From the NCBI RefSeq assembly GCF_001677475.2, contig NZ_CP015229.1: 64,000 nucleotides of DNA; one strand, 5' to 3'. Positions within the stretch are counted from its first letter, which is position 1. Each line of letters opens with the position of its first letter. This document shows, one piece after another, positions 1 through 64,000 of the stretch. A program made the translations under genes and the position numbers. The notes below the pieces were generated by a model. It saw nothing but the letters and a program-made list of their open reading frames with translations. It was not told the DNA's origin and made no database searches. The stretch comes from Escherichia coli (GTDB lineage: Bacteria; Pseudomonadota; Gammaproteobacteria; Enterobacterales; Enterobacteriaceae).

Positions 1-289
1 GTGGCCACTGGCAGGATTTAATATGGCGCAACAGCCAGTCAGACAATGCACCAGCACCACCAGCAGCACGAATCACCCGTGCGTTACTGAAAAACGGCAG
101 CAATGTTTTGTCTTCCACCAGCGGCTGGCGAACGGCAGGAACGACCCCGGACGGCAGATTACGCATGCTTTTCGGTTCCGGCTCCACCAATACCCGGGTA
201 TTGTGGAATACCGGCATGGATTCACGGCCCGGCTTAACGATCACCAGCCCGAGTTCCGGTACCAGAACAGGTCGAAGTAATACCCGCAC
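1..289 (-). CDS. Partial ORF running off the left window edge (about 96 codons visible, possible GTG start near 289); hypothetical prophage protein
   Basis: Hand translation of the minus strand shows one frame open from about 289 to position 1 with protein-like composition; absent from the ORF track, probably because it is truncated. Function not recognised. Confidence 0.3.
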   Translation of the reverse strand, partial: MRVLLRPVLVPELGLVIVKPGRESMPVFHNTRVLVEPEPKSMRNLPSGVVPAVRQPLVEDKTLLPFFSNARVIRAAGGAGALSDWLLRHIKSCQWP

Positions 290-290
290 G

Positions 291-569
291 TTACCTCCAG
301 ATGCGTTGCTGGAATGTGCGAGACGGACGCGGTGGGCGCTCGGAGTACGGCAGCCTGACGTAGATTATCCAGAGACGATAATCGAGGCTGAGGGATTTCT
401 TAATCTCGTATCCACGCCTGCGGTAGTTCTGAATCAGCCATTTGGCCTGTTCTTCAGTGCATGGTTCATGCTGGAACCAGTCAGATTTGAATGTGAGAGA
501 ACGCCGCCCGTGCCTGCTGGCAAAGACGGCTGAATTATCGGAATTGTGTAGTCTGGAATTTTGCGCCAT
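291..569 (-). CDS. Hypothetical prophage protein (92 aa)
   Basis: ORF track entry; co-oriented and tightly packed with neighbouring minus-strand prophage genes; no family recognised. Confidence 0.35.
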   Translation of the reverse strand: MAQNSRLHNSDNSAVFASRHGRRSLTFKSDWFQHEPCTEEQAKWLIQNYRRRGYEIKKSLSLDYRLWIIYVRLPYSERPPRPSRTFQQRIWR

Positions 570-635
570 CGGCTTTCTCCGCTGGCACAGTGTTACTCAA
601 CAGGGGTTCAGCCCTGCGCTGAATTGTAGTTGAAT

Positions 636-899
636 TCACTCATATTCAAAAGCAGAAAAACCAGCCTTAAGCTCAGCTTCTTTCAGAGACTGCAATGATG
701 TGACAAATTCATTTTCACGCAAAATAAAACCATCCGTCACAAATCCATCCACAAAATAAATTAACGCAGCTCCACTCTTCCCTTGTTGAGACTGTAAACA
801 TTTAATACGGCAGTGACTGACAATAGCGCCATTCTCAACGCGCGCAGTGTAGAGGCCATCTTCACTAAAAATTTCACGTAATTCTTCGATTTTCATCAA
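636..899 (-). CDS. Hypothetical prophage protein (87 aa)
   Basis: ORF track entry; same orientation as the prophage late-early genes; no family recognised. Confidence 0.45.
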   Translation of the reverse strand: MMKIEELREIFSEDGLYTARVENGAIVSHCRIKCLQSQQGKSGAALIYFVDGFVTDGFILRENEFVTSLQSLKEAELKAGFSAFEYE

Positions 900-1049
900 C
901 AGAATCCTTCCAGATAAATAGCACTCCCCTGTTCGGGGTCCATCCCTCTTCTCCCTGCGCGCTAACTAAGTAATATGATTCTATTTACCCCAAACGCCCC
1001 CTCAAGAACCGCAACCAATGGAGTACACAAAAAGCTAATCAGCTACGCT

Positions 1050-1082
1050 ACGCAATAAAAAACCCGCCGAAGCGGGTTAAGT
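1050..1082 (-). terminator. Intrinsic terminator-like hairpin downstream of hok
   Basis: GC stem cccgcttcggcggg followed by a U-run when read on the minus strand. Confidence 0.5.
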
Positions 1083-1148
1083 GCGGGCGCGTTGAGGATG
1101 CCTGACACATCAGAGGTGGCGAGGGATTTCTCCCTCGCCAGGTCACTC

Positions 1149-1304
1149 TTACTCCTCAGATTCGTAAGCTGTGAAGACAGCGACCTCCGTCTGGCCGGTT
1201 CGGATTCGCACCTCGCAGAGGTCTTTCCTCGTTACCAGTGCCGTCACTATGACGGTTAAACAGATGACGATCAGGGCGATTAACATCGCCTTTTGCTGCT
1301 TCAT
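1149..1304 (-). CDS. hok: Hok/Gef-family type I toxin (51 aa membrane peptide)
   Basis: Translation MKQQKAMLIALIVICLTVIVTALVTRKDLCEVRIRTGQTEVAVFTAYESEE is near-identical in pattern to Hok/Gef proteins (single TM helix, conserved KDLCEV.IRTG..EVAVF.AYE). The 70-aa ORF track entry 1149..1361 is an upstream in-frame extension. Confidence 0.85.
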   Translation of the reverse strand: MKQQKAMLIALIVICLTVIVTALVTRKDLCEVRIRTGQTEVAVFTAYESEE

Positions 1305-1514
1305 AGCCTGCTTCTCCTTGCCTTTCGGCACGTAAGAGGCTAACCTACATGTGCAAAGCATGAAATTGGCCTCAGATTAATGTTAAGCGTCTTGCCGGAC
1401 GCGTAATGTTAACTGGGGCTTTTCTCTATCTGCCGTTGGTGTTCATGCCCGAGGCAGATAGCCTCAAGCACCCGCTGCAATTCTACTTAACTCTCCTTTT
1501 CCCGCAAACCGTTT

Positions 1515-1598
1515 TTATCCCCAGCGGCAAATCGAATACACCACCAGCGCCACCGCAAGTGCAATTCCTACCGTTGTGAATGCTTCAGGCCAGGTCAT
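1515..1598 (-). CDS. Small hydrophobic peptide (27 aa, MTWPEAFTTVGIALAVALVVYSICRWG)
   Basis: Its ATG overlaps the stop of the upstream 140-aa ORF in an ATGA arrangement; single predicted TM helix; below the ORF track size cut-off. Confidence 0.3.
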   Translation of the reverse strand: MTWPEAFTTVGIALAVALVVYSICRWG

Positions 1599-2017
1599 CG
1601 ATTCACCTCCTGCTCAATATTTTTAAGGTCATTTTCCGCATACAGTATTGCTGTCCTGGCTGCTCGTAACCGGGCTTTGGCATTTTTCTCTTCACGTTCA
1701 AGTTTTTCCACAGCTTCACGAAGAGCATCCCGCTTTGCATAGAGTGATTTAATCTCAGACACTATGTTTTCACCGTTTCTCGCACGGTCGAGAACAAGCT
1801 CGAACGGATCTAAAGCCAATCCGCATCGGTTACAGGTAATCGTACGATTCACTTCTGAAATTGTTGTACGGATATGCTGACAGCATTTTTGCTCGCCGCT
1901 TTTTCTGTCGGTTATCACAACGTTGAGAAGCCCTTCTTCCTCTGATTTTGGTTGCACAAGGGTGATAACATTGTCGATGTCATTTTTCATTAGCCCCCCA
2001 CTCTTGTGGTGATTCAT
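1595..2017 (-). CDS. Hypothetical prophage protein with a C-x2-C zinc-ribbon-like motif and a coiled-coil C-terminus
   Basis: ORF track entry; CCQH...CNRCG cysteine pairs; charged helical C-terminal half; a GGGGG Shine-Dalgarno precedes the internal MKNDIDN start. Confidence 0.5.
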   Translation of the reverse strand: MNHHKSGGLMKNDIDNVITLVQPKSEEEGLLNVVITDRKSGEQKCCQHIRTTISEVNRTITCNRCGLALDPFELVLDRARNGENIVSEIKSLYAKRDALREAVEKLEREEKNAKARLRAARTAILYAENDLKNIEQEVNR

Positions 2018-2190
2018 TCATCACCCCACTCATCACAATATGCTTCGACAGGTGTTTTTCCTGCTTCGTAGTCATCACGCCAGGCTTCAGCATCAACAGC
2101 ACTTCCACCACGTAACTCTGCATAGTCCATTAACAGTTCATGCCATTCTTCAAAACTGACGTTGTATTTAGTTGAACCAAAATCAGCCAT
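2014..2190 (-). CDS. Small hypothetical prophage protein (58 aa)
   Basis: Hand-found ORF MADFGSTKYNVSFEEWHELLMDYAELRGGSAVDAEAWRDDYEAGKTPVEAYCDEWGDE filling the gap between two track ORFs; its stop overlaps the next start. Confidence 0.3.
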   Translation of the reverse strand: MADFGSTKYNVSFEEWHELLMDYAELRGGSAVDAEAWRDDYEAGKTPVEAYCDEWGDE

Positions 2191-2365
2191 TTTGTTCTTC
2201 CTCTTCGTCTTTTATTGCGTGATATGAGTAATTGCAGTAGTTAAAGAAAATTTCTTTTGCTTCATCATGAATTTCATCAGGTGTTGCGTCATCGCCCACT
2301 TCGAATACATCCTCAAAATCTCCACCAGCTATTCCCGTTTCAATAATTATTTTGAACTTTCGCAT
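2183..2365 (-). CDS. Small acidic hypothetical prophage protein (about 60 aa from the internal start MRKFKII)
   Basis: ORF track 2183..2419; the internal start is preceded by a purine-rich Shine-Dalgarno. Confidence 0.4.
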   Translation of the reverse strand: MRKFKIIIETGIAGGDFEDVFEVGDDATPDEIHDEAKEIFFNYCNYSYHAIKDEEEEQNG

Positions 2366-2509
2366 TTCACTACCGCCCTTTCGGGCGGCCTCCTGATGAT
2401 TTGAGAGTGCAAAAATCACTCCGGTTAAGGATTAAATTTTATTTACAGAACTGAATTTAATTATTCAGATATACGTATCTGTAACCCTACGAACCTACTC
2501 ACTGGATGC

Positions 2510-2983
2510 CTATTTCATAAAAATAATCCAGTGAGTTTTATCGTTTTTTCCTGTTCGTTGACCGATAACAGGTTTTCTGTCGGTCAGTGCCAATATCTGG
2601 CGAACAGGTATTTGCGTTTCATTCCATTTGAAAATCAGAACGCCGTATGGCTGCAACACACGAAAGGCTTCTTTAAATCCCTGCCGCAAATCATCACGCC
2701 AGGTATCTTTATTTAGCCGTCCATATTTCTTTCCCATCCAGGCGTTATCACCAACACGCTCAAGATGCGGAGGGTCGAATACAACCATCGAAAAAGATGC
2801 GTCTGCAAATGGTAGTGCACGAAAATCTGCTATCAGGTCAGGGCTAATTATCAGGCGTCGTCCATCACATAATGTGTGCTCTTCTTTTCTGATATCGCTA
2901 AATATCGCCCGGTCGTCATTCTTATCGAACCAGAACATACGACTACCACAGGACATATCAAGAATGGTTGCCGATTCACTCAC
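2510..2983 (-). CDS. Small prophage DNA amino-methyltransferase (probable N6-adenine), orphan
   Basis: Motif I-like LDMSCGSR near the N-terminus and catalytic motif IV-like FDPPH about 55 residues later; no adjacent restriction endonuclease ORF. Confidence 0.7.
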   Translation of the reverse strand: MSESATILDMSCGSRMFWFDKNDDRAIFSDIRKEEHTLCDGRRLIISPDLIADFRALPFADASFSMVVFDPPHLERVGDNAWMGKKYGRLNKDTWRDDLRQGFKEAFRVLQPYGVLIFKWNETQIPVRQILALTDRKPVIGQRTGKNDKTHWIIFMK

Positions 2984-3203
2984 TGTTTACCTCCTGCAAC
3001 GCTACCCGGTACGCCTTCTTTATCCACGCTGTACTGCCATATAACTTCGTCTTCATAAAAAACACCCCTGCACGGCTCGCCGATATCCCCGGACAGGCTA
3101 ACAGCACTGCATCCACCACACGGTTATGCTTCCGGAACTCCATTACAGTACTGCTGATAACCACCTGTCCCACCGGGCCGTAATCCTGATACAGGATTTT
3201 CAC
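2976..3203 (-). CDS. Hypothetical prophage protein (75 aa)
   Basis: ORF track entry in a tightly packed minus-strand gene array. Confidence 0.35.
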   Translation of the reverse strand: MKILYQDYGPVGQVVISSTVMEFRKHNRVVDAVLLACPGISASRAGVFFMKTKLYGSTAWIKKAYRVALQEVNSE

Positions 3204-3454
3204 GCAGACACCCTCCTGTCGAAATAAACGTAGTTATTCACTGTGCGCAGCGGCATTCCAAATTTTCTGGCGATTTCTCTCCTGGACACGCCACGCTGAT
3301 GCAATTGTCGCGTCAGCTCAATATCACTCTGCGGATATTTTGCTGACTGGTGATAATCACCCCGTAACATCATACTAATACCCAGTTCCCGCGCTTTCGT
3401 TCTGACCGCCGCCTCACTACGGCCAATCAGACTGCCGATGCTTTTTACCTTCAT
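3200..3454 (-). CDS. Small helix-turn-helix protein (GcrA-like N-terminal motif), about 84 aa
   Basis: ORF track 3200..3601; probable start at the internal MKVKSIGSL; two HTH-like segments (SIGSLIGRSEAAVRTKARELGIS and SRREIARKFGMPLRTV). Confidence 0.45.
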   Translation of the reverse strand: MKVKSIGSLIGRSEAAVRTKARELGISMMLRGDYHQSAKYPQSDIELTRQLHQRGVSRREIARKFGMPLRTVNNYVYFDRRVSA

Positions 3455-3510
3455 TGTTCCCGCGCACTGCCGAAGAATAAGGATTTCAGCCCGCACCCAG
3501 CCACGCCATC

Positions 3511-4272
3511 TCACTTCACATCCTCTCTGGAACAATTCATCTGCCGTATAATATCCCGGTACTTGTTCAGCTCCCGCAGCGCGGCGCAGACACGCTCCCA
3601 CTTCTGGACATGGCTTTTCGCCCGACGCAATTCGCGGTTTGCTATATGCAGCGATGGTAAAATCAGGTCATCCCCTTGCGTTTCGGTGAGCGATGGTAAC
3701 GACTGCACCATGTCCGCCACAGTTTCTGTTTTAATATCTTCCTGTGTTGCAGCTTCCTGTACCGGTAACGCAACACCGGCTGGCTGAGGAAAGGCTTTAC
3801 CATCGGTTTCCGCTACCGATGCGGCTTTCAGCTCTGCTGGTAAATTATCTCCCGGCATGCAGTAGCGAAATTTACCGTTCTGGTTTACGCGTGCCAGCCG
3901 CCCCGTTGCGGTTACTACTGCCAGCGTGGAAGCAACCTTGCGAGTGCTGACACAGAACTTACCCGCCAGTTCCTCACACGTTTTAGCTCCCTCCTGACCG
4001 ATAAACTCAATCATCATGTCAGCGGTAACTTTTCGTTCGACCGCCCTGGTCAGCACATCCGGTACTTCAGATTGTGCTGGCTGCTCTTCGGTTACCCCGG
4101 ATTCACCTTCGCCAGCCAGAAACCAGGTGTGACCCGTTTTATCAACGACGCCATTTCTTTTCAGTTCCCACAGCTCGTTCAGCACTTCTTCACGACTGAT
4201 ATCAAGTCGCGCAGCCAGTTCTGTCGACGTGGCTTTCCCCATTGCTTTCAGTGCGTCAAAAACAGTCTCCAT
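3511..4272 (-). CDS. Hypothetical prophage protein with an N-terminal winged-helix-like domain (about 253 aa)
   Basis: ORF track 3511..4338; the probable start METVFDALK at 4272 avoids overlap with the upstream gene; N-terminal [27 protein letters not shown] resembles a wHTH. Confidence 0.5.
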
Positions 4273-4306
4273 TAAAATTTCCTCCCGGTAAAAATCACTT
4301 CTCAAC

Positions 4307-4972
4307 TCAAACAAAACCAGCCGTTTTCCGGCGTTCATACTCCTGTTTCAGCAACTCAATTGGCGTTGGTCCCGACGGGCGTTTGGGTGCCGCCAGTTGT
4401 CGCCGGACTGGCGGAATGCTCAGGCCATTACCAACATGCTTTGCCCATTTCGTCAGTTGCCGTTCTGCAAGCCGTTTTAACTCCCCTTCGGTCATCTGGC
4501 GCTCAATCCCCTTTGAACGCATCTCGAGGCAAATGTGATACAGCACAGGCTGAGACCACGGGTACTTATCACTTCCGTCGTATCGCCAGGACTCATTGCG
4601 CCAGCGGCGGTACTCCTCCATCACAGCATCCACCGTCAGACCGAATGGATTGGCTCCGCTTTCCGAAATCAGTGCCACAAACTCAGCCAGGTCCGGAGGC
4701 CATGTTTCACCCGCCCGGCAGCGGTCCATGCACTGGCGGCAGACCTGCCGGATTTGCTGCTCAGTCATCGCGCCAATCTGTGCAATCCAGAGCTTCGAAG
4801 GTGCGGCCCCGTTCTTCCGGGGCCAGCGGTTCGAATAAACCTCCCCCATGAGTTCCCACAGCTTCCAGGCCGTTTCCGTCGCTGATAAATCCGTTTTCAC
4901 GTTCCCACTGCTCACGTGCTGCCCGAATTTCCTGAACTGCCCGTGATGCGGTGCCACCTGGTGCTGCTGCAT
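4307..4972 (-). CDS. Lambda P-like replication protein (helicase loader); start uncertain
   Basis: C-terminal half aligns in pattern with lambda P ([28 protein letters not shown]) from memory. The ORF as listed overlaps the upstream gene by 212 bp; internal starts at about 4846 or 4768 are more likely. Confidence 0.55.
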
Positions 4973-5876
4973 GGTTTGCCCCCTTGCTGACTGGTTTAAC
5001 CTGTGCCCTGACGTGATTTACGTGACGGGCGAATTTCTGCTCCCACTGAACCTGCGTGAAAACTTTACCCTCCTCAGTCCAGTAATCCCTGAATGCGGCA
5101 AGTTCAGCAGGTGTAAATTCCGGCTCTGGCAGAGCCATCCCCCACAACGCAGCCCGTCGTCGAAAATCCCGTGACGGATACCAGCTATCGGTCATCGGAA
5201 ATTTTCCGATGGGTTCGTTCACGCCGTCCAGGAGCACGGGGGGGGTTGTCTGTAGCGACAAAACTCCCCGCTCACTGGTCGGAGCACTCTCACGTGCGTT
5301 ATGTGTGGGGTTTAGATCTTTGGGTTCCTTTGGGTTCCGTGATCCGTTTTTGGGTGTCTTTGATGGAAAATTTGGGTGTCTTTGGTTATTTTCCATGCAG
5401 CAAAGAGTTCCGTTTTTGGGGCTGTTTTGTGCTGAAACATAACCGTTTTCGGTACTGTTTTTATTAACAGCACCAATTTTACCCACCTTTAAAGACACCC
5501 GTTTTTGGGTGTATTCAGGCTCGGCAACACTTTCTTCTACACCGATAAGTCGGTACACCACAATTTGCTTTGTTCTGCCTTTTCTCTCACCGGTATCAAT
5601 AATTAACCCAATCTCCATCAGGTGTCGTAAGCTGTCCTGCACAGTCTTTTTGTTCAGTTCCGTTACTTCTGCCAGTGCAGATACAGACGGGTATGCACAC
5701 AAATCGGCACCGCACATATCAGCAAGCCAGGTCAATACTGACTTACTGGATGAACTGCCGGTTTTCACCTTTTTAGCCCACCGTAGTGCATCGATACTCA
5801 TACGAACCTCTGGCAGACATTTGTTTATCTGCAAAGTAATAATGATATTGCTGACGATACGCATGCTTGAAAGCAA
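4761..5876 (-). CDS. Prophage replication initiation protein (N-terminal HTH, C-terminal DnaT-like domain)
   Basis: N-terminal winged-helix-like region (SVSALAEVTELNKKTVQDSLRHLMEIGLI), low-complexity linker, C-terminal WYPSRDFRRR...ELAAFRDYW...WEQKF resembling DnaT/DUF1376-type phage replication proteins; probable true start near 5801 (MSIDALRW). Confidence 0.6.
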   Translation of the reverse strand: MLSSMRIVSNIIITLQINKCLPEVRMSIDALRWAKKVKTGSSSSKSVLTWLADMCGADLCAYPSVSALAEVTELNKKTVQDSLRHLMEIGLIIDTGERKGRTKQIVVYRLIGVEESVAEPEYTQKRVSLKVGKIGAVNKNSTENGYVSAQNSPKNGTLCCMENNQRHPNFPSKTPKNGSRNPKEPKDLNPTHNARESAPTSERGVLSLQTTPPVLLDGVNEPIGKFPMTDSWYPSRDFRRRAALWGMALPEPEFTPAELAAFRDYWTEEGKVFTQVQWEQKFARHVNHVRAQVKPVSKGANHAAAPGGTASRAVQEIRAAREQWERENGFISDGNGLEAVGTHGGGLFEPLAPEERGRTFEALDCTDWRDD

Positions 5877-6324
5877 TAGCTTTTTCTATAAGCTCGTCAG
5901 TCTCACGTTCCACAACAGATGGATCCGCAAAAAGCAGCCCGGACTCCACCACATCGCCATATTCTTTGTTTAACCCGGCGATCATGTACGTAATGCTTTT
6001 TCCGTCAGTAATTTCACAATACAACCTGAAATCGCTGATCCGGATAGCCTCCATAATTGCCGGAATCAGCGCCGTGAATTTTTCCCGCTTATCCCTGGTG
6101 TCGATAGCTTTCCAGCGTTCGAATATCTTCACCCGGTTAACGCCCAGCGCCCGTTGATCAACCTCGCCATCATTAAACGTGACGCGTTGAACATCGATGT
6201 TCGGGCGTTCTTTCAGAGCCCAGAATGCTTCCGTGATTAAAATAGTCGCCTGCTCCTGTGTCATTCCTGGTCGGCATACCCAGGCATCCAGAGCCTCACA
6301 AACCTGTTCAGGGGTGATTTTCAT
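5773..6324 (-). CDS. YdaT-like prophage regulatory protein (CII-position gene)
   Basis: Lies directly downstream of the cro-like gene; central segment REKFTALIPAIMEAIRISDFRL resembles the YdaT-family helix; call is by position and weak motif only. Confidence 0.45.
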   Translation of the reverse strand: MKITPEQVCEALDAWVCRPGMTQEQATILITEAFWALKERPNIDVQRVTFNDGEVDQRALGVNRVKIFERWKAIDTRDKREKFTALIPAIMEAIRISDFRLYCEITDGKSITYMIAGLNKEYGDVVESGLLFADPSVVERETDELIEKAIAFKHAYRQQYHYYFADKQMSARGSYEYRCTTVG

Positions 6325-6535
6325 TGTTCAACCGCCCCGCCCGCTTTGCCTTACGATATTCGTCATAAACTTTGGGGTCGTACTGAAGTTCCCCGCCGGA
6401 TGCCTCTTGCAGGCGCATCGCGCGACCTTCAGGAACCAGTTCCCCCCATGCAGCAATGCTTGCCAGCCTAACTCCTGCGGCATTGGCAAGCTTTGTTTTG
6501 CTGCCAAAAAACGCTATAGCATCAATTTTCAACAT
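6308..6535 (-). CDS. dicC: DicC-like Cro-type regulator
   Basis: 75-aa protein divergent from the DicA-like repressor across a 76-bp operator region; sequence pattern MLKIDAIAFFGSKTKLANAAGVRLASIAAWGE...EGRAMRLQEASGGELQYDPKVYDEY matches my recollection of DicC. Confidence 0.7.
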   Translation of the reverse strand: MLKIDAIAFFGSKTKLANAAGVRLASIAAWGELVPEGRAMRLQEASGGELQYDPKVYDEYRKAKRAGRLNNENHP

Positions 6536-6611
6536 ATCGAGTTCCTTAGATTTTCCTAAGGAAACTAGATCGTAGAGAAACCTAAGTCAATAAAAATTAG
6601 AATTCCCTAAT
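6536..6611. promoter_or_regulatory. Divergent operator/promoter region between the dicC-like and dicA-like genes
   Basis: Contains the inverted repeat CCTTAG-N6-CTAAGG and a further CCTAAG half-site; expected location of the immunity switch. Confidence 0.5.
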
Positions 6612-7019
6612 ATGAAAAACGAAACCTTCGGTGCTCGCCTCTTACATAGGCGTAAAAAATTAAAACTGTCTCAGGCCGCATTAGGTAAGCTGGTCAAAGT
6701 GGCTCACGTAACAATTTCTCAATGGGAAAGAGATGAAACACAGCCGGCGGGGAAAAGATTATTCGCACTGAGCCAAGCGCTTCAGTGCTCACCGACTTGG
6801 CTTCTTTTTGGGGATGAAGATAAACAACCAGGCGAACCGATCCCGGATAATCAGCCAGCCATTCTGACAGAAGATCAAAAAGAGTTACTTCAACTGTTCG
6901 ACGCACTGCCTGAGTCAGAGCAAAAGGCCCTGTTGTCAGAGATGCGTGCTCGAGTTGAAAATTTCAACAAACTTTTTGAAGAACTACTCAAAGCTCGCAA
7001 AAGAAGCGCAAACAAATAA
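6612..7019 (+). CDS. dicA: DicA-like prophage repressor (XRE-family HTH)
   Basis: 135 aa; strong pattern match to DicA as I recall it (LFALSQALQCSPTWLLFGDEDKQP, LFDALPESEQ, MRARVENFNKLFEELLKAR). Confidence 0.85.
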   Translation: MKNETFGARLLHRRKKLKLSQAALGKLVKVAHVTISQWERDETQPAGKRLFALSQALQCSPTWLLFGDEDKQPGEPIPDNQPAILTEDQKELLQLFDALPESEQKALLSEMRARVENFNKLFEELLKARKRSANK

Positions 7020-7029
7020 CCCCCTTTTT

Positions 7030-7150
7030 TCTCCACACCCTGTAATAAAAAGCACAAAATTTCAAACAATTGTGTTTTTTACATCAAAAAACTTAGGTTT
7101 TTCTACATAAACAGCTTGACCACATACCTTAGGTTATTCTAAATTTCATT
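7030..7150. promoter_or_regulatory. Putative second operator set and early promoter downstream of dicA
   Basis: Repeated motifs CTTAGGTTTTTCTAC and CCTTAGGTTATTCTAA share the CTTAGG half-site with the dicC-dicA intergenic region; AT-rich. Confidence 0.4.
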
Positions 7151-7221
7151 CATCAAGACACCGCACGGTGTTCTCAGCAAACAGTTCCGCTACCCCAGCG
7201 TTAAGGGGAAATGAGGTCAGC

Positions 7222-7377
7222 ATGGATACTATCGATCTTGGTAACAACGAATCTCTGGTGTGCGGCGTGTTCCCAAACCAGGACGGCACATTCACCGCGA
7301 TGACGTATACCAGAAGCAAAACGTTTAAAACCGAAGCTGGCGCGCGTCGCTGGCTGGAAAGAAATTCAGGTGAGTGA
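7222..7377 (+). CDS. ydfA: YdfA-like small protein (51 aa)
   Basis: Size and position (first gene of the dicB operon) match Qin ydfA; the ORF track 7168..7377 includes an upstream extension. Confidence 0.65.
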   Translation: MDTIDLGNNESLVCGVFPNQDGTFTAMTYTRSKTFKTEAGARRWLERNSGE

Positions 7378-7378
7378 T

Positions 7379-7507
7379 ATGGATTTCGACGCAATCATGG
7401 AAAAGGCTTACGAAGAATACTTCGAAGGCCTTGCCGAAGGCGAAGAAGCTCTCAGCTTCAGTGAGTTTAAACAGACGCTTTCCAGTTCGGCAAAATCTAA
7501 CGACTGA
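7379..7507 (+). CDS. ydfB: YdfB-like small acidic protein (42 aa)
   Basis: Hand-translated MDFDAIMEKAYEEYFEGLAEGEEALSFSEFKQTLSSSAKSND; the ATG lies 1 nt after the ydfA stop; size and position match Qin ydfB. Confidence 0.55.
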   Translation: MDFDAIMEKAYEEYFEGLAEGEEALSFSEFKQTLSSSAKSND

Positions 7508-7536
7508 TAAGAGAAGCGGCACCGCGAGGAATCAGT

Positions 7537-7752
7537 ATGCAGAAACGAGAACCCGTCATCATCGCACCAGACTATACCGAGGATGAAATTTACGAATGGA
7601 TGTGCGGAAAGATACGCGCCATTAATTACCTGAAGCAGGCCGCTGACTACAAAGAGCGCCTCTCTAAAGAACTGGTGTCAGCGGAGCAGGATATTACCAC
7701 TCTGGCAAAAAGCGCGGCATTAAACGTTTCGCGAGTGACTGAAAACTACTGA
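7537..7752 (+). CDS. ydfC: YdfC-like protein (71 aa)
   Basis: ORF track; size and position match Qin ydfC. Confidence 0.6.
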   Translation: MQKREPVIIAPDYTEDEIYEWMCGKIRAINYLKQAADYKERLSKELVSAEQDITTLAKSAALNVSRVTENY

Positions 7753-7841
7753 CCACTGAGCTCAAGTAGTTCTCCACAGATGAAGTGCGTGCGCCGGACA
7801 CGGATAAACCTCCGGCATGCTCTTTAACAATCTGGATATTC

Positions 7842-8288
7842 CTAACCACAAAGAAATCGCATCAATTTGGATTTTGTGGGCAACTTCTCTTGTTGTTCGA
7901 TGGAGACGCCCATTTTGATCTGTGTTTTTAAGATCGCAATATCTTTAAGTGATGACCAAATATGACCATCTGTTTTTTCCAGAATTTTTAACTGAATTTT
8001 CAATTCCGAATCAGAATATTTTTCTGCATCATCAAAAAGCTGCAAATATTCTGCGGATTTTCTCATGGCATTACCTGACTTTTGTCCGAATCCATAAATC
8101 GTTTGGACGGTTGCGATCACAACAATAAAAACGCCAGAAATTTCCGGAATGAATCCGCCAATGACAGATGAACCGAGGATAACACTCACTACTGAGAGAA
8201 GTTTATCGAGACGACCAGTCGCTACAGAAAATAGTTGCTCAAGAAAATAGCCATATAAAATTCTGTCAAGAATATCATCCCGGTCCAT
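7842..8288 (-). CDS. Two-TM membrane protein encoded antisense inside the dicBF operon (148 aa); candidate superinfection-exclusion or abortive-infection protein
   Basis: ORF track; AT-rich codon usage distinct from its flanks; AGGTGA Shine-Dalgarno 7 nt upstream of the ATG; two adjacent hydrophobic helices (about residues 35 to 75) and a charged C-terminal domain; sits in extra DNA absent from the K-12 Qin ydfC-dicF interval as I recall it. Confidence 0.6.
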   Translation of the reverse strand: MDRDDILDRILYGYFLEQLFSVATGRLDKLLSVVSVILGSSVIGGFIPEISGVFIVVIATVQTIYGFGQKSGNAMRKSAEYLQLFDDAEKYSDSELKIQLKILEKTDGHIWSSLKDIAILKTQIKMGVSIEQQEKLPTKSKLMRFLCG

Positions 8289-8746
8289 ACATCATCACCT
8301 GCTTGTTTGGTTGTTGCTGTTCCCCCTCTCCTCCGAAGGAGTTGGAGATGGTTTTGGTCGAATGTTTTTCTCTGGTATGTGATCCCAGACTGTTTTATGC
8401 GTCGAATTGCCACCACCTGCTTGTGCTCTTTGCTCTGTCATATGATTTCCTTGGATCGTTGGGGATATCCAGATTATACAGATTTCCTGTCGTTGGGGAA
8501 TGACGGAAACCACCTCGCCTGACGTGGTTAAAAGCAGGCACACAACACGAAAGCGCACGGCGAAGTTCGTCTCACTGTACGGTGTCGGTAAATTTAATTC
8601 GACCGTGCGCTTCCGGTTGTGGCACTCCGCGAAATGACGCGGCGGTAAGTATGGCGGGGTTATTCTTTCCCCGTTGAGGACACCGGGTTGTCAGGTTGAC
8701 CATACGCTTAAGTGACAACCCCGCTGCAACGCCCTCTGTTATCAAT

Positions 8747-8799
8747 ATTCTGGTGACATTTGGCGGTATCAGTTTTACTCCGTGACTGCTCTGCCGCCC
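8747..8799 (+). ncRNA. dicF: DicF small RNA
   Basis: The sequence tTCTGGTGACaTTTGGCGGTATCAGTTTTACTCCGTGACTGCTCTGCCGCCCTTTTT matches the 53-nt DicF sequence from memory with about two substitutions, ends in a GC hairpin plus U-run, and lies about 185 bp upstream of dicB as in Qin. Confidence 0.65.
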
Positions 8800-8983
8800 T
8801 TTTTAAAAGTGAATTTTGTGATGCGGTGAATGCGGCTCAGCGCACGCGGAACAGTTAAATCGGTAAAGAGGTCATTTGCTGAGTAACGGGAATGCTCTGT
8901 ATCCGGCGTTAATTGTTAACTGGTTAACGTCACCTGGAGGCACCAGGCACTGCATCACAAAATTCATTGTTGAGGACGCGATA

Positions 8984-9172
8984 ATGGAAAAGTTATCATG
9001 CAATGCCAGTACGTCTGAACTTCGTTTCGAAATTGGCGTTATCACTGGAGAAAAAACATTTATTGAAGACGCCATTAAGCAGAGAAAACTCGAGCAGGAC
9101 CTGTTAAATGAAGTATGCATTCCTTCAATGCTGGCTCGTCTGGACCTGCTGCAAAAAGGATATAAACAATGA
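8984..9172 (+). CDS. dicB: DicB-like cell division inhibitor (62 aa)
   Basis: Internal start MEKLSCNASTSELRFEIGVITGEKTFIEDAIKQRKLEQDLLNEVCIPSMLARLDLLQKGYKQ aligns along its length with K-12 DicB (FEIGV, EDAI.KRK, SMLARL); the ORF track 8876..9172 is an upstream extension. Confidence 0.85.
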   Translation: MEKLSCNASTSELRFEIGVITGEKTFIEDAIKQRKLEQDLLNEVCIPSMLARLDLLQKGYKQ

Positions 9173-9360
9173 ATACAACATTTGCACTCGTTCTGACAGT
9201 TTATCTTGTTTCCGGCGAATCTCTTGAGCTGGTGACTGGCTTATACGGTTCAATGAAAGAATGCATGGCTGCCGCAGCAGAACAAAAAATTCCCGGTAAC
9301 TGTTATCCGGTAGATAAAGCTACTCACACTAATAATAACGAAATACCGGCGGGACTTTAA
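9169..9360 (+). CDS. ydfD: YdfD-like small protein (63 aa) with an N-terminal hydrophobic segment
   Basis: Immediately follows dicB with a 4-bp overlap, as ydfD does in Qin; 63 aa with a signal/TM-like N-terminus. Confidence 0.6.
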   Translation: MNTTFALVLTVYLVSGESLELVTGLYGSMKECMAAAAEQKIPGNCYPVDKATHTNNNEIPAGL

Positions 9361-9453
9361 AACAGCACCGAAATAAACATCCGGTTTCATTTTTATATGC
9401 CAGCAATGGCAGGGATTTGTTCACCCTTAAATCTGTAATGAGGTTAAAACAAA

Positions 9454-11925
9454 ATGAATAAAGTCTTTATTTGCGCAGCTATTCCGGACGAACAGGCAAT
9501 AAAGGAAGAAGGTGCAGTCGCTGTGGCCTCTGCCATTGAAGCCGGTGACGAGCGCCGCGCCCGTGCCAAATTTACCTGGCAATTCCTGGAGCAATATCCG
9601 GCTGCTCAGGACTGCGCTTATAAATTTCTTGTCTGTGAGGATAAACCCGGCATGCCCCGCCCTGCCATTGACTCCTGGGATACCGAATATATGCAGGAAA
9701 ACCGCTGGGATGAGGAATGCGCTTCCTTTGTTCCGGTCGAACCAGAATCCGATCCGATGAACGTCAATTTTGACAAGCTGTCCCCTGAAGTACAGAACGC
9801 GGTCCTGATTAAGTTCGGTACATGTGAAAACATCACCGTTGATATGGCGATTGACGCTCAGGAATTACTGCAGGAAGACGTGGCTACCTTTGACGGGCAT
9901 ATCGTTGAAGCACTGATGAAAACGCCTGAAATTAACGCTATGTATCCGGAACGCAAACTGTTCGCTATCGGATGGGTTAAACACAAATGTAAGCCGGGTA
10001 CCAAATGGACCGAAATTCAGGCTGAATTACGTAACTGGAAAAAACGGCAGGACGCAGAGCGCAAAGAGACTGGAAAATACACGTCTGTTGTTGATCTTGC
10101 CCGCGCCAGAGTCAACCGACATAGCACTGAAAACTCAGCAGAAAAAATCAATTCTGTCACTGCCGCCATTCGTCGCGAATACAAGCAGACCTGGAAAACA
10201 CTGGATAAAGAACTGGCCTATGCTCTCTGGCCTGGTGACATTGATGTCCGGAACATTGACGGCAGCATCCATAGATGGGCAAAAAATGAAGTTATCGACA
10301 AGGATCGCGAAGACTGGAAACGCATCTCCGCATCAATGCGCAAACAGCCTGATGCGATTCGCTACAGCCGTCAGACGATTTTTGGCCTTGTTCGTGAACG
10401 TCCGGTCGACATTCACAAAGACCCCGTGGCACTGAATAAATACATCACTGAATACCTTGCGACAAAGGGCGTGTTTGAAGATGAAGAAGAAGATCAGAGC
10501 GTTGTTGATGTTCTCCAGTCGTCAGCATCACAAACTGATGCAGTGGAAACTGAAGTACCTGATACCCAAAAAAATGAAAGCGCGCTGGAAGATGAATCAT
10601 CTGTAGAGCGTGAGGGGCCGTTCTACTTCCTCTTCAGCGATAAGGATGGAGAAAAATACGGTCGCGCAAACAAACTTTCAGGTCTGAATAAGGCGCTCGC
10701 TGCAGGGGCTACTGAAATCACGAAAGAAGAATATTTTGCTCGAAAAAACGGTACATACTCAGGTTCACAACAAAATACTGGTGCATCTGACACGACCGCA
10801 CAACCAGAGCCGGTAAAAGTTACTGCTGACGAAGTGAACAAAATTATGCAGGCAGCCAATATCAGCCTGCCTGACGCCAGTCAGTTGCTCGCTGCATCAC
10901 GTGGTGAATTTGTTGCAGGGATTAGCGACCCGAATGATCTGAAATGGATTAAAGGGATCCAGACCCGCGATTCTATGAACCAAAACCAGCAAGAAACGGA
11001 ACAGAACGACCAGAAAGCGGAACAAAGCAGCCCAAATGCGCAACAAAACGAGCCAGAAACGAAACAATCCGAACCAGTAGTGCAACAGGAACCGGAAAAA
11101 GTCTGCACCGCCTGCGGTCAGAGCGGTGGCGGCAACTGCCCCGATTGTGGCGCGGTCATGGGCAACGCAACATACCAGGAAACATTCGATGAAGAGAATC
11201 AGGTTGAAGCTCAGGAGAATGATCCGGAGGAAATGGAAGGCGCTGAACATCCACACAAGGAGAACACTGGCGGCAATCAGCATCACGCCAGCGATAGTGA
11301 AACTGGCGAGACGGCAGATCCCTTAATTACGGTGAACAGTCATCACGTTATCACATCCACCAGCAGGACGTGTGACCATCTAATGATCGACCTTGAAGCC
11401 ATGGGAATAAATCCTGATGCCCCGATTATCTCAATAGGTGCAATATTTTTCGATCCGCAAACCGGAGATATGGGACCGGAATTTAGTAAGACTGTCGATC
11501 TGGAAACTGCTGGCGGAGTCATTGATCGGGACGCCATTAAATGGTGGCTTAAGCAATCACGCGAAGCGCAATCTGCCATTATGACCGATGAAATCCCGTT
11601 AGATGATGCACTGTTACAATTGCGGGAATTTATCGACGAAAACTCCGGTGAATTTTTTGTTCAGGTCTGGGGAAATGGAGCAAACTTCGACAACACGATT
11701 TTGCGCCGTTCATACGAACGGCAGGGGATCCCCTGCCCGTGGCGTTACTACAACGATCGCGATGTGCGCACAATCGTTGAGCTGGGGAAAGCCATAGACT
11801 TCGATGCCAGAACTGCTATCCCATTCGAAGGTGAGCGCCATAATGCACTTGATGACGCTCGTTACCAGGCAAAATACGTTTCAGCTATCTGGCAAAAACT
11901 GATCCCGAGTCAGGCTGATTTTTAA
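9454..11925 (+). CDS. Large prophage exonuclease in the RecE position (823 aa) with a C-terminal DEDDh-type 3-prime-5-prime exonuclease domain
   Basis: C-terminal motifs MIDLEAMG (Exo I), WGNGANFDNTIL (Exo II) and HNALDDARYQAKY (Exo III); central low-complexity Q/E-rich linker with C-x2-C...C-x2-C; occupies the ydfE/recE position between dicB-ydfD and xis-int. Confidence 0.75.
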   Translation: MNKVFICAAIPDEQAIKEEGAVAVASAIEAGDERRARAKFTWQFLEQYPAAQDCAYKFLVCEDKPGMPRPAIDSWDTEYMQENRWDEECASFVPVEPESDPMNVNFDKLSPEVQNAVLIKFGTCENITVDMAIDAQELLQEDVATFDGHIVEALMKTPEINAMYPERKLFAIGWVKHKCKPGTKWTEIQAELRNWKKRQDAERKETGKYTSVVDLARARVNRHSTENSAEKINSVTAAIRREYKQTWKTLDKELAYALWPGDIDVRNIDGSIHRWAKNEVIDKDREDWKRISASMRKQPDAIRYSRQTIFGLVRERPVDIHKDPVALNKYITEYLATKGVFEDEEEDQSVVDVLQSSASQTDAVETEVPDTQKNESALEDESSVEREGPFYFLFSDKDGEKYGRANKLSGLNKALAAGATEITKEEYFARKNGTYSGSQQNTGASDTTAQPEPVKVTADEVNKIMQAANISLPDASQLLAASRGEFVAGISDPNDLKWIKGIQTRDSMNQNQQETEQNDQKAEQSSPNAQQNEPETKQSEPVVQQEPEKVCTACGQSGGGNCPDCGAVMGNATYQETFDEENQVEAQENDPEEMEGAEHPHKENTGGNQHHASDSETGETADPLITVNSHHVITSTSRTCDHLMIDLEAMGINPDAPIISIGAIFFDPQTGDMGPEFSKTVDLETAGGVIDRDAIKWWLKQSREAQSAIMTDEIPLDDALLQLREFIDENSGEFFVQVWGNGANFDNTILRRSYERQGIPCPWRYYNDRDVRTIVELGKAIDFDARTAIPFEGERHNALDDARYQAKYVSAIWQKLIPSQADF

Positions 11926-11977
11926 TGTTCAACCCTAATTGCCGCTAACCGTATATAGTTAGCGGCGGTTATGAGAT

Positions 11978-12187
11978 ATGGCTATGAGCAGCTTATTTTT
12001 AACCGAAGATGAATTGCTAATATTAACGGGCTGCAAATATGCAAGCCACCAGCGAAAATGGTTAATGGAAAACGGGCTTCCGTTCTATACCAATCGTAGT
12101 GGCAAACCGATTGTCAGCCGGGATCTATTTACCTGCAATAAAACTTTACCACCACGCGAGGTAGAGCCGAATTTTGGTGCAATCTGA
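11978..12187 (+). CDS. Excisionase-like small DNA-binding protein
   Basis: 69-aa ORF immediately upstream of and overlapping the integrase start; the position is typical of xis. Confidence 0.5.
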   Translation: MAMSSLFLTEDELLILTGCKYASHQRKWLMENGLPFYTNRSGKPIVSRDLFTCNKTLPPREVEPNFGAI

Positions 12188-13212
12188 TGGGAAGACGAAG
12201 GAAAAATCCTGAACACGAAAAATTACCTCCAAATGTATACCCAAATAAATATAGTTATGTATGGAAACCAACATCCAGAGAATCTGTCACACTAACCGCC
12301 ATCAAGGATGGTTTAGCTGCTTTATGGAAAAAGTATGAGGAAACTGTAAATAATCGCGATCGCGCAATGACATTCGGTCGCTTGTGGGAAAAATTCCTCG
12401 CCAGCGCCTATTACAGTGACCTCAGTCCAAGAACACAAAAAGATTATCTGCAACATCAAAAAAAGTTGCTTGCCGTATTCGGTAAGGTGCCGGCAGATTC
12501 CATAAAACCAGAACACATCCGTCGATACATGGACAAGAGAGGGGAACAGAGTAAAACGCAAGCCAACCATGAAAAAAGCAGTATGTCCCGCGTTTACAAT
12601 TGGGGGTATGAGCGAGGGTACGTGAAGGGTAACCCATGTGCAGGTGTAAGTAAATTCAAGGCCAAAAACCGCGAACGATATGTAACCGACAAAGAATACC
12701 AGGCAGTATTAAGTGTTGCACCTCTTCCTGTTTTTATCGCAATGGAAATTGCCTATCTGTGTGCAGCGAGGGTTTCCGATGTGTTATCACTGAAATGGGA
12801 GCAGATTGGAAACGACGGGATCTTTATCCAGCAAGGGAAAACAGGGAAAAAACAGATAAAAGCATGGAGTCCACGATTACAGGCGGCGATCGAAAAAGCA
12901 AAACAGTTACCAACATCTGCCTATGTAATCAGCAATCAATATGGCAACCGATATATGTACAAAGGTTTTAACGAAATGTGGGTAGAAGCAAGAAATCACG
13001 CAGGCAAAATTTCAGGTATTTTAACCGACTTCACCTTTCATGATCTGAAGGCGAAAGGAATTTCAGACTATGAAGGAAGCAGCCGGGATAAGCAACTTTT
13101 CTCTGGTCACAAAACCGAAGGGCAAGTGCTAATCTATGACAGAAAGGTTAAAGTTTCACCAACACTTGATGTCCCGTTACCTGATAATATTCCAAGAAAA
13201 TATTCCAAGTAA
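12187..13212 (+). CDS. int: Tyrosine-type phage integrase
   Basis: 341 aa; C-terminal catalytic region with H-x-x-R (FTFHDLKAKG) and the tyrosine motif (VLIYDRK); ends about 50 bp from the 3-prime end of tRNA-Ser. Confidence 0.9.
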   Translation: MGRRRKNPEHEKLPPNVYPNKYSYVWKPTSRESVTLTAIKDGLAALWKKYEETVNNRDRAMTFGRLWEKFLASAYYSDLSPRTQKDYLQHQKKLLAVFGKVPADSIKPEHIRRYMDKRGEQSKTQANHEKSSMSRVYNWGYERGYVKGNPCAGVSKFKAKNRERYVTDKEYQAVLSVAPLPVFIAMEIAYLCAARVSDVLSLKWEQIGNDGIFIQQGKTGKKQIKAWSPRLQAAIEKAKQLPTSAYVISNQYGNRYMYKGFNEMWVEARNHAGKISGILTDFTFHDLKAKGISDYEGSSRDKQLFSGHKTEGQVLIYDRKVKVSPTLDVPLPDNIPRKYSK

Positions 13213-13264
13213 TTCCAAGTGTGATTTTTGTCACTGACTTAATGATGTGTAAGTGATTGAATTT

Positions 13265-13354
13265 TGGCGGAGAGAGGGGGATTTGAACCCCCGGTGGAGT
13301 TGCCCCCACTCCGGTTTTCGAGACCGGTCCGTTCAGCCGCTCCGGCATCTCTCC
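13265..13354 (-). tRNA. serU: tRNA-Ser (anticodon CGA), serU-like
   Basis: Reverse complement reads GGAGAGATGCCGGAGCGGCTGAACGGACCGGTCTCGAAAACCGGAGTGGGGGCAACTCCACCGGGGGTTCAAATCCCCCTCTCTCCGCCA, a 90-nt class II tRNA with a CGA anticodon and long variable arm. Confidence 0.9.
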
Positions 13355-13447
13355 GTTCAGATGGTTGCCATGATGCCAGGAAATTTGGCATTTTAACAGT
13401 CCCTGTCCGTGCAATTTTGTTCAAGTGACGAGTTTGCGAGCAAAACG

Positions 13448-14245
13448 ATGATTAAGTGGCCCTGGAAAGTACAAGAATCAGCACATCAAACTGCCCTTCC
13501 CTGGCAGGAAGCACTATCGATCCCCCTTTTAACGTGTCTGACGGAACAGGAACAAAGCAAATTAGTCACTCTTGCCGAACGTTTTTTACAGCAAAAACGG
13601 CTTGTTCCTTTACAGGGCTTTGAACTGGATTCATTAAGAAGCTGCCGGATAGCACTTCTATTTTGCCTGCCCGTTCTGGAGTTAGGACTGGAATGGCTGG
13701 ATGGTTTTCATGAAGTCTTAATTTATCCTGCGCCATTTGTGGTCGATGATGAATGGGAAGACGATATCGGTCTGGTGCATAACCAACGTATTGTTCAGTC
13801 AGGTCAGAGCTGGCAGCAAGGGCCTATCGTTTTGAACTGGTTGGATATACAAGATTCTTTTGATGCTTCTGGTTTTAACCTGATTATTCATGAAGTCGCT
13901 CATAAGCTGGACACCCGTAACGGCGATCGCGCCAGTGGAGTTCCCTTTATTCCGTTGCGTGAGGTTGCTGGCTGGGAACACGATCTTCATGCTGCAATGA
14001 ACAACATTCAGGAAGAAATCGAATTAGTTGGCGAGAATGCGGCGAGCATTGATGCTTATGCTGCCAGTGATCCTGCTGAATGTTTTGCCGTACTTTCTGA
14101 ATATTTCTTTAACGCCCCAGAACTTTTTGCTCCTCGTTTCCCTTCATTGTGGCAACGTTTCTGCCAATTTTATCAACAAGATCCTTTGCAGAGACTGCAT
14201 CACGCTAATGATACAGACTCGTTTTCGGCGACGAATGTTCATTAA
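13448..14245 (+). CDS. mtfA: MtfA (Mlc titration factor A) zinc-dependent peptidase
   Basis: Internal start MIKWPWK within ORF 13409..14245; HEVAH zinc-binding motif; matches E. coli MtfA/YeeI in sequence and position next to asnT. Confidence 0.85.
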
Positions 14246-14345
14246 TTAACAACTTTGCAGATTAATTAACCAATTGAAATGACTTATGAAATTTAGTGTT
14301 GACAGACAAGGTACCGCTAAGTAATATGCGCCCCGTTCACACGAT

Positions 14346-14421
14346 TCCTCTGTAGTTCAGTCGGTAGAACGGCGGACTGTTAATCCGTATGTCACTGGTT
14401 CGAGTCCAGTCAGAGGAGCCA
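14346..14421 (+). tRNA. asnT: tRNA-Asn (GUU)
   Basis: TCCTCTGTAGTTCAGTCGGTAGAACGGCGGACTGTTAATCCGTATGTCACTGGTTCGAGTCCAGTCAGAGGAGCCA; canonical E. coli tRNA-Asn with encoded CCA; preceded by the GC-rich discriminator taatatgcgccccgttcac. Confidence 0.95.
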
Positions 14422-14509
14422 AATTCTAAAAATTCGCTTTTTTAGCGCAATGTCACTGACCTTAGTTGAACATTGTTTTTTAACGGATAGCGGTTTTTTA
14501 ACATCTTAA

Positions 14510-14543
14510 GCGCCCTCGACCTTTATGGTTGAGGGCGTTTTGC
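14510..14543 (+). terminator. Intrinsic terminator downstream of asnT
   Basis: Hairpin gccctcgacc/ggttgagggc followed by TTTTG. Confidence 0.6.
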
Positions 14544-14734
14544 TATGAACGCCATCACCATTTTCCCCTCGATTATAAAACTTGAGTTATTCAGTAGTCT
14601 CCCCTCTTGCAACTCACACCCAAAACTGCCTAACGAAAAGTTATTAATTTTCAATCATATTGCTATCAGGATTTACATTTTTTCGCTGTGCTAGAAAGGG
14701 CGCATTTATGTTAGCTCGTTCAGGGAAGGTCAGC

Positions 14735-22738
<8,004 letters not shown>

Positions 22739-23319
22739 TTTTTCGTTATAATTTCTTACAGAGTGCTCCATTCGGGGCGCTCTGCTTTTACATTCGTTTA
22801 CTGTCAAACGCTCTATTAATATACCTGCATTTCCCATACCCCCCTGTTAGTTTGAAGATAGTCGAGCCTCCTTACTTTTTTTATAAAAGCTTTCACACAC
22901 GATATAACCACCTGTTCCACGCCAGCAGGAAACGAAGTACATGAGCTATTTTTGATAGCTATGATTGTTGCTATGTAGTCAAATTACGTTAATGTTTAGC
23001 TAATTACATCAAGAAGGAAGATATGTTAGGACGTACAAACAACATTAATTCATATTTCAATATTACAAATTACATCAGTACCACTCATAATAATGTATGC
23101 CTGTTAACGGAGATTTAAGTTCAGGTTGTCTTATTTATGATGGTGAAATACATTACAATGTTTTAGTTCCACCTGAATCGCGTTCGGTGTGACTATGATC
23201 ATTTTCGGTGAGTACTGCTTTGATCCAAAGGCTGGTTTTCTGTGATGATTAACCAGCCTCAGGGTATTGATGACACCACCGTTCATAACAGATCGGCATT
23301 ACTTTGCATACGTACTGCT

Positions 23320-24372
23320 TCATATTCTTGCCAAAACACTTTTTAATGCCTTTGCGAATTCATCCAGACTTATATTGTCAATTTTTTGCCCAACGACGAC
23401 TGACTCCGAGACATCGGCCATTGCGGGCCATCGCGTTTTGTAATCAGCATAAATTGCAACAACGGGGGTATTATAGGCACTTGCCATATGTAATATTGAG
23501 GTGTCAGGAGTTATTGCGATATAAGCATCTTTTATGATTGCTGCCGAACGTTTAATCGAGGGTGATAAGGATAAACGGAAGACATTATTATAACAATCCA
23601 CTAATACCCTGGCTTTATCTTCCCCTTTTGGTCCATGAACGATCACTATTGGCATATCTGTTTCATTTTTAATTTTTGCTATTAGATTTTCTGCTATCGA
23701 TAATGAAAATGTACGTTCCTGTGCACTACCTTCTAAATTGAGCGCAATGTAAGCTCCTAACGATCGCATTTCCTCGCGCACCTCATCGAGTACATCCTCG
23801 CTTAATGGCAATTCATATATTGGCCTGACTGCAGGAAAACCCGCTTCACGCATCATAAACGCCCATGTCATGGGTACGGGAGCCCTGAGATTCTGATCCA
23901 TCCGGGACGCGTTCTTACACAAAGGGGAATAGCACTTCATGGTTAAACCGACAACCTGAAAATTCGTTTTTGCTTTCAACTGACTGATAAATAACATCGT
24001 TTTCAGGTTCTTTTTACGCATCGCCTCTATACAAAGATCCGGCGTACCGTATTGCTGTGTTATGTTCTTCGCTAAATCTTTTATTTCTTTTAATGTTGCG
24101 TGATCCTGCATAGTCATTGTGACTAATGTTAATTTAGTCTGTTCAAGTTTGAGCGCATTAAAGACTTCTAAATTAATAGTCGAAGTAACAATTAAAAGAT
24201 GCTTTATTTTATGCATTTCAATCGCCCGAATAACTGGAAAGATGGCCATCGCATCGCCAATTTGATCGGGAATATGGATGACAACAAAGTCTGTTTTTCC
24301 AATATTGAAATTATTAGCTTTATAATCGTAGTAACTAAATGCAATACGTCTCAACAATGATGCTAAAAACAT
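23320..24372 (-). CDS. yeeL: YeeL-like glycosyltransferase family 9 (heptosyltransferase-like) protein, apparently intact
   Basis: 350-aa ORF between yeeJ and shiA, the K-12 position of the yeeL pseudogene; GT9-like composition. Confidence 0.6.
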   Translation of the reverse strand: MFLASLLRRIAFSYYDYKANNFNIGKTDFVVIHIPDQIGDAMAIFPVIRAIEMHKIKHLLIVTSTINLEVFNALKLEQTKLTLVTMTMQDHATLKEIKDLAKNITQQYGTPDLCIEAMRKKNLKTMLFISQLKAKTNFQVVGLTMKCYSPLCKNASRMDQNLRAPVPMTWAFMMREAGFPAVRPIYELPLSEDVLDEVREEMRSLGAYIALNLEGSAQERTFSLSIAENLIAKIKNETDMPIVIVHGPKGEDKARVLVDCYNNVFRLSLSPSIKRSAAIIKDAYIAITPDTSILHMASAYNTPVVAIYADYKTRWPAMADVSESVVVGQKIDNISLDEFAKALKSVLARI

Positions 24373-24686
24373 ACCTAACCTCGCCTCCCTACTGGTTATA
24401 ATGCAATGCAGTCTATCAGACTCATCAGGGTGCTATTTTGTACATATGCGGACTTTTATGTTTCATATCTCGAACCTGTGGGTGCTCTGCTTAATCCTTA
24501 AACAACACCAGCAACACCTGCGCTTTCATCTTCCATCGAATTTTTCATGTTGCCGTTAATCAGCTATAAAATCATTTGCAGATGCGCTCTGTCGAGGTAG
24601 TCTCATAAGGTTCGTTTATAGATCGACGGCAATGTGAGTTACCTTTTCCATACTAATTATAAAAAGACAGTACAAACAGGATCATT

Positions 24687-26003
24687 ATGGACTCCACGCT
24701 CATCTCCACTCGTCCCGATGAAGGGACGCTTTCGTTAAGTCGCGCCCGACGAGCTGCGTTAGGCAGTTTTGCCGGTGCCGTCGTCGACTGGTATGATTTT
24801 TTACTCTATGGCATTACCGCCGCACTGGTGTTTAATCGCGAGTTTTTCCCGCAAGTAAGCCCGGCTATGGGAACGCTCGCCGCATTTGCTACCTTTGGCG
24901 TCGGATTCCTTTTCCGTCCGCTCGGCGGTGTCATTTTCGGTCACTTTGGCGACCGACTGGGACGTAAGCGCATGTTAATGCTGACCGTCTGGATGATGGG
25001 CATCGCGACAGCCTTGATTGGTATTCTTCCTTCCTTCTCGACCATTGGGTGGTGGGCACCTATTTTGCTGGTGACACTGCGTGCCATTCAGGGATTTGCC
25101 GTCGGCGGCGAATGGGGAGGCGCAGCGTTGCTTTCCGTTGAAAGTGCGCCGGAAAATAAAAAAGCCTTTTACAGTAGCGGTGTACAAGTTGGCTACGGTG
25201 TAGGTTTACTGCTTTCAACCGGACTGGTTTCATTGATCAGTATGATGACGACCGACGAACAATTTTTAAGCTGGGGCTGGCGCATTCCTTTCCTGTTTAG
25301 CATCGTACTGGTACTGGGAGCATTGTGGGTGCGCAATGGCATGGAGGAGTCCGCGGAATTTGAACAACAGCAACATAATCAAGCGGCCGCGAAAAAACGC
25401 ATCCCGGTTATCGAAGCACTATTACGACATCCCGGTGCTTTCCTGAAGATTATTGCGCTACGACTGTGCGAGTTGCTGACGATGTACATCGTTACCGCCT
25501 TTGCACTTAATTATTCAACCCAGAATATGGGTTTACCGCGCGAACTTTTCCTTAATATAGGTTTGCTGGTCGGTGGATTAAGCTGCCTGACAATTCCCTG
25601 TTTTGCCTGGCTTGCCGATCGTTTTGGTCGCCGCAGGGTTTATATCACAGGCGCGTTGATCGGAACGTTGAGCGCATTTCCTTTCTTTATGGCGCTTGAA
25701 GCACAATCTATTTTCTGGATAGTTTTCTTCTCCATAATGCTGGCAAACATTGCGCATGACATGGTGGTGTGTGTACAACAACCGATGTTTACCGAAATGT
25801 TTGGTGCCAGTTATCGCTATAGTGGCGCTGGAGTCGGTTATCAGGTTGCCAGTGTGGTTGGTGGTGGATTTACACCTTTTATTGCCGCTGCACTCATCAC
25901 TTACTTTGCCGGGAACTGGCATAGCGTCGCCATTTATTTGCTGGCTGGATGCCTGATTTCCGCAATAACCGCTTCGTTGATGAAAGACAATCAACGCGCT
26001 TGA
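24687..26003 (+). CDS. shiA: Shikimate/dehydroshikimate MFS transporter
   Basis: 438-aa 12-TM MFS protein with the sugar-transporter signature GHFGDRLGRKRM; matches E. coli ShiA and its position upstream of amn. Confidence 0.85.
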   Translation: MDSTLISTRPDEGTLSLSRARRAALGSFAGAVVDWYDFLLYGITAALVFNREFFPQVSPAMGTLAAFATFGVGFLFRPLGGVIFGHFGDRLGRKRMLMLTVWMMGIATALIGILPSFSTIGWWAPILLVTLRAIQGFAVGGEWGGAALLSVESAPENKKAFYSSGVQVGYGVGLLLSTGLVSLISMMTTDEQFLSWGWRIPFLFSIVLVLGALWVRNGMEESAEFEQQQHNQAAAKKRIPVIEALLRHPGAFLKIIALRLCELLTMYIVTAFALNYSTQNMGLPRELFLNIGLLVGGLSCLTIPCFAWLADRFGRRRVYITGALIGTLSAFPFFMALEAQSIFWIVFFSIMLANIAHDMVVCVQQPMFTEMFGASYRYSGAGVGYQVASVVGGGFTPFIAAALITYFAGNWHSVAIYLLAGCLISAITASLMKDNQRA

Positions 26004-26104
26004 TAGTCTGGCGAAGATCATCCGATCTTCGCCTTACACTTTTGTTTCACATTCCTGTGACATACTATCGGATGTGCGGTAATTGTATGGAACAGGAGAC
26101 ACAC

Positions 26105-27559
26105 ATGAATAATAAGGGCTCCGGTCTGACCCCAGCTCAGGCACTGGATAAACTCGACGCGCTGTATGAGCAATCTGTAGTCGCTTTACGCAACGCCATT
26201 GGCAAATATATTACAAGTGGCGAATTACCTGATGAAAACGCCCGCAAACAAGGTCTTTTTGTCTATCCATCACTGACCGTAACCTGGGACGGTAGCACAA
26301 CCAATCCCCCCAAAACGCGCGCATTTGGTCGTTTTACTCACGCAGGCAGCTACACCACCACGATTACTCGCCCTACTCTCTTTCGTTCGTATCTCAATGA
26401 ACAACTTACGTTGCTGTATCAGGATTATGGTGCGCATATCTCTGTGCAACCCTCGCAGCATGAAATCCCTTATCCTTATGTCATCGATGGCTCTGAATTG
26501 ACACTTGATCGCTCAATGAGCGCTGGGTTAACTCGCTATTTCCCGACAACAGAACTGGCGCAAATTGGCGATGAAACTGCAGACGGCATTTATCATCCAA
26601 CTGAATTCTCCCCGCTATCGCATTTTGATGCGCGCCGCGTCGATTTTTCCCTCGCGCGGTTGCGCCATTATACCGGTACGCCGGTTGAACATTTTCAGCC
26701 GTTCGTCTTGTTTACCAACTACACACGTTATGTGGATGAATTCGTTCGTTGGGGATGCAACCAGATCCTCGATCCTGATAGTCCCTACATTGCCCTTTCT
26801 TGTGCTGGCGGGAACTGGATCACCGCCGAAACCGAAGCGCCAGAAGAAGCCATTTCCGACCTTGCATGGAAAAAACACCAGATGCCCGCATGGCATTTAA
26901 TTACCGCCGATGGTCAGGGTATTACTCTGGTGAATATTGGCGTGGGACCGTCAAATGCTAAAACCATCTGCGATCATCTGGCGGTGCTACGCCCGGATGT
27001 CTGGTTGATGATTGGTCACTGTGGTGGCTTACGTGAAAGCCAGGCCATTGGAGATTATGTACTTGCACACGCTTATTTACGCGATGACCACGTTCTTGAT
27101 GCGGTACTGCCGCCCGATATTCCTATTCCGAGCATTGCTGAAGTGCAACGTGCGCTTTATGACGCTACCAAGTTAGTCAGCGGCAGGCCAGGTGAGGAAG
27201 TTAAACAGCGGCTACGTACTGGCACTGTGGTAACCACAGATGACAGGAACTGGGAATTACGTTACTCAGCTTCTGCACTTCGTTTTAACTTAAGCCGGGC
27301 CGTAGCAATTGATATGGAAAGTGCAACCATTGCCGCGCAAGGATATCGTTTCCGCGTGCCATACGGGACACTACTGTGTGTTTCAGATAAACCGTTGCAT
27401 GGTGAGATTAAACTTCCCGGTCAGGCTAACCGTTTTTATGAAGGCGCTATTTCCGAACACCTGCAAATTGGCATTCGGGCGATCGATTTGCTGCGCGCAG
27501 AAGGCGACCGACTGCATTCGCGTAAATTACGAACCTTTAATGAGCCGCCGTTCCGATAA
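26105..27559 (+). CDS. amn: AMP nucleosidase
   Basis: 484-aa product from the internal ATG (MNNKGSGLTPAQALDKL...); the ORF track 25949..27559 is an upstream extension overlapping the shiA end; matches E. coli Amn. Confidence 0.9.
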   Translation: MNNKGSGLTPAQALDKLDALYEQSVVALRNAIGKYITSGELPDENARKQGLFVYPSLTVTWDGSTTNPPKTRAFGRFTHAGSYTTTITRPTLFRSYLNEQLTLLYQDYGAHISVQPSQHEIPYPYVIDGSELTLDRSMSAGLTRYFPTTELAQIGDETADGIYHPTEFSPLSHFDARRVDFSLARLRHYTGTPVEHFQPFVLFTNYTRYVDEFVRWGCNQILDPDSPYIALSCAGGNWITAETEAPEEAISDLAWKKHQMPAWHLITADGQGITLVNIGVGPSNAKTICDHLAVLRPDVWLMIGHCGGLRESQAIGDYVLAHAYLRDDHVLDAVLPPDIPIPSIAEVQRALYDATKLVSGRPGEEVKQRLRTGTVVTTDDRNWELRYSASALRFNLSRAVAIDMESATIAAQGYRFRVPYGTLLCVSDKPLHGEIKLPGQANRFYEGAISEHLQIGIRAIDLLRAEGDRLHSRKLRTFNEPPFR

Positions 27560-27619
27560 TAAGTTCTGAACCTTCTTATCAAAAATAGATGTGAAGGATT
27601 AAGTAAGACATCTGGCAAA

Positions 27620-27648
27620 TAGCCCGCAATAAACGCGGGCTGTTTGCT
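27620..27648 (+). terminator. Terminator-like hairpin after amn
   Basis: agcccgc-aataaac-gcgggct followed by a T-rich run. Confidence 0.5.
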
Positions 27649-27901
27649 TCCTTGGGCGGATACGAGTTTTATTATCGTCTTAATGATTTCCACATATTAA
27701 AAGCAAGTATGCTTTCAAAACACAATTATAAAAAATTCCGCCAACAATATAAGTTTTTATAAAATTAAATATAAGATTATGGCTTTAGAATATTTTTATT
27801 TCTAATAGACGAGATTTTTCCTGTTATGATATAATATGCCGAATTAACACATGTTAACGATTTACCAGTAATGTAAATAAATTTTCGAGGAGATCATTCC
27901 A

Positions 27902-28618
27902 GTGGGACGTAAATGGGCCAATATTGTTGCTAAAAAAACGGCTAAAGACGGTGCAACGTCTAAAATTTATGCAAAATTCGGTGTAGAAATCTATGCCGCT
28001 GCCAAACAAGGTGAACCCGATCCAGAATTAAACACATCTTTAAAATTCGTTATTGAACGAGCAAAGCAGGCACAAGTTCCAAAGCATGTTATTGATAAAG
28101 CAATTGATAAAGCCAAAGGCGGCGGAGATGAAACGTTCGTGCAGGGCCGTTATGAAGGCTTTGGTCCTAATGGCTCAATGATTATCGCTGAGACCTTGAC
28201 TTCCAATGTTAACCGTACGATTGCTAACGTTCGCACAATTTTCAATAAAAAAGGCGGCAATATCGGAGCGGCAGGTTCTGTCAGCTATATGTTTGACAAT
28301 ACGGGTGTGATTGTATTTAAAGGAACAGACCCTGACCATATTTTTGAAATTTTACTTGAAGCTGAAGTTGATGTTCGTGATGTAACTGAAGAAGAAGGTA
28401 ATATTGTTATTTATACTGAACCTACTGACCTTCATAAAGAAATCGCGGCTCTAAAAGCAGCTGGAATCACTGAGTTCTCAACAACAGAATTAGAAATGAT
28501 TGCTCAATCTGAAGTTGAGCTTTCCCCAGAAGATTTAGAAATCTTTGAAGGGCTTGTTGATGCCCTTGAAGATGACGACGATGTTCAAAAAGTTTATCAT
28601 AACGTCGCAAATCTCTAA
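27902..28618 (+). CDS. yeeN: YebC/PmpR-family probable transcriptional regulator
   Basis: 238 aa, GTG start, N-terminal [11 protein letters not shown] typical of the YebC family; position matches yeeN. Confidence 0.85.
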
Positions 28619-29071
28619 TTATATTTTAAAGAAATCTGTCTTTATGGCAGATTTCTTTAATCTCATATAATTCTTATAAAAAATATAATATTCAACTCGT
28701 CATATTGATTATAAAAATACCGGTCCCAGAGAAATAATATTTATTAAATTTCCAGGTTTTCTTTTTCTGATTACAGAAGACAAAGTGGCAATTACGTTTA
28801 GTTTCCCGATAAAAACGCGACAGCAACATCCCGCATAAGGCATTTTTCTCTTTATCTTTGTACGATACTTCATGGAACAGAGTTTTTGACCTTGTGAATC
28901 GTGATGTCTGTTGGGGAGGGGCAATTTGCTCACTGAAGCGTGAGACTCGATTAAGCGCACGAAACACAGAAATCAAAAAACCCGGTCACTTTTTTACAAG
29001 GTAACCGGGTAAAAATAATTTTTATTTTTTAATTGTTTTGAGACTCATAGAGATGTCTCAAAACTAAAATT

Positions 29072-29147
29072 TGGCTCCTCTGACTGGACTCGAACCAGTG
29101 ACATACGGATTAACAGTCCGCCGTTCTACCGACTGAACTACAGAGGA
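29072..29147 (-). tRNA. asnW: tRNA-Asn (GUU)
   Basis: Exact reverse complement of the 76-nt asnT sequence. Confidence 0.95.
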
Positions 29148-29247
29148 ATCGTGAGAACGAGGCGAATATTAGCGATGCCCATCCACAATGTCAAAGCCTG
29201 TTTTTTAAATTTGAAATCGTTTGCTGAAATAATCTGCATTTTGTCGT

Positions 29248-30888
29248 TTATTCCGACACAACTGGCTTTTTTTCACACTTTTGCGGCTCGGGTCGAGGGT
29301 ATTTCCATAGCCAACGTCCAGTAACCATTCGCCAGTAAAACAGCACGGCCCGCACAGCCCAGTCGGCAAACATTCCCATCCAGACACCAACCACACCCCA
29401 GCCAAGCATGATTCCCAGCACATAACCGACTACAACCCGGCAACCCCACATGCTCAACATAGAAACCCACATGGCGTAACGGGCATCACGAGCACCTTTA
29501 AATCCAGCGGGTAGCACCCATGAGGCGGACCAAATAGGCATAAATAAAGCATTTAGCCAAATCAGAATCACAACGACATGTTTAACCTGTGGATCCTGGG
29601 TGTAAAACGATGCCATAAGCCCGGCAAAGGGAGCCGTTAGCCAGGCGATGGCCGTTAACCCAAGAGTGGACAGCCAGAACACATGCCGCAACTGAATCTC
29701 TGCTTGCGCTATCTGCCCTACCCCCAACCTTCGGCCTGTAATGATCGTAGAAGCAGAGCCGAGCGCACTTCCGGGTAAGTTGATAAGAGCCGCAATTGAA
29801 AACGCGATAAAATTTCCGGCAATAACACTGGTCCCCATCCCGGCAACGAACATTTGGGTTAATAACCGACCACTGGTAAATAACACTGATTCGACACTCG
29901 CGGGAATACCAATCCCCATGACTTCCCAGATAATGCTAAAATTCAGCGGTTTAAAATAGCTCTTTAACGAAATCCTTAGCGCAGGATTAAAACCAATCGC
30001 CAGCACCCACAAAATTGCAACTGCGCCAATATAACGAGAAATGGTTAAACCCAACCCAGCCCCGACAAATCCCAGTCCCGGCCAGGAGAAAAGGCCGTAA
30101 ATCAATATGCCGCTAATAATAATATTAAGAATATTCAGGCTACCGTTAATCAGTAGCGGTATTTTCGTATTCCCTGCACCACGAAGTGCCCCGCTACCAA
30201 TTAGAGTGATGGCAGCTGCTGGATAACTGAGTACCGTCAGCTCCAGATAAGTCAACGCCAGTGCTTTAACTTCTGTCGTGGCATCACCCGCGACGAAATC
30301 AATAATTTGCTCGCCAAAATGATGAATAAGCGTTGCCAACAGTACGGCAAACAACGTCATGATCACCAATGACTGCCGCGTCGCCACCCTCGCTCGTCGT
30401 CGATCCCGCTTACCGAGACTAAATGCCACAACGACAGTAGTACCAAGATCGATAGCAGCAAAAAAAGCCATAATGACCATATTGAAGCTGTCCGCCAATC
30501 CCACGCCGGCCATCGCATCTTTTCCCAGCCAGCTGACCAGAAAAGTGCTCAGGACCCCCATCAGCAGGACACAGGCATTCTCCATGAAGATAGGAACAGC
30601 AAGCGGGGTTATCTCGCGCCAGAACAACACTTTGTAGCTCTTGCGTTTAGCGTGCCAGCGAGTGCCGTGAACAACCTGGCGTAAAGCAGAGGAGATATTC
30701 AAAGCCGACCTTAATTGCAGAAAGTGAAACCACATTTCAAATGATGAGGGAGAATCAGCAAAGCTGCAAAGATTTTCGCCAACAAATTGTCTGCAAATGC
30801 AACAAACTGTTGATAGAAACGGCAAACAGTTGGGGAATTTAAAAATCGGGTTTGACAAAAGATTTTTCGCCGTTAAGATGTGCCTCAA
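29248..30888 (-). CDS. yeeO: MATE-family multidrug/flavin efflux transporter
   Basis: 546-aa polytopic membrane protein, 12 TM helices, MATE-like; position between asnW and asnU as in E. coli; the true start may be an internal Met. Confidence 0.8.
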   Translation of the reverse strand: MRHILTAKNLLSNPIFKFPNCLPFLSTVCCICRQFVGENLCSFADSPSSFEMWFHFLQLRSALNISSALRQVVHGTRWHAKRKSYKVLFWREITPLAVPIFMENACVLLMGVLSTFLVSWLGKDAMAGVGLADSFNMVIMAFFAAIDLGTTVVVAFSLGKRDRRRARVATRQSLVIMTLFAVLLATLIHHFGEQIIDFVAGDATTEVKALALTYLELTVLSYPAAAITLIGSGALRGAGNTKIPLLINGSLNILNIIISGILIYGLFSWPGLGFVGAGLGLTISRYIGAVAILWVLAIGFNPALRISLKSYFKPLNFSIIWEVMGIGIPASVESVLFTSGRLLTQMFVAGMGTSVIAGNFIAFSIAALINLPGSALGSASTIITGRRLGVGQIAQAEIQLRHVFWLSTLGLTAIAWLTAPFAGLMASFYTQDPQVKHVVVILIWLNALFMPIWSASWVLPAGFKGARDARYAMWVSMLSMWGCRVVVGYVLGIMLGWGVVGVWMGMFADWAVRAVLFYWRMVTGRWLWKYPRPEPQKCEKKPVVSE

Positions 30889-30895
30889 CAGCGAT

Positions 30896-30971
30896 TCCTC
30901 TGTAGTTCAGTCGGTAGAACGGCGGACTGTTAATCCGTATGTCACTGGTTCGAGTCCAGTCAGAGGAGCCA
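30896..30971 (+). tRNA. asnU: tRNA-Asn (GUU)
   Basis: Identical 76-nt tRNA-Asn sequence. Confidence 0.95.
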
Positions 30972-30979
30972 AATTTCTA

Positions 30980-31009
30980 AAAAGCCCGCTTTTTTAGCGG
31001 GCTTTTTGC
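30980..31009 (+). terminator. Intrinsic terminator after asnU (probably bidirectional, abuts the cbl stop)
   Basis: aaagcccgc-ttttttag-cgggcttttt. Confidence 0.7.
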
Positions 31010-31429
31010 TATATCTGATAATCAATTTCCTCTTCACTGTTTTCCATCACCTGCCGCTTAATATCCTCAACTGACAGTCCTGCATTACAAAGTTCCAGAA
31101 AGCGCCAGACATAGTTACGCTGAAGTTGTCCTCGCTTGAGTCCCAACCAGACAGTATTAGCATCAAAAAGATGCCGCGTATCCAGGCGGATTAGATTCTC
31201 TTCCTCTTGTTCGCCGCTGGATTGTTCGGCAACTAATCCGATCCCAAGCCCAAGAGCAACATAGGTTTTAATGACATCAGAATCCTGCGCACTTAATACA
31301 ATATCTGCCAGCAAACCTTTGCGGGCAAATGCGTCATCAATACGTGAGCGCCCCGTAATCCCCTGTCGGTAAGTGATTAACGGCCACTTCGCTATTGATT
31401 CCAGCGTCAATGGTGAAATTTGCGTCAAG
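31009..31429 (-). pseudogene. cbl: cbl 3-prime fragment (C-terminal about 135 codons of the LysR-family sulfonate-utilisation regulator Cbl), separated from its 5-prime part by an IS insertion
   Basis: Translation TQISPLTLESIAKWPLITYRQGITGRSRIDDAFARKGLLADIVLSAQDSDVIKTYVALGLGIGLVAEQ... continues the reading frame of the 5-prime fragment at 33840..34375 exactly across the IS. Confidence 0.85.
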
Positions 31430-31522
31430 TATGAGACGACAATAACTCAGTCCGCCTGGCGCCGATTATTCTGGCCGGTTTTGTAACCTGAGTGTCATTT
31501 ACATGATCCAACAGGAAATGGC

Positions 31523-33022
31523 GTGACGCTCAATACTTCTCAGGTCAGTTACTATATGACTCAGCGTAAGAAAGGTATAACTCAGCATATCTCGGCCATG
31601 AAGGCTGGTATCTCAGTCCGTTCTGGTCGTCGGATCGAAAAAGGAGAGTGGGCAAAAAACAGTGTTCGGCACTGGCGCACACGCAAAGATCCTCTGGAAG
31701 CTGTGTGGGACAGCATGCTTGTTCCTCTGTTGAAAGAGAGGCCGGCTCTGACACCAACAACTCTACTGGAGATGCTACAGGATAAATATCCCGGCCAGTA
31801 CCCCAACAGCCTTCGAAGAACAATGCAACGGCGGGTTCGCGAATGGAAACTACAGTATGGTACAGAGCAGGAGGTCATGTTCCGCCAGCAACATCAGCCC
31901 GGCCTGCGAGGCCTGTCGGACTTTACTGAACTGAAAGGTGTAGTTGTCACCATCGCCGGTAAGTTGTTGGCGCATAAGTTGTATCACTTCCGTCTGGAAT
32001 GGAGCCACTGGAGCTGGATGCGGGTTGTTCTGGGTGGTGAGAGCTTCTCTGCTCTGGCTGAAGGCCTGCAGGAAGCCCTCGGACAACTGGGCGGAGTGCC
32101 GGTAGAACATAAAACGGACAGCCTGAGGGCAGCATGGAAACAACAGGGCGAAGATGGACGCCGCGAGCTGACTGAGCGTTATGCTACTCTCTGTCAGCAC
32201 TACGGAATGCAGGGCGTACACAATAATGCCGGTCGGGGCCACGAAAATGGCTCGGTTGAAAGTGCCCACGGACATCTGAAAAGGCGTATCTGTCAGGCGC
32301 TGATACTGCGGGGCAGTAACGACTTCAGCACCATAGAAGAATATCAGGCCTTCATCACTCAGCAGGTTATGCGGCACAACCGTAACAATCAGGATCTGGT
32401 CAAGGAAGAACGTCTTCATCTGAAACCGCTGCCGCTTCGTCGCAGTGCTGACTATGATGAGCTGACTGTGAGGGTTAGTCGCAGCAGTACCATCAATGTG
32501 AAGCACGTCGTCTACAGCGTACCTTCCCGGCTTGTAGGTCAACTGTTACGGGTCAGGTTATGGGACGATCGTCTGAGCTGTTACGTTGGCAGCAGCGAGG
32601 TCATGAGCTGCCCTCGCGTCAGACCAGAAAAAGGGAAGACGCGGGCCCGTCGTATCGACTTCCGACATGTGATCGACAGTCTGGCAAAAAAGCCCGGTGC
32701 GTTCTGCCATGCAACGCTGAGAAATGACATCCTGCCGGACGATGAATGGCGGAGGCTGTGGCGTCGCTTATGTAATCATCTGGAGCCCGATATGGCAGGA
32801 AGGCTGATGGTACATGCCCTGAAACTGGCTGCAGGATACGACGATATCTCAGTCGTGGCAAAAGGTATGGAGCAGATGCTGAATACCCCGGGAAACGTGG
32901 ATCTGCACCGGCTGATGCGCTTCCTGGGTATAAAAGAAAAGGCGTTGCCGGTAGTCAATGTGATACAGCATAACCTGAGCAGTTATGAGCAACTACTGCG
33001 TGGCAAGGGAGGTTCGCAGTGA
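31523..33022 (+). CDS. istA: IS21-family transposase IstA
   Basis: 499 aa; N-terminal HTH, central DDE-type integrase core; overlaps the downstream istB by 4 bp as in IS21-family elements. Confidence 0.85.
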   Translation: MTLNTSQVSYYMTQRKKGITQHISAMKAGISVRSGRRIEKGEWAKNSVRHWRTRKDPLEAVWDSMLVPLLKERPALTPTTLLEMLQDKYPGQYPNSLRRTMQRRVREWKLQYGTEQEVMFRQQHQPGLRGLSDFTELKGVVVTIAGKLLAHKLYHFRLEWSHWSWMRVVLGGESFSALAEGLQEALGQLGGVPVEHKTDSLRAAWKQQGEDGRRELTERYATLCQHYGMQGVHNNAGRGHENGSVESAHGHLKRRICQALILRGSNDFSTIEEYQAFITQQVMRHNRNNQDLVKEERLHLKPLPLRRSADYDELTVRVSRSSTINVKHVVYSVPSRLVGQLLRVRLWDDRLSCYVGSSEVMSCPRVRPEKGKTRARRIDFRHVIDSLAKKPGAFCHATLRNDILPDDEWRRLWRRLCNHLEPDMAGRLMVHALKLAAGYDDISVVAKGMEQMLNTPGNVDLHRLMRFLGIKEKALPVVNVIQHNLSSYEQLLRGKGGSQ

Positions 33023-33774
33023 GCAATATCCATCACCTTGAACATAGCCTGCGTAAACTACGCCTGACACGAGTTGGAGCTGAATGGCACGCTCTGGAAA
33101 AACGAGCGCTGGCAGAAGGCTGGACACCATCGCGCTATCTTCTGACGCTATGCAATGAAGAACTCCTGTGGCGCGAGAGTGAAAAACTGCGTCGTTATAA
33201 AAAGGAGGCCCGGTTGCCAGTTGCCAAAACGCTGAGCGAATACGACTTCAGTCAGGTGCCGGAACTGAATGGAGCTCAGTTCCGGCAACTCTGTGAAACG
33301 ACAGACTGGGTTGATGCAGGAGAAAACGTTCTGCTGTTCGGAGCCAGCGGGTTGGGGAAAAGCCATCTGGCGGCAGCGATCGTGGATGGCGTAGTAGGTC
33401 AGGGCTACCGGGCCCGGTTCTACAGCGCAGGAGAGCTGTTGCAGGAACTACGTAAAGCCAGAGCTCAGTTGAAACTGAATGAGCTGCTACTGAAACTGGA
33501 TCGCTACCGGGTGATAGTGGTGGATGATCTTGGCTATGTCAAACGCGATAGTGCCGAAACGGGTGTGCTGTTCGAGTTAATAGCGCATCGCTATGAACGT
33601 GGGAGCCTGGTGATAACCAGTAACCATCCGTTCAGCATGTGGGGCAGCATCTTCGTGGATGAGACTATGGCGGTGGCTGCGGCAGACAGGCTGATCCATC
33701 ACGGATATATGTTCGAACTGAAAGGGGAAAGCTACAGGAAAAAGACAGCGAAGGCAGTAACAAGCGCGACTTGA
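33019..33774 (+). CDS. istB: IS21-family helper ATPase IstB
   Basis: 251 aa; Walker A GASGLGKSH and Walker B VIVVDDLGY; DnaC-like AAA+ fold typical of IstB. Confidence 0.9.
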   Translation: MSNIHHLEHSLRKLRLTRVGAEWHALEKRALAEGWTPSRYLLTLCNEELLWRESEKLRRYKKEARLPVAKTLSEYDFSQVPELNGAQFRQLCETTDWVDAGENVLLFGASGLGKSHLAAAIVDGVVGQGYRARFYSAGELLQELRKARAQLKLNELLLKLDRYRVIVVDDLGYVKRDSAETGVLFELIAHRYERGSLVITSNHPFSMWGSIFVDETMAVAAADRLIHHGYMFELKGESYRKKTAKAVTSAT

Positions 33775-33839
33775 TGTCGCCCTGAAGGGTGCGGCCAGTA
33801 TAGTTGGCGCGAGTCGGCAAAACTAGTTGACGTCTAATA

Positions 33840-34375
33840 GTCAAGGGATGATCGTGTGGAACAAGCAAACTATGGTGCCAACGAAACCACGGGAAGGCGA
33901 CGAGCTGCGGGTCATTACTCAAACGCTCGCTGGCGATACCAATATCAGCTTCACCATTTTGCAACAACGTCGCAATTTCCTGTGGCGTCCCCTGGATTAG
34001 CTCGAGCCGAACCTCCGGGAAAAGTTCGCGAAAAGCTTTAATGACCTCTGGCAAGCTATAACGTGCCTGAGTATGCGTCGTTGCAATAGTGAGAACGCCA
34101 GACGTATCGTTGGTAAACAGGTCTGCAAGCCGACGAACATTACTGGCTTCATTCAGAATACGTTCTGCAATGACCAGTAATGCTTTGCCCGGTTCAGTCA
34201 TGCCCAGCAGTCTCTTACCTCGTCGAACAAATATTTCGATGCCAAGTTCATCCTCCAGTTCCCGAATATGACGGCTGACGCCTGACTGTGAGGTAAAAAG
34301 CATATTCGCAACCTCTGTCAGGTTGTAATCCTGACGTGCAGCTTCGCGGATTATCTTTAGTTGTTGGAAATTCAC
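33840..34375 (-). pseudogene. cbl: cbl 5-prime fragment (N-terminal about 178 codons, LysR HTH and start of the substrate-binding domain)
   Basis: MNFQQLKIIREAARQDYNLTEVANMLFTSQSGVSRHIRELEDELGIEIFVRRGKRLLGMTEPGKALL... up to ...LLVPHDHPL, then the frame runs into IS sequence; the ORF track entry 33665..34375 is the artefactual read-through. Confidence 0.85.
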
Positions 34376-34476
34376 GGTAAACTCCGGGCAGTTCAGATAT
34401 CCCGTTATTGTTAAAGTCTAATGCCCGGCATAACAAATAATAAAAACCCGCATCTTATTCCATCCCGATATAACGC

Positions 34477-35394
34477 TTAGCTCACCAATTGCCACTGCCT
34501 TTTTTCCATCACTGGAGAACTAATCACTGACATTAACAACTCTTTCACTGCTTGCGCCTGTGGTGATAAGTTCGCTCTGGCGGGTAAATTTAATGACAAA
34601 GAGAGACTCATGGAAGGTGTGGTAATGCGTGACATCCACCCGTTTACTGCGCCACATAACGAACGCGCGGCCGATTCGGGTAATACTGCAACGCCCATGC
34701 CGCTGGCAATCGCTGCGGTAAGCGTGGCAATAGACTCAATTTCACCAATGACTTTTGCCGTGAGCCGCCGTAGGGAAAAAGCCTCATCAACACGAAGTCT
34801 AATAGCACTGTAATCACTGGGGAGAAAGAGGTTCATTTGCGCAATAGCATTAACATCAACGCTTTGCCCCGGGCAATCTTGAGTTCCTACCAGGAAAAGA
34901 TCTTCTTTCAGCAAAGCCTGACTGGATACACCAGCCACAGGGGAATGCTCATAAATCACCGCCATATCGAGTTGATGATTTATCAGTTTTTCGTTAAGTA
35001 CTGCACCGCTATTTTCATGAAGATAGATAACGATCTCCGGGAATTCAGCGCGAACCGCCTGTAATAAGGGCATGGTGATGGATGACGCTGCGGTTCCTGG
35101 CGCAAAGCCAATCGAGACTTGCCCCGATAATGCCTGACCAACGTTATGCACCGCCAGTTGGGCCTGCTCACACTGACGTAAAATGGCCCGCGCATGGGTA
35201 TAGAGAATTTTTCCGGCGTCTGTTGGCGTAACGCCCCGTTTTGTGCGAATCAAAAGTTGTTGATTTAACTCACCTTCCAGTGTGGCAACCTGCTGACTGA
35301 GCGCTGGTTGTGCGATATGCAATACTTCAGCAGCCTGGGTCAGGCTACCAATATCTACAATTTTTACGAAGTATTTCAGGCGTCTGAAGTTCAT
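34477..35394 (-). CDS. nac: Nitrogen assimilation control protein Nac (LysR family)
   Basis: 305 aa from MNFRRLKYFVKIVDIGSLTQAAEVLHIAQPALSQQV...; position between cbl and asnV as in E. coli. Confidence 0.85.
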   Translation of the reverse strand: MNFRRLKYFVKIVDIGSLTQAAEVLHIAQPALSQQVATLEGELNQQLLIRTKRGVTPTDAGKILYTHARAILRQCEQAQLAVHNVGQALSGQVSIGFAPGTAASSITMPLLQAVRAEFPEIVIYLHENSGAVLNEKLINHQLDMAVIYEHSPVAGVSSQALLKEDLFLVGTQDCPGQSVDVNAIAQMNLFLPSDYSAIRLRVDEAFSLRRLTAKVIGEIESIATLTAAIASGMGVAVLPESAARSLCGAVNGWMSRITTPSMSLSLSLNLPARANLSPQAQAVKELLMSVISSPVMEKRQWQLVS

Positions 35395-35448
35395 GTTGCC
35401 TCCGGTGTTTAAGAATCGGCACAAGTGCCGCCATTACTTACAACCAGA

Positions 35449-35465
35449 GTGCAAGATGCTTGCCA
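35449..35465 (-). promoter_or_regulatory. Sigma-54 (-24/-12) promoter element for nac
   Basis: Minus-strand sequence CTGGCAAGCATCTTGCA fits TGGCAC-N5-TTGCA and lies about 55 to 70 bp upstream of the nac ATG; nac is known to be NtrC/sigma-54 dependent. Confidence 0.55.
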
Positions 35466-35720
35466 GTTTTATTTTGGCGTTGATGTACAAGCTAACCAGC
35501 TGTCAAATAAGAGATTATGATAGATTCGTCATTGGCTCCTTTAATCAGCTGTCGCGTTCCCCTGCCCTATAAAAGGAGGGTATGCACCACGATGGTTCAT
35601 TACCCAATAAGATTGAAAGCTCACCACTTTGTTGAAATTGACAGCAAACAAACAAAAAAATGCATTTCACCCTTTGACATCACCATGCACTGCCATTAAT
35701 ATGCGCCCCGTTCACACGAT

Positions 35721-35796
35721 TCCTCTGTAGTTCAGTCGGTAGAACGGCGGACTGTTAATCCGTATGTCACTGGTTCGAGTCCAGTCAGAGGAGCCA
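35721..35796 (+). tRNA. asnV: tRNA-Asn (GUU)
   Basis: Identical 76-nt tRNA-Asn sequence; same upstream discriminator as asnT. Confidence 0.95.
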
Positions 35797-35802
35797 AATT
35801 CA

Positions 35803-35832
35803 AAAAAGCCTGCTTTTAAGCAGGCTTTTTGC
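35803..35832 (+). terminator. Intrinsic terminator after asnV
   Basis: aaaaaagcctgc-tttta-agcaggcttttt. Confidence 0.7.
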
Positions 35833-35851
35833 TTTGTAATTACCAACGCTC

Positions 35852-36787
35852 TTAAAACATCTGTCTTGAACCAGAACTAATTTGCACAGGCATTCCCGAT
35901 CGTCGTTGCAACGCAGCATTTGCGCGATTTACATCAACTTCTTGCCCGTTGATAAACGCCCGCAAAGATGGGGTTACCGGCAATGGTACTTTTCGGTCAG
36001 ACTCATATTCTGCACGATTGCGCGACAGCGGCTCATGAACTTCCAGCCACTTTGAACCATCCGGTTCCGTTGTGTATTTCACTGGCTGATCAATAATTTG
36101 AACACGAGTACCTACAGGAACATTATCAAACAGATATTTGATATCGTCATTGCGCAGACGAATACAGCCCTGACTTACCCGGAGCCCAATACCAAAATTG
36201 GCATTGGTACCGTGGATGGCATACAACCTGCCAATATAAATCGCGTACAGCCCCATGGGATTATCGGGACCCGCAGGAACAAATGCGGGCAAACTCTCCC
36301 CTCGTTTCGCATATTCGCGCCGAGTGTTCGGCGTTGGCGTCCAGGTTGGAGCTTCTTGTTTACGTTCAACGGTAGTCACCCAGTTACGCGGGGTTTCTCG
36401 CCCAGCCTGGCCGATACCAATAGGAAAGACTTCCACAGTATTACTGTCTGGCGGGTAGTAATAAAGACGCATCTCAGCGACGTTAACCACAATCCCTTTA
36501 CGAACAGTGGCGGGCAAAATCAGTTGCTGCGGAATGGTGAGTTGTGAGCCAGACTTCGGTAAAAAAACATCAGCGCCCGGATTCGCTTCCAGCATATTAC
36601 TTAACCCTTGCCCGTATTGTGCGGCAAAAGTCTCCAGCGGCTGAGTATTGTGATTAGGAACAGTTACAGTAAGCGACTGCCCCACTAAACGGCTACCCTC
36701 TGGAGGTAATGGATAAGTTACCGCCAGGCTATTTTGGCTGGCAAAAAGCAGAGCAAATGAGCAAAGAATATTTACACGACGCATCAT
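35852..36787 (-). CDS. ldtA: L,D-transpeptidase (ErfK/YbiS family)
   Basis: 311 aa with signal peptide and YkuD catalytic domain (conserved H...GC motif: [22 protein letters not shown]). Confidence 0.85.
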
Positions 36788-36848
36788 GTCCCTTTCCTAA
36801 GTCGCGAATACTATCCGATAAGTATAGCTTTTATCAGAATTTTCGTTT

Positions 36849-37928
36849 TTAGCTGTTCAAATCAGAAGTCGTATTCCCCGGTAGAACAATATTACTGGCA
36901 GCAAGTTCGCCCATGTTGTTGTATATCGCACAAGCAGCTTCGATGATGGGCATCGCCAGAGCTGCACCACTCCCCTCACCTAAACGCATATCCATATTGA
37001 GATAAGGCTCCAGCCCCAAATGCGACAGCGCTATACGCGCGCCTTTTTCTGCCGACAAGTGAGAAGGAATGAGATACGGTTTGATTGCAGGAGACATCTG
37101 GTAGGCTGCGAGCGCAGCAGCATAAGAAAGAAATCCATCCAGCAACACAGGTAAACCGCAGGAAGCAGCGCCTAACATCACGCCAGCCATTCCGACCAAA
37201 TCAAATCCACCCACTTTTGCCAGGACATCAACGCCATCCTGAGGATTTGGTTTATTCAACGTAATCGCCCGGCGCACAACATCAATTTTATTAGCCAGTT
37301 TATCTGTCGGCAGGTTTGCGCCAATCCCAACCACTTCTTCAGGATCCCGGCCAGTGATTGTGCTGACTATTGCCGCTGCCGGTGTCGTGTTTGCCATCCC
37401 CAGTTCACCTACACCAAACAGCGTGACACCGTTTTTTGCCAGCTCCCGCGTATAACATATGACGTCCAAAAGCAACTTTTCAGCCTGACGGCGACTCATT
37501 GCCGGAGCTGAAGCAATATTGCCGCTACCTCGTGCGACACGCATGTTGATAAGCCCGGGGATAGGCTTAGCAGTATCAATACCAACATCAATTACGTGGA
37601 CGTTAGCGCCCGCTTGTGCTGCCAGCACACACACGCCGGTTGTTCCGCGGGTCATATTTTCAGCCTGAATGGCTGTCACTTCTTTTGGGGAAATAGCGAC
37701 CCCTTCCTCCCAGACGCCGTGATCGGCACACATAACCAGTACTGCTTTTTTGCCCACATGCGGTATGCCATTCAACCCCGGCATTCCCGCCAGTTGTATG
37801 GCAAGCGCCTCCAGCCTTCCCAGGCTACCAACAGGTTTGAGTAACCCGTCGATATGCCGTTGTGCACGCGACATAGCGGCAGGATCGATGGCAGGGATCG
37901 TATTCAGTAAATCGGCAAGTGTTTGCAT
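36849..37928 (-). CDS. cobT: Nicotinate-nucleotide--dimethylbenzimidazole phosphoribosyltransferase
   Basis: 359 aa; matches CobT in length and sequence pattern; first gene in the cobUST order read on the minus strand. Confidence 0.9.
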
Positions 37929-37939
37929 GTCACGTCTCT

Positions 37940-38683
37940 TTATAGCATTGCCAGCAGGAAGACCAGTTCACCTAGCTCTATGGCTGCTCCCAGCGTATCG
38001 CCGGTTTGCCCGCCCAGCGTACGTTTGAGAAGCTGACCGAGAATGAAAATCGCAGCCATCGTCAACACCATAGCAGCCACACCATGCATACCCGGCAATA
38101 ATACGGCAGCAAAAATAGCGGCTAAGCCGAGTGTGACGCAGGTTTGTCGCCCATCAATTTTGCCAATGAACACATTGCCAAGCCCTTCTTCCCGGGCATA
38201 ACGATGACGATACATCAATAATGTGGCAGTCCCGCGGCTGACCGCACATGCTGCCGCCAGCGATGCAAGGATCGGTTCGCCACGCAGAGCCAACTCGCTT
38301 AACACCAGAATCTTTGCCAGTACAACAAAAATCAAGGCCAGACCGCCGTGGGTGCCTAACCGGCTATCCCGCATGATTTCCAACATGCGTTCGCGACTAC
38401 GTGCAGAAAATACGCCATCACAGGTATCGGCGAGGCCGTCCAGGTGGAATCCCCCGGTCATCAGCGCCAGCACAAGTACGCTAAACAGTGCCGCCAGTGG
38501 TACGCCACACCATGCCTGCAGCACCATGAAGACCAGCCCGCTGATCGCGCCAAGCAATAATCCAATCAAAGGAAAAGTAATAATACCGCGAGAATAATGC
38601 TCGAAATCCAGTCCCTGGGACCAGCGACGCGGTACAGGCAGACGCGTAATAAAAGAGAGCATCGCCCAAAATAATTTACTCAT
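37940..38683 (-). CDS. cobS: Adenosylcobinamide-GDP ribazoletransferase (cobalamin synthase)
   Basis: 247-aa polytopic membrane protein from [20 protein letters not shown] overlap with the cobU stop; the ORF track 37940..38719 is an upstream extension. Confidence 0.9.
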
Positions 38684-39225
38684 TTGATTTTTACTCCAAT
38701 ACCCGAAACCACCAGCCATACTTCATTTGCCGCAGCGGCCAGCTGCTGATTTACCCGCCCGGCAATATCACGAAAATGTCGTGCCAGACGACTCTCCGGC
38801 ACAATCCCCATACCCACTTCGTTAGTCACTAATACAACCTTTGCGGGGCAACGTTGGCAGGCAGTAATCAACGACTGAATCTCAGCATTAATCGCCTGTT
38901 CCATCACCTGATAATCCCATTCATCAGGGTCTTTATCGCCGCCATAATCAAACAACAGATTAGTCACCATTGTGGTAACGCATTCCAGCAACACAGCCTC
39001 ATTCGGGTTAATGTCTGCATGAATTAATTCATCAAGATGTTGCCAGCGCTCCACTGTGCGCCAGTGCGCCGGGCGGCCTTGCCGATGATGTTCTATCCGT
39101 GCAGCCATCTCATCATCAAGGATTTGCGAGGTGGCGATATACAGAACCTGTGAAGAGTCCCCAATAAGCGCCTCTGCGTGGCGACTCTTCCCGCTCCGTG
39201 CGCCCCCCGTCACCAAAATCATCAT
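38680..39225 (-). CDS. cobU: Bifunctional adenosylcobinamide kinase / adenosylcobinamide-phosphate guanylyltransferase
   Basis: 181 aa with P-loop GGARSGKS; matches CobU. Confidence 0.9.
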
Positions 39226-39358
39226 ACCGACTCCTGATTCATTTGTATGATGGTATTCATTGAACAGAACAATGGATCCCCCACCGTTGCTGACCGCAAA
39301 ACATTTACGCGATTAATACTGCGCGTAATATAATTAAAAATCCAGTATTCTCAATCCA

Positions 39359-39865
39359 TTACGAAAGAAGATGGCATTGCGGGATAGCCAGACTTCCTCG
39401 TGTTAACGTCCGACAAAATGCGTCATTGACAGCGGTTTCTCTGGCATGACAGATTTCATTCAGATAATGGATTAATGCTGCAGCCCCACCAGCCGGACCA
39501 GTCAGCAAACGGGCATTGTGTTCTGCAATCAAAATTACCGTCGTTCCCTCAGAATGAGCGAGCCATTCTGGTACAGATATCTCGCTTTCAGCTGCTATCA
39601 ATAGCAGCACTGAATAATCGCTATATGCATCTGATAACGATTGCACAGGCCCACCGTCAAAAGGCTGGAAATCTTGCTGCCAGTCCTCACCAACAAAACA
39701 GGTTATTGGCAATATTTCAGCCAGATGTTTCGCCAGGTCCACATCTCCAGATAAGAGGCAAAAAAGAGCTATCGATTCGGGTTTTATCGTTTTCATGCCC
39801 CTCGCCCTCCACTTAATTTCCTGTAATGGCGGTCTGGTTGATAAGCCATGAAACAAGATTGCCAC
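39359..39865 (-). CDS. Orphan ORF (145 to 168 aa) occupying the slot of the cbi genes, immediately downstream of the cobalamin riboswitch; possible remnant or fusion of cbi genes
   Basis: ORF track; first ORF after the riboswitch on the cob-operon strand; no family recognised; the corresponding interval in Salmonella holds 17 cbi genes. Confidence 0.4.
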   Translation of the reverse strand: MAILFHGLSTRPPLQEIKWRARGMKTIKPESIALFCLLSGDVDLAKHLAEILPITCFVGEDWQQDFQPFDGGPVQSLSDAYSDYSVLLLIAAESEISVPEWLAHSEGTTVILIAEHNARLLTGPAGGAAALIHYLNEICHARETAVNDAFCRTLTRGSLAIPQCHLLS

Positions 39866-39959
39866 ACCTTAAGTGCAGCCCTGGTGCCTGTCGGCACTGC
39901 GATGAAAGAACTAAATGATGCCGCCATACCCTGATCCTTTCAGGGTGGTAGGGGTATAA

Positions 39960-40190
39960 AGACGCGCCTGTACTCTACCTGACGCTTCCGGGCAACCCAC
40001 TTCCCACCGAAGTTGTTGGTATTGACTGACTGGCTGGTCTTCTGGCTTAGCGTCATCCTCACCCGACCTTCCCAATCTCGCGATCAGTGGCATTTTCGGG
40101 TTTGTCAGCATTACAGCAGCGGGGGCTGCGAGGGATTTTCACCCTCTTCCCAGGCACAAATGTGCCACACCTGTCAGCGTATGTTATGAG
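39960..40190 (-). promoter_or_regulatory. Cobalamin (B12) riboswitch in the cob operon leader
   Basis: The minus strand reads ...GGGAAGAGGGTGAAAATCCCTCGCAGCCCCCGCTGCTGTAATG...GCCACTG...GGGAAGGTCGGGTGAGG..., matching the conserved core and the B12 box (GCCACTG) of the cobalamin riboswitch; located between pocR and the first cob-strand ORF as in Salmonella. Confidence 0.8.
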
Positions 40191-40277
40191 CTGATTTCAC
40201 TTTTCCCATAACAGGTAAATAACGTTAATTATTCATTCCAGCGTTTATTTAAACCTTCCCTTTTTTTAGCATTTACT

Positions 40278-41192
40278 CTATACCGTTTCCATCGCCGCAT
40301 TTTCACTCACTTGCTGTCGATACACCTGCGGCGTAACCTGATAAGTCTGACGAAAAACTTTGCAAAAATAACTGGTTTGTGAAAAACCTAAATTACGCGC
40401 AATGCTGGCGATGCTCCAGTCGCTATGGCACAGTAACTCACGAGCGCTGGCCATCCGTTGTTGGTTTACCCACGCATTAAACCCGATTCCATGGTATTTC
40501 TTGAATAACTTACTGAAATAATAAGGGCTTAGATAAACATGCGAGGCGACATCTTCCAGACGCAAATCGTCTGATAAATGCGCATCAATATAGCGTAAAG
40601 CTTTTTTCATTTTATTGTCGTGGGGACCAGGCGCACGAGTCTGGCGCACCGAATCTGACTGAGATTTGTTCTCTTTAATAACCACAAAATTGAGTTGTTT
40701 TTTGAGGCAATTTTCTACAATCAACTTCAACAAATCAGCAGAGGCCATAACTCTTGAGTAATCCATCTCAGGGACTTTGCGAAATTCATTAAGTAATTCG
40801 GGATCTGCCTGCCAGCAATCATCGACATTCAGAATATCGACCAAATCGACATCATCATTACGCAGACGAACTTGCCCGCACAATACAAAACCGACTAAAT
40901 GCCCGGCGATTACCAGTGGAATAGAGAAATCGGTTAATCCGGCATGACAGCGATAAATACAAGGCTGATCGGATTTAGAGGCTTCCAGGCCCCCACAACG
41001 ATCGCTCATGCGACATCGAGTGCTTAGCTGAGGGTGTTGCCGCATCAACTGACAAAATGGAGTGAAGTTAAACAGCTCGGAAATTTCATCGCCGTGAATA
41101 TTGACCACGACAACCGCAAGGCTGGTCGCCTGCGCAAAATCCTGCGCGATTTTATTAATGAGTTCTGAATTAAGTGTCGCCGCAGAAATCAT
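40278..41192 (-). CDS. pocR: AraC-family regulator PocR (activator of pdu and cob operons)
   Basis: 304 aa; C-terminal AraC-type HTH (DVASHVYLSPYYFSKLFKKYHGIGFNAWVNQQRMASARELL); position between pduF and the cob leader. Confidence 0.85.
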   Translation of the reverse strand: MISAATLNSELINKIAQDFAQATSLAVVVVNIHGDEISELFNFTPFCQLMRQHPQLSTRCRMSDRCGGLEASKSDQPCIYRCHAGLTDFSIPLVIAGHLVGFVLCGQVRLRNDDVDLVDILNVDDCWQADPELLNEFRKVPEMDYSRVMASADLLKLIVENCLKKQLNFVVIKENKSQSDSVRQTRAPGPHDNKMKKALRYIDAHLSDDLRLEDVASHVYLSPYYFSKLFKKYHGIGFNAWVNQQRMASARELLCHSDWSIASIARNLGFSQTSYFCKVFRQTYQVTPQVYRQQVSENAAMETV

Positions 41193-41394
41193 GATAAAAC
41201 CTCCCAGTTAATTTATTGTTATAGCAAAACAATTGTTTTACATTTAATCTTCACATCATCCTTGATGATTTACTGACGAGAAGCACAAAGGACAATAACA
41301 AAAGCCTCCGTGAAGCGGGAGACTTTTTAATAAGTTCGGAAAGCAGATCACAAACAGTAAAAAAATAAACGTTTATAACTGCCAGATTATTTCG

Positions 41395-42204
41395 TTATTC
41401 GCTGATTTCTTTAGGCGTTACACTATTGACAGGTAAATTCTTTGCAATGAGATAGCGATAAATCGCCGCACCAACACATGCGCCAATGATCGGTGCAATA
41501 ATGGGTACAATGAAATAAGGAATATTGCGTCCACCAGTCATCGCAATTTCCCCCCAACCCGCAAGCCAGGTGAAAAATTTAGGTCCAAAATCACGCGCTG
41601 GATTCATGGCAAAACCGGTTAATGGTCCGGTAGAAGCACCAATAACAGCAACCAGAATACCAATTAGTAAAGGCGCAAGCGGTCCTTTGGGTACGCCATT
41701 ACCGTCATCGGTCAACGCCATAATCAACCCCATTAACATGGACGTTATGACCACTTCGACCAACGCAGCTTGCCATACATTAATCGCCGCTGCCGGATAA
41801 GTACTGAAGATACTGGCGAGTTGTAAACTTTCTGCACTACCACGCACCATATTGTGAGCAGATTCAAAATCGGTAAACAAACTGCTGTATAGAGAATATG
41901 CCAGAACCGCACCACCAAAGGCACCCGCTAATTGCGCCACACAAAATGGCAGCACTTTACGGGCTGGGAAAGAGGCAAACAGCCACAGAGCAATGGTAAC
42001 TGCCGGGTTGAGATGAGCGCCGGAAATACCTGCCGTAAGGTAAACAGCAAGCGAAATCCCTAACCCCCAAATGATACAAATTTCCCACAGTCCCAGACTT
42101 GCCCCGGCAACTTTCAGGGCGCACAAACAACCAATGCCAAAAAAGAGGAACAGTCCGGTGCCTAAAAACTCGGCAACGCATTGCGCCTTGAGTGAATCAT
42201 TCAT
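41395..42204 (-). CDS. pduF: Propanediol diffusion facilitator (MIP/aquaporin family)
   Basis: Two NPA motifs (HLNPAVT and NPARDFGPK), six TM helices; start taken at MNDSLKAQC within ORF 41395..42243. Confidence 0.85.
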   Translation of the reverse strand: MNDSLKAQCVAEFLGTGLFLFFGIGCLCALKVAGASLGLWEICIIWGLGISLAVYLTAGISGAHLNPAVTIALWLFASFPARKVLPFCVAQLAGAFGGAVLAYSLYSSLFTDFESAHNMVRGSAESLQLASIFSTYPAAAINVWQAALVEVVITSMLMGLIMALTDDGNGVPKGPLAPLLIGILVAVIGASTGPLTGFAMNPARDFGPKFFTWLAGWGEIAMTGGRNIPYFIVPIIAPIIGACVGAAIYRYLIAKNLPVNSVTPKEISE

Positions 42205-42243
42205 AGTGACACCTTCTTTACGGAGTTTTTCTTTATCAGCCAA

Positions 42244-42716
42244 CTATGCGCTGATTGTTGTGTATATCGAGCGCAACTATAAAAAATTGCTCTGCAGAAA
42301 ATATTGCCAACATGCATGACAGACTCGTGTAAAAATCGTTCTAACATAGCAAATTATTGTCATTGCCGAAGCATGCAACACAGCGTTAATCAGTGTTGAA
42401 AGTAATAATTACTGTCAAACTTTCACAATAAAAAATTGTCATCATGATATAATAAAATTTAAACAAATATCACAATTCCCTTCCGCCAACCAAACCCAAC
42501 GAAATTTTATCCGCGATTAACCCCCTCAACCAACGCAATTAATTCACATTGAAACATCCACAAAATAACCAAGAAATTAATAACATATAGTTTATAAAAG
42601 CAATTTTATAATATTTGCCCTCTATTAATTTTTCTCATTAGCCGATTAAGTCAGCCATTCTTTTTCCTCGCTTTTTTTTATAGTCATATCGTCAAAAAAA
42701 TCCAGGCGAGGTCTTT
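42244..42716. promoter_or_regulatory. Divergent pduF/pocR - pduA control region
   Basis: 473-bp AT-rich intergenic region between divergently transcribed pduF and pduA; expected site of the pdu promoters and PocR binding. Confidence 0.5.
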
Positions 42717-43001
42717 ATGCAACAAGAAGCGTTAGGAATGGTAGAAACCAAAGGCTTAACTGCCGCCATAGAGGCCGCAGACGCCATGGTGAAGTCGGCA
42801 AATGTTTTGCTGGTCGGCTACGAAAAAATAGGTTCCGGGCTGGTGACAGTCATCGTTCGTGGTGATGTCGGGGCGGTAAAAGCGGCAACAGACGCAGGTG
42901 CCGCAGCTGCGCGTAACGTCGGCGAAGTAAAAGCCGTACACGTTATTCCCCGCCCACATACCGATGTCGAAAAAATCTTACCAAAGGGAATTAACCCATG
43001 A
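42717..43001 (+). CDS. pduA: BMC-H shell protein PduA
   Basis: 94 aa with a single BMC domain ([30 protein letters not shown]...). Confidence 0.9.
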
Positions 43002-43810
43002 GCAGCAATGAACTGGTCAAACAGATCATGGCGCAGGTCATCGCTCGCGTAGCGACGCCAGAGCATGAGGTTCTCCCGAAAACCACTCATCAAATACGAG
43101 AGACGGCTATGGCAGAAAAAAGCTGCACGTTAACAGAATTTGTTGGCACCGCTATTGGCGACACTGTAGGTCTGGTCATTGCGAACGTTGATAGCGCCCT
43201 GTTGGACGCGATGAAACTTGAAAAACGCTATCGTTCCATTGGCATTCTGGGTGCGCGTATTGGCGCAGGGCCACACATTATGGCCGCTGATGAAGCGGTA
43301 AAAGCCACCAACACTGAAGTTATTAGCATTGAACTTCCTCGGGATACTAAAGGCGGTGCCGGACATGGCTCATTGATCCTCTTAGGTGGCAACGATGTTT
43401 CCGACGTGAAACGCGGTATTGAAGTCGCCCTGAAAGAACTCGATCGGACCTTTGGCGATGTCTATGCCAACGAAGCCGGACATCTTGAGCTGCAATATAC
43501 CGCCCGCGCCAGCTATGCACTGGAAAAAGCGTTTGGAGCACCATTGGGACGGGCTTGCGGCGTTATTGTCGGCGCTCCGGCTGCGGTGGGTGTTCTGATG
43601 GCCGACACCGCGCTGAAGTCCGCCAATGTGGATGTCGTGGCATACAGCTCCCCCGCTCAAGGCACCAGCTACAGCAACGAAGTCATTCTGATTATCTCGG
43701 GTGACTCCGGCGCAGTCCGCCAGGCGGTCATCTCCGCACGCGAAATCGGTAAAACCGTGCTTTCGACTCTCGGCGATACACCGAAAAACGATCGCCCTTC
43801 CTACATCTGA
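42998..43810 (+). CDS. pduB: Tandem-BMC shell protein PduB (an internal start would give PduB-prime)
   Basis: 270 aa; ATGA overlap with pduA; internal Met at [11 protein letters not shown] corresponds to the known PduB-prime start. Confidence 0.85.
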
Positions 43811-43828
43811 ATTCTCTGAGGCAGATTT

Positions 43829-45493
43829 ATGAGATCGAAAAGATTTGAAGCACTGGCAAAACGCCCGGTCAACCAGGACGGTTTCGTTAAAGAGTGGATT
43901 GAAGAAGGCTTCATTGCGATGGAAAGCCCGAACGATCCTAAACCGTCAATCAAAATTGTTAACGGCGTCGTTACCGAACTGGATGGAAAACCCGCCAGTC
44001 AGTTTGACCTGATCGACCACTTTATCGCCCGCTACGGCATCAATCTCGCGCGCGCAGAGGAAGTCATCGCGATGGATTCGGTAAAACTGGCCAATATGTT
44101 GTGCGATCCAAATGTCAAACGTAGCAATATCGTTCCCCTTACCACAGCAATGACGCCTGCAAAAATAGTCGAAGTAGTTTCGCAGATGAACGTGGTAGAG
44201 ATGATGATGGCGATGCAGAAAATGCGCGCCCGTCGAACACCATCACAACAGGCTCACGTCACCAACGTCAAAGATAACCCGGTACAAATTGCCGCCGACG
44301 CAGCTGAAGGCGCATGGCGCGGGTTTGATGAACAGGAAACCACCGTTGCCGTTGCTCGCTATGCCCCGTTCAACGCCATCGCCCTGCTGGTCGGCTCACA
44401 GGTGGGACGCCCGGGCGTCTTGACCCAGTGTTCACTGGAAGAAGCCACCGAACTGAAACTCGGTATGTTAGGCCACACCTGTTACGCCGAAACAATTTCT
44501 GTCTATGGTACAGAACCTGTTTTCACCGATGGCGATGACACCCCGTGGTCAAAAGGATTTCTCGCGTCATCCTATGCTTCTCGCGGCTTAAAAATGCGCT
44601 TTACTTCCGGCTCTGGCTCTGAAGTACAGATGGGTTACGCGGAAGGTAAATCAATGCTTTATCTCGAGGCTCGTTGCATTTACATCACCAAAGCCGCAGG
44701 CGTTCAGGGCCTGCAGAGTGGTTCGGTAAGCTGCATCGGTGTTCCATCAGCTGTGCCATCAGGCATCCGCGCGGTATTAGCGGAAAACTTAATTTGCTCA
44801 TCGCTGGACCTGGAATGCGCCTCCAGTAATGACCAGACCTTTACCCACTCGGATATGCGCCGTACAGCACGTTTCCTGATGCAGTTTCTGCCAGGTACCG
44901 ACTTTATCTCTTCCGGTTTTTCCGCTGTGCCGAACTACGACAACATGTTTGCTGGTTCAAACGAAGATGCTGAAGACTTCGATGATTACAACGTCATTCA
45001 GCGTGACCTGAAGGTTGATGGCGGGCTGCGACCAGTACGCGAAGAAGATGTTATCGCTATCCGCAATAAAGCCGCTCGCGCTTTACAGGCTGTCTTTGCC
45101 GGTATGGGACTACCGCCTATTACCGATGAAGAAGTCGAAGCGGCAACCTATGCCCACGGTTCGAAAGATATGCCTGAGCGCAATATTGTGGAAGACATTA
45201 AGTTCGCCCAGGAGATTATCAATAAAAACCGTAACAGCCTGGAAGTGGTGAAAGCCCTGGCGCAAGGCGGTTTTACCGATGTCGCCCAGGCCATGCTCAA
45301 CATGCAAAAAGCAAAACTGACCGGCGATTATCTCCATACCTCAGCCATCATCGTCGATGACGGACAAGTGCTCTCTGCGGTCAATGACATCAATGATTAC
45401 GCCGGACCGGCTACAGGTTACCGCCTGCAAGGGGAACGCTGGGAAGAGATCAAAAATATTCCCGGTGCACTTGATCCCAACGAAATTGACTAA
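43829..45493 (+). CDS. pduC: B12-dependent diol dehydratase large subunit
   Basis: 554 aa; MRSKRFEALAKRPVNQDGFVKEWIEEG... matches PduC/PddA. Confidence 0.9.
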   Translation: MRSKRFEALAKRPVNQDGFVKEWIEEGFIAMESPNDPKPSIKIVNGVVTELDGKPASQFDLIDHFIARYGINLARAEEVIAMDSVKLANMLCDPNVKRSNIVPLTTAMTPAKIVEVVSQMNVVEMMMAMQKMRARRTPSQQAHVTNVKDNPVQIAADAAEGAWRGFDEQETTVAVARYAPFNAIALLVGSQVGRPGVLTQCSLEEATELKLGMLGHTCYAETISVYGTEPVFTDGDDTPWSKGFLASSYASRGLKMRFTSGSGSEVQMGYAEGKSMLYLEARCIYITKAAGVQGLQSGSVSCIGVPSAVPSGIRAVLAENLICSSLDLECASSNDQTFTHSDMRRTARFLMQFLPGTDFISSGFSAVPNYDNMFAGSNEDAEDFDDYNVIQRDLKVDGGLRPVREEDVIAIRNKAARALQAVFAGMGLPPITDEEVEAATYAHGSKDMPERNIVEDIKFAQEIINKNRNSLEVVKALAQGGFTDVAQAMLNMQKAKLTGDYLHTSAIIVDDGQVLSAVNDINDYAGPATGYRLQGERWEEIKNIPGALDPNEID

Positions 45494-45502
45494 GGGTGAG
45501 AA

Positions 45503-46171
45503 ATGGAAATTAACGAAAAATTACTGCGTCAGATTATCGAAGACGTGCTGGCAGAAATGCAAACCAGCGACAAGTCCGTTTCATTTCGCGCACCTGTCTC
45601 TGCAACTGCCTTTTCCGCGCCAGATACCGGAAATTTTCTGACCGAAATTGGCGAAGCACAACAAGGCACTCAGCAAGATGAAGTCATTATTGCTGTAGGC
45701 CCGGCGTTCGGCCTGGCGCAAACCGTCAATATCATCGGTATTCCGCATAAAAACATCTTGTGCGAAGTGATTGCCGGTATCGAAGAAGAAGGCATTAAAG
45801 CCCGTGTGATTCGCTGCTTTAAATCGTCCGATGTCGCATTCGTAGCAGTCGAAGGCGATCGTCTTAGTGGTTCAGGTATTGCTATCGGTATTCAGTCGAA
45901 AGGTACAACGGTTATCCACCAGCAAGGTCTTCCTCCCTTGTCTAACCTGGAACTTTTCCCACAAGCGCCTTTGTTGACGCTGGATACTTATCGTCAGATT
46001 GGCAAAAACGCCGCGCGTTATGCGAAGCGTGAGTCTCCACAACCGGTGCCGACCCTCAACGATCAAATGGCGCGGCCGAAATACCAGGCCAAATCTGCCA
46101 TTTTGCATATTAAAGAGACGAAGTACGTGGTCACTGGCAAAAAACCGCAAGAACTGCGCGTGACGTTTTAA
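45503..46171 (+). CDS. pduD: Diol dehydratase medium subunit
   Basis: 222 aa; position and size match PduD. Confidence 0.85.
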
Positions 46172-46185
46172 CAAAGGAAACCTTC

Positions 46186-46704
46186 ATGAATACCGATGCA
46201 ATTGAGTCGATGGTCAGGGACGTGTTGAATCGCATGAACAGTTTACAGGATGCAGCTCCTGTTTCTGCGGTCCCCAACGCGTCAATACAGAGCGCCAAAG
46301 TGACGGATTACCCGCTGGCAAATAAACATCCGGAATGGGTTAAAACAGCGACCAATAAAACGCTCGACGATTTCACCCTGGAAAATGTGCTAAGCGATAA
46401 CGTCACCGCCCAGGATATGCGCATTACCCCTGAAACATTGCGTATTCAGGCTGCGATTGCCAGAGATGCTGGTCGCGATCGTCTGGCGATGAATTTTGAA
46501 CGCGCCGCTGAGCTTACCTCAGTACCGGATGATCGCATCCTCGAAATCTACAATGCGTTACGCCCTTATCGTTCAACTAAGCAAGAACTTATTGCCATTG
46601 CTGACGATCTTGAACGGCGTTATCAGGCCCAAATTTGTGCTGCATTTGTCCGTGAAGCTGCGGAACTTTATGTCGAGCGCAAAAAACTGAAAGGCGACGA
46701 TTAA
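46186..46704 (+). CDS. pduE: Diol dehydratase small subunit
   Basis: 172 aa; position and size match PduE. Confidence 0.85.
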   Translation: MNTDAIESMVRDVLNRMNSLQDAAPVSAVPNASIQSAKVTDYPLANKHPEWVKTATNKTLDDFTLENVLSDNVTAQDMRITPETLRIQAAIARDAGRDRLAMNFERAAELTSVPDDRILEIYNALRPYRSTKQELIAIADDLERRYQAQICAAFVREAAELYVERKKLKGDD

Positions 46705-46713
46705 GGACGAACT

Positions 46714-48546
46714 ATGCGATATGTAGCAGGCATTGATATCGGCAACTCATCAACAGAGGTTGCGCTGGCAACGCTCAGTGCAACTGGAGAGTTGTCGTTC
46801 GTGAGTAGCGCCCTGGCGGAAACCACAGGAATTAAAGGTACGTTGCGTAACGTCCATGGTATTCAGGAGGCGCTCGCACAGGCAACGAAAAAAGTCGGCA
46901 TCAATGTTAGCGATATTTCGCTTATTCGTATCAATGAAGCAACCCCGGTCATTGGTGATGTGGCGATGGAAACCATCACTGAAACTATCATCACCGAATC
47001 AACCATGATCGGTCACAACCCGAAAACTCCGGGCGGAGTGGGGCTGGGCGTAGGGCTCACCATCACTCCGCAAGAGTTATTAACACGCCCGGCGGACACA
47101 CCTTACATTCTGGTGGTGTCATCGGCATTTGATTTTGCCGATATCGCGAAGATGATAAACGCCTCCGTACGAGCCGGATATCAGCTGACTGGCGTTATTC
47201 TACAACGCGACGATGGTGTGCTGGTCAATAACCGCCTGGAAATTCCTTTACCTATTGTGGATGAAGTCCTCTACATCGATCGTATTCCGCTCGGCATGCT
47301 GGCTGCAATTGAAGTTGCCGTTCCCGGGAAAGTTATCGAAACCCTGTCTAACCCGTATGGGATTGCCACCGTTTTCGCCCTCAATGCTGAAGAGACTAAA
47401 AATATTGTTCCTGTCGCGCGGGCGCTAATCGGCAACCGTTCAGCAGTGGTAGTGAAAACGCCCTCTGGCGACGTTAAAGCCCGTTCGATACCCGCCGGAA
47501 ATATCGAACTGCTTTCTGCCGGGCGCACAACGCGGGTTGATGTAGCTGCTGGTGCCGATGCCATTATGAAAGCGGTCGGTGAGTGCCCAAAACTGGAAAA
47601 CGTGACAGGAGAACCAGGCACCAACATCGGCGGAATGCTGGAACATGTTCGCCAGACCATGGCGGAACTGACCAACAAACCCAGCAACGAAATTTTTATT
47701 CAGGATTTGCTGGCGATAGATACCTCTGTCCCCGTCAGCGTAACCGGCGGTCTGGCAGGTGAATTTTCACTGGAACAGGCTGTGGGTATTGCTTCTATGG
47801 TGAAATCCGACCGTCTGCAAATGGCGATGATCGCCAGTGAAATTAAGCAAAAACTGCATGTTGATGTTCAGGTCGGAGGCGCAGAAGCAGAAGCCGCCAT
47901 TCAGGGGGCCTTGACTACCCCAGGAACCACACGTCCACTGGCAATTCTGGACTTAGGTGCAGGCTCTACCGATGCCTCCATCATCAATCAGAAAGGGGAA
48001 ATCGTTGCCACTCACCTTGCGGGAGCGGGCGACATGGTAACGATGATTATCGCTCGTGAGCTGGGCTTAAATGATCGTTATCTGGCAGAAGAAATCAAAA
48101 AGTACCCGTTGGCAAAAGTAGAAAGCCTGTTCCACTTACGCCATGAAGATGGCAGCGTTCAGTTCTTCCCTACTCCCCTATCCCCTCATGTATTCGCCCG
48201 CGTTTGTGTGGTGAAACCTGACGAACTGGTGCCTATTCCCGGTGATTTGACGCTGGAAAAAGTACGCGCTGTTCGTCGCAGTGCGAAAGAACGTGTCTTC
48301 GTAACCAATGCCCTGCGCGCGCTACGTCAGGTAAGCCCTGCCGGAAATATTCGCGACATTCCGTTCGTCGTTCTGGTGGGTGGTTCTTCGCTGGATTTCG
48401 AAGTACCGCAATTGGTCACCGACGCGCTGGCACATTATCGACTGGTCGCCGGGCGGGGGAATATCCGTGGTAGCGAAGGTCCGCGCAACGCGGTAGCTAC
48501 TGGGCTACTCATCGCCTGGCACAAGGAGTCGATTCATGGAAAGTAA
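46714..48546 (+). CDS. pduG: Diol dehydratase reactivase large subunit
   Basis: 610 aa; MRYVAGIDIGNSSTEVALA... actin/Hsp70-like ATPase fold typical of PduG/DdrA. Confidence 0.85.
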   Translation: MRYVAGIDIGNSSTEVALATLSATGELSFVSSALAETTGIKGTLRNVHGIQEALAQATKKVGINVSDISLIRINEATPVIGDVAMETITETIITESTMIGHNPKTPGGVGLGVGLTITPQELLTRPADTPYILVVSSAFDFADIAKMINASVRAGYQLTGVILQRDDGVLVNNRLEIPLPIVDEVLYIDRIPLGMLAAIEVAVPGKVIETLSNPYGIATVFALNAEETKNIVPVARALIGNRSAVVVKTPSGDVKARSIPAGNIELLSAGRTTRVDVAAGADAIMKAVGECPKLENVTGEPGTNIGGMLEHVRQTMAELTNKPSNEIFIQDLLAIDTSVPVSVTGGLAGEFSLEQAVGIASMVKSDRLQMAMIASEIKQKLHVDVQVGGAEAEAAIQGALTTPGTTRPLAILDLGAGSTDASIINQKGEIVATHLAGAGDMVTMIIARELGLNDRYLAEEIKKYPLAKVESLFHLRHEDGSVQFFPTPLSPHVFARVCVVKPDELVPIPGDLTLEKVRAVRRSAKERVFVTNALRALRQVSPAGNIRDIPFVVLVGGSSLDFEVPQLVTDALAHYRLVAGRGNIRGSEGPRNAVATGLLIAWHKESIHGK

Positions 48547-48886
48547 AGAGCGTGCACCAGCCATCGTCGTCATGGAGATCGGTGACTGTATCACTACATG
48601 GGATGAAGTGCTTCTTGGCATTGAAGAGGAAGGTATTCCCTTTCGCATTCAACACATTCCGTCAGGTGAAGTTATCGATAGCGCCTGGCTGGCTGCTCGT
48701 CAATCTCCCCTGTTGGTTGGCATTGCCTGCGATCAGGAAAAACTGATTGTACATTACAAAAACTTACCGGCATCAGCGCCACTGTTTACGCTGATGTATC
48801 AACAAGATAACCATGCCCGGCGCAGCATCGGCACTAACGCTGCCCGCCTGGTAAAAGGGATTCCCTTCCGGGAACTCCACTCATAA
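48536..48886 (+). CDS. pduH: Diol dehydratase reactivase small subunit
   Basis: 116 aa; overlaps the pduG end; position and size match PduH. Confidence 0.8.
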
Positions 48887-48905
48887 TCCACAGGAGAAAC
48901 GCAGT

Positions 48906-49181
48906 ATGAACAACGCACTAGGACTGGTTGAAACAAAAGGGTTAGTTGGCGCAATTGAAGCTGCAGATGCCATGGTTAAATCCGCCAACGTGCAACTGGT
49001 TGGCTATGAAAAGATTGGTTCGGGTCTGATTACGGTGATGGTCCGCGGTGATGTTGGTGCAGTAAAGGCCGCCGTGGATGCGGGGAGCGCTGCGGCAAGC
49101 GCAGTTGGCGAAGTGAAATCCTGCCATGTCATCCCGCGCCCACACAGTGATGTTGAGGCTATTTTACCTAAATCGGCATAA
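48906..49181 (+). CDS. pduJ: BMC-H shell protein PduJ
   Basis: 91 aa; single BMC domain, PduA paralogue. Confidence 0.9.
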
Positions 49182-49204
49182 CCCCATTTGCTAAGGAGCA
49201 CAGC

Positions 49205-49627
49205 GTGAAGCAATCACTGGGATTACTTGAAGTCAGTGGTCTGGCTCTCGCCATCAGTTGCGCAGACGCTATGGCAAAAGCCGCGTCCATCACGCTGGTT
49301 GGCCTTGAGAAGACCAATGGCTCAGGCTGGACGCTCATCAAAATCACCGGTGACGTCGCCTCGGTTAATGCGGCGATCGCGACGGGAGCCAGTTTCGCCG
49401 GACAGCGAAATGGCCTTGTCGCACACAAAGTGATTGCCCGCCCGGGAGACGGCATTCTGCCCCACACAACTGAAGCATTGACCGTGACGGTTGAAACAAG
49501 CAAAACACCAGCAACAACCGTCACCTCAGAGATTATCAGTTGTAATTTGTGTCTTGACCCGGCATGTCAGCGGCAAAAAGGTGAGCCCCGCTCACTTTGC
49601 CTGTACGCCAATAAGCGAGGGGAGTAG
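49205..49627 (+). CDS. pduK: BMC shell protein PduK
   Basis: 140 aa; N-terminal BMC domain with C-terminal extension containing cysteines (CNLCLDPAC). Confidence 0.8.
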   Translation: MKQSLGLLEVSGLALAISCADAMAKAASITLVGLEKTNGSGWTLIKITGDVASVNAAIATGASFAGQRNGLVAHKVIARPGDGILPHTTEALTVTVETSKTPATTVTSEIISCNLCLDPACQRQKGEPRSLCLYANKRGE

Positions 49628-49629
49628 CA

Positions 49630-50262
49630 GTGGATAAACAAACCCTGCAGGAAACAGTGAGCCAGATTCTGGATGAGATGCGCGAGCGCCCTATCCCACT
49701 GGGCGTTTCCAGTCGCCATATTCATCTTTCAACAGCGGATTATTTGCGTCTTTTTCCTGAACAACCGATTAGCGAGAAAAAGCCGTTAATGCAACCTGGC
49801 CAATTCGCTGCTGAACAGGTTGTTACGCTGGAGGGACCAAAAGGCAAATTGCACAACGTTCGCTTGTTGGGGCCGCTACGCAATGCAAGCCAGGTGGAAA
49901 TTTCCCGGACGGACGCCAGAACGTTAGGGATCACCGCCCCGCTACGCATGTCAGGCGATCTCAGCGGCACTCCGGGGATTCGTTTGATAAGCCCATTTGC
50001 GGAACTGGAGATCACATCTGGCGTCATTGTCGCGCAACGGCATATTCATATGTCTCCGCTGGATGCCCTGATTTATGGCGTTACGCATGGCGATAAATTG
50101 GCGGTTGCCATTGAAGGTGATGAGCGAGGACTGATATTCGAAAACGTCGCTGTTCGCGTCTCTCCGGATATGCGTCTTGAAATGCATATTGATACCGATG
50201 AGGCCAACGCCGCAGGCGCTGATAGCCCTGACGTTTTTGCCACACTGGTGTCAGTGCCATGA
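49630..50262 (+). CDS. pduL: Phosphate propanoyltransferase
   Basis: 210 aa; PduL/EutD-like; position matches. Confidence 0.8.
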   Translation: MDKQTLQETVSQILDEMRERPIPLGVSSRHIHLSTADYLRLFPEQPISEKKPLMQPGQFAAEQVVTLEGPKGKLHNVRLLGPLRNASQVEISRTDARTLGITAPLRMSGDLSGTPGIRLISPFAELEITSGVIVAQRHIHMSPLDALIYGVTHGDKLAVAIEGDERGLIFENVAVRVSPDMRLEMHIDTDEANAAGADSPDVFATLVSVP

Positions 50263-50750
50263 ATAACATGCTGATGCAACGTATTGTTGACGAAGTGGTT
50301 TTTCGCCTTAAACAACGTGCGGGAAAAGCACTCGTGCTGACTGTTTTTCAACTGCGAGACGCCAGCGTTCAAGAGAGCGTTCATCAGTATGCGTCATTAC
50401 AAATCCGATATGTCGATCTGCCGTTGTTACGACAACTTGCGGAGAACAAAACGTCAGATCGAGCAGCAATTCAGATACACGAAGCGTTAGCCTGGGGATT
50501 GCACATTCAATTGTCGTTGCAGCGTCATTTCCTGAACGCCATTGAATTGAAGACTCTCGCCCGTCTACCGCTAAGCTGGTGCGACGAGCAAGGGCAACCG
50601 ATCTACCTTCATCGTGATCGACTTTTAAGTTATGCCGATATTGCACAGTTAAGCTCGGGAATACTGGTGTTACAGCGAAAATGTTGTGTGACCGCACTGG
50701 CTCGTGAAGCGGCAATTACCCGAAATATTCAGTTAATCAGGCAGGAGTAA
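50259..50750 (+). CDS. pduM: Microcompartment structural protein PduM
   Basis: 163 aa; position and size match PduM. Confidence 0.75.
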   Translation: MNNMLMQRIVDEVVFRLKQRAGKALVLTVFQLRDASVQESVHQYASLQIRYVDLPLLRQLAENKTSDRAAIQIHEALAWGLHIQLSLQRHFLNAIELKTLARLPLSWCDEQGQPIYLHRDRLLSYADIAQLSSGILVLQRKCCVTALAREAAITRNIQLIRQE

Positions 50751-50753
50751 CCT

Positions 50754-51029
50754 ATGCATCTGGCTCGAGTCACTGGCGCGGTAGTATCCACGCAAAAATC
50801 ACCTTCTCTGATCGGGAAAAAACTGCTGCTGGTTCGCCGGGTCAGTGCTGACGGCGAACTGCCTCTCACGCCATTAACCGGCGACGAAGTTGCCGTTGAT
50901 TCCGTCGGCGCAGGCGTTGGTGAGTTGGTACTCCTCAGCAGTGGTTCCAGTGCCAGACATGTGTTTTCAGGCCCTAACGAGGCCATCGACCTGGCAGTGG
51001 TCGGCATTGTCGATACGCTTTCGCGCTAA
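50754..51029 (+). CDS. pduN: BMC vertex (pentamer) protein PduN
   Basis: 91 aa; EutN/CcmL-family pattern. Confidence 0.85.
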
Positions 51030-51040
51030 GGAGCTGAAAG

Positions 51041-52048
51041 ATGGCAATTTATACCCGAACAGGTGATTCAGGAAGTACGTCTTTATTTACCGGACAGCGC
51101 GTCAGCAAAACTCATCTACGTGTCGAAACCTATGGCACGCTGGATGAACTGAACGCGACACTCAGTCTGTGTTATTGCGCCACCGCCATCGAAAGCCATC
51201 GCATCTTACTGGAAGCTATTCAACAACAGATATTTTGGTTTAGCGCCGAACTCGCCAGTGAAAGCGAACAGCCGTCAGCGCAGCAGCGTTACATCGGTAC
51301 GGAAGAAATTGCCGCGCTGGAAAACGCGATCGATAGCGCAATGAACGCCGTCCCCCCAGTTCACAGCTTCATTCTGCCTGGTCGATGTGAAGCCGCGAGC
51401 CGCATGCATTTCGCCCGCACAGTGGCTCGACGGGCTGAAAGACGTCTGGTTGAACTGACAACGGAAACCACCGTCCGGAAGGTTTTGCTGCACTATATCA
51501 ACCGACTTTCCGATTGTCTGTATGCCCTCGCCCGCGTGGAAGACAACGTTGCTCATCAAAACCTGATGATTCAGGAAATCACAAAACGTTATCACGAAGC
51601 CAACCATACACCAGCATTGAAGGAACGCACAATGCCGCTCACTTTTCAGGATCTTCACCAGCTCATTCGTAGTGCGGCAATGCGCGCAGATGAACTGCAT
51701 ATTCCCGTTGTCATCAGCATTGTTGATGCCAACGGAACAGAAAGTGTTACCTGGCGGATGCCTGATGCCCTGTTGGTCAGCAGTGAACTGGCACCGAAAA
51801 AAGCCTGGACCGCCGTGGCGATGAAAACGGCAACCCACAAACTTGCTGATACCGTGCAACCCGGCGCGCCGCTTTACGGGCTCGAAAGCCATATGCAAGG
51901 CAAAGTCGTCACTTTTGGTGGCGGCTTCCCCCTCTGGCGTGACGGAATATTGCTTGGCGGGCTTGGCATCAGCGGCGGTAGCGTTGAACAAGACATGGAT
52001 ATTGCTCAAAGCGCAATGGCGGCAATTAACGTGGGAGTAAACCAATGA
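51041..52048 (+). CDS. pduO: ATP:cob(I)alamin adenosyltransferase (PduO type) with C-terminal DUF336 domain
   Basis: 335 aa; N-terminal MAIYTRTGDSGSTSLFTG is the PduO-type ATR signature. Confidence 0.85.
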   Translation: MAIYTRTGDSGSTSLFTGQRVSKTHLRVETYGTLDELNATLSLCYCATAIESHRILLEAIQQQIFWFSAELASESEQPSAQQRYIGTEEIAALENAIDSAMNAVPPVHSFILPGRCEAASRMHFARTVARRAERRLVELTTETTVRKVLLHYINRLSDCLYALARVEDNVAHQNLMIQEITKRYHEANHTPALKERTMPLTFQDLHQLIRSAAMRADELHIPVVISIVDANGTESVTWRMPDALLVSSELAPKKAWTAVAMKTATHKLADTVQPGAPLYGLESHMQGKVVTFGGGFPLWRDGILLGGLGISGGSVEQDMDIAQSAMAAINVGVNQ

Positions 52049-53430
52049 ATAACTCTGAATTAGAAACACTGATCCGCAATATTCTGCGCGAGCAACTTGT
52101 CCCCGCTACACCACGAACGCAAAGAAACGCTATTTTCCAGACTGTTGATGAAGCGGTCTGCGCAGCACACCAGGCCTTTTTACGCTTTCAACAGTGCCCG
52201 CTGAAAACCCGTAGCGCCATTATCAGCGCCATTCGCGAAGAATTAATGCCCCGCCTTACCGAACTGGCAGAAGAAAGCGCCAAAGAAACGGGGATGGGAA
52301 ATAAAGAAGATAAGTACCTAAAAAACAAAGCGGCACTCGATAACACGCCAGGAATTGAAGATTTAACCACCACTGCACTAACCGGTGATGGTGGCATGGT
52401 TTTGTTTGAATACTCCCCGTTTGGGGTTATTGGCTCGGTCACGCCGAGCACCAACCCCACGGAAACCATCATTAACAACAGCATCAGCATGCTGGCAGCA
52501 GGTAATAGCGTCTACTTCAGTCCACACCCGGGAGCCAAATACGTTTCGTTAAAACTGATTACCACAATCGAAGACATCGCGTTTCGCTGTAGTGGCATTC
52601 ATAACCTGATCGTTACCGTATCTGAACCGACCTTTGCTGCTACCGAACAGATGATGGCGCACCCTAAAATCAGCGTTCTGGCGATTACCGGCGGTCCGGG
52701 GATCGTCGCCATGGGAATGAAAAGTGGCAAGAAAGTGATTGGTGCCGGAGCGGGTAACCCTCCGTGTATCGTCGATGAAACGGCGGATATTGTGAAAGCC
52801 GTCGAAGATATCATCAACGGCGCTTCATTTGATTACAACCTGCCGTGTATCGCTGAAAAAAGCCTGATTGTCGTAGCATCAGTGGCAGAGTATTTAATTC
52901 AGCAGATGCAAAGTTTTGGCGCGCTTCTTCTTAACTATGAGCAAACGGAGAAATTGCGTGCAATTTGCCTGCCAGACGGTAGCGCCAACAAAAAACTGGT
53001 TGGGAAAAGCCCATCAGCCTTGCTGGAAGCGGCAGGCCTCCCTTTGCCCGCAAAAGCGCCGCGCCTACTGATTGCTGTTGTCGACGCCAATGATAGTTGG
53101 GTTACTTGTGAACAACTGATGCCAATGCTGCCCATTGTGAAGGTCAACGATTTTGATAGCGCTCTCGCCCTGGCGCTGAAAGTGGAAGACGGCTTGCACC
53201 ACACGGCAATTATGCACTCGCAGAACGTCTCACGGCTCAACCTTGCCGCACGCGTTATGCAAACCTCAATCTTTGTCAAAAACGGCCCCTCCTGGGCGGG
53301 TATTGGCGTCGGCGGCGAAGGCTTTACGACCTTTACCATTGCAACACCGACCGGAGAAGGGACAACGTCAGCACGGACTTTTGCCCGCTCACGACGCTGC
53401 GTGTTAACCAGCGGCTTTTCAATTCGCTAG
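52045..53430 (+). CDS. pduP: CoA-acylating propionaldehyde dehydrogenase
   Basis: 461 aa; aldehyde dehydrogenase fold with catalytic Cys region (NPPCIVDE...); position matches PduP. Confidence 0.85.
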   Translation: MNNSELETLIRNILREQLVPATPRTQRNAIFQTVDEAVCAAHQAFLRFQQCPLKTRSAIISAIREELMPRLTELAEESAKETGMGNKEDKYLKNKAALDNTPGIEDLTTTALTGDGGMVLFEYSPFGVIGSVTPSTNPTETIINNSISMLAAGNSVYFSPHPGAKYVSLKLITTIEDIAFRCSGIHNLIVTVSEPTFAATEQMMAHPKISVLAITGGPGIVAMGMKSGKKVIGAGAGNPPCIVDETADIVKAVEDIINGASFDYNLPCIAEKSLIVVASVAEYLIQQMQSFGALLLNYEQTEKLRAICLPDGSANKKLVGKSPSALLEAAGLPLPAKAPRLLIAVVDANDSWVTCEQLMPMLPIVKVNDFDSALALALKVEDGLHHTAIMHSQNVSRLNLAARVMQTSIFVKNGPSWAGIGVGGEGFTTFTIATPTGEGTTSARTFARSRRCVLTSGFSIR

Positions 53431-53440
53431 AGAAACGGAA

Positions 53441-54553
53441 ATGAATACTTTTTCACTGCAGACGCGTTTATACAGCGGACCGGGAAGTCTCAAGGTACTT
53501 AGCCGTTTCTCTCATAAACACATCTGGATTGTTTGCGACGTCTTTCTGGCACGTTCACCACTCATTGACACGTTGCATCAGGCGCTGCCCGACAGTAATC
53601 GTCTTAGTATTTTTAGCGAAATAACGCCCGACCCAACTATCCAGACCGTGGTGAAAGGCATTGCGCAAATGCAGACTTTACGCCCGGATGTGGTTATCGG
53701 TTTTGGCGGCGGTTCTGCCCTGGACGCCGCAAAAGCGATTGTCTGGTTCGGTCGCCAGTGTGGCATTGAAATTGAAACCTGCGTAGCCATTCCTACCACC
53801 AGCGGTACCGGTTCCGAAGTGACCAGTGCTTGTGTCATCAGCGATCCTGAGAAAGGGATTAAATATCCCCTTTTCGATAATGCACTTTATCCGGATATCG
53901 CGATCCTTGATCCATCTCTGATCGTCAGCGTGCCACCGGCGATAACGGCCAATACCGGGATGGATGTTTTAACCCATGCGCTTGAAGCTTATGTTTCTCC
54001 TCGCGCCAGCGACTTCACGGATGCACTGGTCGAAAAAGCCGTGCAAATTGTTTTTCAATACCTGCCCACTGCAGTGAAAAAAGGCGATTGTCTTGCCACC
54101 CGTGGCAAAATGCATAATGCATCGACGCTTGCAGGAATGGCCTTTAGCCAGGCCGGACTCGGTTTAAACCATGCAATTGCTCATCAACTCGGCGGACAGT
54201 TTCATCTGCCGCACGGACTGGCGAATGCGCTCCTGCTCACGGCAGTTATCCGCTTTAATGCTGGCGATCCGCGCACAGCCAAACGCTATGCCCGGCTGGC
54301 GAAAACGTGCCATTTATGCCCGGACAACGCCAATGACACCGCCAGCCTGAATGCACTTATTCAACATATTGAGCAGCTTAAAACAACCTGTACGCTGCCG
54401 ACTCTTACCAATGCGCTGAAAGAAAAAAAAGCAGAATGGTCAATACGCATACCAGATATGGTTCAGGCGGCACTGGCGGATGCAACGTTGCGTACCAACC
54501 CGCGTGCGGCTGATGCCTCCGCTATTGCAGAACTGCTCGAGGAGTTGTTATGA
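53441..54553 (+). CDS. pduQ: Iron-containing 1-propanol dehydrogenase
   Basis: 370 aa; Fe-ADH family GGGS glycine-rich motif; position matches PduQ. Confidence 0.85.
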   Translation: MNTFSLQTRLYSGPGSLKVLSRFSHKHIWIVCDVFLARSPLIDTLHQALPDSNRLSIFSEITPDPTIQTVVKGIAQMQTLRPDVVIGFGGGSALDAAKAIVWFGRQCGIEIETCVAIPTTSGTGSEVTSACVISDPEKGIKYPLFDNALYPDIAILDPSLIVSVPPAITANTGMDVLTHALEAYVSPRASDFTDALVEKAVQIVFQYLPTAVKKGDCLATRGKMHNASTLAGMAFSQAGLGLNHAIAHQLGGQFHLPHGLANALLLTAVIRFNAGDPRTAKRYARLAKTCHLCPDNANDTASLNALIQHIEQLKTTCTLPTLTNALKEKKAEWSIRIPDMVQAALADATLRTNPRAADASAIAELLEELL

Positions 54554-55893
54554 ACGTCGAGTTAACCTCCTGCGACGACCAGACCATCCGCGAGCGAGTA
54601 CAGGCAGCAGGTGTCGTGGGTGCAGGCGGCGCAGGTTTTCCAACCCATATTAAGCTACAAGCGCGTGTTGACACTTTCCTGGTGAATGCGGCGGAATGCG
54701 AACCAATGTTGAACGTGGATCAACAGTTAATGGCGCAGCAAGCCAGTCGCCTGCTTCGCGGTGTTCACTATGCGATGAAAGCCACCGGGGCCAGTAGCGG
54801 AATCATCGCGCTGAAAGAGAAATATCAACTGGCAATAAACGCACTCACACCACTGTTACCACCGGATATCCGCCTGCATATTTTGCCCGACGTTTACCCC
54901 GCAGGAGACGAAGTGCTGACCATCTGGATGGCAACTGGTCGCCGCGTTCCACCCGCTGCATTACCCGTTAGCGTCGGTGTGGTGGTCAATAATGTTCAAA
55001 CCGTACTTAATATTGCCAGAGCCGTCGAGCAACAGTATCCAGTGACGCGCCGCACACTCACCGTTAATGGTGCAGTGGCGAAACCAATAACGGTAACCGT
55101 CCCCATCGGCATGTCTTTACGTGAAGTCCTGGCGCTGGCGGGCGGCGCAACAGTGGATGCTCCTGGTTTTATCAATGGCGGACCGATGATGGGAAGTTTG
55201 ATCACATCGCTCGACACACCAGTCAGCAAAACCACTGGCGGCTTGCTGGTTTTACCCAACTCTCATTCACTGATCCAACGTCGAATGCAGAATGACCGCA
55301 GCGTACTTGCCGTCGCGAAAACTGTTTGTGAGCAATGCCGCTTGTGTACCGATCTCTGCCCACGTCATTTAATCGGTCACGAACTGGCACCCCATTTGTT
55401 AGTACGTGCGGTTAACTACCAACAGCTCGCTACGCCGCAACTGTTACTGACGGCGCTCACCTGTTCAGAGTGCAACGTCTGCGCCAGCGTCGCCTGTCCG
55501 GTAGGAATTTCACCAATGCGCATAAACCGCCTGCTTAAGCAGGAATTACGCGCACAAAATCTCCGTTACGAAGGTACCTTAAATCCTGCAGATCCCATGG
55601 CAAATTATCGACTGATTCCCGTAAAACGGCTGGTAACCAGACTTGGCTTAACCCCGTGGTATCAGGATGCGCCATTGTCTGAACAGGTGCCTCAGACCGA
55701 AAAAGTGACGTTATTGTTACGCCAGCACATCGGTGCCAGCGCAATTGCGTGTGTACAAAAAGGCGATCGCGTCGTTCATGGGCAATGTGTAGGTCAAATT
55801 CCACACGGCACATTAGGTGCCCCCATTCATGCCAGTATTGATGGCATGGTCAGCGATGTGACAGAAAACGCAATTACGCTTGTGAGAGGTTAA
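54550..55893 (+). CDS. pduS: Cobalamin reductase (Fe-S flavoprotein, RnfC-like)
   Basis: 447 aa; two Cys clusters ([12 protein letters not shown] and [13 protein letters not shown]); position matches PduS. Confidence 0.85.
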
Positions 55894-55895
55894 CC

Positions 55896-56450
55896 ATGTC
55901 GAAAGCGGTAGGTATTTTAGAACTTAGCAGTATCGCGAAAGGGATGGAAACCGGCGACGCCATGCTGAAAAGCGCCAACGTTGAGTTACTGGTCAGCAAA
56001 ACGCTATGCCCCGGAAAATTTCTGCTGATGCTCGGTGGCGATGTGGGCGCGGTGCAACAGGCCATCAATAGCGGATCTTCCCTTGCTGGTGAAATGCTGG
56101 TCGACAGTCTTGTCCTGCCGAATATTCATCCCAGCCTCCTTTCTGCAATCAGCGGACTTAACCATGTTGAACAGCACCGGGCTGTCGGCGTAGTCGAAAC
56201 CTGGAGTGTCGCCGCCTGCATTGACGCAGCCGATTGTGCTGTCAAAGCTGCGAATGTCATTCTCGTTCGCGTACATATGGCTTTTGGCATTGGTGGTAAA
56301 TGCTACATGGTGGTTGCTGGCGATATTTCAGATGTTAATAACGCGGTCTCTGTTGCCAGCGAGCGTGCGGGGGAAAAAGGTTTGTTGGTCTATCGGTCAG
56401 TGATTGCCCGTCCACATGAAGCCATGTGGCGTCAGATGGTGGAGGGATAA
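55896..56450 (+). CDS. pduT: Tandem-BMC shell protein PduT
   Basis: 184 aa; two BMC-like repeats. Confidence 0.85.
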
Positions 56451-56800
56451 TGACAACTCAGCACACAACTGAACGGATGATTCAGGAATATGTCCCTGGT
56501 AAGCAGGTCACGCTGGCACATGTCATCGCCAATCCAGGGAAGGATCTGTTTAAGAAATTGGGTTTACCAGACACCGTTTCTGCTATTGGCATTCTGACGA
56601 TTACCCCCAGCGAAGCATCTATCATCGCATGTGATATCGCCACAAAATCAGGCGCTGTAGAGATCGGTTTTCTTGATCGTTTTACCGGTGCCGTAGTGCT
56701 GACTGGTGATGTTTCTGCGATTGAATATGCACTTAGCCAGGTTACCCGTACGCTGGGTGAAATGATGCGCTTTACCGCTTGCCCCATTACGCGGACCTGA
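56450..56800 (+). CDS. pduU: BMC shell protein PduU (permuted BMC)
   Basis: About 116 aa from [18 protein letters not shown]...; its start overlaps the pduT stop; the ORF track 56426..56800 is an upstream extension. Confidence 0.85.
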
Positions 56801-56804
56801 CGTT

Positions 56805-57248
56805 ATGCAACGTATGATGCTCATCGGCCCCAGCCAGTGCGGAAAAACGTCGCTCACGCAATGTCTGCGTGGCGAAAATATTCATTATCAGAAAACGCAG
56901 GCAATCGTCTGGTCCCCGACCACCATTGATACACCAGGCGAATACCTCGAAAACCGCAGCCTCTACAGTGCTCTGTTGGTCAGCGCCTGCGAAGCGGACA
57001 TTATCGCCCTGGTGCTTAATGCGGACGCACCGTGGTCCCCTTTTTCGCCAGGCTTTACCTCGTCAATGAATCGCCCGGTCATTGGAGTAGTAACCAAAGC
57101 AGATTTAGCCAGCATGGAACAAATATCTTTGGTGAAATGTTGGTTACGGGAAGCTGGAGCGCACAACGTGTTAGTAACCAGTGCGGTTAATAACAATGGA
57201 GTTACAGAACTTTTTGCCTTGCTGCATACAGAAGATGTCTGTCGCTAA
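56805..57248 (+). CDS. pduV: Small GTPase-like protein PduV
   Basis: 147 aa; P-loop GPSQCGKTS; last gene of the operon in this window. Confidence 0.85.
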
Positions 57249-57307
57249 TTTCGATAGGTTATCAGATGGGAATGATGACTTTGATACACAGAAAAGAATC
57301 AATGAGC

Positions 57308-57336
57308 AATGAGGGTTGCCGGGCAACCCTCATTGA
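57308..57336. terminator. Perfect inverted repeat between convergent pduV and yeeX (terminator-like)
   Basis: tgagggttgcc-g-ggcaaccctca. Confidence 0.5.
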
Positions 57337-57348
57337 ATAAAACAGGAA

Positions 57349-57678
57349 TTACTTCGCTTCGCCGTTTTTCATTTCGCCCATAGCTTTCAGCTTTTTGGAG
57401 ATATCGCGGCGTTCTTTGGAGAGCTCGGCATTTTTGATGATGTAATCGTCAACACGATCTTCATAGTCACCTTTCATGCTGGCGATGATGCCCTGGATTG
57501 CTTCAACGCTCATCCCCGGCTTGATGTAATCGCTCAGGTTGTCCAGCAGCAGGACGCGCTTCTGGTTGTCACGGATCTTTTTCTCAACGTCCTGAATTTC
57601 ACGTTGCAGTTTGTTCTTACGACGGAACAGACGAACAAATTCCAGTACGTCCTGGAATGAAGGCTTGGTAGTTTCCAT
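57349..57678 (-). CDS. yeeX: DUF496 family protein YeeX
   Basis: 109 aa from [11 protein letters not shown]...; matches E. coli YeeX. Confidence 0.85.
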
Positions 57679-57849
57679 TTTTATACCCCTGATAATGTGA
57701 GAGTCGGATTCGTTTAAGCAACCGCTATTCGTTAGGGCCAACATTACTCATAGCTGCCGCAGATGACAATGCTTTTATCCCTTTTCACTATCATACCCTT
57801 TATCCTTGCTGAATCGAAGCAGCAGCAAGATGATTCTGAAGTTCAGGAA

Positions 57850-58908
57850 TTATTTGCGCAAGGCCCGGCAAATCAGATTCGATAGCAACTCAAGCTGATG
57901 TGCCGTTTCCATGTTCAGCCACACATAACCATAGATTGGTGTTTCCACAACCTTCAGGTCATGGTGGTTATTGAGCAACTGACGCAGCTCTTCCACAGCA
58001 TCGTTCAATTTTTCCGTATTGGCAAAAACCGGCTGCGGATTACCTTCGTACAACGCATGAACAAGGCTCAGCAGTATTTGCTGCATCATGTGCTGGGTAT
58101 CACGAAGTTTTTGCGCGTTCAATAACACGAAATGGCTGGGGCGCGTGGCCCAGTACGCATTGATTTGCAACTCCAGCATACAAACCAGATTGCGGTTAAT
58201 GGTCTGGATACCTTCATATATCGATTTTGGAATACGGGTTTCTTTGCTAGCGGGCGCAATCAGCCCACGCATTTTCACAGCATCGGTCAGGAGTTTTTGT
58301 AGATGGCTTTCCAGACGTGGGCGTTCGAGTAAGTTCGGTGAGAATGCTGATTGATAGACCCGATTATACTCGGTCAGACTTTTCGCCAGTTGAATGCGCC
58401 AGTGGATGAACGCCCGTTGTGGCCAGATACCGGTAAATAACATTGCCAGTAAAGAGCCGAGGATCACATCGCCGCTTCGCCATAACGCCGTATCAATTTC
58501 ACCTGTCGGCGAACCCACAACAATTGCTAGCGTCACCCCAATCAATAATCCTTGATACGGTTTCTTGCCCAGCGCCATCCAACCGCAAAGAAACATAGCC
58601 GCCGCGCACCAGACTAACATCAGCGGTAACGAAATTAACTCCAGTTGCAGAGCGATAAGACCTAAAATCGACCCCAACACCGTACCGCCAATACGTTCGA
58701 AGGCGCGAGGGACTACGTTACCCCAGAACGAGATTGGCCCCATAATCACCACCATGGTGACCAGCGGCCAGGTGCTTTCAGGGATAGTAAACAGGCGGAT
58801 AATGAGAAAAGTGAGCAGGAATGCCAGCGCGACCCGAGTACCATGCACAATGCGGTAATGGCGGTATACCCGGATTTCAAACGGGCTTAATGACTTATCG
58901 GCACGCAC
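57850..58908 (-). CDS. yeeA: FUSC-family inner membrane protein YeeA
   Basis: 352 aa, multiple TM helices; position between yeeX and sbmC as in E. coli. Confidence 0.8.
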   Translation of the reverse strand: MRADKSLSPFEIRVYRHYRIVHGTRVALAFLLTFLIIRLFTIPESTWPLVTMVVIMGPISFWGNVVPRAFERIGGTVLGSILGLIALQLELISLPLMLVWCAAAMFLCGWMALGKKPYQGLLIGVTLAIVVGSPTGEIDTALWRSGDVILGSLLAMLFTGIWPQRAFIHWRIQLAKSLTEYNRVYQSAFSPNLLERPRLESHLQKLLTDAVKMRGLIAPASKETRIPKSIYEGIQTINRNLVCMLELQINAYWATRPSHFVLLNAQKLRDTQHMMQQILLSLVHALYEGNPQPVFANTEKLNDAVEELRQLLNNHHDLKVVETPIYGYVWLNMETAHQLELLSNLICRALRK

Positions 58909-59105
58909 GCAGAAACTCCGTAATGAAAATTAAAAGCGCTCATAACACATCTGTCGGCCAGAAGGCGCGCCTCTGAGTTATCCGACGGACATACCGGGAA
59001 CAGTGTAATTTCCCGGCAGGAGCGAAAAAATTGAAAGGCGCATCTTACTCTTTTCGCTTTCAAAAAAAGAGTGGTCATCGCGTTAACACACCGCCCTAAG
59101 ATGAA

Positions 59106-59579
59106 TTAGTGATGTTTTGGCTGCACCGCAACATACATTTCGATATCCCAGTACCCATCTTCCGCGCCATTGTTCAAATAAACCTCAAAACAGGGCTTTG
59201 GTAACATTTCATAAGCACTGTCTTGCAAGAGGCTATTAAAGAACTGATACCAGGGTTTAGCAAAATCATCACCGACTACACGAGCTACCGCCACCGCATA
59301 CTGACCACCTGAAATTTCTGTCAGAATGACGCCCTCACTGTTTTCGGGGAGCGTGAAGTAACCCGGCACCGTCACGACGGTGTCGCAGCGTAATTTTTCG
59401 GCGGGTGTTTCGTCTGGATTGTCGTAATAGACAGCAACCCACTCCTTCGGCACAATATTTTGGCTATCTACCCACATCATCAACTGCTCAAAACCTTTCT
59501 TTACCGTCTGCTCCCACGGGCCAACGAGATGGAAACCTGCAACGGTACGTTTATCTTCCTGCTTAATCTCGTAGTTCAT
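59106..59579 (-). CDS. sbmC: DNA gyrase inhibitor SbmC (GyrI)
   Basis: 157 aa; [39 protein letters not shown]... matches SbmC. Confidence 0.9.
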
Positions 59580-59723
59580 GAAGCCTCCATTAATACTGTT
59601 TTTATATACAGTATAGTTGCAATATTAAAACCACAAGGAATGAGTGTTGATTATGCGAGCAGACTCGCACTCCTGCCAGTCTGCTGCAAAAGAAAGGTCA
59701 GGCCTTATGGTGGAAATAATCAC

Positions 59724-60869
59724 TCAGGCGAGAAAACATGCTGCCTCCCCGACAGATTCCAGGGTAACCAGCGGCCAGTGCGCCACCTGTTTATCACGGT
59801 CGTAAAGTTCAATTTCCCCTACCCGCTGATGGGCGCTAATTGGCGCGGTGAGCTCTTTACCATCAAGGGTATATTTGGCTTTGATATGTGGAATTTCAGC
59901 TTTCGGTAGCACCATCCAGAACTCTTGTTCCGTTCCCAAGGCGATATTTTCTTTATCGCCATACCAGATGCGTTCCGTACCGACCTTTTTCCCACGGTGC
60001 AAAATTTGCACCGTAGTAAAGTTTTGTTGCCCCCAACGCAGTAATTTTCTTGCCTCTTCCTCACGACCTTTTGCACTGTCAGCCCCCATTACCACTGCAA
60101 TGAGACGACGCTGCCCATCTACAGCCGAAGCAATGAGGTTAAACCCGGCACCAGAAGTATGACCCGTTTTCAGGCCGTCAACATTCATGGTTTTATCCCA
60201 CAATAACCCGTTACGGTTTTGCTGGGTGATACCGTTCCAGGTGAGGCTTTTCTCACTGTACATATGATAAAACTCGGGCTCGCCGTGGATGATAGCGCGA
60301 GAAAGCACAGCTAAATCATAAGCCGAGCTATGCTGGCCTGGTGCATCCAGACCATGCACTGTTTCAAAATGTGTATCCTTGAGATGCAGCTTCTCGGCAT
60401 AGTTGTTCATCATTGCAACAAACTGCCGTTGCCCGCCGGCAATATAGTCAGCCAGTGCAACACAAGCGTCATTTCCGGAATCCACAATTAAACCACGGCT
60501 TAAATCACGTACCGATACGCGATCGCCCTCTTTCAAAAACATCAGTGAAGAACCGACAAACACTGGATTATCTTTCGCCCACGCATCGCGCCCTACGGTG
60601 ACAATATCGTCTGGCGTAATGCGATGACTATCGATAGCGCGATCCACGACATAACCCGTCATCAGCTTTGTCAGGCTGGCGGGATTGCGCTGTTGATGCT
60701 CATTACCCGCGGTGAGGATCTGTCCGGTGGTGTAATCCATCAGTACCCAGGACCCGGCTTGAATCTGTGGAGGCTGAGGTGAAAAAGGAATGTTTTCCGC
60801 CGCAAAACCAGACGATAAGTTAAAAACGAACAAAGAAGCAGCAATAATAAGACGGCGTTTCAACAGCAA
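59724..60869 (-). CDS. dacD: D-alanyl-D-alanine carboxypeptidase DacD (PBP6b)
   Basis: 381 aa; signal peptide; SxxK (ASLTK), SGN and KTG motifs of class C PBPs. Confidence 0.85.
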   Translation of the reverse strand: MLLKRRLIIAASLFVFNLSSGFAAENIPFSPQPPQIQAGSWVLMDYTTGQILTAGNEHQQRNPASLTKLMTGYVVDRAIDSHRITPDDIVTVGRDAWAKDNPVFVGSSLMFLKEGDRVSVRDLSRGLIVDSGNDACVALADYIAGGQRQFVAMMNNYAEKLHLKDTHFETVHGLDAPGQHSSAYDLAVLSRAIIHGEPEFYHMYSEKSLTWNGITQQNRNGLLWDKTMNVDGLKTGHTSGAGFNLIASAVDGQRRLIAVVMGADSAKGREEEARKLLRWGQQNFTTVQILHRGKKVGTERIWYGDKENIALGTEQEFWMVLPKAEIPHIKAKYTLDGKELTAPISAHQRVGEIELYDRDKQVAHWPLVTLESVGEAACFLA

Positions 60870-61071
60870 ACCCTCAGGAGTTTCAAATAGCTGTTCTTTT
60901 TACGGAAATACTTATGAACTGGCTGGAATAAAGTGCAAGAAAATGTGACTACCCTCGCATTTTTATCTGACATGATCTGTTGCCACTCGCTGTCAAATTG
61001 TTGCGCTAAAGCTGATTAGCAAGGTGATATTTGATACTCTGGCAGACAGCAGTAATAACGGATTTAACCTA

Positions 61072-62499
61072 ATGATGAATGATGGTAAGCAACAATCTAC
61101 CTTTTTGTTTCACGATTACGAAACCTTTGGCACGCACCCCGCGTTAGATCGCCCTGCACAGTTCGCAGCCATTCGCACCGATAGCGAATTCAATGTCATC
61201 GGCGAACCCGAAGTCTTTTACTGCAAGCCCGCGGATGACTATTTACCCCAGCCAGGAGCAGTATTAATTACCGGTATTACCCCGCAGGAAGCACGGGCGA
61301 AAGGAGAAAACGAAGCCGCGTTTGCCGCTCGTATTCACTCACTTTTTACCGTACCGAAGACCTGTATTCTCGGCTACAACAATGTGCGTTTCGACGACGA
61401 AGTCACACGCAACGTTTTTTATCGTAATTTCTACGATCCTTACGCCTGGAGCTGGCAGCATGATAACTCGCGCTGGGATTTACTGGATGTTATGCGTGCC
61501 TGTTATGCCCTGCGCCCGGAAGGAATAAACTGGCCTGAAAATGATGACGGTCTACCGAGCTTTCGCCTTGAGCATTTAACCAAAGCGAATGGTATTGAAC
61601 ATAGCAACGCCCACGATGCAATGGCTGATGTGTACGCCACTATTGCGATGGCGAAACTGGTAAAAACGCGTCAGCCACGCCTGTTTGATTATCTCTTTAC
61701 CCATCGCAATAAACACAAACTAATGGCGTTGATTGATGTTCCGCAGATGAAACCCCTGGTTCACGTTTCCGGAATGTTTGGGGCATGGCGCGGCAATACC
61801 AGCTGGGTAGCACCGCTGGCGTGGCATCCTGAAAATCGCAATGCCGTAATTATGGTGGATTTGGCAGGAGACATTTCGCCATTACTGGAACTGGATAGCG
61901 ACACATTGCGCGAGCGTCTATATACCGCAAAAGCCGATCTTGGCGATAACGCCGCCGTTCCGGTTAAACTGGTGCATATCAATAAATGTCCGGTGCTGGC
62001 CCAGGCGAATACGCTACGCCCGGAAGATGCCGACCGACTGGGAATTAATCGTCAGCATTGCCTCGAAAACCTGAAAATTCTGCGTGAAAATCCGCAAGTG
62101 CGCGAAAAAGTGGTGGCGATATTCGCGGAAGCCGAACCGTTTACGCCTTCAGATAACGTGGATGCACAGCTTTATAACGGCTTTTTCAGTGACGCCGATC
62201 GTGCAGCGATGAAAATTGTGCTGGAAACCGAGCCGCGTAATTTACCGGCACTGGATATCACTTTTGTTGATAAACGGATTGAAAAGCTGTTGTTCAATTA
62301 TCGGGCACGCAACTTCCCGGGGACGCTGGATTATGCCGAGCAGCAACGTTGGCTGGAGCACCGCCGCCAGGTATTCACACCCGAGTTTTTACAAGGCTAT
62401 GCAGAAGAGATTCAGATGCTGGCGCAGCAGTATGCCGACGATAAAGAAAAAGTGGCGCTGTTAAAAGCGCTTTGGCAGTACGCGGAAGAGATTGTCTAA
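61072..62499 (+). CDS. sbcB: Exodeoxyribonuclease I
   Basis: 475 aa from MMNDGKQQSTFLFHDYETFGT (DEDDh exonuclease motif I); the ORF track 61024..62499 is an upstream extension. Confidence 0.9.
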   Translation: MMNDGKQQSTFLFHDYETFGTHPALDRPAQFAAIRTDSEFNVIGEPEVFYCKPADDYLPQPGAVLITGITPQEARAKGENEAAFAARIHSLFTVPKTCILGYNNVRFDDEVTRNVFYRNFYDPYAWSWQHDNSRWDLLDVMRACYALRPEGINWPENDDGLPSFRLEHLTKANGIEHSNAHDAMADVYATIAMAKLVKTRQPRLFDYLFTHRNKHKLMALIDVPQMKPLVHVSGMFGAWRGNTSWVAPLAWHPENRNAVIMVDLAGDISPLLELDSDTLRERLYTAKADLGDNAAVPVKLVHINKCPVLAQANTLRPEDADRLGINRQHCLENLKILRENPQVREKVVAIFAEAEPFTPSDNVDAQLYNGFFSDADRAAMKIVLETEPRNLPALDITFVDKRIEKLLFNYRARNFPGTLDYAEQQRWLEHRRQVFTPEFLQGYAEEIQMLAQQYADDKEKVALLKALWQYAEEIV

Positions 62500-62541
62500 T
62501 GTGAAGCCTCCGCCGCTGGTACGGCGGAGGACAATGTTGAG

Positions 62542-62769
62542 TCAGGCTTTTTGAACGGTGATGCTCCACGCTGCATCGCCAATCTGCTGATAATCGGTGA
62601 TGGCATGTCCTTCTTCTGCCGCCCACTGTGGGATTGCTTCAGTTGCCTGGGTGCAATCAAACTCAATTACCAACTCGTCGCCGCTGGCCATTTCTGCCAG
62701 TGCTGCTTTTGCTTCTATGAGTGGAAACGGACAGACCTGCGTCACCACATCCAGCTTTTTAATCGCCAT
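62542..62769 (-). CDS. yeeD: TusA-like sulfurtransferase YeeD
   Basis: 75 aa with conserved CPFP motif (VTQVCPFPLIEAK). Confidence 0.85.
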   Translation of the reverse strand: MAIKKLDVVTQVCPFPLIEAKAALAEMASGDELVIEFDCTQATEAIPQWAAEEGHAITDYQQIGDAAWSITVQKA

Positions 62770-62782
62770 CTTTACACCTTAC

Positions 62783-63841
62783 TTAATTTGCCGCAGCAGT
62801 TGCCAGTCGCGCCTTACGCTGCGGTCGAACATACATAAGCCAGGACGCAGTCCAGACTCCGAGAATCATAAATACAAGGCCAACCCAGCCCTGCCAGGTC
62901 ATCATTGCAGTCATAACCAATCCATTACCAATAGAGCAACCACCTGCAATACTGGCACCGAAGCCCATCAGTACACCACCTAACCCGCTACGTAATGTTG
63001 TTTGTGCATCAGCTGCGCGAACGCGGAACTCACGGCTCGCTTTGGCTGCAATAAATGACCCCACGAAGATCCCTAACACCAGGAAAACGCCCCAGTTAAT
63101 GTATTTCACATCACCCGCGACCAGAAATTGCAGAATATTGGCCGTTGGGGAAGTGATTCCTAACCCAAACATGCGTCCGGTTGCTTCACTCAGGGGCCAG
63201 GCTAAAAGCGCAATCAAACCGATGAGTACAGCAGTGACAAAGGGATGCCAGCGTTTTTCAAACAGAATATGAGCGATCCCGGTTCGGCGCGGCGGTAAGG
63301 TCGCGACTTTCAGTTTTGGCTTCTTCAACTCTTTCATCACCACCCAGAGCGTTATCACCAGCAAAACGGCAACCAACGGCCACACAGACAAATTAAAAGT
63401 ATCAGCAATAGAGTTATGTTCAGTAGTGTAGTGCTGCAAGGTTTGATTTAAACCACTGGCGTGTGGAGAACGCATCACCGCACTCATCACCATATAAGTG
63501 AAAAGCGCGATCCAACTGCCGATCAATCCCTCACCCGCGCGATACCAGGTACCGGTGGCACATCCACCCGCCAGAACAATTCCCAGCCCGAAGATATACC
63601 CACCTATAACAGTACCAAGCCACGGGAACGCCCCGGCTTCGTAAGTCAGTAGGCCCGCCTGAATTAACGCAAAAACCCCCACGCTTTGTACCGAAATTGC
63701 AATCAGCAGGGCATAAAACATGCGATTATTTTTCGCGATATACATATCGCGAAAACCACCTGTCAGGCAAAAACGCCCACGCTGCATGACAAATCCCAGC
63801 AGAGCACCACAAATTAGCCCGCTTAATATCATTGAAAACAT
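62783..63841 (-). CDS. yeeE: Thiosulfate transporter YeeE/TsuA
   Basis: 352-aa polytopic membrane protein immediately upstream of yeeD on the same strand. Confidence 0.85.
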   Translation of the reverse strand: MFSMILSGLICGALLGFVMQRGRFCLTGGFRDMYIAKNNRMFYALLIAISVQSVGVFALIQAGLLTYEAGAFPWLGTVIGGYIFGLGIVLAGGCATGTWYRAGEGLIGSWIALFTYMVMSAVMRSPHASGLNQTLQHYTTEHNSIADTFNLSVWPLVAVLLVITLWVVMKELKKPKLKVATLPPRRTGIAHILFEKRWHPFVTAVLIGLIALLAWPLSEATGRMFGLGITSPTANILQFLVAGDVKYINWGVFLVLGIFVGSFIAAKASREFRVRAADAQTTLRSGLGGVLMGFGASIAGGCSIGNGLVMTAMMTWQGWVGLVFMILGVWTASWLMYVRPQRKARLATAAAN

Positions 63842-64000
63842 AAATTAATTAACCAGATGAATGTTAATGGGGAAATTATTCATGACTGGTGGAATGCAGA
63901 CCAATAACCAAATTCTCTAAATTAGAACAAATGGTTATTAATGAGGATGTCGATAAGAAAGAATAAAAAAACCGGAGCCAAATGTTCATTCGACTCCGGT

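Follow-up and report, generated by a model that had tools for sequence, protein, structure and literature searches.

Lambdoid prophages integrated at the serine tRNA gene serU of Escherichia coli include Stx phages and carriers of type III secretion effectors. In phage lambda itself, recombination uses a 15-bp core at attB, located between gal and bio. Several studies have reported serU as a prophage site (PMC2608844, PMC7067040, PMC8767318, PMC8065619). Among the closest described elements is Sp14 of E. coli O157:H7 Sakai (CP-933U in EDL933), a lambda-like prophage that lies directly after yodB, that is, at serU, and has the same 77-nt att repeat as the element described here. Sp14 encodes an intact Int, and its excised circular form has been detected experimentally; its Xis was judged probably non-functional, excision was weak and there was no packaging (PMC2669165). 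A second serU prophage, PP_SE11-6 of the commensal E. coli SE11, was described as 47.6 kb in length with a 77-nt duplication and an "unclear" phage type (PMC2608844). The cryptic prophage Qin of K-12 is located between ydfJ and rspB, not at serU. In other hosts, ST64B of Salmonella, whose Int is 59% identical to the one found here, has been reported to insert in serU (PMC10100743), and the phage records of KpF5, P7641 and Chris1 (Klebsiella/Citrobacter) carry a serU 3' fragment approximately 100 bp from int.

Here we analyzed a 64-kb stretch of an E. coli chromosome (the window), in which a first-pass annotation had proposed a truncated lambdoid prophage at tRNA-Ser(CGA). Very probably, positions 1-13326 are the early, integrase-proximal portion of a full-size Sp14/Qin-type lambdoid prophage that its own integrase inserted in serU and whose closest relatives measure about 47.7 kb. 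Its lambdoid nature is borne out by gene order and gene families, and near-identical copies carry Q, lysis genes and lambda-type head and tail genes. Little of this is new, as the site has been published and the prophage is present in public genomes at 99-100% identity. The practical gains are an exact phage/host boundary, an integrase that is intact despite the flag assigned by PGAP, the annotation pipeline of NCBI, and probable arm-type sites.

Integration site

The tRNA-Ser(CGA) gene serU was located at 13265-13354 on the minus strand, with ARAGORN and Rfam in agreement. To resolve the att junctions to the base, we aligned attR of the window, attL and attR of GB089, a complete genome carrying a closely related prophage, and attB of K-12. 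In this four-way alignment, the homology of attL, attR and attB stops at 13326/13327, inside the tRNA gene, so that serU is a hybrid whose 5' part is derived from the host and whose 3' 62 nt are supplied by the phage. This phage-derived attR core (13265-13326) is repeated at attL in the relatives. By BLAST, the att repeat spans 13250-13326 of the window and 785-862 of the GB089 sequence (77-78 nt), the repeated serU 3' end being TGGCGGAGAG...GAGACCG. At attL of GB089, the sequence adjoining the phage DNA is of K-12 type in both its yodB flank and its tRNA SNPs. At attR, phage DNA with the phage-type SNPs adjoins the 5' part of the tRNA, which is of host origin. In each, GAGACCG marks the point where homology stops. 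The predicted strand crossover is within 13308-13326, in the anticodon stem-loop. Thus, both tRNA predictions and the base-level junctions confirm the tRNA target named in the first-pass annotation.

The arrangement is that of an element restoring the 3' end of its target: attP carries a duplicate of the tRNA gene's 3' part, integration leaves the gene intact, and a 3' fragment ends up on the opposite side of the element. The hybrid serU tRNA retains its cloverleaf fold, with a compensatory pair in the variable arm (G48:C59, where K-12 has A48:U59). The G:C pair imposed by the phage may alter the tRNA, although we regard this as a lesser candidate.

Beyond serU, the host genes mtfA (13448-14245), asnT (14346-14421) and the adhesin gene yeeJ (14660-22738) follow in K-12 order. 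mtfA lies where the first-pass annotation had put it; the boundary itself was refined, the phage/host junction falling inside the tRNA at 13326/13327 and not at its end at 13354. The distance between the integrase gene and the 3' end of the tRNA, estimated earlier as about 50 bp, was measured as 52 nt from the stop codon. In MG1655, yodB, serU and mtfA are contiguous, which represents the empty site and agrees with the first-pass statement that K-12 has no prophage at this position. The element is indeed truncated by the window, being cut at coordinate 1 inside a DUF968/ydfU-like gene.

Gene content of the early region

Early phage genes occupy the whole of 1-13212 in lambdoid order, with every sizeable ORF matching a phage family in Pfam or PHROGs and no visibly broken phage gene in the window. 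On the plus strand, the region leading to the att site begins with a DicA-type prophage repressor of 135 aa (6612-7019; NCBIfam NF007257, Pfam HTH_3). It is followed by small genes resembling ydfA (DUF1391), ydfB and ydfC (7222-7752; Pfam DUF1391, phrog_1744), which are collinear with ydfA-ydfB-ydfC of Qin, and then by the small RNA DicF (8748-8799; Rfam RF00039, 77 bits against a gathering score of 48), dicB (8984-9172; Pfam DicB, E = 1.9e-38) and a ydfD/DUF1482 gene (9169-9360; Pfam DUF1482, E = 3e-19). Next is a YdfE-type exonuclease of 823 aa with a C-terminal 3'-5' exonuclease domain (9454-11925; Pfam Rv2179c-like, E = 9e-66), which matches phrog_2082 over its full length; YdfE_N and YdfE_C domains were found on the same gene in a near-identical draft contig (L005). 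The Qin-type order dicA-ydfA-ydfB-ydfC-dicF-dicB-ydfD-ydfE is therefore present, with one extra ORF on the opposite strand between the ydfC-like gene and dicF. A DUF4224 protein in the excisionase position (11984-12187; Pfam DUF4224, E = 2e-15) abuts the start of a full-length lambda-type tyrosine integrase of 341 aa (12187-13212; Pfam Phage_integrase, Phage_int_M and SAM-like domains), and these two genes adjoin the att site at one end, as in lambdoid phages.

On the minus strand, the rightward early genes begin with a Cro/DicC-like regulator (6308-6535; Pfam P22_Cro, E = 3e-13; 93% identical to the GB089 copy), divergent from the repressor gene in the lambdoid manner, and a YdaT-family protein (5773-6324; Pfam YdaT_toxin) in the cII position, placed as ydaT is in Rac. 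A replication module of the O/P type lies to the right of cro, as is typical of lambdoid phages. It consists of an O-position initiator of 346 aa with a DnaT-like DNA-binding domain (4761-5801; Pfam DnaT, E = 2.8e-17; with an HTH), present in exactly the same form on many contigs with serU prophages, and a lambda P-type helicase loader (4307-4849; Pfam Phage_lambda_P, E = 1.5e-16).

Further along the same strand are a DUF1627 protein of 253 aa (3511-4272; Pfam DUF1627, E = 3.9e-94), an HTH DNA-binding protein (3200-3454), a phrog_1001 protein (2976-3203) and an orphan DNA methyltransferase of 157 aa (2510-2983; phrog_954, E = 4e-86), which matches the MTase_II and orphan MTase models of PADLOC. 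The DUF1627 gene is intact in the window and is a 253-aa gene in contigs L005-L008, while that of GB089 is flagged as a frameshifted pseudogene. Three small phage ORFs lie within 1595-2419 (DUF7167, 2183-2365; phrog_519, 2014-2190; phrog_1621, 1595-1990) and are annotated as CDSs in GB089. The HokD-like type I toxin gene hok (1149-1304; Pfam HOK_GEF, E = 1.2e-23) is annotated as hokD in GB089; it is overlapped by a mok-like frame reaching 1361 and adjoined by a sok antitoxin RNA region (1299-1473, minus strand; Rfam RF01794, 112.8 bits against a gathering score of 59). The genes nearest the window start encode a Rem-like small protein (636-899; phrog_340; PF27490 Rem in L005), collinear with rem of Qin, a small phage protein (291-569; phrog_1212, E = 9.6e-36), annotated as a CDS in GB089, and the 5' part of a DUF968/YdfU-like nin-region gene (1-289), which is collinear with a GB089 CDS at L001 34431-35480 and for which two near-identical draft contigs, L005 and L007, supply the complete form of 349 aa with PF06147. 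No N-like antiterminator was found in the element, and a scan for promoters and terminators returned no more sites than shuffled controls. A permissive Rfam scan gave only sub-threshold matches, isrK-like at 1057-1138 and STnc100-like at 8812-8961.

The extra ORF (7842-8288, minus strand) opposes the early operon and encodes a predicted membrane protein of 148 aa with a hydrophobic hairpin at about residues 29-68. Its only match was to phrog_6315; no Pfam match was obtained even at E = 10, nor any in NCBIfam or PADLOC, which leaves it without assignment to a known defence gene. Its slot corresponds to that of sieB in Rac, where the order is likewise repressor, DUF1391 gene, opposite-strand membrane gene, small RNA and division inhibitor. 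However, homology to SieB was rejected, as BLASTP against Rac SieB gave E = 0.46. The AlphaFold model of the protein was poor (pLDDT 55.8). By analogy of position, a hitherto undescribed function in superinfection exclusion or abortive infection is conceivable, although we consider this rather unlikely.

Repressor and regulation of lysogeny

The repressor matched the DicA model over its full length, with 237 bits against a cut-off of 101, and consists of the HTH only, the S24 peptidase domain being absent in Pfam and NCBIfam searches. Because it has no RecA-cleavable peptidase domain, SOS induction is doubtful, and mitomycin C may fail to induce the prophage. The 76-bp spacer between repressor and cro carries TTAGA..CTAA palindromes that presumably act as operators. 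The repressor allele is 65% identical to that of GB089, and the segment 6512-7108 is replaced relative to GB089 and 98.6% identical to other E. coli prophages. An altered immunity with respect to the GB089 copy cannot be claimed, given that both the region of the recognition helix and the operator-like palindromes have been conserved.

In the proposed scheme, the DicA-type repressor, facing the Cro/DicC-like gene, would hold lysogeny. The leftward operon would provide the YdfA/B/C-like proteins, DicF RNA, DicB, the 823-aa exonuclease, Xis and Int, and the rightward operon would provide YdaT, the O-like and P proteins and the nin-region genes, with Q, lysis and lambda-like structural genes following beyond the window.

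Integrase and candidate arm-type sites

The integrase can be aligned with lambda Int from residue 1 onward, the alignment covering the N-terminal arm-binding motif (MGRRR...LPPN) and extending through the catalytic domain. Residues R195, K218, H285, H308 and Y317 are invariant in its family. The position of lambda Arg311 is occupied by K288, and Lys is invariant here among 18 family members, down to 56% identity; it may mark a variant active site, which we consider a lesser candidate. A Lys in place of this catalytic Arg counts against a full, inducible prophage, albeit as a family-invariant feature. Phage genome records in which attP is intact, together with the excision of Sp14 (PMC2669165), imply that the family is active.

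PGAP marks the 100%-identical integrase copies of GB089 and OkiPb01715, a second complete genome, as "frameshifted". The reading as a pseudogene was nevertheless rejected. The residues at all catalytic positions are those conserved in the family, the two largest clusters of homologues, with 1013 and 2068 member sequences, share the length of 341 aa, and the C-terminal ...KYSK tail recurs in homologues that are 68-69% identical. The flag is probably caused by the repeated ATTCCAAG sequence at the stop codon.

This repeat, (T/A)ATTCCAAG, has exactly three matches in the 64-kb window, all direct copies at 13188-13219 on the plus strand, overlapping the int stop codon in the P' arm. In GB089 and OkiPb01715, the two remaining exact copies are in the P arm beside attL, giving a layout of three (P' arm) plus two (P arm), with no further exact copies in 50-64 kb. 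The repeats are probable arm-type sites. Int would bind the three repeats beside int and the two in the P arm, and the 62-nt attP core, a copy of the serU 3' end, would recombine with chromosomal serU by strand exchange in the anticodon stem-loop. The gene would thereby be rebuilt from a host 5' half and a phage 3' half, with the displaced host 3' fragment left beside yodB.

Related copies and extent of the element

The same prophage was found in four complete genomes at 99.0-99.3% identity and 96% coverage. The copies in GB089 and OkiPb01715 are 47.7 kb long and bounded by yodB-attL and attR-serU, with the second att repeat 47.6 kb leftward, adjoining yodB and inside the limit of about 60 kb that the first-pass annotation had set for telling a prophage from a remnant. 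Both carry lambda-like late genes (terminase, portal, capsid, tail, lysis and Q). The portal gene is intact in OkiPb01715 and flagged as a pseudogene in GB089 only. Other PGAP flags in the relatives concern int ("frameshifted"), J ("incomplete"), DUF1627 and a methyltransferase fragment. A truncated J was rejected, since the J ORF of OkiPb01715 is uninterrupted (1105 aa) and a divergent C-terminus is more likely. Exact-protein look-ups also retrieved near-identical draft contigs. Two of them (GCA_018682865.1, GCA_016118575.1) differ from the window by 1-2 mismatches in 15.8 kb and extend leftward by at least 5 kb into RusA, Q and a TerB-family gene; another, 99.8% identical, also reaches holin, lysozyme and Rz1. 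The contigs with Q and lysis genes are 99.8-99.99% identical to the window. We infer that this strain's copy is full length. Its attL and late genes lie beyond the window, which counts against describing it as a full, inducible prophage.

An element degraded here to an immobile remnant, its left part deleted or rearranged, is the alternative to be weighed most closely. The left end is beyond the window, E. coli lambdoid prophages are often defective, and several modules are defective in Sakai Sp14, which occupies this site (PMC2669165); the closest relatives carry pseudogene flags, and the draft contigs all break off in the late region. On the other hand, the phage genes in the window show no visible break, including the DUF1627 gene that is frameshifted in GB089, and GB089 and OkiPb01715 harbour 99%-identical copies of full size in which each end has its att site. 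The same-lineage contigs continue leftward, with the 99.8% relative reaching the lysis genes, and the prophage has diverged very little from that of GB089, compared with about 2% for the backbone, which argues for recent mobility. A remnant is therefore quite unlikely.

The window alone would also accommodate a phage-like integrative island or satellite of the PICI type, sharing only integrase, repressor and replication genes with phages, since int, xis, repressor/cro and replication genes without structural genes are the set that satellites carry. However, the element reaches no end within the 10-15 kb of a satellite and leaves coordinate 1 inside a nin-region gene. Moreover, the identical or near-identical contigs continue into RusA, Q, holin, lysozyme and Rz1, and a full lambda-type head and tail module follows in the complete genomes, which makes a satellite extremely improbable. 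The preferred reading remains a full-size lambdoid prophage.

Frequency and spread

The int-serU-mtfA junction was present in 1129 of 5426 complete E. coli genomes, about a fifth, including O157:H7, while the K-12-type empty junction was found in one piece in only 3808. The earlier description of the integration as strain-specific was thus overstated, given this frequency and the prior publication of serU as a prophage site. In comparison with GB089, the prophage arm at attR is 99.88% identical, and the flank drops to 99.1% and then to 97.4-97.9% further out (Fisher p = 2e-7 and 9e-42). The prophage being closer to GB089 than the flanking chromosome is points to horizontal spread, and this contrast in sequence identity fits independent acquisition by a mobile phage. 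The sharp drop at attR neatly illustrates, on a small scale, how one prophage has lysogenised E. coli strains with diverged backbones.

Comparison with known prophages

With lambda, the element has in common the probable arm-type repeats flanking the core and the order int-xis-exonuclease ... repressor/cro-O-P. It differs in the Lys at the position of Arg311, in a repressor without a peptidase domain and in a 62-nt tRNA-gene core, compared with 15 bp in lambda. ST64B, KpF5, P7641 and Chris1 encode integrases of the same family (58-60% identical) in other hosts and on other backbones, with no nucleotide similarity outside the tRNA fragment. KpF5 has an identical core end-point and the same 3+2 layout of arm repeats, with a different motif (TTTTCTCA-type).

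Qin is collinear with the window over ydfU-rem-hokD ... dicC-dicA-ydfA-ydfB-ydfC-dicF-dicB-ydfD-ydfE, at 77-84% DNA identity over 4.6 kb, and its repressor belongs to the same DicA subfamily. It lacks the O/P replication genes and the segment with the 148-aa ORF (window 7606-8529), and IS2 has interrupted both its ydfE and its intQ, leaving pseudogenes, whereas ydfE, xis and int in the window are full length. PP_SE11-6 is likened here by description, its published size and repeat matching the 47.7 kb and 77-78 nt of the relatives.

Sp14 differs from the element in encoding a 214-aa cI repressor and a cII-like regulator in place of the DicA-type repressor and YdaT, and its far end carries the effectors espJ and tccP, neither of which is annotated in the GB089 or OkiPb01715 copies. 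DNA similarity to the window is only mosaic, 80-93% over about 5.4 of 13.4 kb. The early layout is shared, with cI/cro, dicB, a 2472-nt exonuclease gene, hok, the DUF968 gene and Q, and Sp14 conserves one P-arm site, TATTCCAAG. The int-serU-mtfA junction of O157:H7 is 96.2% identical to that of the window, indicating the same site and integrase as in the Sp14/CP-933U lineage.

The integration site and the prophage end

The feature is a lambdoid prophage in serU, the tRNA-Ser(CGA) gene, of the type represented by Sp14 (the serU prophage of O157 Sakai) and Qin (a cryptic prophage of K-12); the first-pass annotation had called it correctly and placed it well. ARAGORN and Rfam agree on the tRNA gene at 13265-13354 on the minus strand, and a 341-aa integrase with Pfam Phage_integrase, Phage_int_M and SAM-like domains is encoded at 12187-13212 on the plus strand. 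The gap between the int stop codon and the tRNA 3' end, put at about 50 bp in that annotation, measures 52 nt, and host genes follow directly past the tRNA as it had stated: mtfA (13448-14245), asnT (14346-14421) and yeeJ (14660-22738, plus strand). This tRNA-mtfA-asnT-yeeJ arrangement is the K-12 order. yeeJ is an inverse-autotransporter adhesin gene with an intact 2692-aa ORF in which IAT_beta is accompanied by numerous repeats of the Big_1 and Invasin_D3 types. The copy in GB089, a complete E. coli genome with a near-identical prophage at serU, has a frameshift, and identity with GB089 falls to 74-91% at the 3' end of the gene (21000-23000).

Four junction sequences were aligned: the window attR, the GB089 attR and attL, and K-12 attB. 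In the GB089 attL, a K-12-type yodB flank leads into 62 nt from the 3' end of the tRNA, with two bases of K-12 type, and then into phage DNA. In attR the order is phage DNA, these 62 nt with both bases in their phage form, and the 5' part of the tRNA from the host. Both att sites lose homology at the same GAGACCG, which puts the end of the prophage at 13326 and not at 13354. Judging from this alignment, strand exchange must have taken place between the second SNP (13307) and 13326, in the anticodon stem-loop. The SNPs, at 13296 and 13307, correspond to tRNA positions 59 and 48, which are partners in the long variable arm: the pair is G48:C59 in the lysogen and A48:U59 in K-12, and a cloverleaf is predicted for both. 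Lysogeny alters this pair of serU because the gene takes its 3' half from the phage, and the replacement is compensatory in that the predicted cloverleaf is retained.

Gene content

Every sizeable ORF in 1-13212 has a phage-family match, and the genes stand in lambdoid early order, which bears out the lambdoid call; the set is a lambdoid early region in its Qin-like form. The window cuts the element, as had been noted, leaving at its left end only the 5' part of a DUF968/ydfU-like gene. Rightward from this gene, also on the minus strand, are two small genes (one Rem-like) and hok, whose sok RNA scores 112.8 bits in Rfam. Next come three small phage ORFs and an orphan DNA methyltransferase, then genes for an HTH protein, for a DUF1627 protein and for a helicase loader of the lambda P type. 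The O position is taken by a protein with a DnaT-like domain and the cII position by a YdaT-family protein, and a Cro/DicC-like gene ends the series. Divergent from this series, the plus strand encodes a DicA-subfamily repressor of 135 aa (237 bits in NCBIfam, against a cut-off of 101), followed by ydfA-, ydfB- and ydfC-like genes, the DicF RNA (Rfam, 77 bits), dicB and ydfD, an 823-aa YdfE-type exonuclease and, between the exonuclease and int, a DUF4224 gene at the xis position. Two Rfam matches below the gathering score, isrK at 1057-1138 on the minus strand (31 bits versus 50) and STnc100 at 8812-8961 on the plus strand between dicF and dicB (32 bits versus 47), are probably weak relatives or chance hits.

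Integrity of the integrase and candidate arm-type sites

PGAP annotates int as a "frameshifted" pseudogene in GB089 (L001, 47347-48397) and in OkiPb01715 (L014, 47916-48966), another genome with this prophage, both corresponding to window 12187-13237. The int DNA of both is 100% identical to that of the window and holds an uninterrupted 341-aa ORF. This is the length of the two largest clusters of integrase homologues (1013 and 2068 sequences), homologues of 68-69% identity have the same C-terminal tail, and R195, K218, H285, H308 and Y317 are invariant among homologues. The alignment of the protein with lambda Int begins at its first residue. We therefore reject the pseudogene reading and think that the flag is wrong, an artefact that annotation likely produced where ATTCCAAG is repeated around the stop codon. 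Lys288 (HDLKAKG) occupies the position of the catalytic lambda Arg311 (HELRSLS); because it is invariant in 18 family members with identity down to 56%, including Klebsiella, Salmonella, Dickeya and Gilliamella relatives, we read it as characteristic of the family rather than as damage. In the phage genome records KpF5, P7641 and Chris1, homologues of 58-60% identity are encoded beside a piece of serU; ST64B, whose Int is 59% identical to that of the window, is reported to insert in serU (PMC10100743); and the excised Sp14 circle has been detected in O157 Sakai (PMC2669165), implying that the integrase family is active.

The motif (T/A)ATTCCAAG occurs three times at 13188-13219, across the int stop codon, and nowhere else in the 64-kb window. 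The only further exact copies in GB089 and OkiPb01715 are two, one inverted and one direct, in the P arm (the attP side beside attL), about 40 and 105 bp from the attL core. Sp14 keeps the distal copy, and its proximal position holds an inverted copy with one mismatch. The record of Klebsiella phage KpF5 likewise contains int, three direct repeats, an identical 62-nt core, and one inverted and one direct repeat, but its motif differs, being of the TTTTCTCA type. The layout is therefore conserved while the motif varies with the integrase, as would be expected of arm-type sites, for which these repeats are candidates.

A predicted membrane ORF of 148 aa (7842-8288, minus strand) separates the ydfC-like gene from dicF and is transcribed in the direction opposite to the early operon. 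It has a hydrophobic hairpin at about residues 29-68, a single family match (phrog_6315, function unassigned there) and 23 homologue clusters, every named one from E. coli or Salmonella; its AlphaFold model is not usable (pLDDT 55.8). Qin has no counterpart, and in the Rac prophage the slot is occupied by sieB, to whose product the ORF shows no similarity (E 0.46). This ORF in the sieB slot, the Lys-for-Arg integrase family and the altered tRNA variable arm are the only loose ends, all of them minor.

The prophage in related genomes

Four complete genomes, GB089, 09-00049, RM9088 and OkiPb01715, carry the same prophage, which matches 96% of the query at 99.0-99.3% identity. The GB089 and OkiPb01715 copies measure 47.7 kb between yodB-attL and attR-serU and include Q, two tRNAs, holin, lysozyme and Rz-type genes, genes for terminase, portal, protease, decoration and capsid proteins, and a tail module of the lambda type. 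A portal frameshift is found in GB089 and not in OkiPb01715, and the J gene flagged "incomplete" is an uninterrupted 1105-aa ORF. Draft contigs with 1-2 mismatches to the window over 15.8 kb extend leftward through RusA, Q, a gene for a CPBP-family protease and a TerB-family gene before they end, and another contig, 99.8% identical, extends as far as holin, lysozyme and Rz1. Read from these relatives, the prophage is likely full-length in the strain of the window. The drafts GCA_018682865.1 and GCA_016118575.1 were compared over window 1-15801, where both are nearly exact matches.

The prophage arm next to attR (7501-13326) is 99.88% identical to GB089, with 7 differences, whereas identity is 99.1% in the next 2.7 kb of chromosome (13327-16000; Fisher p = 2e-7 against the arm) and 97.5-97.9% in more distant chromosome (23175-31429 and 33840-64000; p = 9e-42). 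One phage therefore resides in backbones about 2% apart, a pattern that fits independent lysogenisation or transfer of the element. Prophage positions 2501-5000 are 98.1% identical to GB089.

The chromosomal backbone at 13327-64000 has no close match among complete E. coli genomes, whereas the prophage has 99% matches; for 40000-64000, the best complete E. coli genome reaches 98.3% and none of 5424 records 99%, and coverage of this stretch is 80% or more in only 636 of 5426 complete genomes. From asnV to tmaR (about 36850-57250) lie cobUST, pocR, pduF and the full pduA-V propanediol microcompartment operon, with a cobalamin riboswitch (40015-40189) and an STnc230 sRNA match (41253-41336). The pdu operon is not known from K-12. 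A 2.4-kb IS21-family element (31430-33839; istA 31523-33022, istB 33019-33774, Pfam IstB_IS21 E 9e-62) interrupts the cbl regulator gene beside asnU; cbl is whole in GB089, and the overlap of the two GB089 alignments suggests a 6-bp target duplication.

Repressor and induction

Relative to the otherwise 99% identical GB089 prophage, segment 6512-7108, comprising the repressor gene and upstream spacer, is an allelic replacement that is 98.6% identical to prophages of other E. coli strains. The repressor is 65% identical to that of GB089; because conservation between the alleles extends to the recognition-helix region and to the TTAGA..CTAA palindromes, we do not claim a change of immunity. Pfam and NCBIfam detected no S24 peptidase domain in the repressor, only an HTH. 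According to the O157 prophage study, repressors without this domain cannot answer the SOS signal, and the excision of Sp14 was only weak, with no packaging (PMC2669165). The mitomycin C test proposed earlier may therefore give a false negative.

Frequency and comparison with known serU prophages

MG1655 has yodB-serU-mtfA with nothing inserted, so K-12 indeed lacks a prophage here. A 1.2-kb probe across this empty junction was searched in 5426 complete E. coli genomes and found in one piece in 3808; the int-serU-mtfA junction of the window is present in 1129 of the 5426, O157:H7 among them. Prophages at serU are described in SE11 (47.6 kb, with a 77-nt duplication; PMC2608844), O145:H28 (PMC7067040) and O121:H19 (PMC8767318), and the gene is a site of Stx phages in LEE-negative STEC (PMC8065619). 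Because the junction is frequent, Sp14 occupies the same site and serU is a published target, calling the integration "strain-specific" was too strong. The prophage is an ordinary feature, already in public genomes and at a site already described.

In Sakai, the annotated "prophage Sp14, lambda-like phage" begins directly after yodB. It shares dicB, a 2472-nt exonuclease gene, hok, the DUF968 gene and a 77-nt att repeat with the window prophage, at a mosaic identity of 80-93%. Qin has the same gene order and 77-84% DNA identity over 4.6 kb, but its ydfE and intQ are broken by IS2, whereas their counterparts here, the 823-aa exonuclease and int, are unbroken.

Follow-up and report, generated by a model that had tools for sequence, protein, structure and literature searches.

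The window, the whole 64,000-nucleotide stretch of Escherichia coli DNA that was analysed, contains at 1050-1600 a hok module and a gene for a 27-residue membrane peptide, both on the minus strand and arranged head-to-tail. The host element is a lambdoid prophage at tRNA-Ser, and both modules lie in its nin region, the P-to-Q interval. The hok/mok/sok locus of this prophage is ordinary and complete. This part is already known: it is a further example of a prophage toxin-antitoxin system that has been studied in depth and is annotated in RefSeq.

The hok toxin gene (1149..1304, minus strand; Shine-Dalgarno sequence AGGAG at 1318..1314) encodes a protein of 51 residues, MKQQKAMLIALIVICLTVIVTALVTRKDLCEVRIRTGQTEVAVFTAYESEE. 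The protein covers the entire Pfam profile PF01848 HOK_GEF (1-42 of 42) with 81.7 bits against a cut-off of 22 (E = 2.7e-23), in agreement with a sequence-only reading of this DNA that had placed a Hok/Gef toxin here. The NCBIfam Hok models also match (E = 7e-14), yet under their equivalog cut-offs. An N-terminal transmembrane helix, LIALIVICLTVIVTALV, is followed by the conserved polar, Cys-containing C-terminal part, RKDLCEVRIRTGQTEVA. Identical DNA in E. coli GB089 carries the RefSeq label hokD. The mok frame (1149..1361, minus strand, 70 aa) is an in-frame N-terminal extension of hok and the counterpart of the annotated mokW of phage 933W. Over the locus, the DNA is 92-95% identical to 933W and to other phage loci with annotated mokW, hokW and sokW.

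The leader of the hok mRNA matches Rfam RF01794 on the hok sense strand from 1473 to 1299, over the complete model (1-157 of 157) and with 112.8 bits (gathering threshold 59). The start of this match sets the predicted 5' end at G1473, 6 nt from the -10 hexamer of a putative hok promoter (1480..1507, minus strand; -35 TTGCGG at 1507..1502, 16-nt spacer, -10 TAGAAT at 1485..1480), a region invariant in the 933W and 606R7 loci. A consensus promoter scan placed neither the hok nor the sok promoter above threshold, because one hexamer in each matches the consensus at only 3 of 6 positions. Both were therefore positioned by homology and, in the case of sok, also from published mutagenesis. The predicted full-length hok mRNA (1057..1473, minus strand, 417 nt; fold z = -6.97) ends at an intrinsic terminator (1057..1078, minus strand), a stem-loop at 1078..1061 followed by a U-run. 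In the minimum-free-energy structure computed for this mRNA, the tac element at the 5' end (1462..1473, minus strand, GGGUGCUUGAGG) pairs with the fbi element of the hok 3' UTR (1085..1097, minus strand, CCUCAACGCGCCC) through 12 base pairs and one bulge.

The Sok antisense RNA is predicted on the plus strand at 1353..1423 (71 nt), as mapped by alignment from the annotated sokW of 933W. Its 5' tail of 15 nt is single-stranded and leads into a long hairpin followed by a U-tail (fold -28.6 kcal/mol, z = -4.71); the RNA spans the mok Shine-Dalgarno sequence and start codon. Its promoter (1318..1346, plus strand; -35 TTGCCT at 1318..1323, 17-nt spacer, -10 TAACCT at 1341..1346) is identical in 933W/Sp5. 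In the study of the homologous hokW-sokW system, the mutagenic primer YO-421 replaces the sense-strand sequence TAGGTTA, the complement of TAACCTA, while its partner YO-422 ends just before it, and the mutant in the TAACCTA element lost Sok protection (Takada et al. 2021, PMC8621323). Hence, the mok frame and the Sok RNA, which the sequence-only reading had expected, are both present and intact, the latter with its own promoter and terminator hairpin, and the fold-back elements that it had left unplaced are located and pair in the predicted fold. The locus would work as follows. A weak promoter would yield the 417-nt hok mRNA, which would be translationally inert as long as its 5' tac is locked to its 3' fbi, and Hok would be translated solely via the overlapping mok frame. 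Sok, made convergently from within the leader, would pair over the mok ribosome-binding site and start codon and block expression; upon loss of Sok, Hok would insert into the inner membrane.

Upstream of the hok module and of the peptide gene lies an early-operon gene (1595..2017, minus strand) with a frame of 140 codons, whose product has PHROG 1621 as its only profile match. The TGA that ends this frame overlaps the start codon of the 27-aa gene. The sequence-only reading had described a 140-aa zinc-ribbon protein. The 140-aa frame does exist and is itself ATGA-coupled to the gene preceding it, whereas the RefSeq form starts at an internal ATG at 1990 and has 131 aa; database entries include both forms. 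The C-x-H...C-x-x-C ligands are conserved and kept in L0139 of 933W (58% identical), so that a zinc ribbon is a plausible assignment, and the C-terminal tail is coiled-coil-like.

The 27-aa gene occupies 1515..1598 on the minus strand and encodes MTWPEAFTTVGIALAVALVVYSICRWG. As the sequence-only reading had it, the ATG (1598..1596) overlaps the preceding stop (1597..1595), forming ATGA. A Shine-Dalgarno sequence GGAGGT (1605..1610, minus strand) lies within the 3' end of the upstream gene, 6 nt before the ATG. By itself, a 27-codon ORF is within chance: counting the ORFs of 20 aa or longer that overlap the first 3.5 kb gives 58. It is the comparative evidence that takes this one beyond chance.

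The comparison set comprised 91 unique contexts with 59 distinct 84-nt sequences. Exactly 27 codons and a stop are kept in 53 of the 59, and the identical major peptide variant is encoded by 28 distinct DNA sequences. The pooled pN/pS is 0.23 in frame versus 1.30 and 2.43 in the other forward frames. Among close relatives, 26 synonymous versus 8 non-synonymous alleles were counted against an expected synonymous fraction of 0.25 (p = 3e-10, a value that overstates independence, the sequences being related and recombining), and no synonymous excess was found in other frames. The antisense frame that shares wobble positions with the peptide frame has a pN/pS of 0.26; coding there was rejected as an artefact of the shared wobble, and the window offers this frame no start codon for an ORF of at least 20 aa. 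None of the 59 distinct sequences has lost the ATGA overlap. The base after the ATG is always A and serine codons are AGY only, which preserves the upstream TGA stop. In most contexts read, a GGAGG-type Shine-Dalgarno sequence precedes the ATG and recurs under different upstream genes. The stop at codon 28 is TAA or TGA, its position and the length of the ORF being conserved. In divergent homologues, the amino-acid pattern is held at 52-67% identity despite heavy DNA change. On the other hand, codon 3 is TAG in two phages and the stop codon has been lost at a few loci, so that the peptide gene is dispensable. Overall, the comparative evidence for translation is strong and argues that the 27-aa ORF is a genuine coding gene.

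In RefSeq and nearly all phage records this ORF is left unannotated, with exceptions such as AOM45384.1 and ETE11013.1. Missing annotation is likely due to the length cut-offs of gene finders, the ORF measuring 84 nt including its stop. A full-text literature search with peptide strings returned no match, nor did the supplementary files of a small-gene Ribo-seq study on O157 Sakai. Profile searches gave no match in Pfam-A, a best E of 0.1 in PHROGs v4, and 13.5 bits for the KdpF model in NCBIfam 20, where the cut-off is 26.85. HMMER, run with a 31-aa form of the query against 1.84 billion representatives, produced 24 matches and no distant relatives; the 18 examined all belong to the same narrow family or are accidental fusions. 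A database cluster with 121-aa DUF551 proteins had suggested a DUF551-peptide fusion. This candidate was rejected since the 121-aa proteins lack the peptide; the grouping traces back to partial gene calls made in the peptide's frame where contigs end.

With a GRAVY of 1.16 and a hydrophobic core at residues 7-24, the peptide is probably a single-pass inner-membrane protein made early in phage development. We infer an N-out, C-in topology in which Trp residues anchor either end, and the helix-packing motif G11xxxA15 is conserved.

The peptide DNA is present in 1633 of 5426 complete E. coli genomes (~30%), in up to 7 copies per genome; tblastn detected the peptide in 95 phage records, and it was found in 495 IMG/VR stretches. 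Carriers include Shiga-toxin phages such as 933W and Sp5, P1-like phage-plasmids and virulent Vequintavirinae. Conservation of the ORF in related prophages, on which the sequence-only reading had made its interpretation depend, is thus evident. A scan of one genome per species, using a strict 9-residue pattern, returned only two loci, one of them on a 369-nt Acinetobacter contig (probably contamination). Judging from these sequences, the family looks confined to phages of Escherichia, Shigella and Salmonella. The peptide, often unchanged in its amino acids, is preceded by at least four unrelated genes (among them PHROG 1621, DUF551, a 114-aa protein and EaA) and followed by at least eight unrelated sequences. 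Where flanks were read, homology ended with the ORF, and both sides are unrelated between contexts. A hok gene lies downstream in 41 of 87 contexts, and in 32 of these 41 the distance to the Hok match is near-constant, at 189-216 nt. The virulent Vequintavirinae and the P1-like phage SJ46 carry the peptide gene without an adjoining hok.

Therefore, we regard it as quite likely that two independent modules adjoin each other here, a complete hokW-sokW-like locus and a free-standing phage mini-gene for an early membrane peptide. The peptide gene would form the final cistron of the early operon that lies upstream, and the GGAGGT Shine-Dalgarno sequence together with the ATGA overlap suggests that the peptide is made together with the preceding protein. 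The Shine-Dalgarno sequence and the ORF would move among phages as one unit, outside the hok circuit. Judging by its size, hydrophobicity, conserved residues and position, the product may act as a small modulator of a host or phage membrane protein in early lytic development.

Some features of the junction point towards hok. The hok -35 (1507) starts 8 nt past the peptide stop codon (1515) and no terminator was found between them, which makes read-through into hok unavoidable. There is a small chance that the peptide belongs to a family, so far without a name, of small membrane proteins that phages make early, and at the same time forms part of an induction switch in a peptide-hok cassette. 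Antiterminated early transcription would then cross the peptide cistron and, with no terminator on the way, run straight into hok/sok, where a collision with the convergent sok promoter would free Hok; the peptide would contribute to, or tune, the membrane effect. If true, this would explain why HokW is made and sokW RNA disappears only upon RecA-dependent induction, by a mechanism left unexplained in the original study (Takada et al. 2021, PMC8621323).

That induction behaviour and the uninterrupted gap would also fit peptide and hok being one functional cassette, in which the ORF is a regulatory or leader cistron of hok, encodes a membrane partner of Hok or serves in early read-through that switches Hok on. 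In favour of such a cassette, most of the 41 hok-bearing contexts share the same junction, TAAAAACGGTTTGCGGG, and place the Hok start about 210 nt after the peptide stop. However, a common junction suggests one ancestral joining followed by spread rather than repeated selection. The identical peptide occurs with and without hok, virulent and P1-like phages carry it with no hok beside it, and hok loci without the peptide are common, that of CFT073 being an example. Moreover, hokW-sokW shows its toxin-antitoxin behaviour with or without the peptide ORF on the construct (pBAD24-hokW versus pBAD18-hokW-sokW; PMC8621323). A single cassette is therefore improbable, and the suggestion of the sequence-only reading that the tandem peptide could be a hok regulatory ORF is not supported, given at least four unrelated upstream genes and a downstream hok in fewer than half of the contexts.

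The peptide could itself be toxic, whether as an independent type I-like toxin, as an effector of abortive infection or as an accessory to lysis, in which case two toxins would stand in tandem. TisB, DinQ and ShoB-type toxins are small and hydrophobic and have a single transmembrane helix, features that the 27-residue peptide shares, and its gene sits among phage accessory genes adjoining toxin-antitoxin systems, either hok or type II. Yet a strong Shine-Dalgarno sequence and ATGA coupling to an ordinary early gene imply unrestrained expression, unlike that of known type I toxins. The consensus scan, which also missed the hok and sok promoters, showed no antisense promoter on the plus strand, and the flanks read share no conserved sequence able to encode an antitoxin RNA. 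Up to seven copies occur per genome. In pBAD18-hokW-sokW, transcription of the ORF from PBAD with sok intact caused no growth defect, a point that is weak as the native Shine-Dalgarno sequence is absent (PMC8621323). We do not think that the peptide is a toxin, and rate this explanation as improbable; likewise, the second toxin-like element of the hok system proposed by the sequence-only reading is not supported, given the coupling, the strong Shine-Dalgarno sequence and the lack of both an antisense promoter and a long leader. Finally, that the 84 nt are untranslated and conserved as DNA or RNA, for instance as a mosaic recombination linker or an upstream element of neighbouring promoters, has a negligible probability, for the segment does sit exactly at mosaic junctions and is missing from most annotations, the literature and the Ribo-seq supplements, but the synonymous excess is frame-specific, the ATG, the Shine-Dalgarno-like motif, the stop position and the length are all conserved, and the amino-acid pattern persists while the DNA diverges.

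Under the preferred reading of two independent modules, the useful result is the mini-gene adjoining hok, the hok/sok part adding nothing new. If translated as predicted, the peptide is an easily testable addition to the small membrane proteins of phages. Published hokW-sokW constructs and deletions start or stop right at the peptide ORF, and read-through from the early operon into hok is inherent in the architecture, which is a practical point for studies of that system.

The closest known counterpart is hokW-mokW-sokW of 933W and of the Sakai prophage Sp5 (AF125520; PMC8621323), which has the same layout as the window. The 933W DNA is ~92% identical over a stretch that starts in the 3' end of the upstream gene and takes in both the peptide ORF and the entire hok locus. 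Hok differs at 3 of 51 residues, and there is essentially no change in the sok promoter, hairpin or leader; in fbi, one pair changes from U-G to U-A. 933W also contains the same unannotated 27-aa ORF, MTWPEAFANVGTVMAVVLVVYSICRWR, ATGA-coupled to L0139. By contrast, the block formed by the Sok 5' tail and the mok start (1353..1373 in the window) shows many differences, and the two Sok RNAs are therefore probably non-interchangeable. The setting differs too: the window copy lies in the nin region, between P and Q, whereas the 933W copy is near the prophage end, beside tail-region genes. In hokW-sokW, Hok is toxic and Sok neutralises it, and the system helps lysis and phage release (PMC8621323).

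With hok/sok of plasmid R1 and the chromosomal hokA-E loci (Gerdes and co-workers), the locus shares the Hok/Gef toxin, the overlapping mok, a convergent Sok with a single-stranded 5' tail and a hairpin, the 5'-3' pairing of tac and fbi, and the Rfam hok-leader match. The protein sequence is distant, HokW being 44% identical to R1 Hok (PMC8621323). The window locus is prophage-borne and its studied prophage homologue serves lysis and phage release, whereas the R1 system serves plasmid maintenance.

As for the peptide, TisB, DinQ, ShoB and Ibs are like it in size and in having a single hydrophobic helix. Unlike these type I toxins, it has no antisense RNA, dedicated promoter or structured leader, and no sequence similarity to them; membership in that group was rejected, the peptide being translationally coupled to a normal gene. 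There is likewise no homology to the small regulatory peptides of the inner membrane in the class of KdpF, AcrZ, MgtS and MgrB. Nevertheless, these proteins and the phage early exclusion membrane proteins resemble the peptide in having fewer than 50 aa and one transmembrane helix, and share with it interfacial Trp, a small-xxx-small motif and co-translation with other genes. This is the functional analogy that we favour for the peptide.

The 27-aa ORF lies on the minus strand (1515..1598), and its ATG overlaps the stop codon of an upstream ORF (1595..2017, minus) as ATGA, just as the sequence-only reading had described. Since a short ORF alone is uninformative, relatives were collected. With the peptide as query, tblastn returned 95 phage records; in IMG/VR, pattern scans led to 495 and 328 confirmed stretches. 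At the DNA level, a blastn search of 5426 complete E. coli genomes located the gene in 1633 of them, with 3107 places in all, up to 7 in one genome and 163 on plasmids. The comparison set of 177 fetched loci reduced to 91 contexts without duplicates, in which the 84-nt sequence has 59 distinct versions; in 53 of these, a TAA or TGA stop comes after exactly 27 codons. The ORF is conserved in related prophages.

The major peptide, MTWPEAFTTVGIAMAVALVVYSICRWG, is encoded identically by 28 different DNA sequences. Because the peptide-gene sequences are related and recombine, the coding statistics are not independent: pooled pN/pS is 0.23 in frame and 1.30 and 2.43 in the other forward frames, and distinct alleles of close relatives comprise 26 synonymous and 8 non-synonymous ones (expected synonymous fraction 25%; p = 3e-10), with no synonymous excess in other frames. 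The antisense frame with shared wobble positions likewise scores low, at 0.26; in the window, no start codon in that frame opens an ORF of at least 20 aa. In addition, an A follows the ATG in 59/59 sequences and Ser at codon 2 is written only as AGY, a constraint expected if the overlapping TGA stop must persist. Divergent members (52-67% identity to the main type) retain M1, W3, P4, A6, G11 and W26; A15, R25 and G27 are retained in almost all of them. Altogether, the comparisons indicate a genuine phage mini-gene, which is widespread and essentially unannotated. The searched literature and the O157 Sakai ribosome-profiling supplements gave nothing direct on peptide expression. Phage phiSTEC1589-Stx1c (L008, 1201..1284) and Shigella phage POCJ13 (L011, 1201..1284), which share the same upstream junction, have TAG instead of TGG at codon 3, the remaining ORF being still recognisable; these may be either pseudogenes or a single inherited lesion spread by recombination.

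No curated family in Pfam, PHROGs or NCBIfam matches the peptide. A HMMER search of 1.84 billion representative proteins gave only 24 matches, and the 18 examined comprised only members of this one narrow family, length variants and accidental fusions to the upstream gene. In a few GenBank submissions (e.g. AOM45384.1, ETE11013.1), the peptide is entered as a "hypothetical protein"; the RefSeq and phage records inspected leave it unannotated. Sporadic database proteins (P0056, of 143 aa, P0059, P0036, P0037 and P0043) have the peptide fused in frame to the C-terminus of an upstream protein, and one variant has an expanded Ala-Met repeat (AMAMAMAMAV) within the helix.

The upstream gene has two candidate starts, both represented in databases. 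ATG 2017 gives 140 aa and is ATGA-coupled to a preceding 58-aa gene; ATG 1990 gives 131 aa, is preceded by a G-rich SD and is the RefSeq choice. The "140-aa zinc-ribbon protein" of the first reading exists as an ORF, with a RefSeq form of 131 aa. Its sole family match is PHROG 1621 (unknown function), and a zinc ribbon is plausible because the C-x-H...C-x-x-C pattern is kept in L0139, a 58% identical protein of phage 933W.

The E. coli GB089 chromosome matches window positions 1040-2020 with 100% identity and has them within a lambdoid prophage. There, the locus occupies the nin region, between replication genes (DnaT-like protein, P) and DUF968/RusA/antiterminator Q, and the neighbours all share the orientation of hok and the peptide gene (window minus strand). 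A second GB089 prophage (L178, chromosome 1483320-1486409) has the same run of methyltransferase, DUF7167, 58-aa gene, PHROG 1621 gene, peptide and hok; there the peptide region shows 100% identity, and what follows the run is instead a Doc-family type II toxin. In the window, an integrase ORF (12187..13212) at the prophage end adjoins a tRNA-Ser (CGA) gene (13265..13354, minus), and the DicF sRNA (8748..8799, plus) lies within the prophage. The rest of the window has four tRNA-Asn genes (14346..35796), a cobalamin riboswitch (40015..40189, minus) and STnc230 (41253..41336, plus).

The peptide had been considered as a possible hok regulatory ORF, and its stop codon (1515) is separated from the hok -35 element (1507) by just 7 nt. 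The flanks examined argue otherwise, as homology in them ends at the borders of the SD-plus-ORF unit. Upstream genes fall into mutually unrelated classes: PHROG 1621 (C-terminal end ...NDLKNIEQEVNR), DUF551 (...MPLPEPPQEVNQ), a 114-aa protein (...RNGLISVEDILR) and EaA. Downstream, there are at least 8 sequence classes, including the hok promoter, ea22, a terminator with a convergent type II toxin-antitoxin pair behind it, and a DUF4222 gene with xis and int after it. Downstream sequence of 500 nt or more was available for 87 contexts, and hok lies within 900 nt on the same strand in only 41 of these; one peptide amino-acid sequence is found both with and without hok. Conversely, many hok loci have no peptide gene; upstream of hokD in CFT073 (L179, 455..760), it is reduced to ATG AAT ATT TAG. 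Homologues also occur between EaA-like and ea22-like genes in the virulent myoviruses TH18 and Av-05 (Vequintavirinae; L006 and L007, 1201..1284) and, in a 24-aa form, in the P1-like Salmonella phage-plasmid SJ46 (L015, 1201..1275), all ATGA-coupled to EaA-like or other genes, so carriage of the peptide gene is not bound to lambdoid lysogeny. Where found, the peptide-hok junction is nearly always one sequence, in keeping with a single ancestral joining that then spread rather than repeated selection for linkage. Judged from these contexts, the peptide gene appears independent of hok. The same CFT073 slot before the hok promoter holds a different ORF with a strong SD (GGAGGAATAATG), whose product is a 59-aa small membrane protein with two hydrophobic stretches, MKNALQFLFVAFWLF...CIEYWR.

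The peptide has a hydrophobic core (residues 7-24; GRAVY 1.16) between an acidic N-terminus (MTWPEAF) and a basic C-terminus (CRWG), which by the positive-inside rule predicts a single-pass inner-membrane peptide, N-out and C-in. G11 and A15, both nearly invariant, make up a helix-packing motif of the small-xxx-small type. Given the strong SD and ATGA coupling, it would be made whenever the early operon is translated. The suggestion of a second toxin-like element fits poorly, the gene being devoid of the type I hallmarks of antisense RNA, own promoter and restraining leader. As a tentative assignment, we favour a small modulator acting on a membrane protein in early phage development.

The neighbouring 51-aa ORF (1149..1304, minus) is clearly a Hok/Gef toxin, as first proposed (PF01848, 81.7 bits, E = 2.7e-23; RefSeq hokD). 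The Rfam family RF01794 ("sok") gives a minus-strand match over 1473..1299 (112.8 bits; gathering score 59), and the model end aligns with the hok SD and AUG; hence, what the model detects is the hok leader on the sense strand, the real antisense RNA lying on the other one. This match puts the mRNA 5' end at G1473, and a promoter, TTGCGG-16-TAGAAT, is read at 1507..1480 (minus). The 70-aa mok (1149..1361, minus) is in frame with hok like the annotated mokW of 933W, and an intrinsic terminator is predicted at 1078..1061 (minus). The predicted mRNA, 417 nt long, has a much stronger fold than shuffled sequence (z = -6.97), with tac, the initial 12 nt (1473..1462), pairing with fbi (1085..1097). 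A sub-threshold match to isrK, a Salmonella prophage sRNA family (1057..1138, minus; 31.3 bits, gathering score 50, E = 0.0004), spans the hok 3' UTR and terminator.

Carried over by alignment, the sokW annotation of 933W falls at 1353..1423 (plus), behind a promoter, TTGCCT-17-TAACCT (1318..1346, plus), identical to that of Sakai prophage Sp5. The predicted Sok RNA folds as a long hairpin with 15 unpaired nt at its 5' end and a U-tail (z = -4.71), and spans the mok SD and start codon. Thus, the mok, sok and fold-back elements left unresolved earlier are all located. A block of about 20 nt (1353..1373), which takes in the Sok 5' tail and the start and first codons of mok, diverges strongly among the window, 933W and phage 606R7; the 300 nt of hok leader around it hardly vary, and none of the three has an interrupted mok. 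The block looks like a specificity determinant that would prevent cross-talk between several hok/sok copies within a genome.

The hokW-sokW pair is a working type I toxin-antitoxin system whose antitoxic activity is partially dependent on RNase III and Hfq; once RecA-dependent induction of the prophage has occurred, Hok is produced and aids phage release (Takada et al. 2021, PMC8621323). In that study, replacing this very sok -10 element with mutagenic primer YO-421, whose partner YO-422 stops just short of it, abolished Sok protection. In pBAD18-hokW-sokW, the first bases of the insert are the ATG of the peptide ORF (primer YO-432), an ORF that goes unmentioned in the sections of PMC8621323 considered here. 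Deletion primer YO-351 starts at the hok mRNA 5' end, so the published deletion appears to spare the peptide gene. Sequence and prediction place no terminator between the peptide stop and the hok -35; early-operon transcription must then pass into hok/sok, where it runs against the convergent sok promoter. Such read-through could bear on the loss of sokW RNA after induction, whose mechanism that paper leaves unexplained. The hok/mok/sok locus itself is already known and ordinary: with all parts present, it is an intact close relative of the working hokW-sokW system rather than a decayed locus.

Follow-up and report, generated by a model that had tools for sequence, protein, structure and literature searches.

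Several orphan methyltransferases carried by prophages have been described. M.EcoGII is a prophage-borne, non-specific adenine methyltransferase that is silent in its own prophage (PMC5778455), and Hia5 and Hin1523 are likewise non-specific adenine methyltransferases (PMC3299994). All three give broad protection from restriction (PMC5778455, PMC3299994, PMC7544214). PamA, a 141 amino acid protein from the S. aureus prophage mPhi11, renders GATC sites DpnI-sensitive in vivo and, by way of its methylase activity, changes the virulence of its host (bioRxiv 10.1101/2024.04.17.589803) – so an enzyme this small can methylate DNA in vivo. Methyltransferases of group A Streptococcus (GAS) prophages, by comparison, yielded no transcripts and no motif (PMC8597746).

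We examined a 64,000-nucleotide window of Escherichia coli DNA (contig NZ_CP015229.1) for which an initial annotation, made from the sequence alone, had proposed a small orphan amino-methyltransferase in a prophage. The coordinates given for the gene were correct, and its strand, left unstated at the time, is minus (Table 1). The translated reading frame opens MSESATILDMSCGSRMFWFDK. The 5' end of the gene shares 8 nt with the 3' end of the upstream ORF, TGA stop included (GTGAGTGA), which suggests that the two are translationally coupled. The upstream ORF is part of the operon context and was not a conserved partner when neighbors were clustered across 87 related loci.

Table 1. Features of the methyltransferase gene and of the surrounding prophage, in window positions.
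Feature	Position	Strand	Basis
Methyltransferase CDS, 157 aa, phrog_954 family	2510-2983	minus	ORF list, profile matches, AlphaFold2 model
GTG start codon of the methyltransferase	2983-2981	minus	direct sequence reading
Shine-Dalgarno AGGAGG, perfect site, 6-nt spacer to the GTG	2990-2995	minus	direct sequence reading
Motif I / SAM-binding G-loop LDMSCGSR, residues 8-15	2939-2962	minus	80-sequence alignment, pattern counts
D30, invariant acidic residue ending strand beta-2 (motif II)	2894-2896	minus	alignment column; model strand 26-30
Motif IV DPPH, residues 70-73, right after strand beta-4	2765-2776	minus; plus strand atgcggagggtc	alignment, model
Upstream ORF, 75 aa, phrog_1001, function not annotated	2976-3203	minus	ORF list, PHROGs match
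hok, Hok/Gef toxin ORF, 70 aa, downstream of the methyltransferase, nin-like region	1149-1361	minus	PF01848 E 3e-23
DUF7167 ORF, downstream of the methyltransferase	2183-2419	minus	
HTH protein	3200-3601	minus	
DUF1627	3511-4338	minus	
P-like replication gene	4307-4972	minus	
O-like replication gene	4761-5876	minus	
YdaT/cII-like	5773-6324	minus	
cro-like	6308-6535	minus	
cI-like repressor	6612-7019	plus	
RecE-like exonuclease	9454-11925		
Integrase, prophage end	12187-13212		

The first ~13,300 positions of the window form the left part of a lambdoid prophage. The methyltransferase is the eighth gene of a contiguous minus-strand operon that starts at cro and runs opposite to cI, and it lies beyond the replication genes, in the nin-like accessory part of this early-right operon. 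Two further small ORFs on the minus strand separate DUF7167 from hok. The same gene order, hok included, is found in E. coli GB089 (RefSeq), where RusA and the Q antiterminator follow. The product of an ORF at 1595-2017 on the minus strand (140 amino acids, phrog_1621) contains two CxxC pairs, and its C-terminal segment resembles a coiled coil; Pfam gave no match, and its only similarity is a faint one to SMC-like LmuB models.

Consistent with the earlier statement that no endonuclease neighbors the gene, Pfam, PHROGs and PADLOC searches identified no nuclease among the five flanking ORFs (1595-3601), whose matches are to DUF7167, to phrog_1001, 1997, 519 and 1621 (all of unknown function) and to an HTH regulator. 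A Type II restriction-modification system would place a cognate endonuclease next to the methyltransferase; none is adjacent here, and the gene is an orphan. Promoter- and terminator-like matches between 1000 and 7200 did not exceed the shuffled expectation, none lay ahead of the methyltransferase, and the only promoter-like match nearby sits inside the gene itself. A promoter of its own, serving expression in the lysogen, was considered and gave no signal above chance. Given the contiguous operon from cro and the lack of an own promoter signal, we infer that the gene is silent in the lysogen and expressed once the prophage is induced.

The protein matches its family far above chance, and the gene is real and intact. 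Its best match is to the phrog_954 profile, named 'DNA methyltransferase' (E 4.4e-86, residues 3-157), followed by the PADLOC models PDLC03288 (MTase_II; E 1.2e-72, residues 6-157) and PDLC03730 (oMTase; E 6.1e-49). The PADLOC models were presumably built from REBASE sequences. A match to them means that the family is catalogued as Type II or orphan methyltransferases and is not proof that any member was assayed. Pfam placed the protein just above threshold in Methyltransf_11 (21.9 bits, cutoff 21.2) and below threshold in Methyltransf_25; NCBIfam holds no model for the family. Comparison with copies 91-95% identical, among which dS is unsaturated, gave a dN/dS of 0.10-0.15 and, judged from these substitutions, this is a functional gene under purifying selection.

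We observed that the family is both common and widespread. NCBI already lists a protein identical to ours (ANO89732.1 and others, on 161 contigs) as a 'class I SAM-dependent methyltransferase', the name also given to RefSeq WP_000004204.1 of the same family, and annotated E. coli copies are 98.5% nucleotide-identical and occupy the same prophage position. Of 5426 complete E. coli genomes, 874 (16%) carry the gene, in at most three copies each and almost always on the chromosome. Homologs in the protein database fall into 5487 clusters at 90% identity and 1981 representatives at 50% identity. By tblastn, 253 deposited phage genomes carry the gene. Their hosts span at least five bacterial phyla, with Proteobacteria, Firmicutes, Actinobacteria and Bacteroidota among the groups represented, and include Streptococcus (67), Vibrio (38), Acinetobacter, Porphyromonas, Listeria, Gordonia, Lactobacillus, Enterococcus, Staphylococcus, Bacteroides, Fusobacterium and Corynebacterium. 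These phage homologs are typically 47-65% identical to the query, and one in the haloarchaeal virus HSTV-1 is 36% identical. The methyltransferase is, in short, an ordinary and already annotated member of a very common family of orphan phage methyltransferases.

Many homologs are longer than the query. N-terminal extensions of 40-170 amino acids, considered as candidate DNA-binding domains, contained no Pfam domain and had no similarity to one another; they most likely represent miscalled starts. Copies of 248 amino acids occur in Leclercia, Citrobacter and Klebsiella (P0010, P0012, P0060, P0085; loci L024, L045, L048). A two-domain enzyme was considered for this form and rejected, as its ~90 amino acid tail shares homology with the N-terminal end of the variable ea22/EaA-like gene downstream. 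From this homology, the longer form looks like a recurrent read-through or fusion – an artefact of gene decay rather than a second domain.

In the literature that could be searched, we found no study of phrog_954, no demonstrated substrate for any member and nothing on a 'smallest' or 'minimal' DNA methyltransferase. Papers on STEC, GAS and pneumococcal prophage methyltransferases and on Serratia and Sinorhizobium phage methyltransferases were considered and concern other families. The names 'DNA methyltransferase' and 'cytosine methyltransferase' in phage records are unverified annotations.

An AlphaFold2 model computed from an 80-sequence alignment reached a pLDDT of 95.4 and a pTM of 0.90. 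Consistent with a class I methyltransferase, the model contains the seven-stranded beta-sheet Rossmann fold, and in the alignment the glycine-rich loop of motif I follows beta-1, while beta-2 closes with an acidic residue. Strands were modeled at residues 7-9, 26-30, 34-37, 43-46, 64-69, 110-121, 140-144 and 150-156, and helices at only three places (82-87, 95-109 and 127-131), none of them within residues 1-81. The model thus lacks the canonical class I helices A-C and has a beta-hairpin (34-46) in place of helix B – which accounts for the small size of the protein. Neither Pfam nor the model revealed a recognition or DNA-binding domain. The best match in a PDB profile search was PH0226 (E 3e-5), an uncharacterised Methyltransf_11 protein that differs in its length of ~226 residues and its full set of helices; the segment aligned just before the query DPPH reads DYVIF, and the alignment ends there. 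We found no close relative that has been characterised or solved, and structure alone does not identify the substrate. We regard it as nearly certain that the protein works as a SAM-dependent methyltransferase.

The same alignment, which spans homologs down to 42% identity, clarified the motifs. As originally noted, LDMSCGSR precedes DPPH. The family consensus of motif I is LDxCCGSRMFWF, with D9 invariant and C12 and G13 conserved in at least 90% of sequences. Nine columns (D9, D30, P48, D70, P71, P72, H73, R108 and W120) are invariant, and all nine residues are kept in the query; L8, C12, G13, R32, D49, D53 and F54 are among those conserved at 90% or more. D30 we take to bind the ribose hydroxyls of SAM, as the residue at this place usually does, and D53-F54, corresponding to motif III, is retained. 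Position 11 is serine in the query and cysteine in most relatives, with C, A, T or S found in intact ones.

Amino-methyltransferases of nucleic acids (N6-A, N4-C or N2-G) carry a (D/N/S)-P-P-(Y/F/W) tetrapeptide immediately behind strand beta-4; in the query an invariant D-P-P follows strand 64-69, and the fourth residue is histidine. The initial annotation considered this histidine and the very small size of the protein unusual, and named as refuting its proposal a set of homologs in which DPPH proves common. The homologs are such a set: 257 of the 268 retrieved have DPPH, and a core of ~150 amino acids is the norm for the family. What stands of the original description is a small orphan SAM-dependent methyltransferase in a prophage; its supposed oddities do not. 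Two exceptions within the family bear on how the motif should be read. One homolog 92% identical to the query, from a cluster of 43 sequences, has DPPY at this site (P0004), and another has NPPH (P0061). As these are alternatives allowed in (D/N)PP(Y/F), we read DPPH as motif IV, and the substitutions support its being equivalent to the (D/N)PP(Y/F) catalytic motif, with the histidine in the base-stacking position. In the searchable literature we found no characterised precedent for histidine at the fourth position and no report of a DPPH motif in a methyltransferase.

Neither class beta nor class gamma of the DNA amino-methyltransferases accommodates the protein. Class beta enzymes, CcrM among them, have a permuted order of motif IV, recognition domain and motif I, whereas here motif I comes before DPPH. 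The query has no match to N6_N4_Mtase (PF01555), for which the best family member (P0129) scored 18 bits, below the cutoff of 26.7; 21 of the 80 members match this domain weakly and below threshold, over the DPPH region only. The class gamma order, motif I then motif IV, is present. The C-terminal recognition domain of that class is absent, the protein ending 84 residues past DPPH with strands beta-5 to beta-7 only, and PF02384 was matched by neither the query nor any of the 80 members. M.TaqI, of class gamma, shares the linear order (its motif IV being NPPY) and some structure (Foldseek E 8e-5, TM 0.54) but carries a large C-terminal recognition domain, measures 382-393 residues against 157 and gave no match at the sequence level. 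M.EcoGII, Hia5 and Hin1523 are about twice the size of the query. Like it they are orphan and prophage-borne. Their motif IV is of the DPPY type; unlike the query they are class beta and circularly permuted, with motif IV before motif I.

PamA, which we place by inference in PF05869, and the small Dam proteins of that family are similar in being phage orphans of 141-170 amino acids with no recognition domain. Compared by description only, PamA has NPPY and the query DPPH, and PF05869 had no Pfam match in the query or in the 80-member set. Kinship was tried with hhalign and rejected: the probability was 3% for the family against gp24 of Bacteroides phage BKO1-TP3 (PF05869) and 0.4% against a small NPPF-containing protein of Listeria phage LP-101. 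YfdM of E. coli K-12, considered as a truncated homolog, was set aside at a BLASTP E of 8.6. The yfdM product (L003 6113-6388) is a 91 amino acid fragment of the PF05869 Dam type, unrelated to the phrog_954 family, and a paper on YfdM and SW1 has no bearing on that family.

In every phage inspected, the gene of this family sits in the early replication and recombination accessory region. It follows a DnaC-like loader, Erf, SSB and RusA in phage T12, is part of the ea region in Salmonella phage Oslo, with Erf/Abc2 on one side and the integrase on the other, and follows the MCM helicase in HSTV-1, where a ParB-N6_N4 enzyme is near. All-against-all clustering of same-strand ORFs from 87 loci yielded no conserved partner. 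A Trm112-like subunit and a specificity protein were both considered for that role, and these loci contained no conserved candidate for either.

Other methyltransferases recur beside the family gene. A C5 methyltransferase (PF00145) is near it in 12 of the 87 loci and overlaps its start in Gordonia phage Eviarto. Bacteroides phage BKO1-TP3 has a PF05869 Dam close to it and Staphylococcus phage QT1 a PF02384 enzyme, and in Listeria phage LP-101 the NPPF-containing protein is directly upstream. Such 'methyltransferase islands', some with overlapping starts and stops, occur in phages unrelated to one another, at L006 918-2968, L008 1956-2959 and L009 1743-3196, and further ones at L007 106-2971, L010 2540-5335 and L045 4001-6606. 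The islands argue that the small enzyme acts on DNA too. They do not indicate the base, since they include both adenine and cytosine enzymes.

Taken with the domain and motif evidence, this context leads us to favor, with slightly more confidence than doubt, an orphan phage DNA amino-methyltransferase that serves to protect phage DNA. After induction, the gene would be transcribed from pR together with the replication genes, as its position implies. SAM would be bound through motif I, D30 and D53-F54, judging from their conservation and from class I enzymes in general. A flipped DNA base could then be held between H73, in the stacking role of Tyr or Phe, and probably W120, and its exocyclic amino group methylated. 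Characterised enzymes with DPPx or NPPx act mostly on adenine (or on guanine-N2), and N4-cytosine enzymes mostly have SPPx. Because the motif begins with D, N6-adenine would be the favored target, with N4-cytosine possible. We observed that the substrate-facing loops (KKYGxL and W95) are conserved, not variable, across phyla; together with the lack of a recognition domain, this leads us to expect a short or relaxed specificity. Broad methylation of that kind would shield newly replicated phage DNA from restriction in the next host. In this respect the enzyme may work like M.EcoGII or Hia5, to which it would be unrelated beyond the shared fold. A hold on duplex DNA is, on the other hand, hard to explain for a protein with no recognition domain and, in the model, no helices A-C.

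We also entertain, tentatively and as the weaker proposal, a stronger form of the DNA reading: that phrog_954 is the smallest self-sufficient nucleic-acid amino-methyltransferase, a ~150 amino acid Rossmann core, stripped of helices A-C and of any recognition domain and with a motif-IV histidine, that methylates DNA, perhaps single-stranded or replicating, almost without specificity. A minimal and near-unspecific DNA methyltransferase would explain why temperate phages of hosts as far apart as Proteobacteria and Firmicutes keep ~50% identity, and a halovirus 36%. Less probably, phrog_954 targets a universal RNA or a nucleotide signal of a defense system.

Other substrates and roles were weighed against phage DNA protection. 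An RNA or protein amino-methyltransferase – forming m2G or m6A in tRNA or rRNA, or modifying a glutamine side chain – would retune translation or evade RNA-targeting defense, and both this chemistry and this role seem unlikely to us. The RNA guanine-N2 methyltransferases Trm11, TrmN and RsmC have THUMP or N-terminal RNA-binding domains that the query lacks, and their similarity to it is not above that of generic methyltransferases. Some sequence evidence can be cited for a Methyltransf_11-type enzyme acting on a small molecule or another non-nucleic-acid substrate, in which DPPH would only mimic motif IV. Methyltransf_11 and Methyltransf_25 are the only Pfam families whose thresholds are reached or approached (in 77 and 68 of the 80 members, respectively), PH0226 is the best structural profile match and, as we read the alignment, LPFxDxSFxxVVF...H...RVLxPxG fits the Methyltransf_11 pattern, in which a histidine commonly follows beta-4. 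Such an enzyme would nevertheless leave the invariance of D-P-P-H unexplained, as well as the rare variants being exactly DPPY and NPPH and the N6_N4_Mtase similarity of 21 members falling over this very region; no biosynthetic neighbors were found by clustering the 87 loci, and confinement to phage early operons across five phyla is unaccounted for. We consider it improbable.

The initial annotation's second suggestion, an epigenetic regulator made from the prophage that alters host expression in the lysogen, strikes us as similarly improbable. PamA, a 141 amino acid orphan whose methylase activity changes S. aureus virulence, is a precedent for it. Against it stand the place of our gene as eighth in an operon that runs from cro opposite to cI, the intragenic position of the sole promoter-like match nearby among matches that do not exceed the shuffled expectation, and the silence in lysogens of prophage methyltransferases in comparable positions (PMC5778455, PMC8597746). 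The shortness of the gene, its lack of a recognition domain and the Ser11 found where most relatives have cysteine might suggest that a larger methyltransferase has decayed here to an inactive remnant. We judge this very improbable: the ~150 amino acid core is the complete family unit, the N-terminal extensions of homologs are mutually unrelated, every invariant residue is kept under a low dN/dS, and position 11 also varies in intact relatives.

Within this window, the gene is a routine accessory of a lambdoid prophage, annotated in hundreds of E. coli genomes. The wider interest lies in the family, which is among the most widespread of phage methyltransferases, with thousands of clusters and, in the literature we found, an undemonstrated substrate; it also occurs in phages of the pathogens S. 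pyogenes, S. pneumoniae, Listeria, Acinetobacter and Porphyromonas. If members are DNA methyltransferases of low specificity that dispense with a recognition domain, they would offer a compact tool enzyme like M.EcoGII and would act as a general anti-restriction factor bearing on phage host range. They would also call for caution in methylome studies, as the activity would be invisible in uninduced lysogens. Because the gene lies in a repressor-controlled operon and shows no promoter signal above chance, a negative methylome of the lysogen – the outcome that the initial annotation would have counted against the enzyme – would not refute its activity.

Host genes occupy the window past the integrase. 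An M90 peptidase gene (mtfA-like) lies at 13409-14245 and is followed at 14660-22738 by an inverse autotransporter of 2692 amino acids that carries 16 Big_1/Invasin_D3 repeats in addition to its IAT_beta domain. This host part, including the mtfA-like gene, the autotransporter and a pdu operon, is ~98.5% identical to E. coli. Of 5426 complete E. coli genomes, only 643 match the propanediol utilisation (pdu) operon (43000-47000) at ~98.5% identity; judged by this match, the host strain belongs to the pdu-positive minority of the species.

Follow-up and report, generated by a model that had tools for sequence, protein, structure and literature searches.

The initiator and helicase loader genes of an E. 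coli prophage overlap by 212 nt in different reading frames. We consider it likely that this region is the replication module of a Rac/lambdoid-type prophage, that its two genes are truly dual-coding over the 212 nt, and that the loader is translated from its own Shine-Dalgarno sequence and ATG (4984-4970). The earlier note on this DNA had proposed a module of a DnaT-like initiator and a lambda-P-like loader, and comparisons with Pfam, PDB, PHROG and Foldseek agree with it. Apparently, a module of a known kind here carries a conserved long overlap that is so far undescribed. Neither the overlap nor the initiator class was described in the literature searched, which included a term search of one paper; most subscription-journal papers lay outside the coverage, and an earlier description is possible.

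The window is a 64,000-nt stretch of E. coli DNA (contig NZ_CP015229.1), and the features discussed are collected in Table 1. The region is matched at ≥80% coverage in 905 of 5426 complete E. coli genomes. Two sets of relatives were used. The diverged set comprises 22 loci from about 15 enterobacterial genera, obtained by searches of protein-encoding contigs and one scan of genome contigs. The close set consists of IMG/VR relatives from E. coli only, at 95-100% identity, and served for polymorphism, not for divergence. The strength of a Shine-Dalgarno sequence was taken as its duplex energy, with ≤ -7 kcal/mol regarded as strong and 2316 other ATGs as background. The chance of the second frame being open was estimated per taxon by synonymous resampling in 20 taxa. 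The RefSeq annotation of the loader (PGAP) was inspected in three E. coli genomes.

Table 1. Features of the replication module in window coordinates (strand "-", reverse; ".", no strand assigned).
Feature	Position	Strand	Basis
Initiator (O-position) gene, 346 aa	4761..5801	-	ORF, translation; same 1041-bp CDS annotated by RefSeq in a 99.4% identical locus
Helix-turn-helix (HTH) segment of the presumed origin-binding N-terminal domain	5601..5696	-	Pfam HTH_36, E 3e-4, 20.9 bits, below cut-off 25
Probable iterons, five to six direct repeats like CCGTTTTTGGGTGTCTTTG and one inverted copy	5319..5515	.	Repeat families D1-D3, inverted pairs I1 and I3
DnaT-like domain, initiator residues 197-266	5004..5213	-	Pfam PF17948, 2.8e-17, 62.6 bits vs cut-off 25
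Shine-Dalgarno AGGGGG of the loader, 6 nt upstream of the ATG, inside the variable linker of the initiator	4979..4984	-	Sequence
Lambda-P-like helicase loader gene, long form of 221 aa, ATG 4972-4970	4307..4972	-	Pfam PF06992 Phage_lambda_P, 1.5e-16
Dual-coding overlap, 212 nt	4761..4972	-	ORF listing and own translation
Overlap part A, constrained frame initiator; helix at 4949-4890; loader frame a variable leader (residues 1-33), predicted disordered	4874..4972	-	Frame identities, polymorphism
Overlap part B, constrained frame loader (start of the folded part); initiator frame a weakly constrained acidic tail	4761..4873	-	Frame identities, polymorphism
Internal ATG Met42, possible secondary start	4847..4849	-	RefSeq start in other genera (about 180 aa)
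Internal ATG Met69, start of the 153-aa RefSeq loader in E. coli	4766..4768	-	RefSeq annotation in three genomes

The initiator and the loader

The initiator likely starts at the ATG at 5801, giving 346 aa, rather than at the TTG at 5876. Its layout is an HTH N-terminal domain, a low-complexity linker with iterons, the DnaT-like domain and a C-terminal tail. Residues 1-175 match the PHROG "replication initiation O-like" families remotely (1e-7 to 1e-11), and Pfam PF04492 Phage_rep_O gives no match in the initiator at E up to 0.01. Structures of the DnaT C-terminal domain, 6aep (E 2.2e-19) and 4ou6, match the initiator with E of about 2e-19. The NCBIfam equivalog of DnaT, NF002770, reaches 91 bits against a cut-off of 201, and only its profile positions 82-156 are aligned, with the N-terminal domain of DnaT not matched; orthology with DnaT is therefore rejected, and the protein is a DnaT-domain-containing initiator. 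The earlier note had described an HTH N-terminus and a DnaT-like C-terminus in place of a lambda O fold, which is true of the C-terminal half only, since the N-terminal part matches the O-like families of PHROG. The part of the gene coding for the linker contains repeats of 14-19 nt. ori-lambda sits within gene O, and by this analogy the repeats are probable iterons of the origin.

The loader reaches 61.1 bits with PF06992 (cut-off 26) over residues 60-188, where about the first 30 profile positions remain unaligned. PHROG 109, "P-like helicase loader" (phrog_109), covers more of the protein, with loader residues 19-220 on profile positions 22-235 of 236 (5.4e-62), and the lambda P structure matches at 6e-4. 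No NCBIfam model matches the loader. With the predicted structure as the Foldseek query, the best six PDB matches are all lambda P chains or domains (9oa1, 9oa2, 8v9s) in DnaB-P complexes, led by full-length lambda P (9oa1_Z, 220 aligned columns, E 1e-5; TM 0.89 on domain III). In this AlphaFold2 model residues 25-72 form confident helices and residues 1-24 are disordered with pLDDT < 50; because of linkers, the quality is moderate overall, with a mean pLDDT of 67. The PDB profile search took the lambda P alignment no further upstream than residue 69, which leaves PHROG 109 and fold similarity as the only grounds for homology between residues 34-68 and lambda P domain II. Homologues of 214-224 aa are found in many genera; the one exception among the 22 loci is L102, with 230 aa and a C-terminal extension. 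By family threshold and by the predicted fold of domains II-IV the protein is lambda-P-like, and from this homology it would bind DnaB and deliver it to the origin. In lambda P, domain II is preceded by domain I, which is disordered and about 30-40 residues long (PMC12661323). Loader residues 1-24, predicted to be disordered and presumably translated, may be its counterpart; they match this domain by position and share no sequence similarity with it.

Geometry of the overlap and start of the loader

The overlap consists of the last 70 codons of the initiator and the first 70 codons of the loader, with the loader frame at +1 relative to the initiator frame. Both the ORF listing and our own translation bear out the 212-bp out-of-frame overlap of the O-position and P-like reading frames described in the earlier note. 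In the 22 diverged loci the overlaps measure 113-227 nt and are always in the +1 relation. Within them the loader frame has 0 stops in 1516 codons, where about 66 would be expected from the density of 0.043 stops per codon that the initiator gene shows in its +1 frame ahead of the overlap. The overlap is thus more than chance.

The long start at 4972 is supported by evidence that is entirely comparative. An ATG matching 4972 is kept in all 22 diverged loci. In 21 of them it is preceded by a Shine-Dalgarno sequence (GGAGGT or AGGGGG), every one at ≤ -7 kcal/mol, a strength found at 7% of other ATGs; the mean duplex energy is -9.3 kcal/mol at the long start vs -2.7 kcal/mol at other ATGs. The same Shine-Dalgarno sequence is present in 82/85 close relatives. 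Over the loader ATG the initiator residues vary (N/H/Y, then A/V/E); the nucleotides nAT-Gnn are kept. Loader residues 34-68, all encoded upstream of 4768, are nearly invariant among proteins that are 53-70% identical overall.

Should the loader instead start at Met42 (4849), the overlap would shrink to 89 nt and the upstream 41 codons would be open but untranslated or irrelevant. RefSeq homologues of about 180 aa begin at this Met in Klebsiella, Citrobacter, Salmonella, Pectobacterium and others, conservation of amino acids sets in only at about residue 34, and chance alone would keep the upstream frame open in roughly half of the taxa. Nevertheless, the Shine-Dalgarno at Met42 is mostly weak, with a mean of -5.7 kcal/mol, -4.2 kcal/mol in the present sequence and only 4/22 loci at ≤ -7, in contrast to the 21/22 at the long start. 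The codon itself is CTG in Dryocola (L107), and the residues AWxLWE upstream of Met42 are conserved. A Met42 start would also leave a conserved ATG and Shine-Dalgarno in an otherwise variable initiator linker with no other obvious reason, and lambda P and PHROG 109 possess an equivalent N-terminal segment. We therefore regard Met42 as an improbable sole start. It may still be used as an additional or alternative one, because about three to four taxa have a good Shine-Dalgarno there, and the initiator of Symbiopectobacterium (L088) stops exactly at Met42, its stop overlapping the ATG as in classical translational coupling.

A start at Met69 (4768) would leave a trivial 8-nt ATGACTGA junction, in which the ATG overlaps the initiator stop codon (4763-4761), and would turn the long ORF into an artefact of ORF calling. 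Such a junction has the classical form of coupled genes and was annotated by PGAP in the three inspected E. coli genomes. However, the 153-aa form would be without three confidently predicted helices and without the part that aligns to lambda P domain II, residues 34-68 upstream of it are among the best conserved in the loader family, and substitutions in 4873-4761 track the loader frame rather than that of the initiator. Met69 is not conserved either, being Leu in several genera. The reading is scarcely credible, and these sequence comparisons exclude 4768 as a family-wide start. Equally hard to credit is a programmed ribosomal frameshift that makes an initiator-loader fusion within the overlap. 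The two frames are adjacent (+1), phrog_15931 with its 482 positions matches both proteins, and a run of five G lies at Met42. Yet stops close the -1 frame relative to the initiator, the G-run gives way to GGA, GGT, GGC or GCG in other taxa, a conserved slippery motif was not seen, and the loader possesses a conserved start site of its own. Two fused proteins, P0088 and P0025, turned out to be singletons from internal deletions, and in the sole frame-swapped locus, L103, both genes are disrupted by a 1-nt indel. With the -1 frame closed, the G-run unconserved and the fusions explained as deletion products, the frameshift was rejected.

Of the options left by the earlier note, the genuine overlap is thus the one supported, while an internal start at 4768 fails as a start of the whole family and the frameshift lacks support for the reasons given above. 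The note had placed internal Met codons at 4768 and about 4846; the former is correct (4768-4766), and the latter codon is really at 4849-4847. It had also held that homologues uniformly starting at the internal Met would reduce the overlap to an artefact. What the diverged homologues keep is the ATG and Shine-Dalgarno at the 4972 position, and they conserve the protein upstream of 4768.

Constraint in the two reading frames

The constraint on the overlap is partitioned, one frame per half, both in deep divergence and in E. coli polymorphism. In part A the initiator frame has an identity of 0.54 and its synonymous change is normal (0.51 vs 0.53 in the DnaT domain). The loader frame has an identity of 0.30, and leader residues 1-33 carry no detectable amino-acid selection. 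E. coli polymorphisms here peak at codon position 3 of the initiator. The loader frame of part A is open in 20/20 taxa, but this alone is weak evidence because synonymous resampling gives about 0.55 per taxon.

In part B the roles are exchanged. The loader frame has an identity of 0.63 with normal synonymous change (0.54 vs 0.56 outside the overlap), synonymous change in the initiator frame falls to 0.11, and polymorphisms peak at codon position 3 of the loader. The initiator frame is open in 19/20 taxa vs about 0.28 per taxon by resampling. Nevertheless, the last 29 residues of the initiator leave no detectable mark on the loader synonymous sites, as the rates above indicate, and they are absent in L088. 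Synonymous rates of the dominant frame are unreduced in both halves; with the double-constraint test negative in each, the idea that purifying selection acts on the two frames at once over shared nucleotides was therefore dropped.

A single site in the leader deserves mention. The Val codon of "RAVQ" in the initiator (GTT or GTA) gives Phe/Tyr at loader residue 13 in 16/17 taxa. This is a hint of selection on the leader from one site, not robust to shared ancestry or multiple testing.

A helix tail travelling with the loader, and related systems

The helix tail of the initiator is present behind at least 5 initiator architectures that are followed by this type of loader: HTH with DnaT, a second N-terminus without assignment with DnaT (L087, L093), DUF1376, Phage_rep_O, and one with no Pfam match. 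K-12 YdaU shares 61% identity with the L088 initiator as far as QGLFxPxG, and thereafter it has an unrelated tail followed by a DnaC-like loader. The initiators of L108 and L110 align up to "..GG", after which the tails differ, matching their different loader N-termini. In AlphaFold2 models the helix reaches a pLDDT of about 90 in a fusion with the loader and of about 74 by itself, a modest difference. The helix is probably a docking element for the loader, because the tail travels with the loader type and is absent when the loader type differs; the small gain in pLDDT points weakly the same way.

In the reading that we consider likely, the N-terminal HTH domain of the initiator presumably binds the iterons inside its own gene, and the tail of the protein joins an amphipathic helix to an acidic, disordered end. 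The loader would be translated from its own Shine-Dalgarno sequence and ATG (4984-4970) within the linker of the initiator; with its start signals embedded there, it would begin in the +1 frame while the initiator still has 70 codons to run. The first half of the overlap encodes the initiator helix, and the loader leader there, variable and probably disordered, may be the positional counterpart of the "N-terminal lasso" of lambda P (domain I). In the second half the first conserved helices of the loader are encoded, equivalent to lambda P domain II, and the initiator frame there provides the loose acidic tail. The further steps of the mechanism are proposed. The helix may recruit the loader-DnaB complex to the origin via the initiator. 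Because the helix is written over the 5′ end of the loader itself, recombination that moves the loader gene may also move the cognate docking peptide, and an upstream initiator would gain the matching tail. Through the embedded start site, translation of the loader may also depend on the passage of ribosomes along the initiator message. Taken together, the overlap could be a portable adaptor: loader genes would carry, in the second frame over their 5′ end, the helix and tail peptide by which the initiator recruits the loader. We put this forward tentatively, as an idea with somewhat less than an even chance of being right. If true, it would be a genetic device by which phages with highly mosaic genomes keep a pair of interacting protein surfaces together, and it would explain the same tail on at least 5 unrelated initiator architectures.

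The long start has practical consequences. The RefSeq loader is 68 residues too short in the three inspected E. coli records and 41 too short in other genera; such models therefore lack part of the folded protein, and structure, interaction or expression work on them would be done with a truncated protein. In double-stranded DNA phages and bacteria, conserved out-of-frame overlaps of such length are rare, and as a rule they are taken for artefacts. The one described here is well supported comparatively, joins two proteins that must interact, and has a constrained frame that switches cleanly half-way. It also suggests that in a widespread class of phage initiators, those with a DnaT domain or of the YdaU type, a short helix is probably what recruits the loader, and it offers a testable idea of how mosaic phages keep the specificity between initiator and loader intact.

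The closest parallel is the O-P pair of phage lambda. Both systems place the initiator before the loader and the iterons inside the linker of the initiator gene, and the loader studied here belongs to Pfam Phage_lambda_P with a predicted fold that matches lambda P in DnaB-P complexes. The C-terminus of lambda O and P are exchanged together between phages, and the same is seen for the C-terminal part of the initiator and the loader of this module. However, the C-terminal half of the initiator is here a DnaT-like domain with a helix tail, not the lambda O C-domain. Lambda O and P overlap by 4 nt, and the lambda-type loci L110 and L111 overlap by 17 nt, in contrast to the 212 nt found here.

E. 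coli DnaT (primosomal protein I) shares its C-terminal ssDNA-binding domain with initiator residues 197-266, which are homologous to it. Its N-terminal domain is replaced by the presumed origin-binding HTH domain, and the protein is better viewed as a phage initiator with a borrowed DnaT domain. The ydaU-ydaV pair of the Rac prophage of K-12, a DUF1376 initiator with a DnaC-like ATPase, resembles the module in having ydaS/ydaT-like genes upstream and a DUF1627 gene downstream. Relatives of the studied loader sit behind YdaU-family initiators in L088 and L107, and Rac-SA53 has the same cassette of a DnaT domain plus P. In K-12, unlike here, the loader is the DnaC-like ATPase, YdaU is without the helix tail, and the genes are separated by a 6-nt gap without overlap.

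Lambda Rz/Rz1 and the overprinted genes of viruses are further cases of long out-of-frame overlaps. In overlaps of the Rz/Rz1 type, as in this one, the two genes lie on the same strand in frames 0 and +1, an internal ribosome-binding site lies in the upstream gene, and one frame is constrained at each position while the other encodes a low-complexity or disordered segment. The present overlap differs in that it joins the ends of two consecutive and interacting replication genes, with no new gene nested in an old one, and in that the constrained frame switches half-way through.

Two replication genes and the start of the loader

Every gene of the replication region in the window lies on the minus strand. 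The setting is that of a Rac-like prophage: dicA/dicC-like regulators occur, and the neighbours are a ydaT-like gene on the upstream side and a DUF1627 gene on the downstream side. Identity to the 'PPompW' prophages of Stx-producing E. coli is 96%, and 905 of 5426 complete E. coli genomes match the region at ≥80% coverage. In an E. coli locus of 99.4% identity, the initiator is annotated by RefSeq as the same gene of 1041 bp. The short overlap of the ydaT-like gene with the initiator start is also present in the RefSeq annotation of a near-identical locus.

Features of the replication region, in window coordinates
Feature	Coordinates	Strand	Remarks
ydaT-like gene	6324-5773	minus	overlaps initiator start by 29 nt (5773-5801)
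Initiator ORF	5876 (TTG) to 4761	minus	ORF listing/translation
Likely initiator start	5801 (ATG)	minus	preceded by AGAGGT; 346 aa
Direct repeats	5319-5515		five to six copies resembling CCGTTTTTGGGTGTCTTTG and one inverted copy; inside initiator gene (linker DNA)
Loader ORF	4972 (ATG) to 4307	minus	221 aa
Overlap of the two ORFs	4761-4972		212 nt; loader frame is initiator frame +1
Part A of overlap	4972-4874		contains initiator helix
Val codon of 'RAVQ'	4934-4936		initiator helix
Part B of overlap	4873-4761
Loader Met42	4849		internal ATG
Loader WPRKNG segment	4817-4822		two nucleotide differences from relatives
Loader Met69	4768		internal ATG

The long out-of-frame overlap claimed in the earlier note is confirmed for both ORFs, and the third frame across it is closed by stops. 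Of the two internal Met positions named there, 4768 is right and 4846 should read 4849. The loader start is annotated in several ways. RefSeq places it at 4768 in all three E. coli genomes inspected (L003, L004 and L005), yielding a protein of 153 aa whose gene meets the initiator gene in an 8-nt ATGACTGA junction; one GenBank phage record starts later still (140 aa). For Klebsiella, Citrobacter, Salmonella and Pectobacterium homologues, RefSeq uses the equivalent of 4849 (about 180 aa), and gene calls of 214-223 aa come from older GenBank and metagenome entries. RefSeq calls for the family are inconsistent between genera, and because the annotated starts differ, the question is a real one in the databases.

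The loader was compared in 85 close relatives and in 22 diverged loci from Escherichia albertii, Enterobacter, Klebsiella, Citrobacter, Salmonella, Pluralibacter, Phytobacter, Kluyvera, Pectobacterium, Prodigiosinella, Symbiopectobacterium, Erwinia, Dryocola, Samsonia and an unclassified Enterobacteriaceae isolate. An ATG equivalent to 4972 is present in 22/22 diverged loci, resulting in loaders of 214-224 aa (230 aa in locus L102, owing to a C-terminal extension), and the uniform internal-Met start that the earlier note had considered is not seen among these homologues. GGAGGT or AGGGGG lies 5-9 nt upstream of this ATG; the Shine-Dalgarno pairing averages -9.3 kcal/mol and reaches -7 or below in 21/22, against a mean of -2.7 kcal/mol and 7% reaching -7 for 2316 other ATGs of the same loci. 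The 221-aa ORF and its Shine-Dalgarno are retained in 82 of the 85 close relatives. At this depth of divergence, the comparison shows the long overlap between the two genes to be conserved. A loader 75% identical to that of E. coli, long N-terminus included, was also found on a 560-bp contig of Vibrio sinaloensis DSM 21326 (L101), which from its size and similarity is probably enterobacterial contamination.

The start signal sits in the most variable linker of the initiator (amino-acid identity 0.28). The initiator residues over the ATG vary (Asn/His/Tyr, then Ala/Val/Glu) and the nucleotides nAT-Gnn are constant; the 'GG' that recurs in the linker is the initiator-frame reading of the Shine-Dalgarno site. 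Judged from these alignments, selection on the linker targets the loader start signal rather than the initiator protein, and the pattern shows the internal signal as belonging to the loader.

Internal starts and frameshifting have to be weighed against the long start. The RefSeq choice of Met69 for E. coli is contradicted by the comparative data: the motif AWxLWExMGEIYSNRWxxKNGxxPSxLWIAQIG (loader residues 35-67), entirely upstream of 4768, is nearly invariant among loaders only 53-70% identical overall, and Leu replaces Met69 in several genera; therefore 4768 cannot be the start of the family. Met42 is kept in 21/22 diverged loci (CTG in Dryocola), and its Shine-Dalgarno is weak in most taxa (mean -5.7 kcal/mol, ≤-7 in only 4/22). 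A start at 4849, alternative or additional, keeps a low probability. A programmed frameshift within the overlap, the other option of the earlier note, is unsupported: the G-run at Met42 is not conserved, and the fusion proteins found in databases are deletion products or indel pseudogenes.

Several fused or shifted records were observed in the course of the comparison. The fused proteins P0088 and P0025 are singletons from internal deletions (YdaU-loader and DUF1627-loader). phrog_15931 (482 positions) matches the C-terminal half of the initiator plus the loader, and is apparently a chimeric cluster that grew from fused ORFs. In Leclercia adecarboxylata NCTC13032 (L103:2438-2689), a 1-nt indel in the Met42 G-run swaps the frames, the loader frame entering the initiator tail and the initiator frame entering nonsense. 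Either the module is pseudogenised or the homopolymer was misread in sequencing.

Partition of selection between the two frames

Upstream of the overlap the +1 frame of the initiator gene holds 0.043 stops per codon; within it there are 0 stops in 1516 codons of the 22 diverged loci. Synonymous codons of the constrained frame were resampled per taxon. The loader frame from Met1 to Met42 stayed open in about 55% of trials (observed open in 20/20 taxa) and the initiator frame between Met42 and its own stop codon in about 28% (observed in 19/20), the taxa being related and the trials hence not independent. On this test, openness is well beyond chance for the initiator tail and only modestly so for the loader leader.

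Divergence by segment and frame (synonymous difference, share of identical-residue pairs with differing codons)
Segment	Frame	Amino-acid identity	Synonymous difference
DnaT domain, outside overlap	initiator	0.59	0.53
Helix, within part A	initiator	0.54	0.51
Residues 1-33, part A	loader	0.30	0.32
Part B	initiator	0.44	0.11
Residues 42-70, part B	loader	0.63	0.54
Loader outside overlap	loader	0.62	0.56

The low initiator-frame value in part B arises because third codon positions of the initiator are second positions of the loader. Polymorphisms within E. coli switch likewise: 19/31 fall at initiator third positions upstream of the overlap and 10/21 in part A, and 15/27 fall at loader third positions in part B and 83/130 downstream. 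Thus each half of the overlap is 'owned' by one frame with the other riding along, and the substitution pattern shows constraint partitioned between both frames; no sign of double constraint on the same sites was found in either half. A single site hints otherwise: the Val codon of 'RAVQ' in the helix, compared at this position in 21 loci, is GTT/GTA in 16/17 taxa and never GTG, therefore loader residue 13 is always Phe or Tyr. This may reflect selection on a leader that is otherwise unconstrained. The initiator frame stays open over its last 29 residues, an acidic stretch, yet no trace of them is detectable at synonymous sites of the loader, and the Symbiopectobacterium locus L088 lacks them. 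The window itself carries loader WPRKNG where nearly all relatives have WTQKNG; the same change turns the conserved PLDPEE of the initiator into PLAPEE.

An initiator tail that travels with the loader

The DnaT-like C-terminus proposed in the earlier note is borne out: residues 197-266 align with the DnaT DNA-binding domain at 62.6 bits in Pfam (cut-off 25), and the match to solved structures of the DnaT C-domain has an E of about 2e-19. Orthology to DnaT itself was rejected (NCBIfam equivalog 91 bits versus 201, aligned only at positions 82-156). The N-terminus has a weak HTH_36 match in Pfam, and in PHROG it hits families labelled 'replication initiation O-like' at 1e-7 to 1e-11; a low-complexity PKNG-rich linker separates the two domains. 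Ori-lambda is located within gene O, and because the repeats in the linker DNA have the same arrangement, they are probably the prophage origin with its iterons.

At least five initiator kinds precede this loader type: HTH plus DnaT domain, a second N-terminus without Pfam match plus DnaT domain (loci L087 and L093), DUF1376 (YdaU family), Phage_rep_O, and others without Pfam match. All five end in a common tail of helix, Gly-rich stretch and LFEPLDPEERG...DxxDWxDD. K-12 YdaU and the L088 initiator are 61% identical up to QGLFxPxG, beyond which the K-12 tail is unrelated, and its partner is a DnaC-like ATPase loader with no gene overlap. Similarly, the initiators of loci L108 and L110 have a lambda-O-like C-domain in common up to '..GG'; L108 continues into the helix tail and this loader type, whereas L110 has a different tail, a loader with lambda-type domains I-II and an overlap of only 17 nt. 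From these pairs the tail follows the loader, not the initiator, and therefore the exchange unit begins at the embedded start signal; the comparison shows the tail as inherited together with the loader. Silvania confinis (L110:1213-2887) and a Leclercia MAG (L111) carry a mosaic loader beside a Phage_rep_O initiator with a different tail, and in both the overlap is just 17 nt. The N-terminal half of this loader is lambda-type and covers the full Pfam profile (1-161); the C-terminal half is of the studied type. These mosaics suggest a match between the initiator tail and loader domains I-II, with independent exchange of domains III-IV (DnaB-binding).

Proposed initiator-loader coupling and the lambda system

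The helix may be the initiator's binding site for the loader or the loader-DnaB complex. Being written over the unconstrained loader leader, it would render the interacting partners inseparable in recombination, and ribosomes finishing the initiator would cross the loader start site and could influence loader translation. In AlphaFold2 models, helix pLDDT is about 90 when fused to the loader via a flexible linker versus about 74 alone, which hints at docking on the loader.

Replication modules of this kind are known, and some database records already contain the long loader ORF. No description of a real, Enterobacterales-wide conserved overlap, of the split constraint, or of an overlap marking a tail-plus-loader cassette turned up in searches of the open literature or in a term search of one retrieved paper, and on that scope these features appear to be undescribed. 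Comparative inference offers a clear correction of the reference annotation and a testable idea on initiator-loader coupling.

The C-terminal part of lambda O is known to pair with P, and the proposed binding of helix and loader would parallel this pairing. The loader belongs to Pfam Phage_lambda_P (61.1 bits, cut-off 26) and PHROG 109 'P-like helicase loader', and the best PDB matches of its predicted structure by Foldseek are lambda P in DnaB-P complexes, with 220 columns aligned between the 221-aa model and the fully resolved lambda P chain. Lambda P consists of domains I-IV. Domain I, which covers residues 1 to about 30-40, is flexible, lacks order in solution and acts as the 'N-terminal lasso' binding DnaB at the breach; the compact domains II and III follow, and domain IV is the C-terminal lasso (PMC12661323). 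In the AlphaFold2 model of the loader, residues 1-24 are disordered, confident helices follow at 25-46, 49-54, 60-67 and onward, and a C-terminal helix spans 204-217. The 153-aa RefSeq form would be without three helices of the domain II equivalent, and the predicted structure of the 221-aa form follows the domain layout of lambda P, residues 1-24 being a putative counterpart of domain I.

Follow-up and report, generated by a model that had tools for sequence, protein, structure and literature searches.

The DNA analysed here, referred to as the window, is a stretch of 64,000 nucleotides from Escherichia coli (GCF_001677475.2, NZ_CP015229.1) in which a lambdoid prophage reaches its right end with a tyrosine integrase gene (12187-13212). 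The integrase is followed by a host gene of the Peptidase_M90 family (MtfA-like; 13409-14245) and then by a 2,692-aa open reading frame (ORF; 14660-22738). Since the prophage ends at the integrase and host genes come next, about 50 kb of the window is host chromosome. The prophage part carries two divergent regulatory genes which, in the ORF reading of the window, are separated by a spacer of 76 bp. The leftward gene, dicC (6308..6535, minus strand), is an ORF for a Cro-like regulator of 75 aa that shares 84% identity with K-12 DicC and matches Pfam P22_Cro (E = 3e-13) as well as the P22 Cro structure 1rzs (E = 2.5e-7). The rightward ORF, dicA (6612..7019, plus strand), encodes a CI-like repressor of 135 aa with 62% identity to K-12 DicA over 131 aa. 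Its N-terminal part is a P22 C2-type helix-turn-helix and its C-terminal part is short and helical, the C-terminal half being conserved. The Pfam search of DicA returned HTH_3 alone, that is, helix-turn-helix families only, and no S24 (LexA-like) autocleavage domain was found in the 135 residues.

Downstream of dicA, the plus-strand ORFs ydfA (7222-7377; Pfam DUF1391), ydfB (7379-7507) and ydfC (7537-7752) open the right-arm operon that is subject to repression, and homologous loci are annotated likewise. Further along the same strand are the DicF small RNA (8748-8799; Rfam RF00039, 77 bits versus a gathering score of 48), which was the only Rfam match in the analysis, and dicB (8984..9172), coding for a cell-division inhibitor of 62 aa (Pfam DicB, E = 2e-38). 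After dicB the right arm continues with a DUF1482 gene, an exonuclease gene and the integrase, and the left arm, beyond dicC, contains YdaT-like, DnaT-domain and lambda-P-like replication genes. The names that a preliminary description of the sequence had given to dicA, dicC, ydfABC, dicF and dicB hold on identity to K-12, Pfam and Rfam. The right arm also contains, between ydfC and dicF, a minus-strand ORF of 148 aa (7842-8288) with no Pfam match, which could be a moron gene inserted within the dicB operon. The annotation of E. coli CEA224S has a shorter 'hypothetical protein' in that orientation in the interval from ydfC to dicB (7721-7945 of locus L001).

The region 6536-7150 contains five 18-bp dyads built on the core TTAG-N6-CTAA, with the full consensus CCTTAG-N6-CTAAGG. 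Three of them are situated in the dicC-dicA spacer and two at the promoter 3' of dicA that drives ydfABC-dicF-dicB. S1 (6544-6561; CCTTAG-ATTTTC-CTAAGG) is a perfect, OR1-like dyad and the positional match of K-12 Oc, its centre being 59.5 bp from the dicA ATG exactly as in K-12; it covers the inferred dicC start site and the dicC ribosome-binding site AAGGA. S2 (6570-6587; tcGTAG-AGAAAC-CTAAGt), OR2-like and at the Om position, has one core mismatch, lies over the spacer and the -35 of the inferred dicC promoter, and is in reverse complement 94% identical to S4. S3 (6595-6612; aaTTAG-AATTCC-CTAAta), OR3-like and at the Oa position, abuts the dicA ATG and includes the inferred dicA -10, TAGAAT (6598-6603). 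On the far side of dicA, the OL2-like S4 (7091-7108; aCTTAG-GTTTTT-CTACat) ends 7 bp upstream of the dicB-operon -35, and the OL1-like S5 (7127-7144; cCTTAG-GTTATT-CTAAat) fills the spacer between -35 and -10 and overlaps the -10. No third right-hand site was found between the dicA stop codon and S4, a stretch that carries a terminator-like hairpin instead. The preliminary description had seen S1, S4, S5 and half of S2. The inverted repeat at 6544-6561 and the additional half-site CCTAAG (6581-6586) that it reported are both present, but the half-site belongs to the full dyad S2. Similarly, the two copies noticed downstream of dicA, CTTAGGTTTTTCTA (7092-7105) and CTTAGGTTATTCTA (7128-7141), exist, yet they are not mere direct repeats but the dyads S4 and S5. 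S3 had been missed, and the true arrangement is three plus two full dyads.

The significance of these dyads lies only in their local clustering. Across the 64-kb window the hexamer CTTAGG is not enriched (8 observed versus 17 expected), nor is the dyad core with at most one mismatch (9 observed versus 17 expected), but five of the nine core dyads of the 64 kb fall within about 600 bp (6546-7142). The local sequence was shuffled 20,000 times with its dinucleotide composition preserved. The three dyads of the dicC-dicA spacer compare with 0.11 expected, a number reached in none of the 20,000 shuffles; the two of the dicA-ydfA spacer compare with 0.12 expected (P = 0.005), and the five of the whole stretch 6536-7150 with 0.35 expected (P about 5e-5). 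The dyad cluster is not a product of chance.

The two groups of sites overlap outward-facing promoters that flank dicA, comparable to OR and OL of lambda. The inferred, PR-like dicC promoter (6562..6590, minus strand) has the -35 TTGACT at 6590-6585, a spacer of 17 nt and the -10 TAGTTT at 6567-6562. A consensus promoter scan reported neither the dicC nor the dicA promoter, the former falling below threshold; the dicC promoter was placed by reference to K-12, in which TTGACT-17-TATCTT occupies the equivalent place, and among relatives its -10 reads TAGTTT, TAATTT or TATTTT. Both of these putative promoters are placed by position and homology. At dicA, TAGAAT sits 8 nt ahead of the ATG, no Shine-Dalgarno sequence was found upstream of that ATG on reading the sequence, and the K-12 dicA mRNA is leaderless (PMC4681348, Fig. 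2A). With TAGAAT lying inside S3, these observations suggest by analogy to K-12 that S3 and the core promoter of dicA most likely overlap, like OR3 and PRM in lambda. The scan did report the dicBp-like, PL-like promoter (7116..7145, plus strand), composed of TTGACC, an 18-nt spacer and TAAATT, at a position equivalent to that of K-12 dicBp (TTGACC-17-TAATCT).

A hairpin followed by a T-run (7046..7081, plus strand; fold -9.4 kcal/mol, z = -3.3) resembles a terminator and probably ends dicA transcripts ahead of the dicB-operon promoter. Loci of the K-12 type, described below, have an unrelated hairpin with a T-run in the equivalent place after dicA. Since both types carry such an element with unrelated sequences, the terminator function is apparently conserved without conservation of sequence. 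Directly after the dicA stop codon, a poly-C/poly-T tract (7020-7033) varies in length among loci of the window's type that are otherwise near-identical. Just past the stop codon, loci L080 and L081 contain an extra hairpin, AGCTAAGTT-N7-AACTTAGCT, with the order of CTAAG and CTTAG reversed, possibly a terminator or a further site.

All five dyads lie inside a cassette (6431..7162) that diverges from the K-12 Qin prophage and takes in the 5' half of dicC, the operators and dicA, ending just past S5. The DNA on either side mostly shares 90% identity or more with Qin (83-100% in each 30-column bin of the identity profile), and a divergent cassette in such surroundings is classical for lambdoid immunity modules. 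The cassette was matched in 750 of 5,426 complete E. coli genomes at a coverage of at least 80%, with identities mostly of 90-95%. The features of a Qin-type DicA/DicC locus are found here, namely DicA and divergent DicC orthologues, ydfABC-dicF-dicB, and dyads at the spacer and at dicBp. The locus shares with K-12 Qin the gene order dicC, dicA, ydfABC, dicF, dicB, the DicA length of 135 aa, the operator core TTAG-N6-CTAA, the -35 elements TTGACT and TTGACC, the positions of the sites relative to the promoters, and the presence of two sites around dicBp that are 35-36 bp apart.

The operator sequences themselves differ. In K-12, Oc is TTGTTAGTCATAACTAACAA, Om is a degenerate middle site, Oa, adjoining the ATG, is TTAGCATTAGCTAA, and dicBp has TGTTAGCTATAGCATACA and TGTTAGTCATGGCTAATC on either side of TTGACC. 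The base flanking the half-site is C in the window and G in K-12, and the spacers are T-rich in the window and YCATRR in K-12, so that sites of the form CTTAG-(T-rich N6)-CTAAG stand against GTTAG-YCATRR-CTAAC. The middle site S2 is well formed, with one core mismatch, where K-12 Om is degenerate with three. The proteins differ as well: the DicA recognition helix reads AHVTIS in the window and SHVSVS in K-12, helix 2 reads SQAALGKLVKV and TQRSLAKALKI, respectively, and the DicC helix is also different. The K-12 operator specificity (Oc, TGTTAG..CTAACA) is absent, as every site in the region has at least two mismatches to GTTAG-N6-CTAAC. This absence, together with the exchanged C/G flanks and the different helix-turn-helix, indicates that the window carries an alternative immunity allele of the known Qin DicA/DicC switch.

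Much is known about this switch in K-12. There, DicA is a repressor of dicC and an activator of dicA; in vivo it binds Oc but not isolated Om or Oa (PMC3441716). Deletion of dicA derepresses dicBp 22-fold, and DicA together with DicC behaves as a bistable switch (PMC10448788). According to the citation in the latter study, Bejar et al. (1988) placed operators in the dicA-dicC and dicA-dicBp spacers and likened them to lambda PR/PL; they reportedly described three sites at dicBp, where two are found in the window. DicC ChIP-seq gave its strongest signal and one inferred site on each side of dicA, with the palindromic motif TT(A/C/T)G..C(G/A/T)AA (PMC11430063). A DicA ChIP motif was also looked for in PMC12059191, whose main text does not mention DicA, and the literal operator sequences of the window's type had no match in the literature searched. 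Hence, the operator architecture is already published for K-12 Qin, and what is particular to the window is a variant allele with a slightly different operator sequence. One compilation lists the DicA site at dicB as location unknown (PMC7567609); the putative DicA/DicC sites at the dicB-operon promoter can now be placed at base-pair resolution.

Comparison across loci strengthens the assignment of the dyads to the repressor genes. The sample consisted of 80 loci with the DicA of the window, 80 with the DicA of K-12 and a few more found by alignment. Sorted by helix-turn-helix, the loci fall into three types: W, the type of the window, with the recognition helix AHVTIS and the operator CTTAG-(T-rich)-CTAAG; K, the type of K-12, with SHVSVS and GTTAG-YCATRR-CTAAC; and D, with SDVS(V/I)S and ATTAG-CCATAG-CTAAT. 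All W-type loci (recognition helix AHVTISQWE) keep dyads at the five positions, including relatives with only 74-86% DicA identity, although the right arm of S1 has decayed to CTAC in L074-L076. In those relatives, the block from S1 to the ATG is better conserved than the flanking coding DNA, and 3' of dicA it is S4, the -35 and S5 alone that stay aligned, the rest of the spacer being unalignable. The preliminary description had made conservation of the repeats in related prophages a test of its proposal, and the repeats are indeed kept at 74-86% DicA identity.

The base 5' of TTAG follows the repressor type. It is C 273 times and G 3 times at 48 non-redundant W loci, G 312 times and C 7 times at 57 K loci, and A in 13 of 18 half-sites at the two D loci included in the count; as the sequences are related, the counts overstate independence, and type D comprises five loci only. 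ATTAG..CTAAT is present at S1 of three further D loci. The composition of the spacer switches along with the type, and the flanks of S3 are A/T in every type, unlike those of S1. No further DicA specificity types were found by an alignment scan whose patterns were locked to the known recognition helices; the scan added three type-D loci. The type-D loci (L151, L158, L164, L217 and L218) carry at the middle position a different dyad, CAAG-CCATAA-CTTG, over the -35 in place of TTAG-N6-CTAA, and at the S4 position a related CAAG/CGAG..AACTTA element. The helix-turn-helix type of DicC switches together with that of DicA, so co-variation does not separate which protein reads which site.

The right-hand cluster adjoins the transcribed leader of the ydfA-dicF-dicB operon, and the leaders recombine with the immunity types in a natural swap. 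Of four distinct leader backbones, L2-L4 are combined with each of the types W, K and D, and L1 with W and K. The sequence of S5, although only about 10 bp separate it from the leader downstream, agrees in every case with the immunity type, whatever leader adjoins it. In loci L074-L082, L138-L164 and L217, the recombination joint between leader and immunity region lies within about 10-20 bp of S5, so that the immunity module ends very abruptly on its right-hand side.

The closest relatives of this switch outside Qin are those of P22 and lambda. The N-terminal 68 residues of DicA match the N-terminal domain of P22 C2 (1adr, 2r1j; E = 1e-21), Val33 and Gln37 of the C2 recognition helix are kept in DicA, and DicC is a sequence homologue of P22 Cro (1rzs; Pfam P22_Cro). 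The P22 operators are 18-bp dyads, ATTTAAGATATCTTAAAT, in which Val33 reads a TTAA half-site (PMC5175364). The DicA sites likewise span 18 bp and have a TTA-containing half-site at an equal offset from the centre, TTAG in their case. The P22 consensus ATTTAAG-N4-CTTAAAT itself had no match with up to three mismatches inside 6536-7150. In contrast to C2 with its 216 aa, the DicA of 135 aa lacks a RecA-cleavable C-terminal domain (PMC10448788), and compared with P22 immC the right-hand sites of the window number only two.

The likeness to lambda is one of layout: three operators separating divergent cI-like and cro-like genes, another set at the promoter beyond the repressor gene, and, for the K-12 homologue, a leaderless repressor mRNA and reported positive autoregulation. 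The operators have no sequence homology to those of lambda, and DicA has no S24 domain. The array also lies nearer the start site of the repressor by about one helical turn, with centres at about -8.5, -33.5 and -59.5, where those of lambda are at roughly -20, -42 and -66. In K-12, induction depends on the antirepressor Rem and not on RecA, and DicA lacks the Ala-Gly cleavage site (PMC10448788).

Taken together, the five dyads are best regarded as the shared operators of a bistable switch that the CI-like DicA and the Cro-like DicC form in a Qin-like lambdoid prophage, a reading to which a probability of about 0.85 may be given. Anatomy, statistics, conservation and co-variation come from this allele, and repression of both arms, binding at Oc and the leaderless dicA mRNA are carried over from K-12. 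In the proposed mechanism, DicA dimers would bind the 18-bp sites through their P22 C2-type helix-turn-helix. Occupancy of S1 and S2 would block the leftward dicC promoter and silence dicC and the replication genes behind it, and occupancy of S5, with the help of S4, would block the rightward promoter of ydfABC-dicF-dicB-exo-int. DicC, or DicA in excess, would turn dicA off from S3, over the dicA -10, and DicA at S1 would probably stimulate dicA transcription, as it does from Oc in K-12. Since isolated K-12 Om and Oa are unbound, S2 and S3 are perhaps weak for DicA, dependent on cooperativity or mainly DicC sites. For the window allele, the assignment of proteins to sites, any cooperativity and the exact start sites, expected at about 6555 on the minus strand and at 6612 (leaderless) and about 7152 on the plus strand, are inferred. 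The suggestion of a lambda-style OR/OL pair in the preliminary description is borne out in that the clusters lie over outward promoters, are conserved and co-vary with the recognition helix; lambda-style looping between OL and OR gained no support. Its further proposal that DicA could control both arms agrees with experiments on the K-12 orthologue, in which such control is seen (PMC3441716, PMC10448788, PMC11430063).

The main competitor assigns the sites mainly to DicC, with DicA acting at S1 and perhaps S5 only, and S2, S3 and S4 serving DicC or another factor. It draws on the binding of K-12 DicA to Oc and not to Om or Oa when these were tested singly (PMC3441716), on the DicC ChIP signal, which is strongest flanking dicA and whose TTNG..CNAA motif fits the shared core (PMC11430063), and on the A/T flanks that set S3 apart from S1 in all types. 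However, DicA represses both dicBp (22-fold, PMC10448788) and dicC (PMC3441716) and must therefore act at both clusters; single-site assays miss cooperative binding, and S2, with its one core mismatch, is a far better site than K-12 Om with three. A predominance of DicC over these sites is unlikely, though it deserves more weight than any other alternative to the shared-operator switch. A DicA-mediated loop joining the OR-like and OL-like clusters, in the manner of lambda CI octamers, would give tighter repression and allow autoregulation at S3. It would suit such a loop that like sites flank the repressor gene in two clusters, separated by about 583 bp, in a layout kept in all three types. 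DicA nevertheless lacks a C-terminal domain like that of lambda CI, and experimental hints at looping are absent. Moreover, the distance between the clusters is 583 bp in the window versus 546 bp in K-12 and varies with the poly-C/T tract among W loci, so helical phasing is not kept. Looping is accordingly rated as improbable.

The repeats might also lack a specific protein partner and have arisen by chance or from the base composition of AT-rich promoter DNA, given that the window as a whole shows no excess of CTTAGG or of the dyad core and that the spacers have a G+C content of 32-38%. Local shuffles that keep the composition nevertheless leave P at about 5e-5, the sites are conserved where the neighbouring DNA diverges and co-vary with the helix-turn-helix type, and the homologous K-12 site is bound (PMC3441716). 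With the shuffles, the conservation in relatives and the way in which S5 follows the immunity type, this explanation is effectively refuted and retains hardly any probability.

Beyond the shared-operator switch itself, a more detailed joint reading is put forward tentatively, at somewhat less than even odds for the whole. It would see the DicA family as a natural specificity series of three or more states, in which immunity is reset mainly by a single base pair in each half-site, at position 2 of the 18-bp operator (C/G/A), and by the composition of the spacer. The readers of these differences would be residues 22-23 after the invariant Gln21 (AA/RS/KS), and also recognition-helix positions 31-34 (AHVT/SHVS/SDVS). 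In the same reading, the array would stand one helical turn nearer to its leaderless repressor gene than in lambda, and autoactivation would proceed from the distal S1 (about -60) and not from the middle site.

The many E. coli strains with the W allele should be immune to another set of Qin-like phages than K-12 is. Cell division is inhibited by dicF and dicB, which also change how sensitive the cell is to phages and how virulence is regulated, and the operator allele therefore decides which co-resident prophage repressors can silence these two genes. Otherwise, the finding confirms textbook lambdoid logic.

The leader of the ydfA-dicF-dicB operon (7150..7221, plus strand) is conserved beyond the surrounding genes, being 100% identical to K-12 over 7163-7222. 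A comparison of the leader with Rfam returned no family and, at a relaxed threshold, one spurious lncRNA match, and the put element of HK022 provided no match for it among 50,697 phage records. It has two small hairpins with a few compensatory changes, and the structural support from RNAalifold is weak (4 pairs). A possible role of the leader is that of a nut/put-like element in antitermination or in processing. At other loci, versions of it with the pattern CATC..CAC.CACAGTG..TCAG..AACGTTCCGCC-loop-GGCG.TAAGG precede unrelated first genes.
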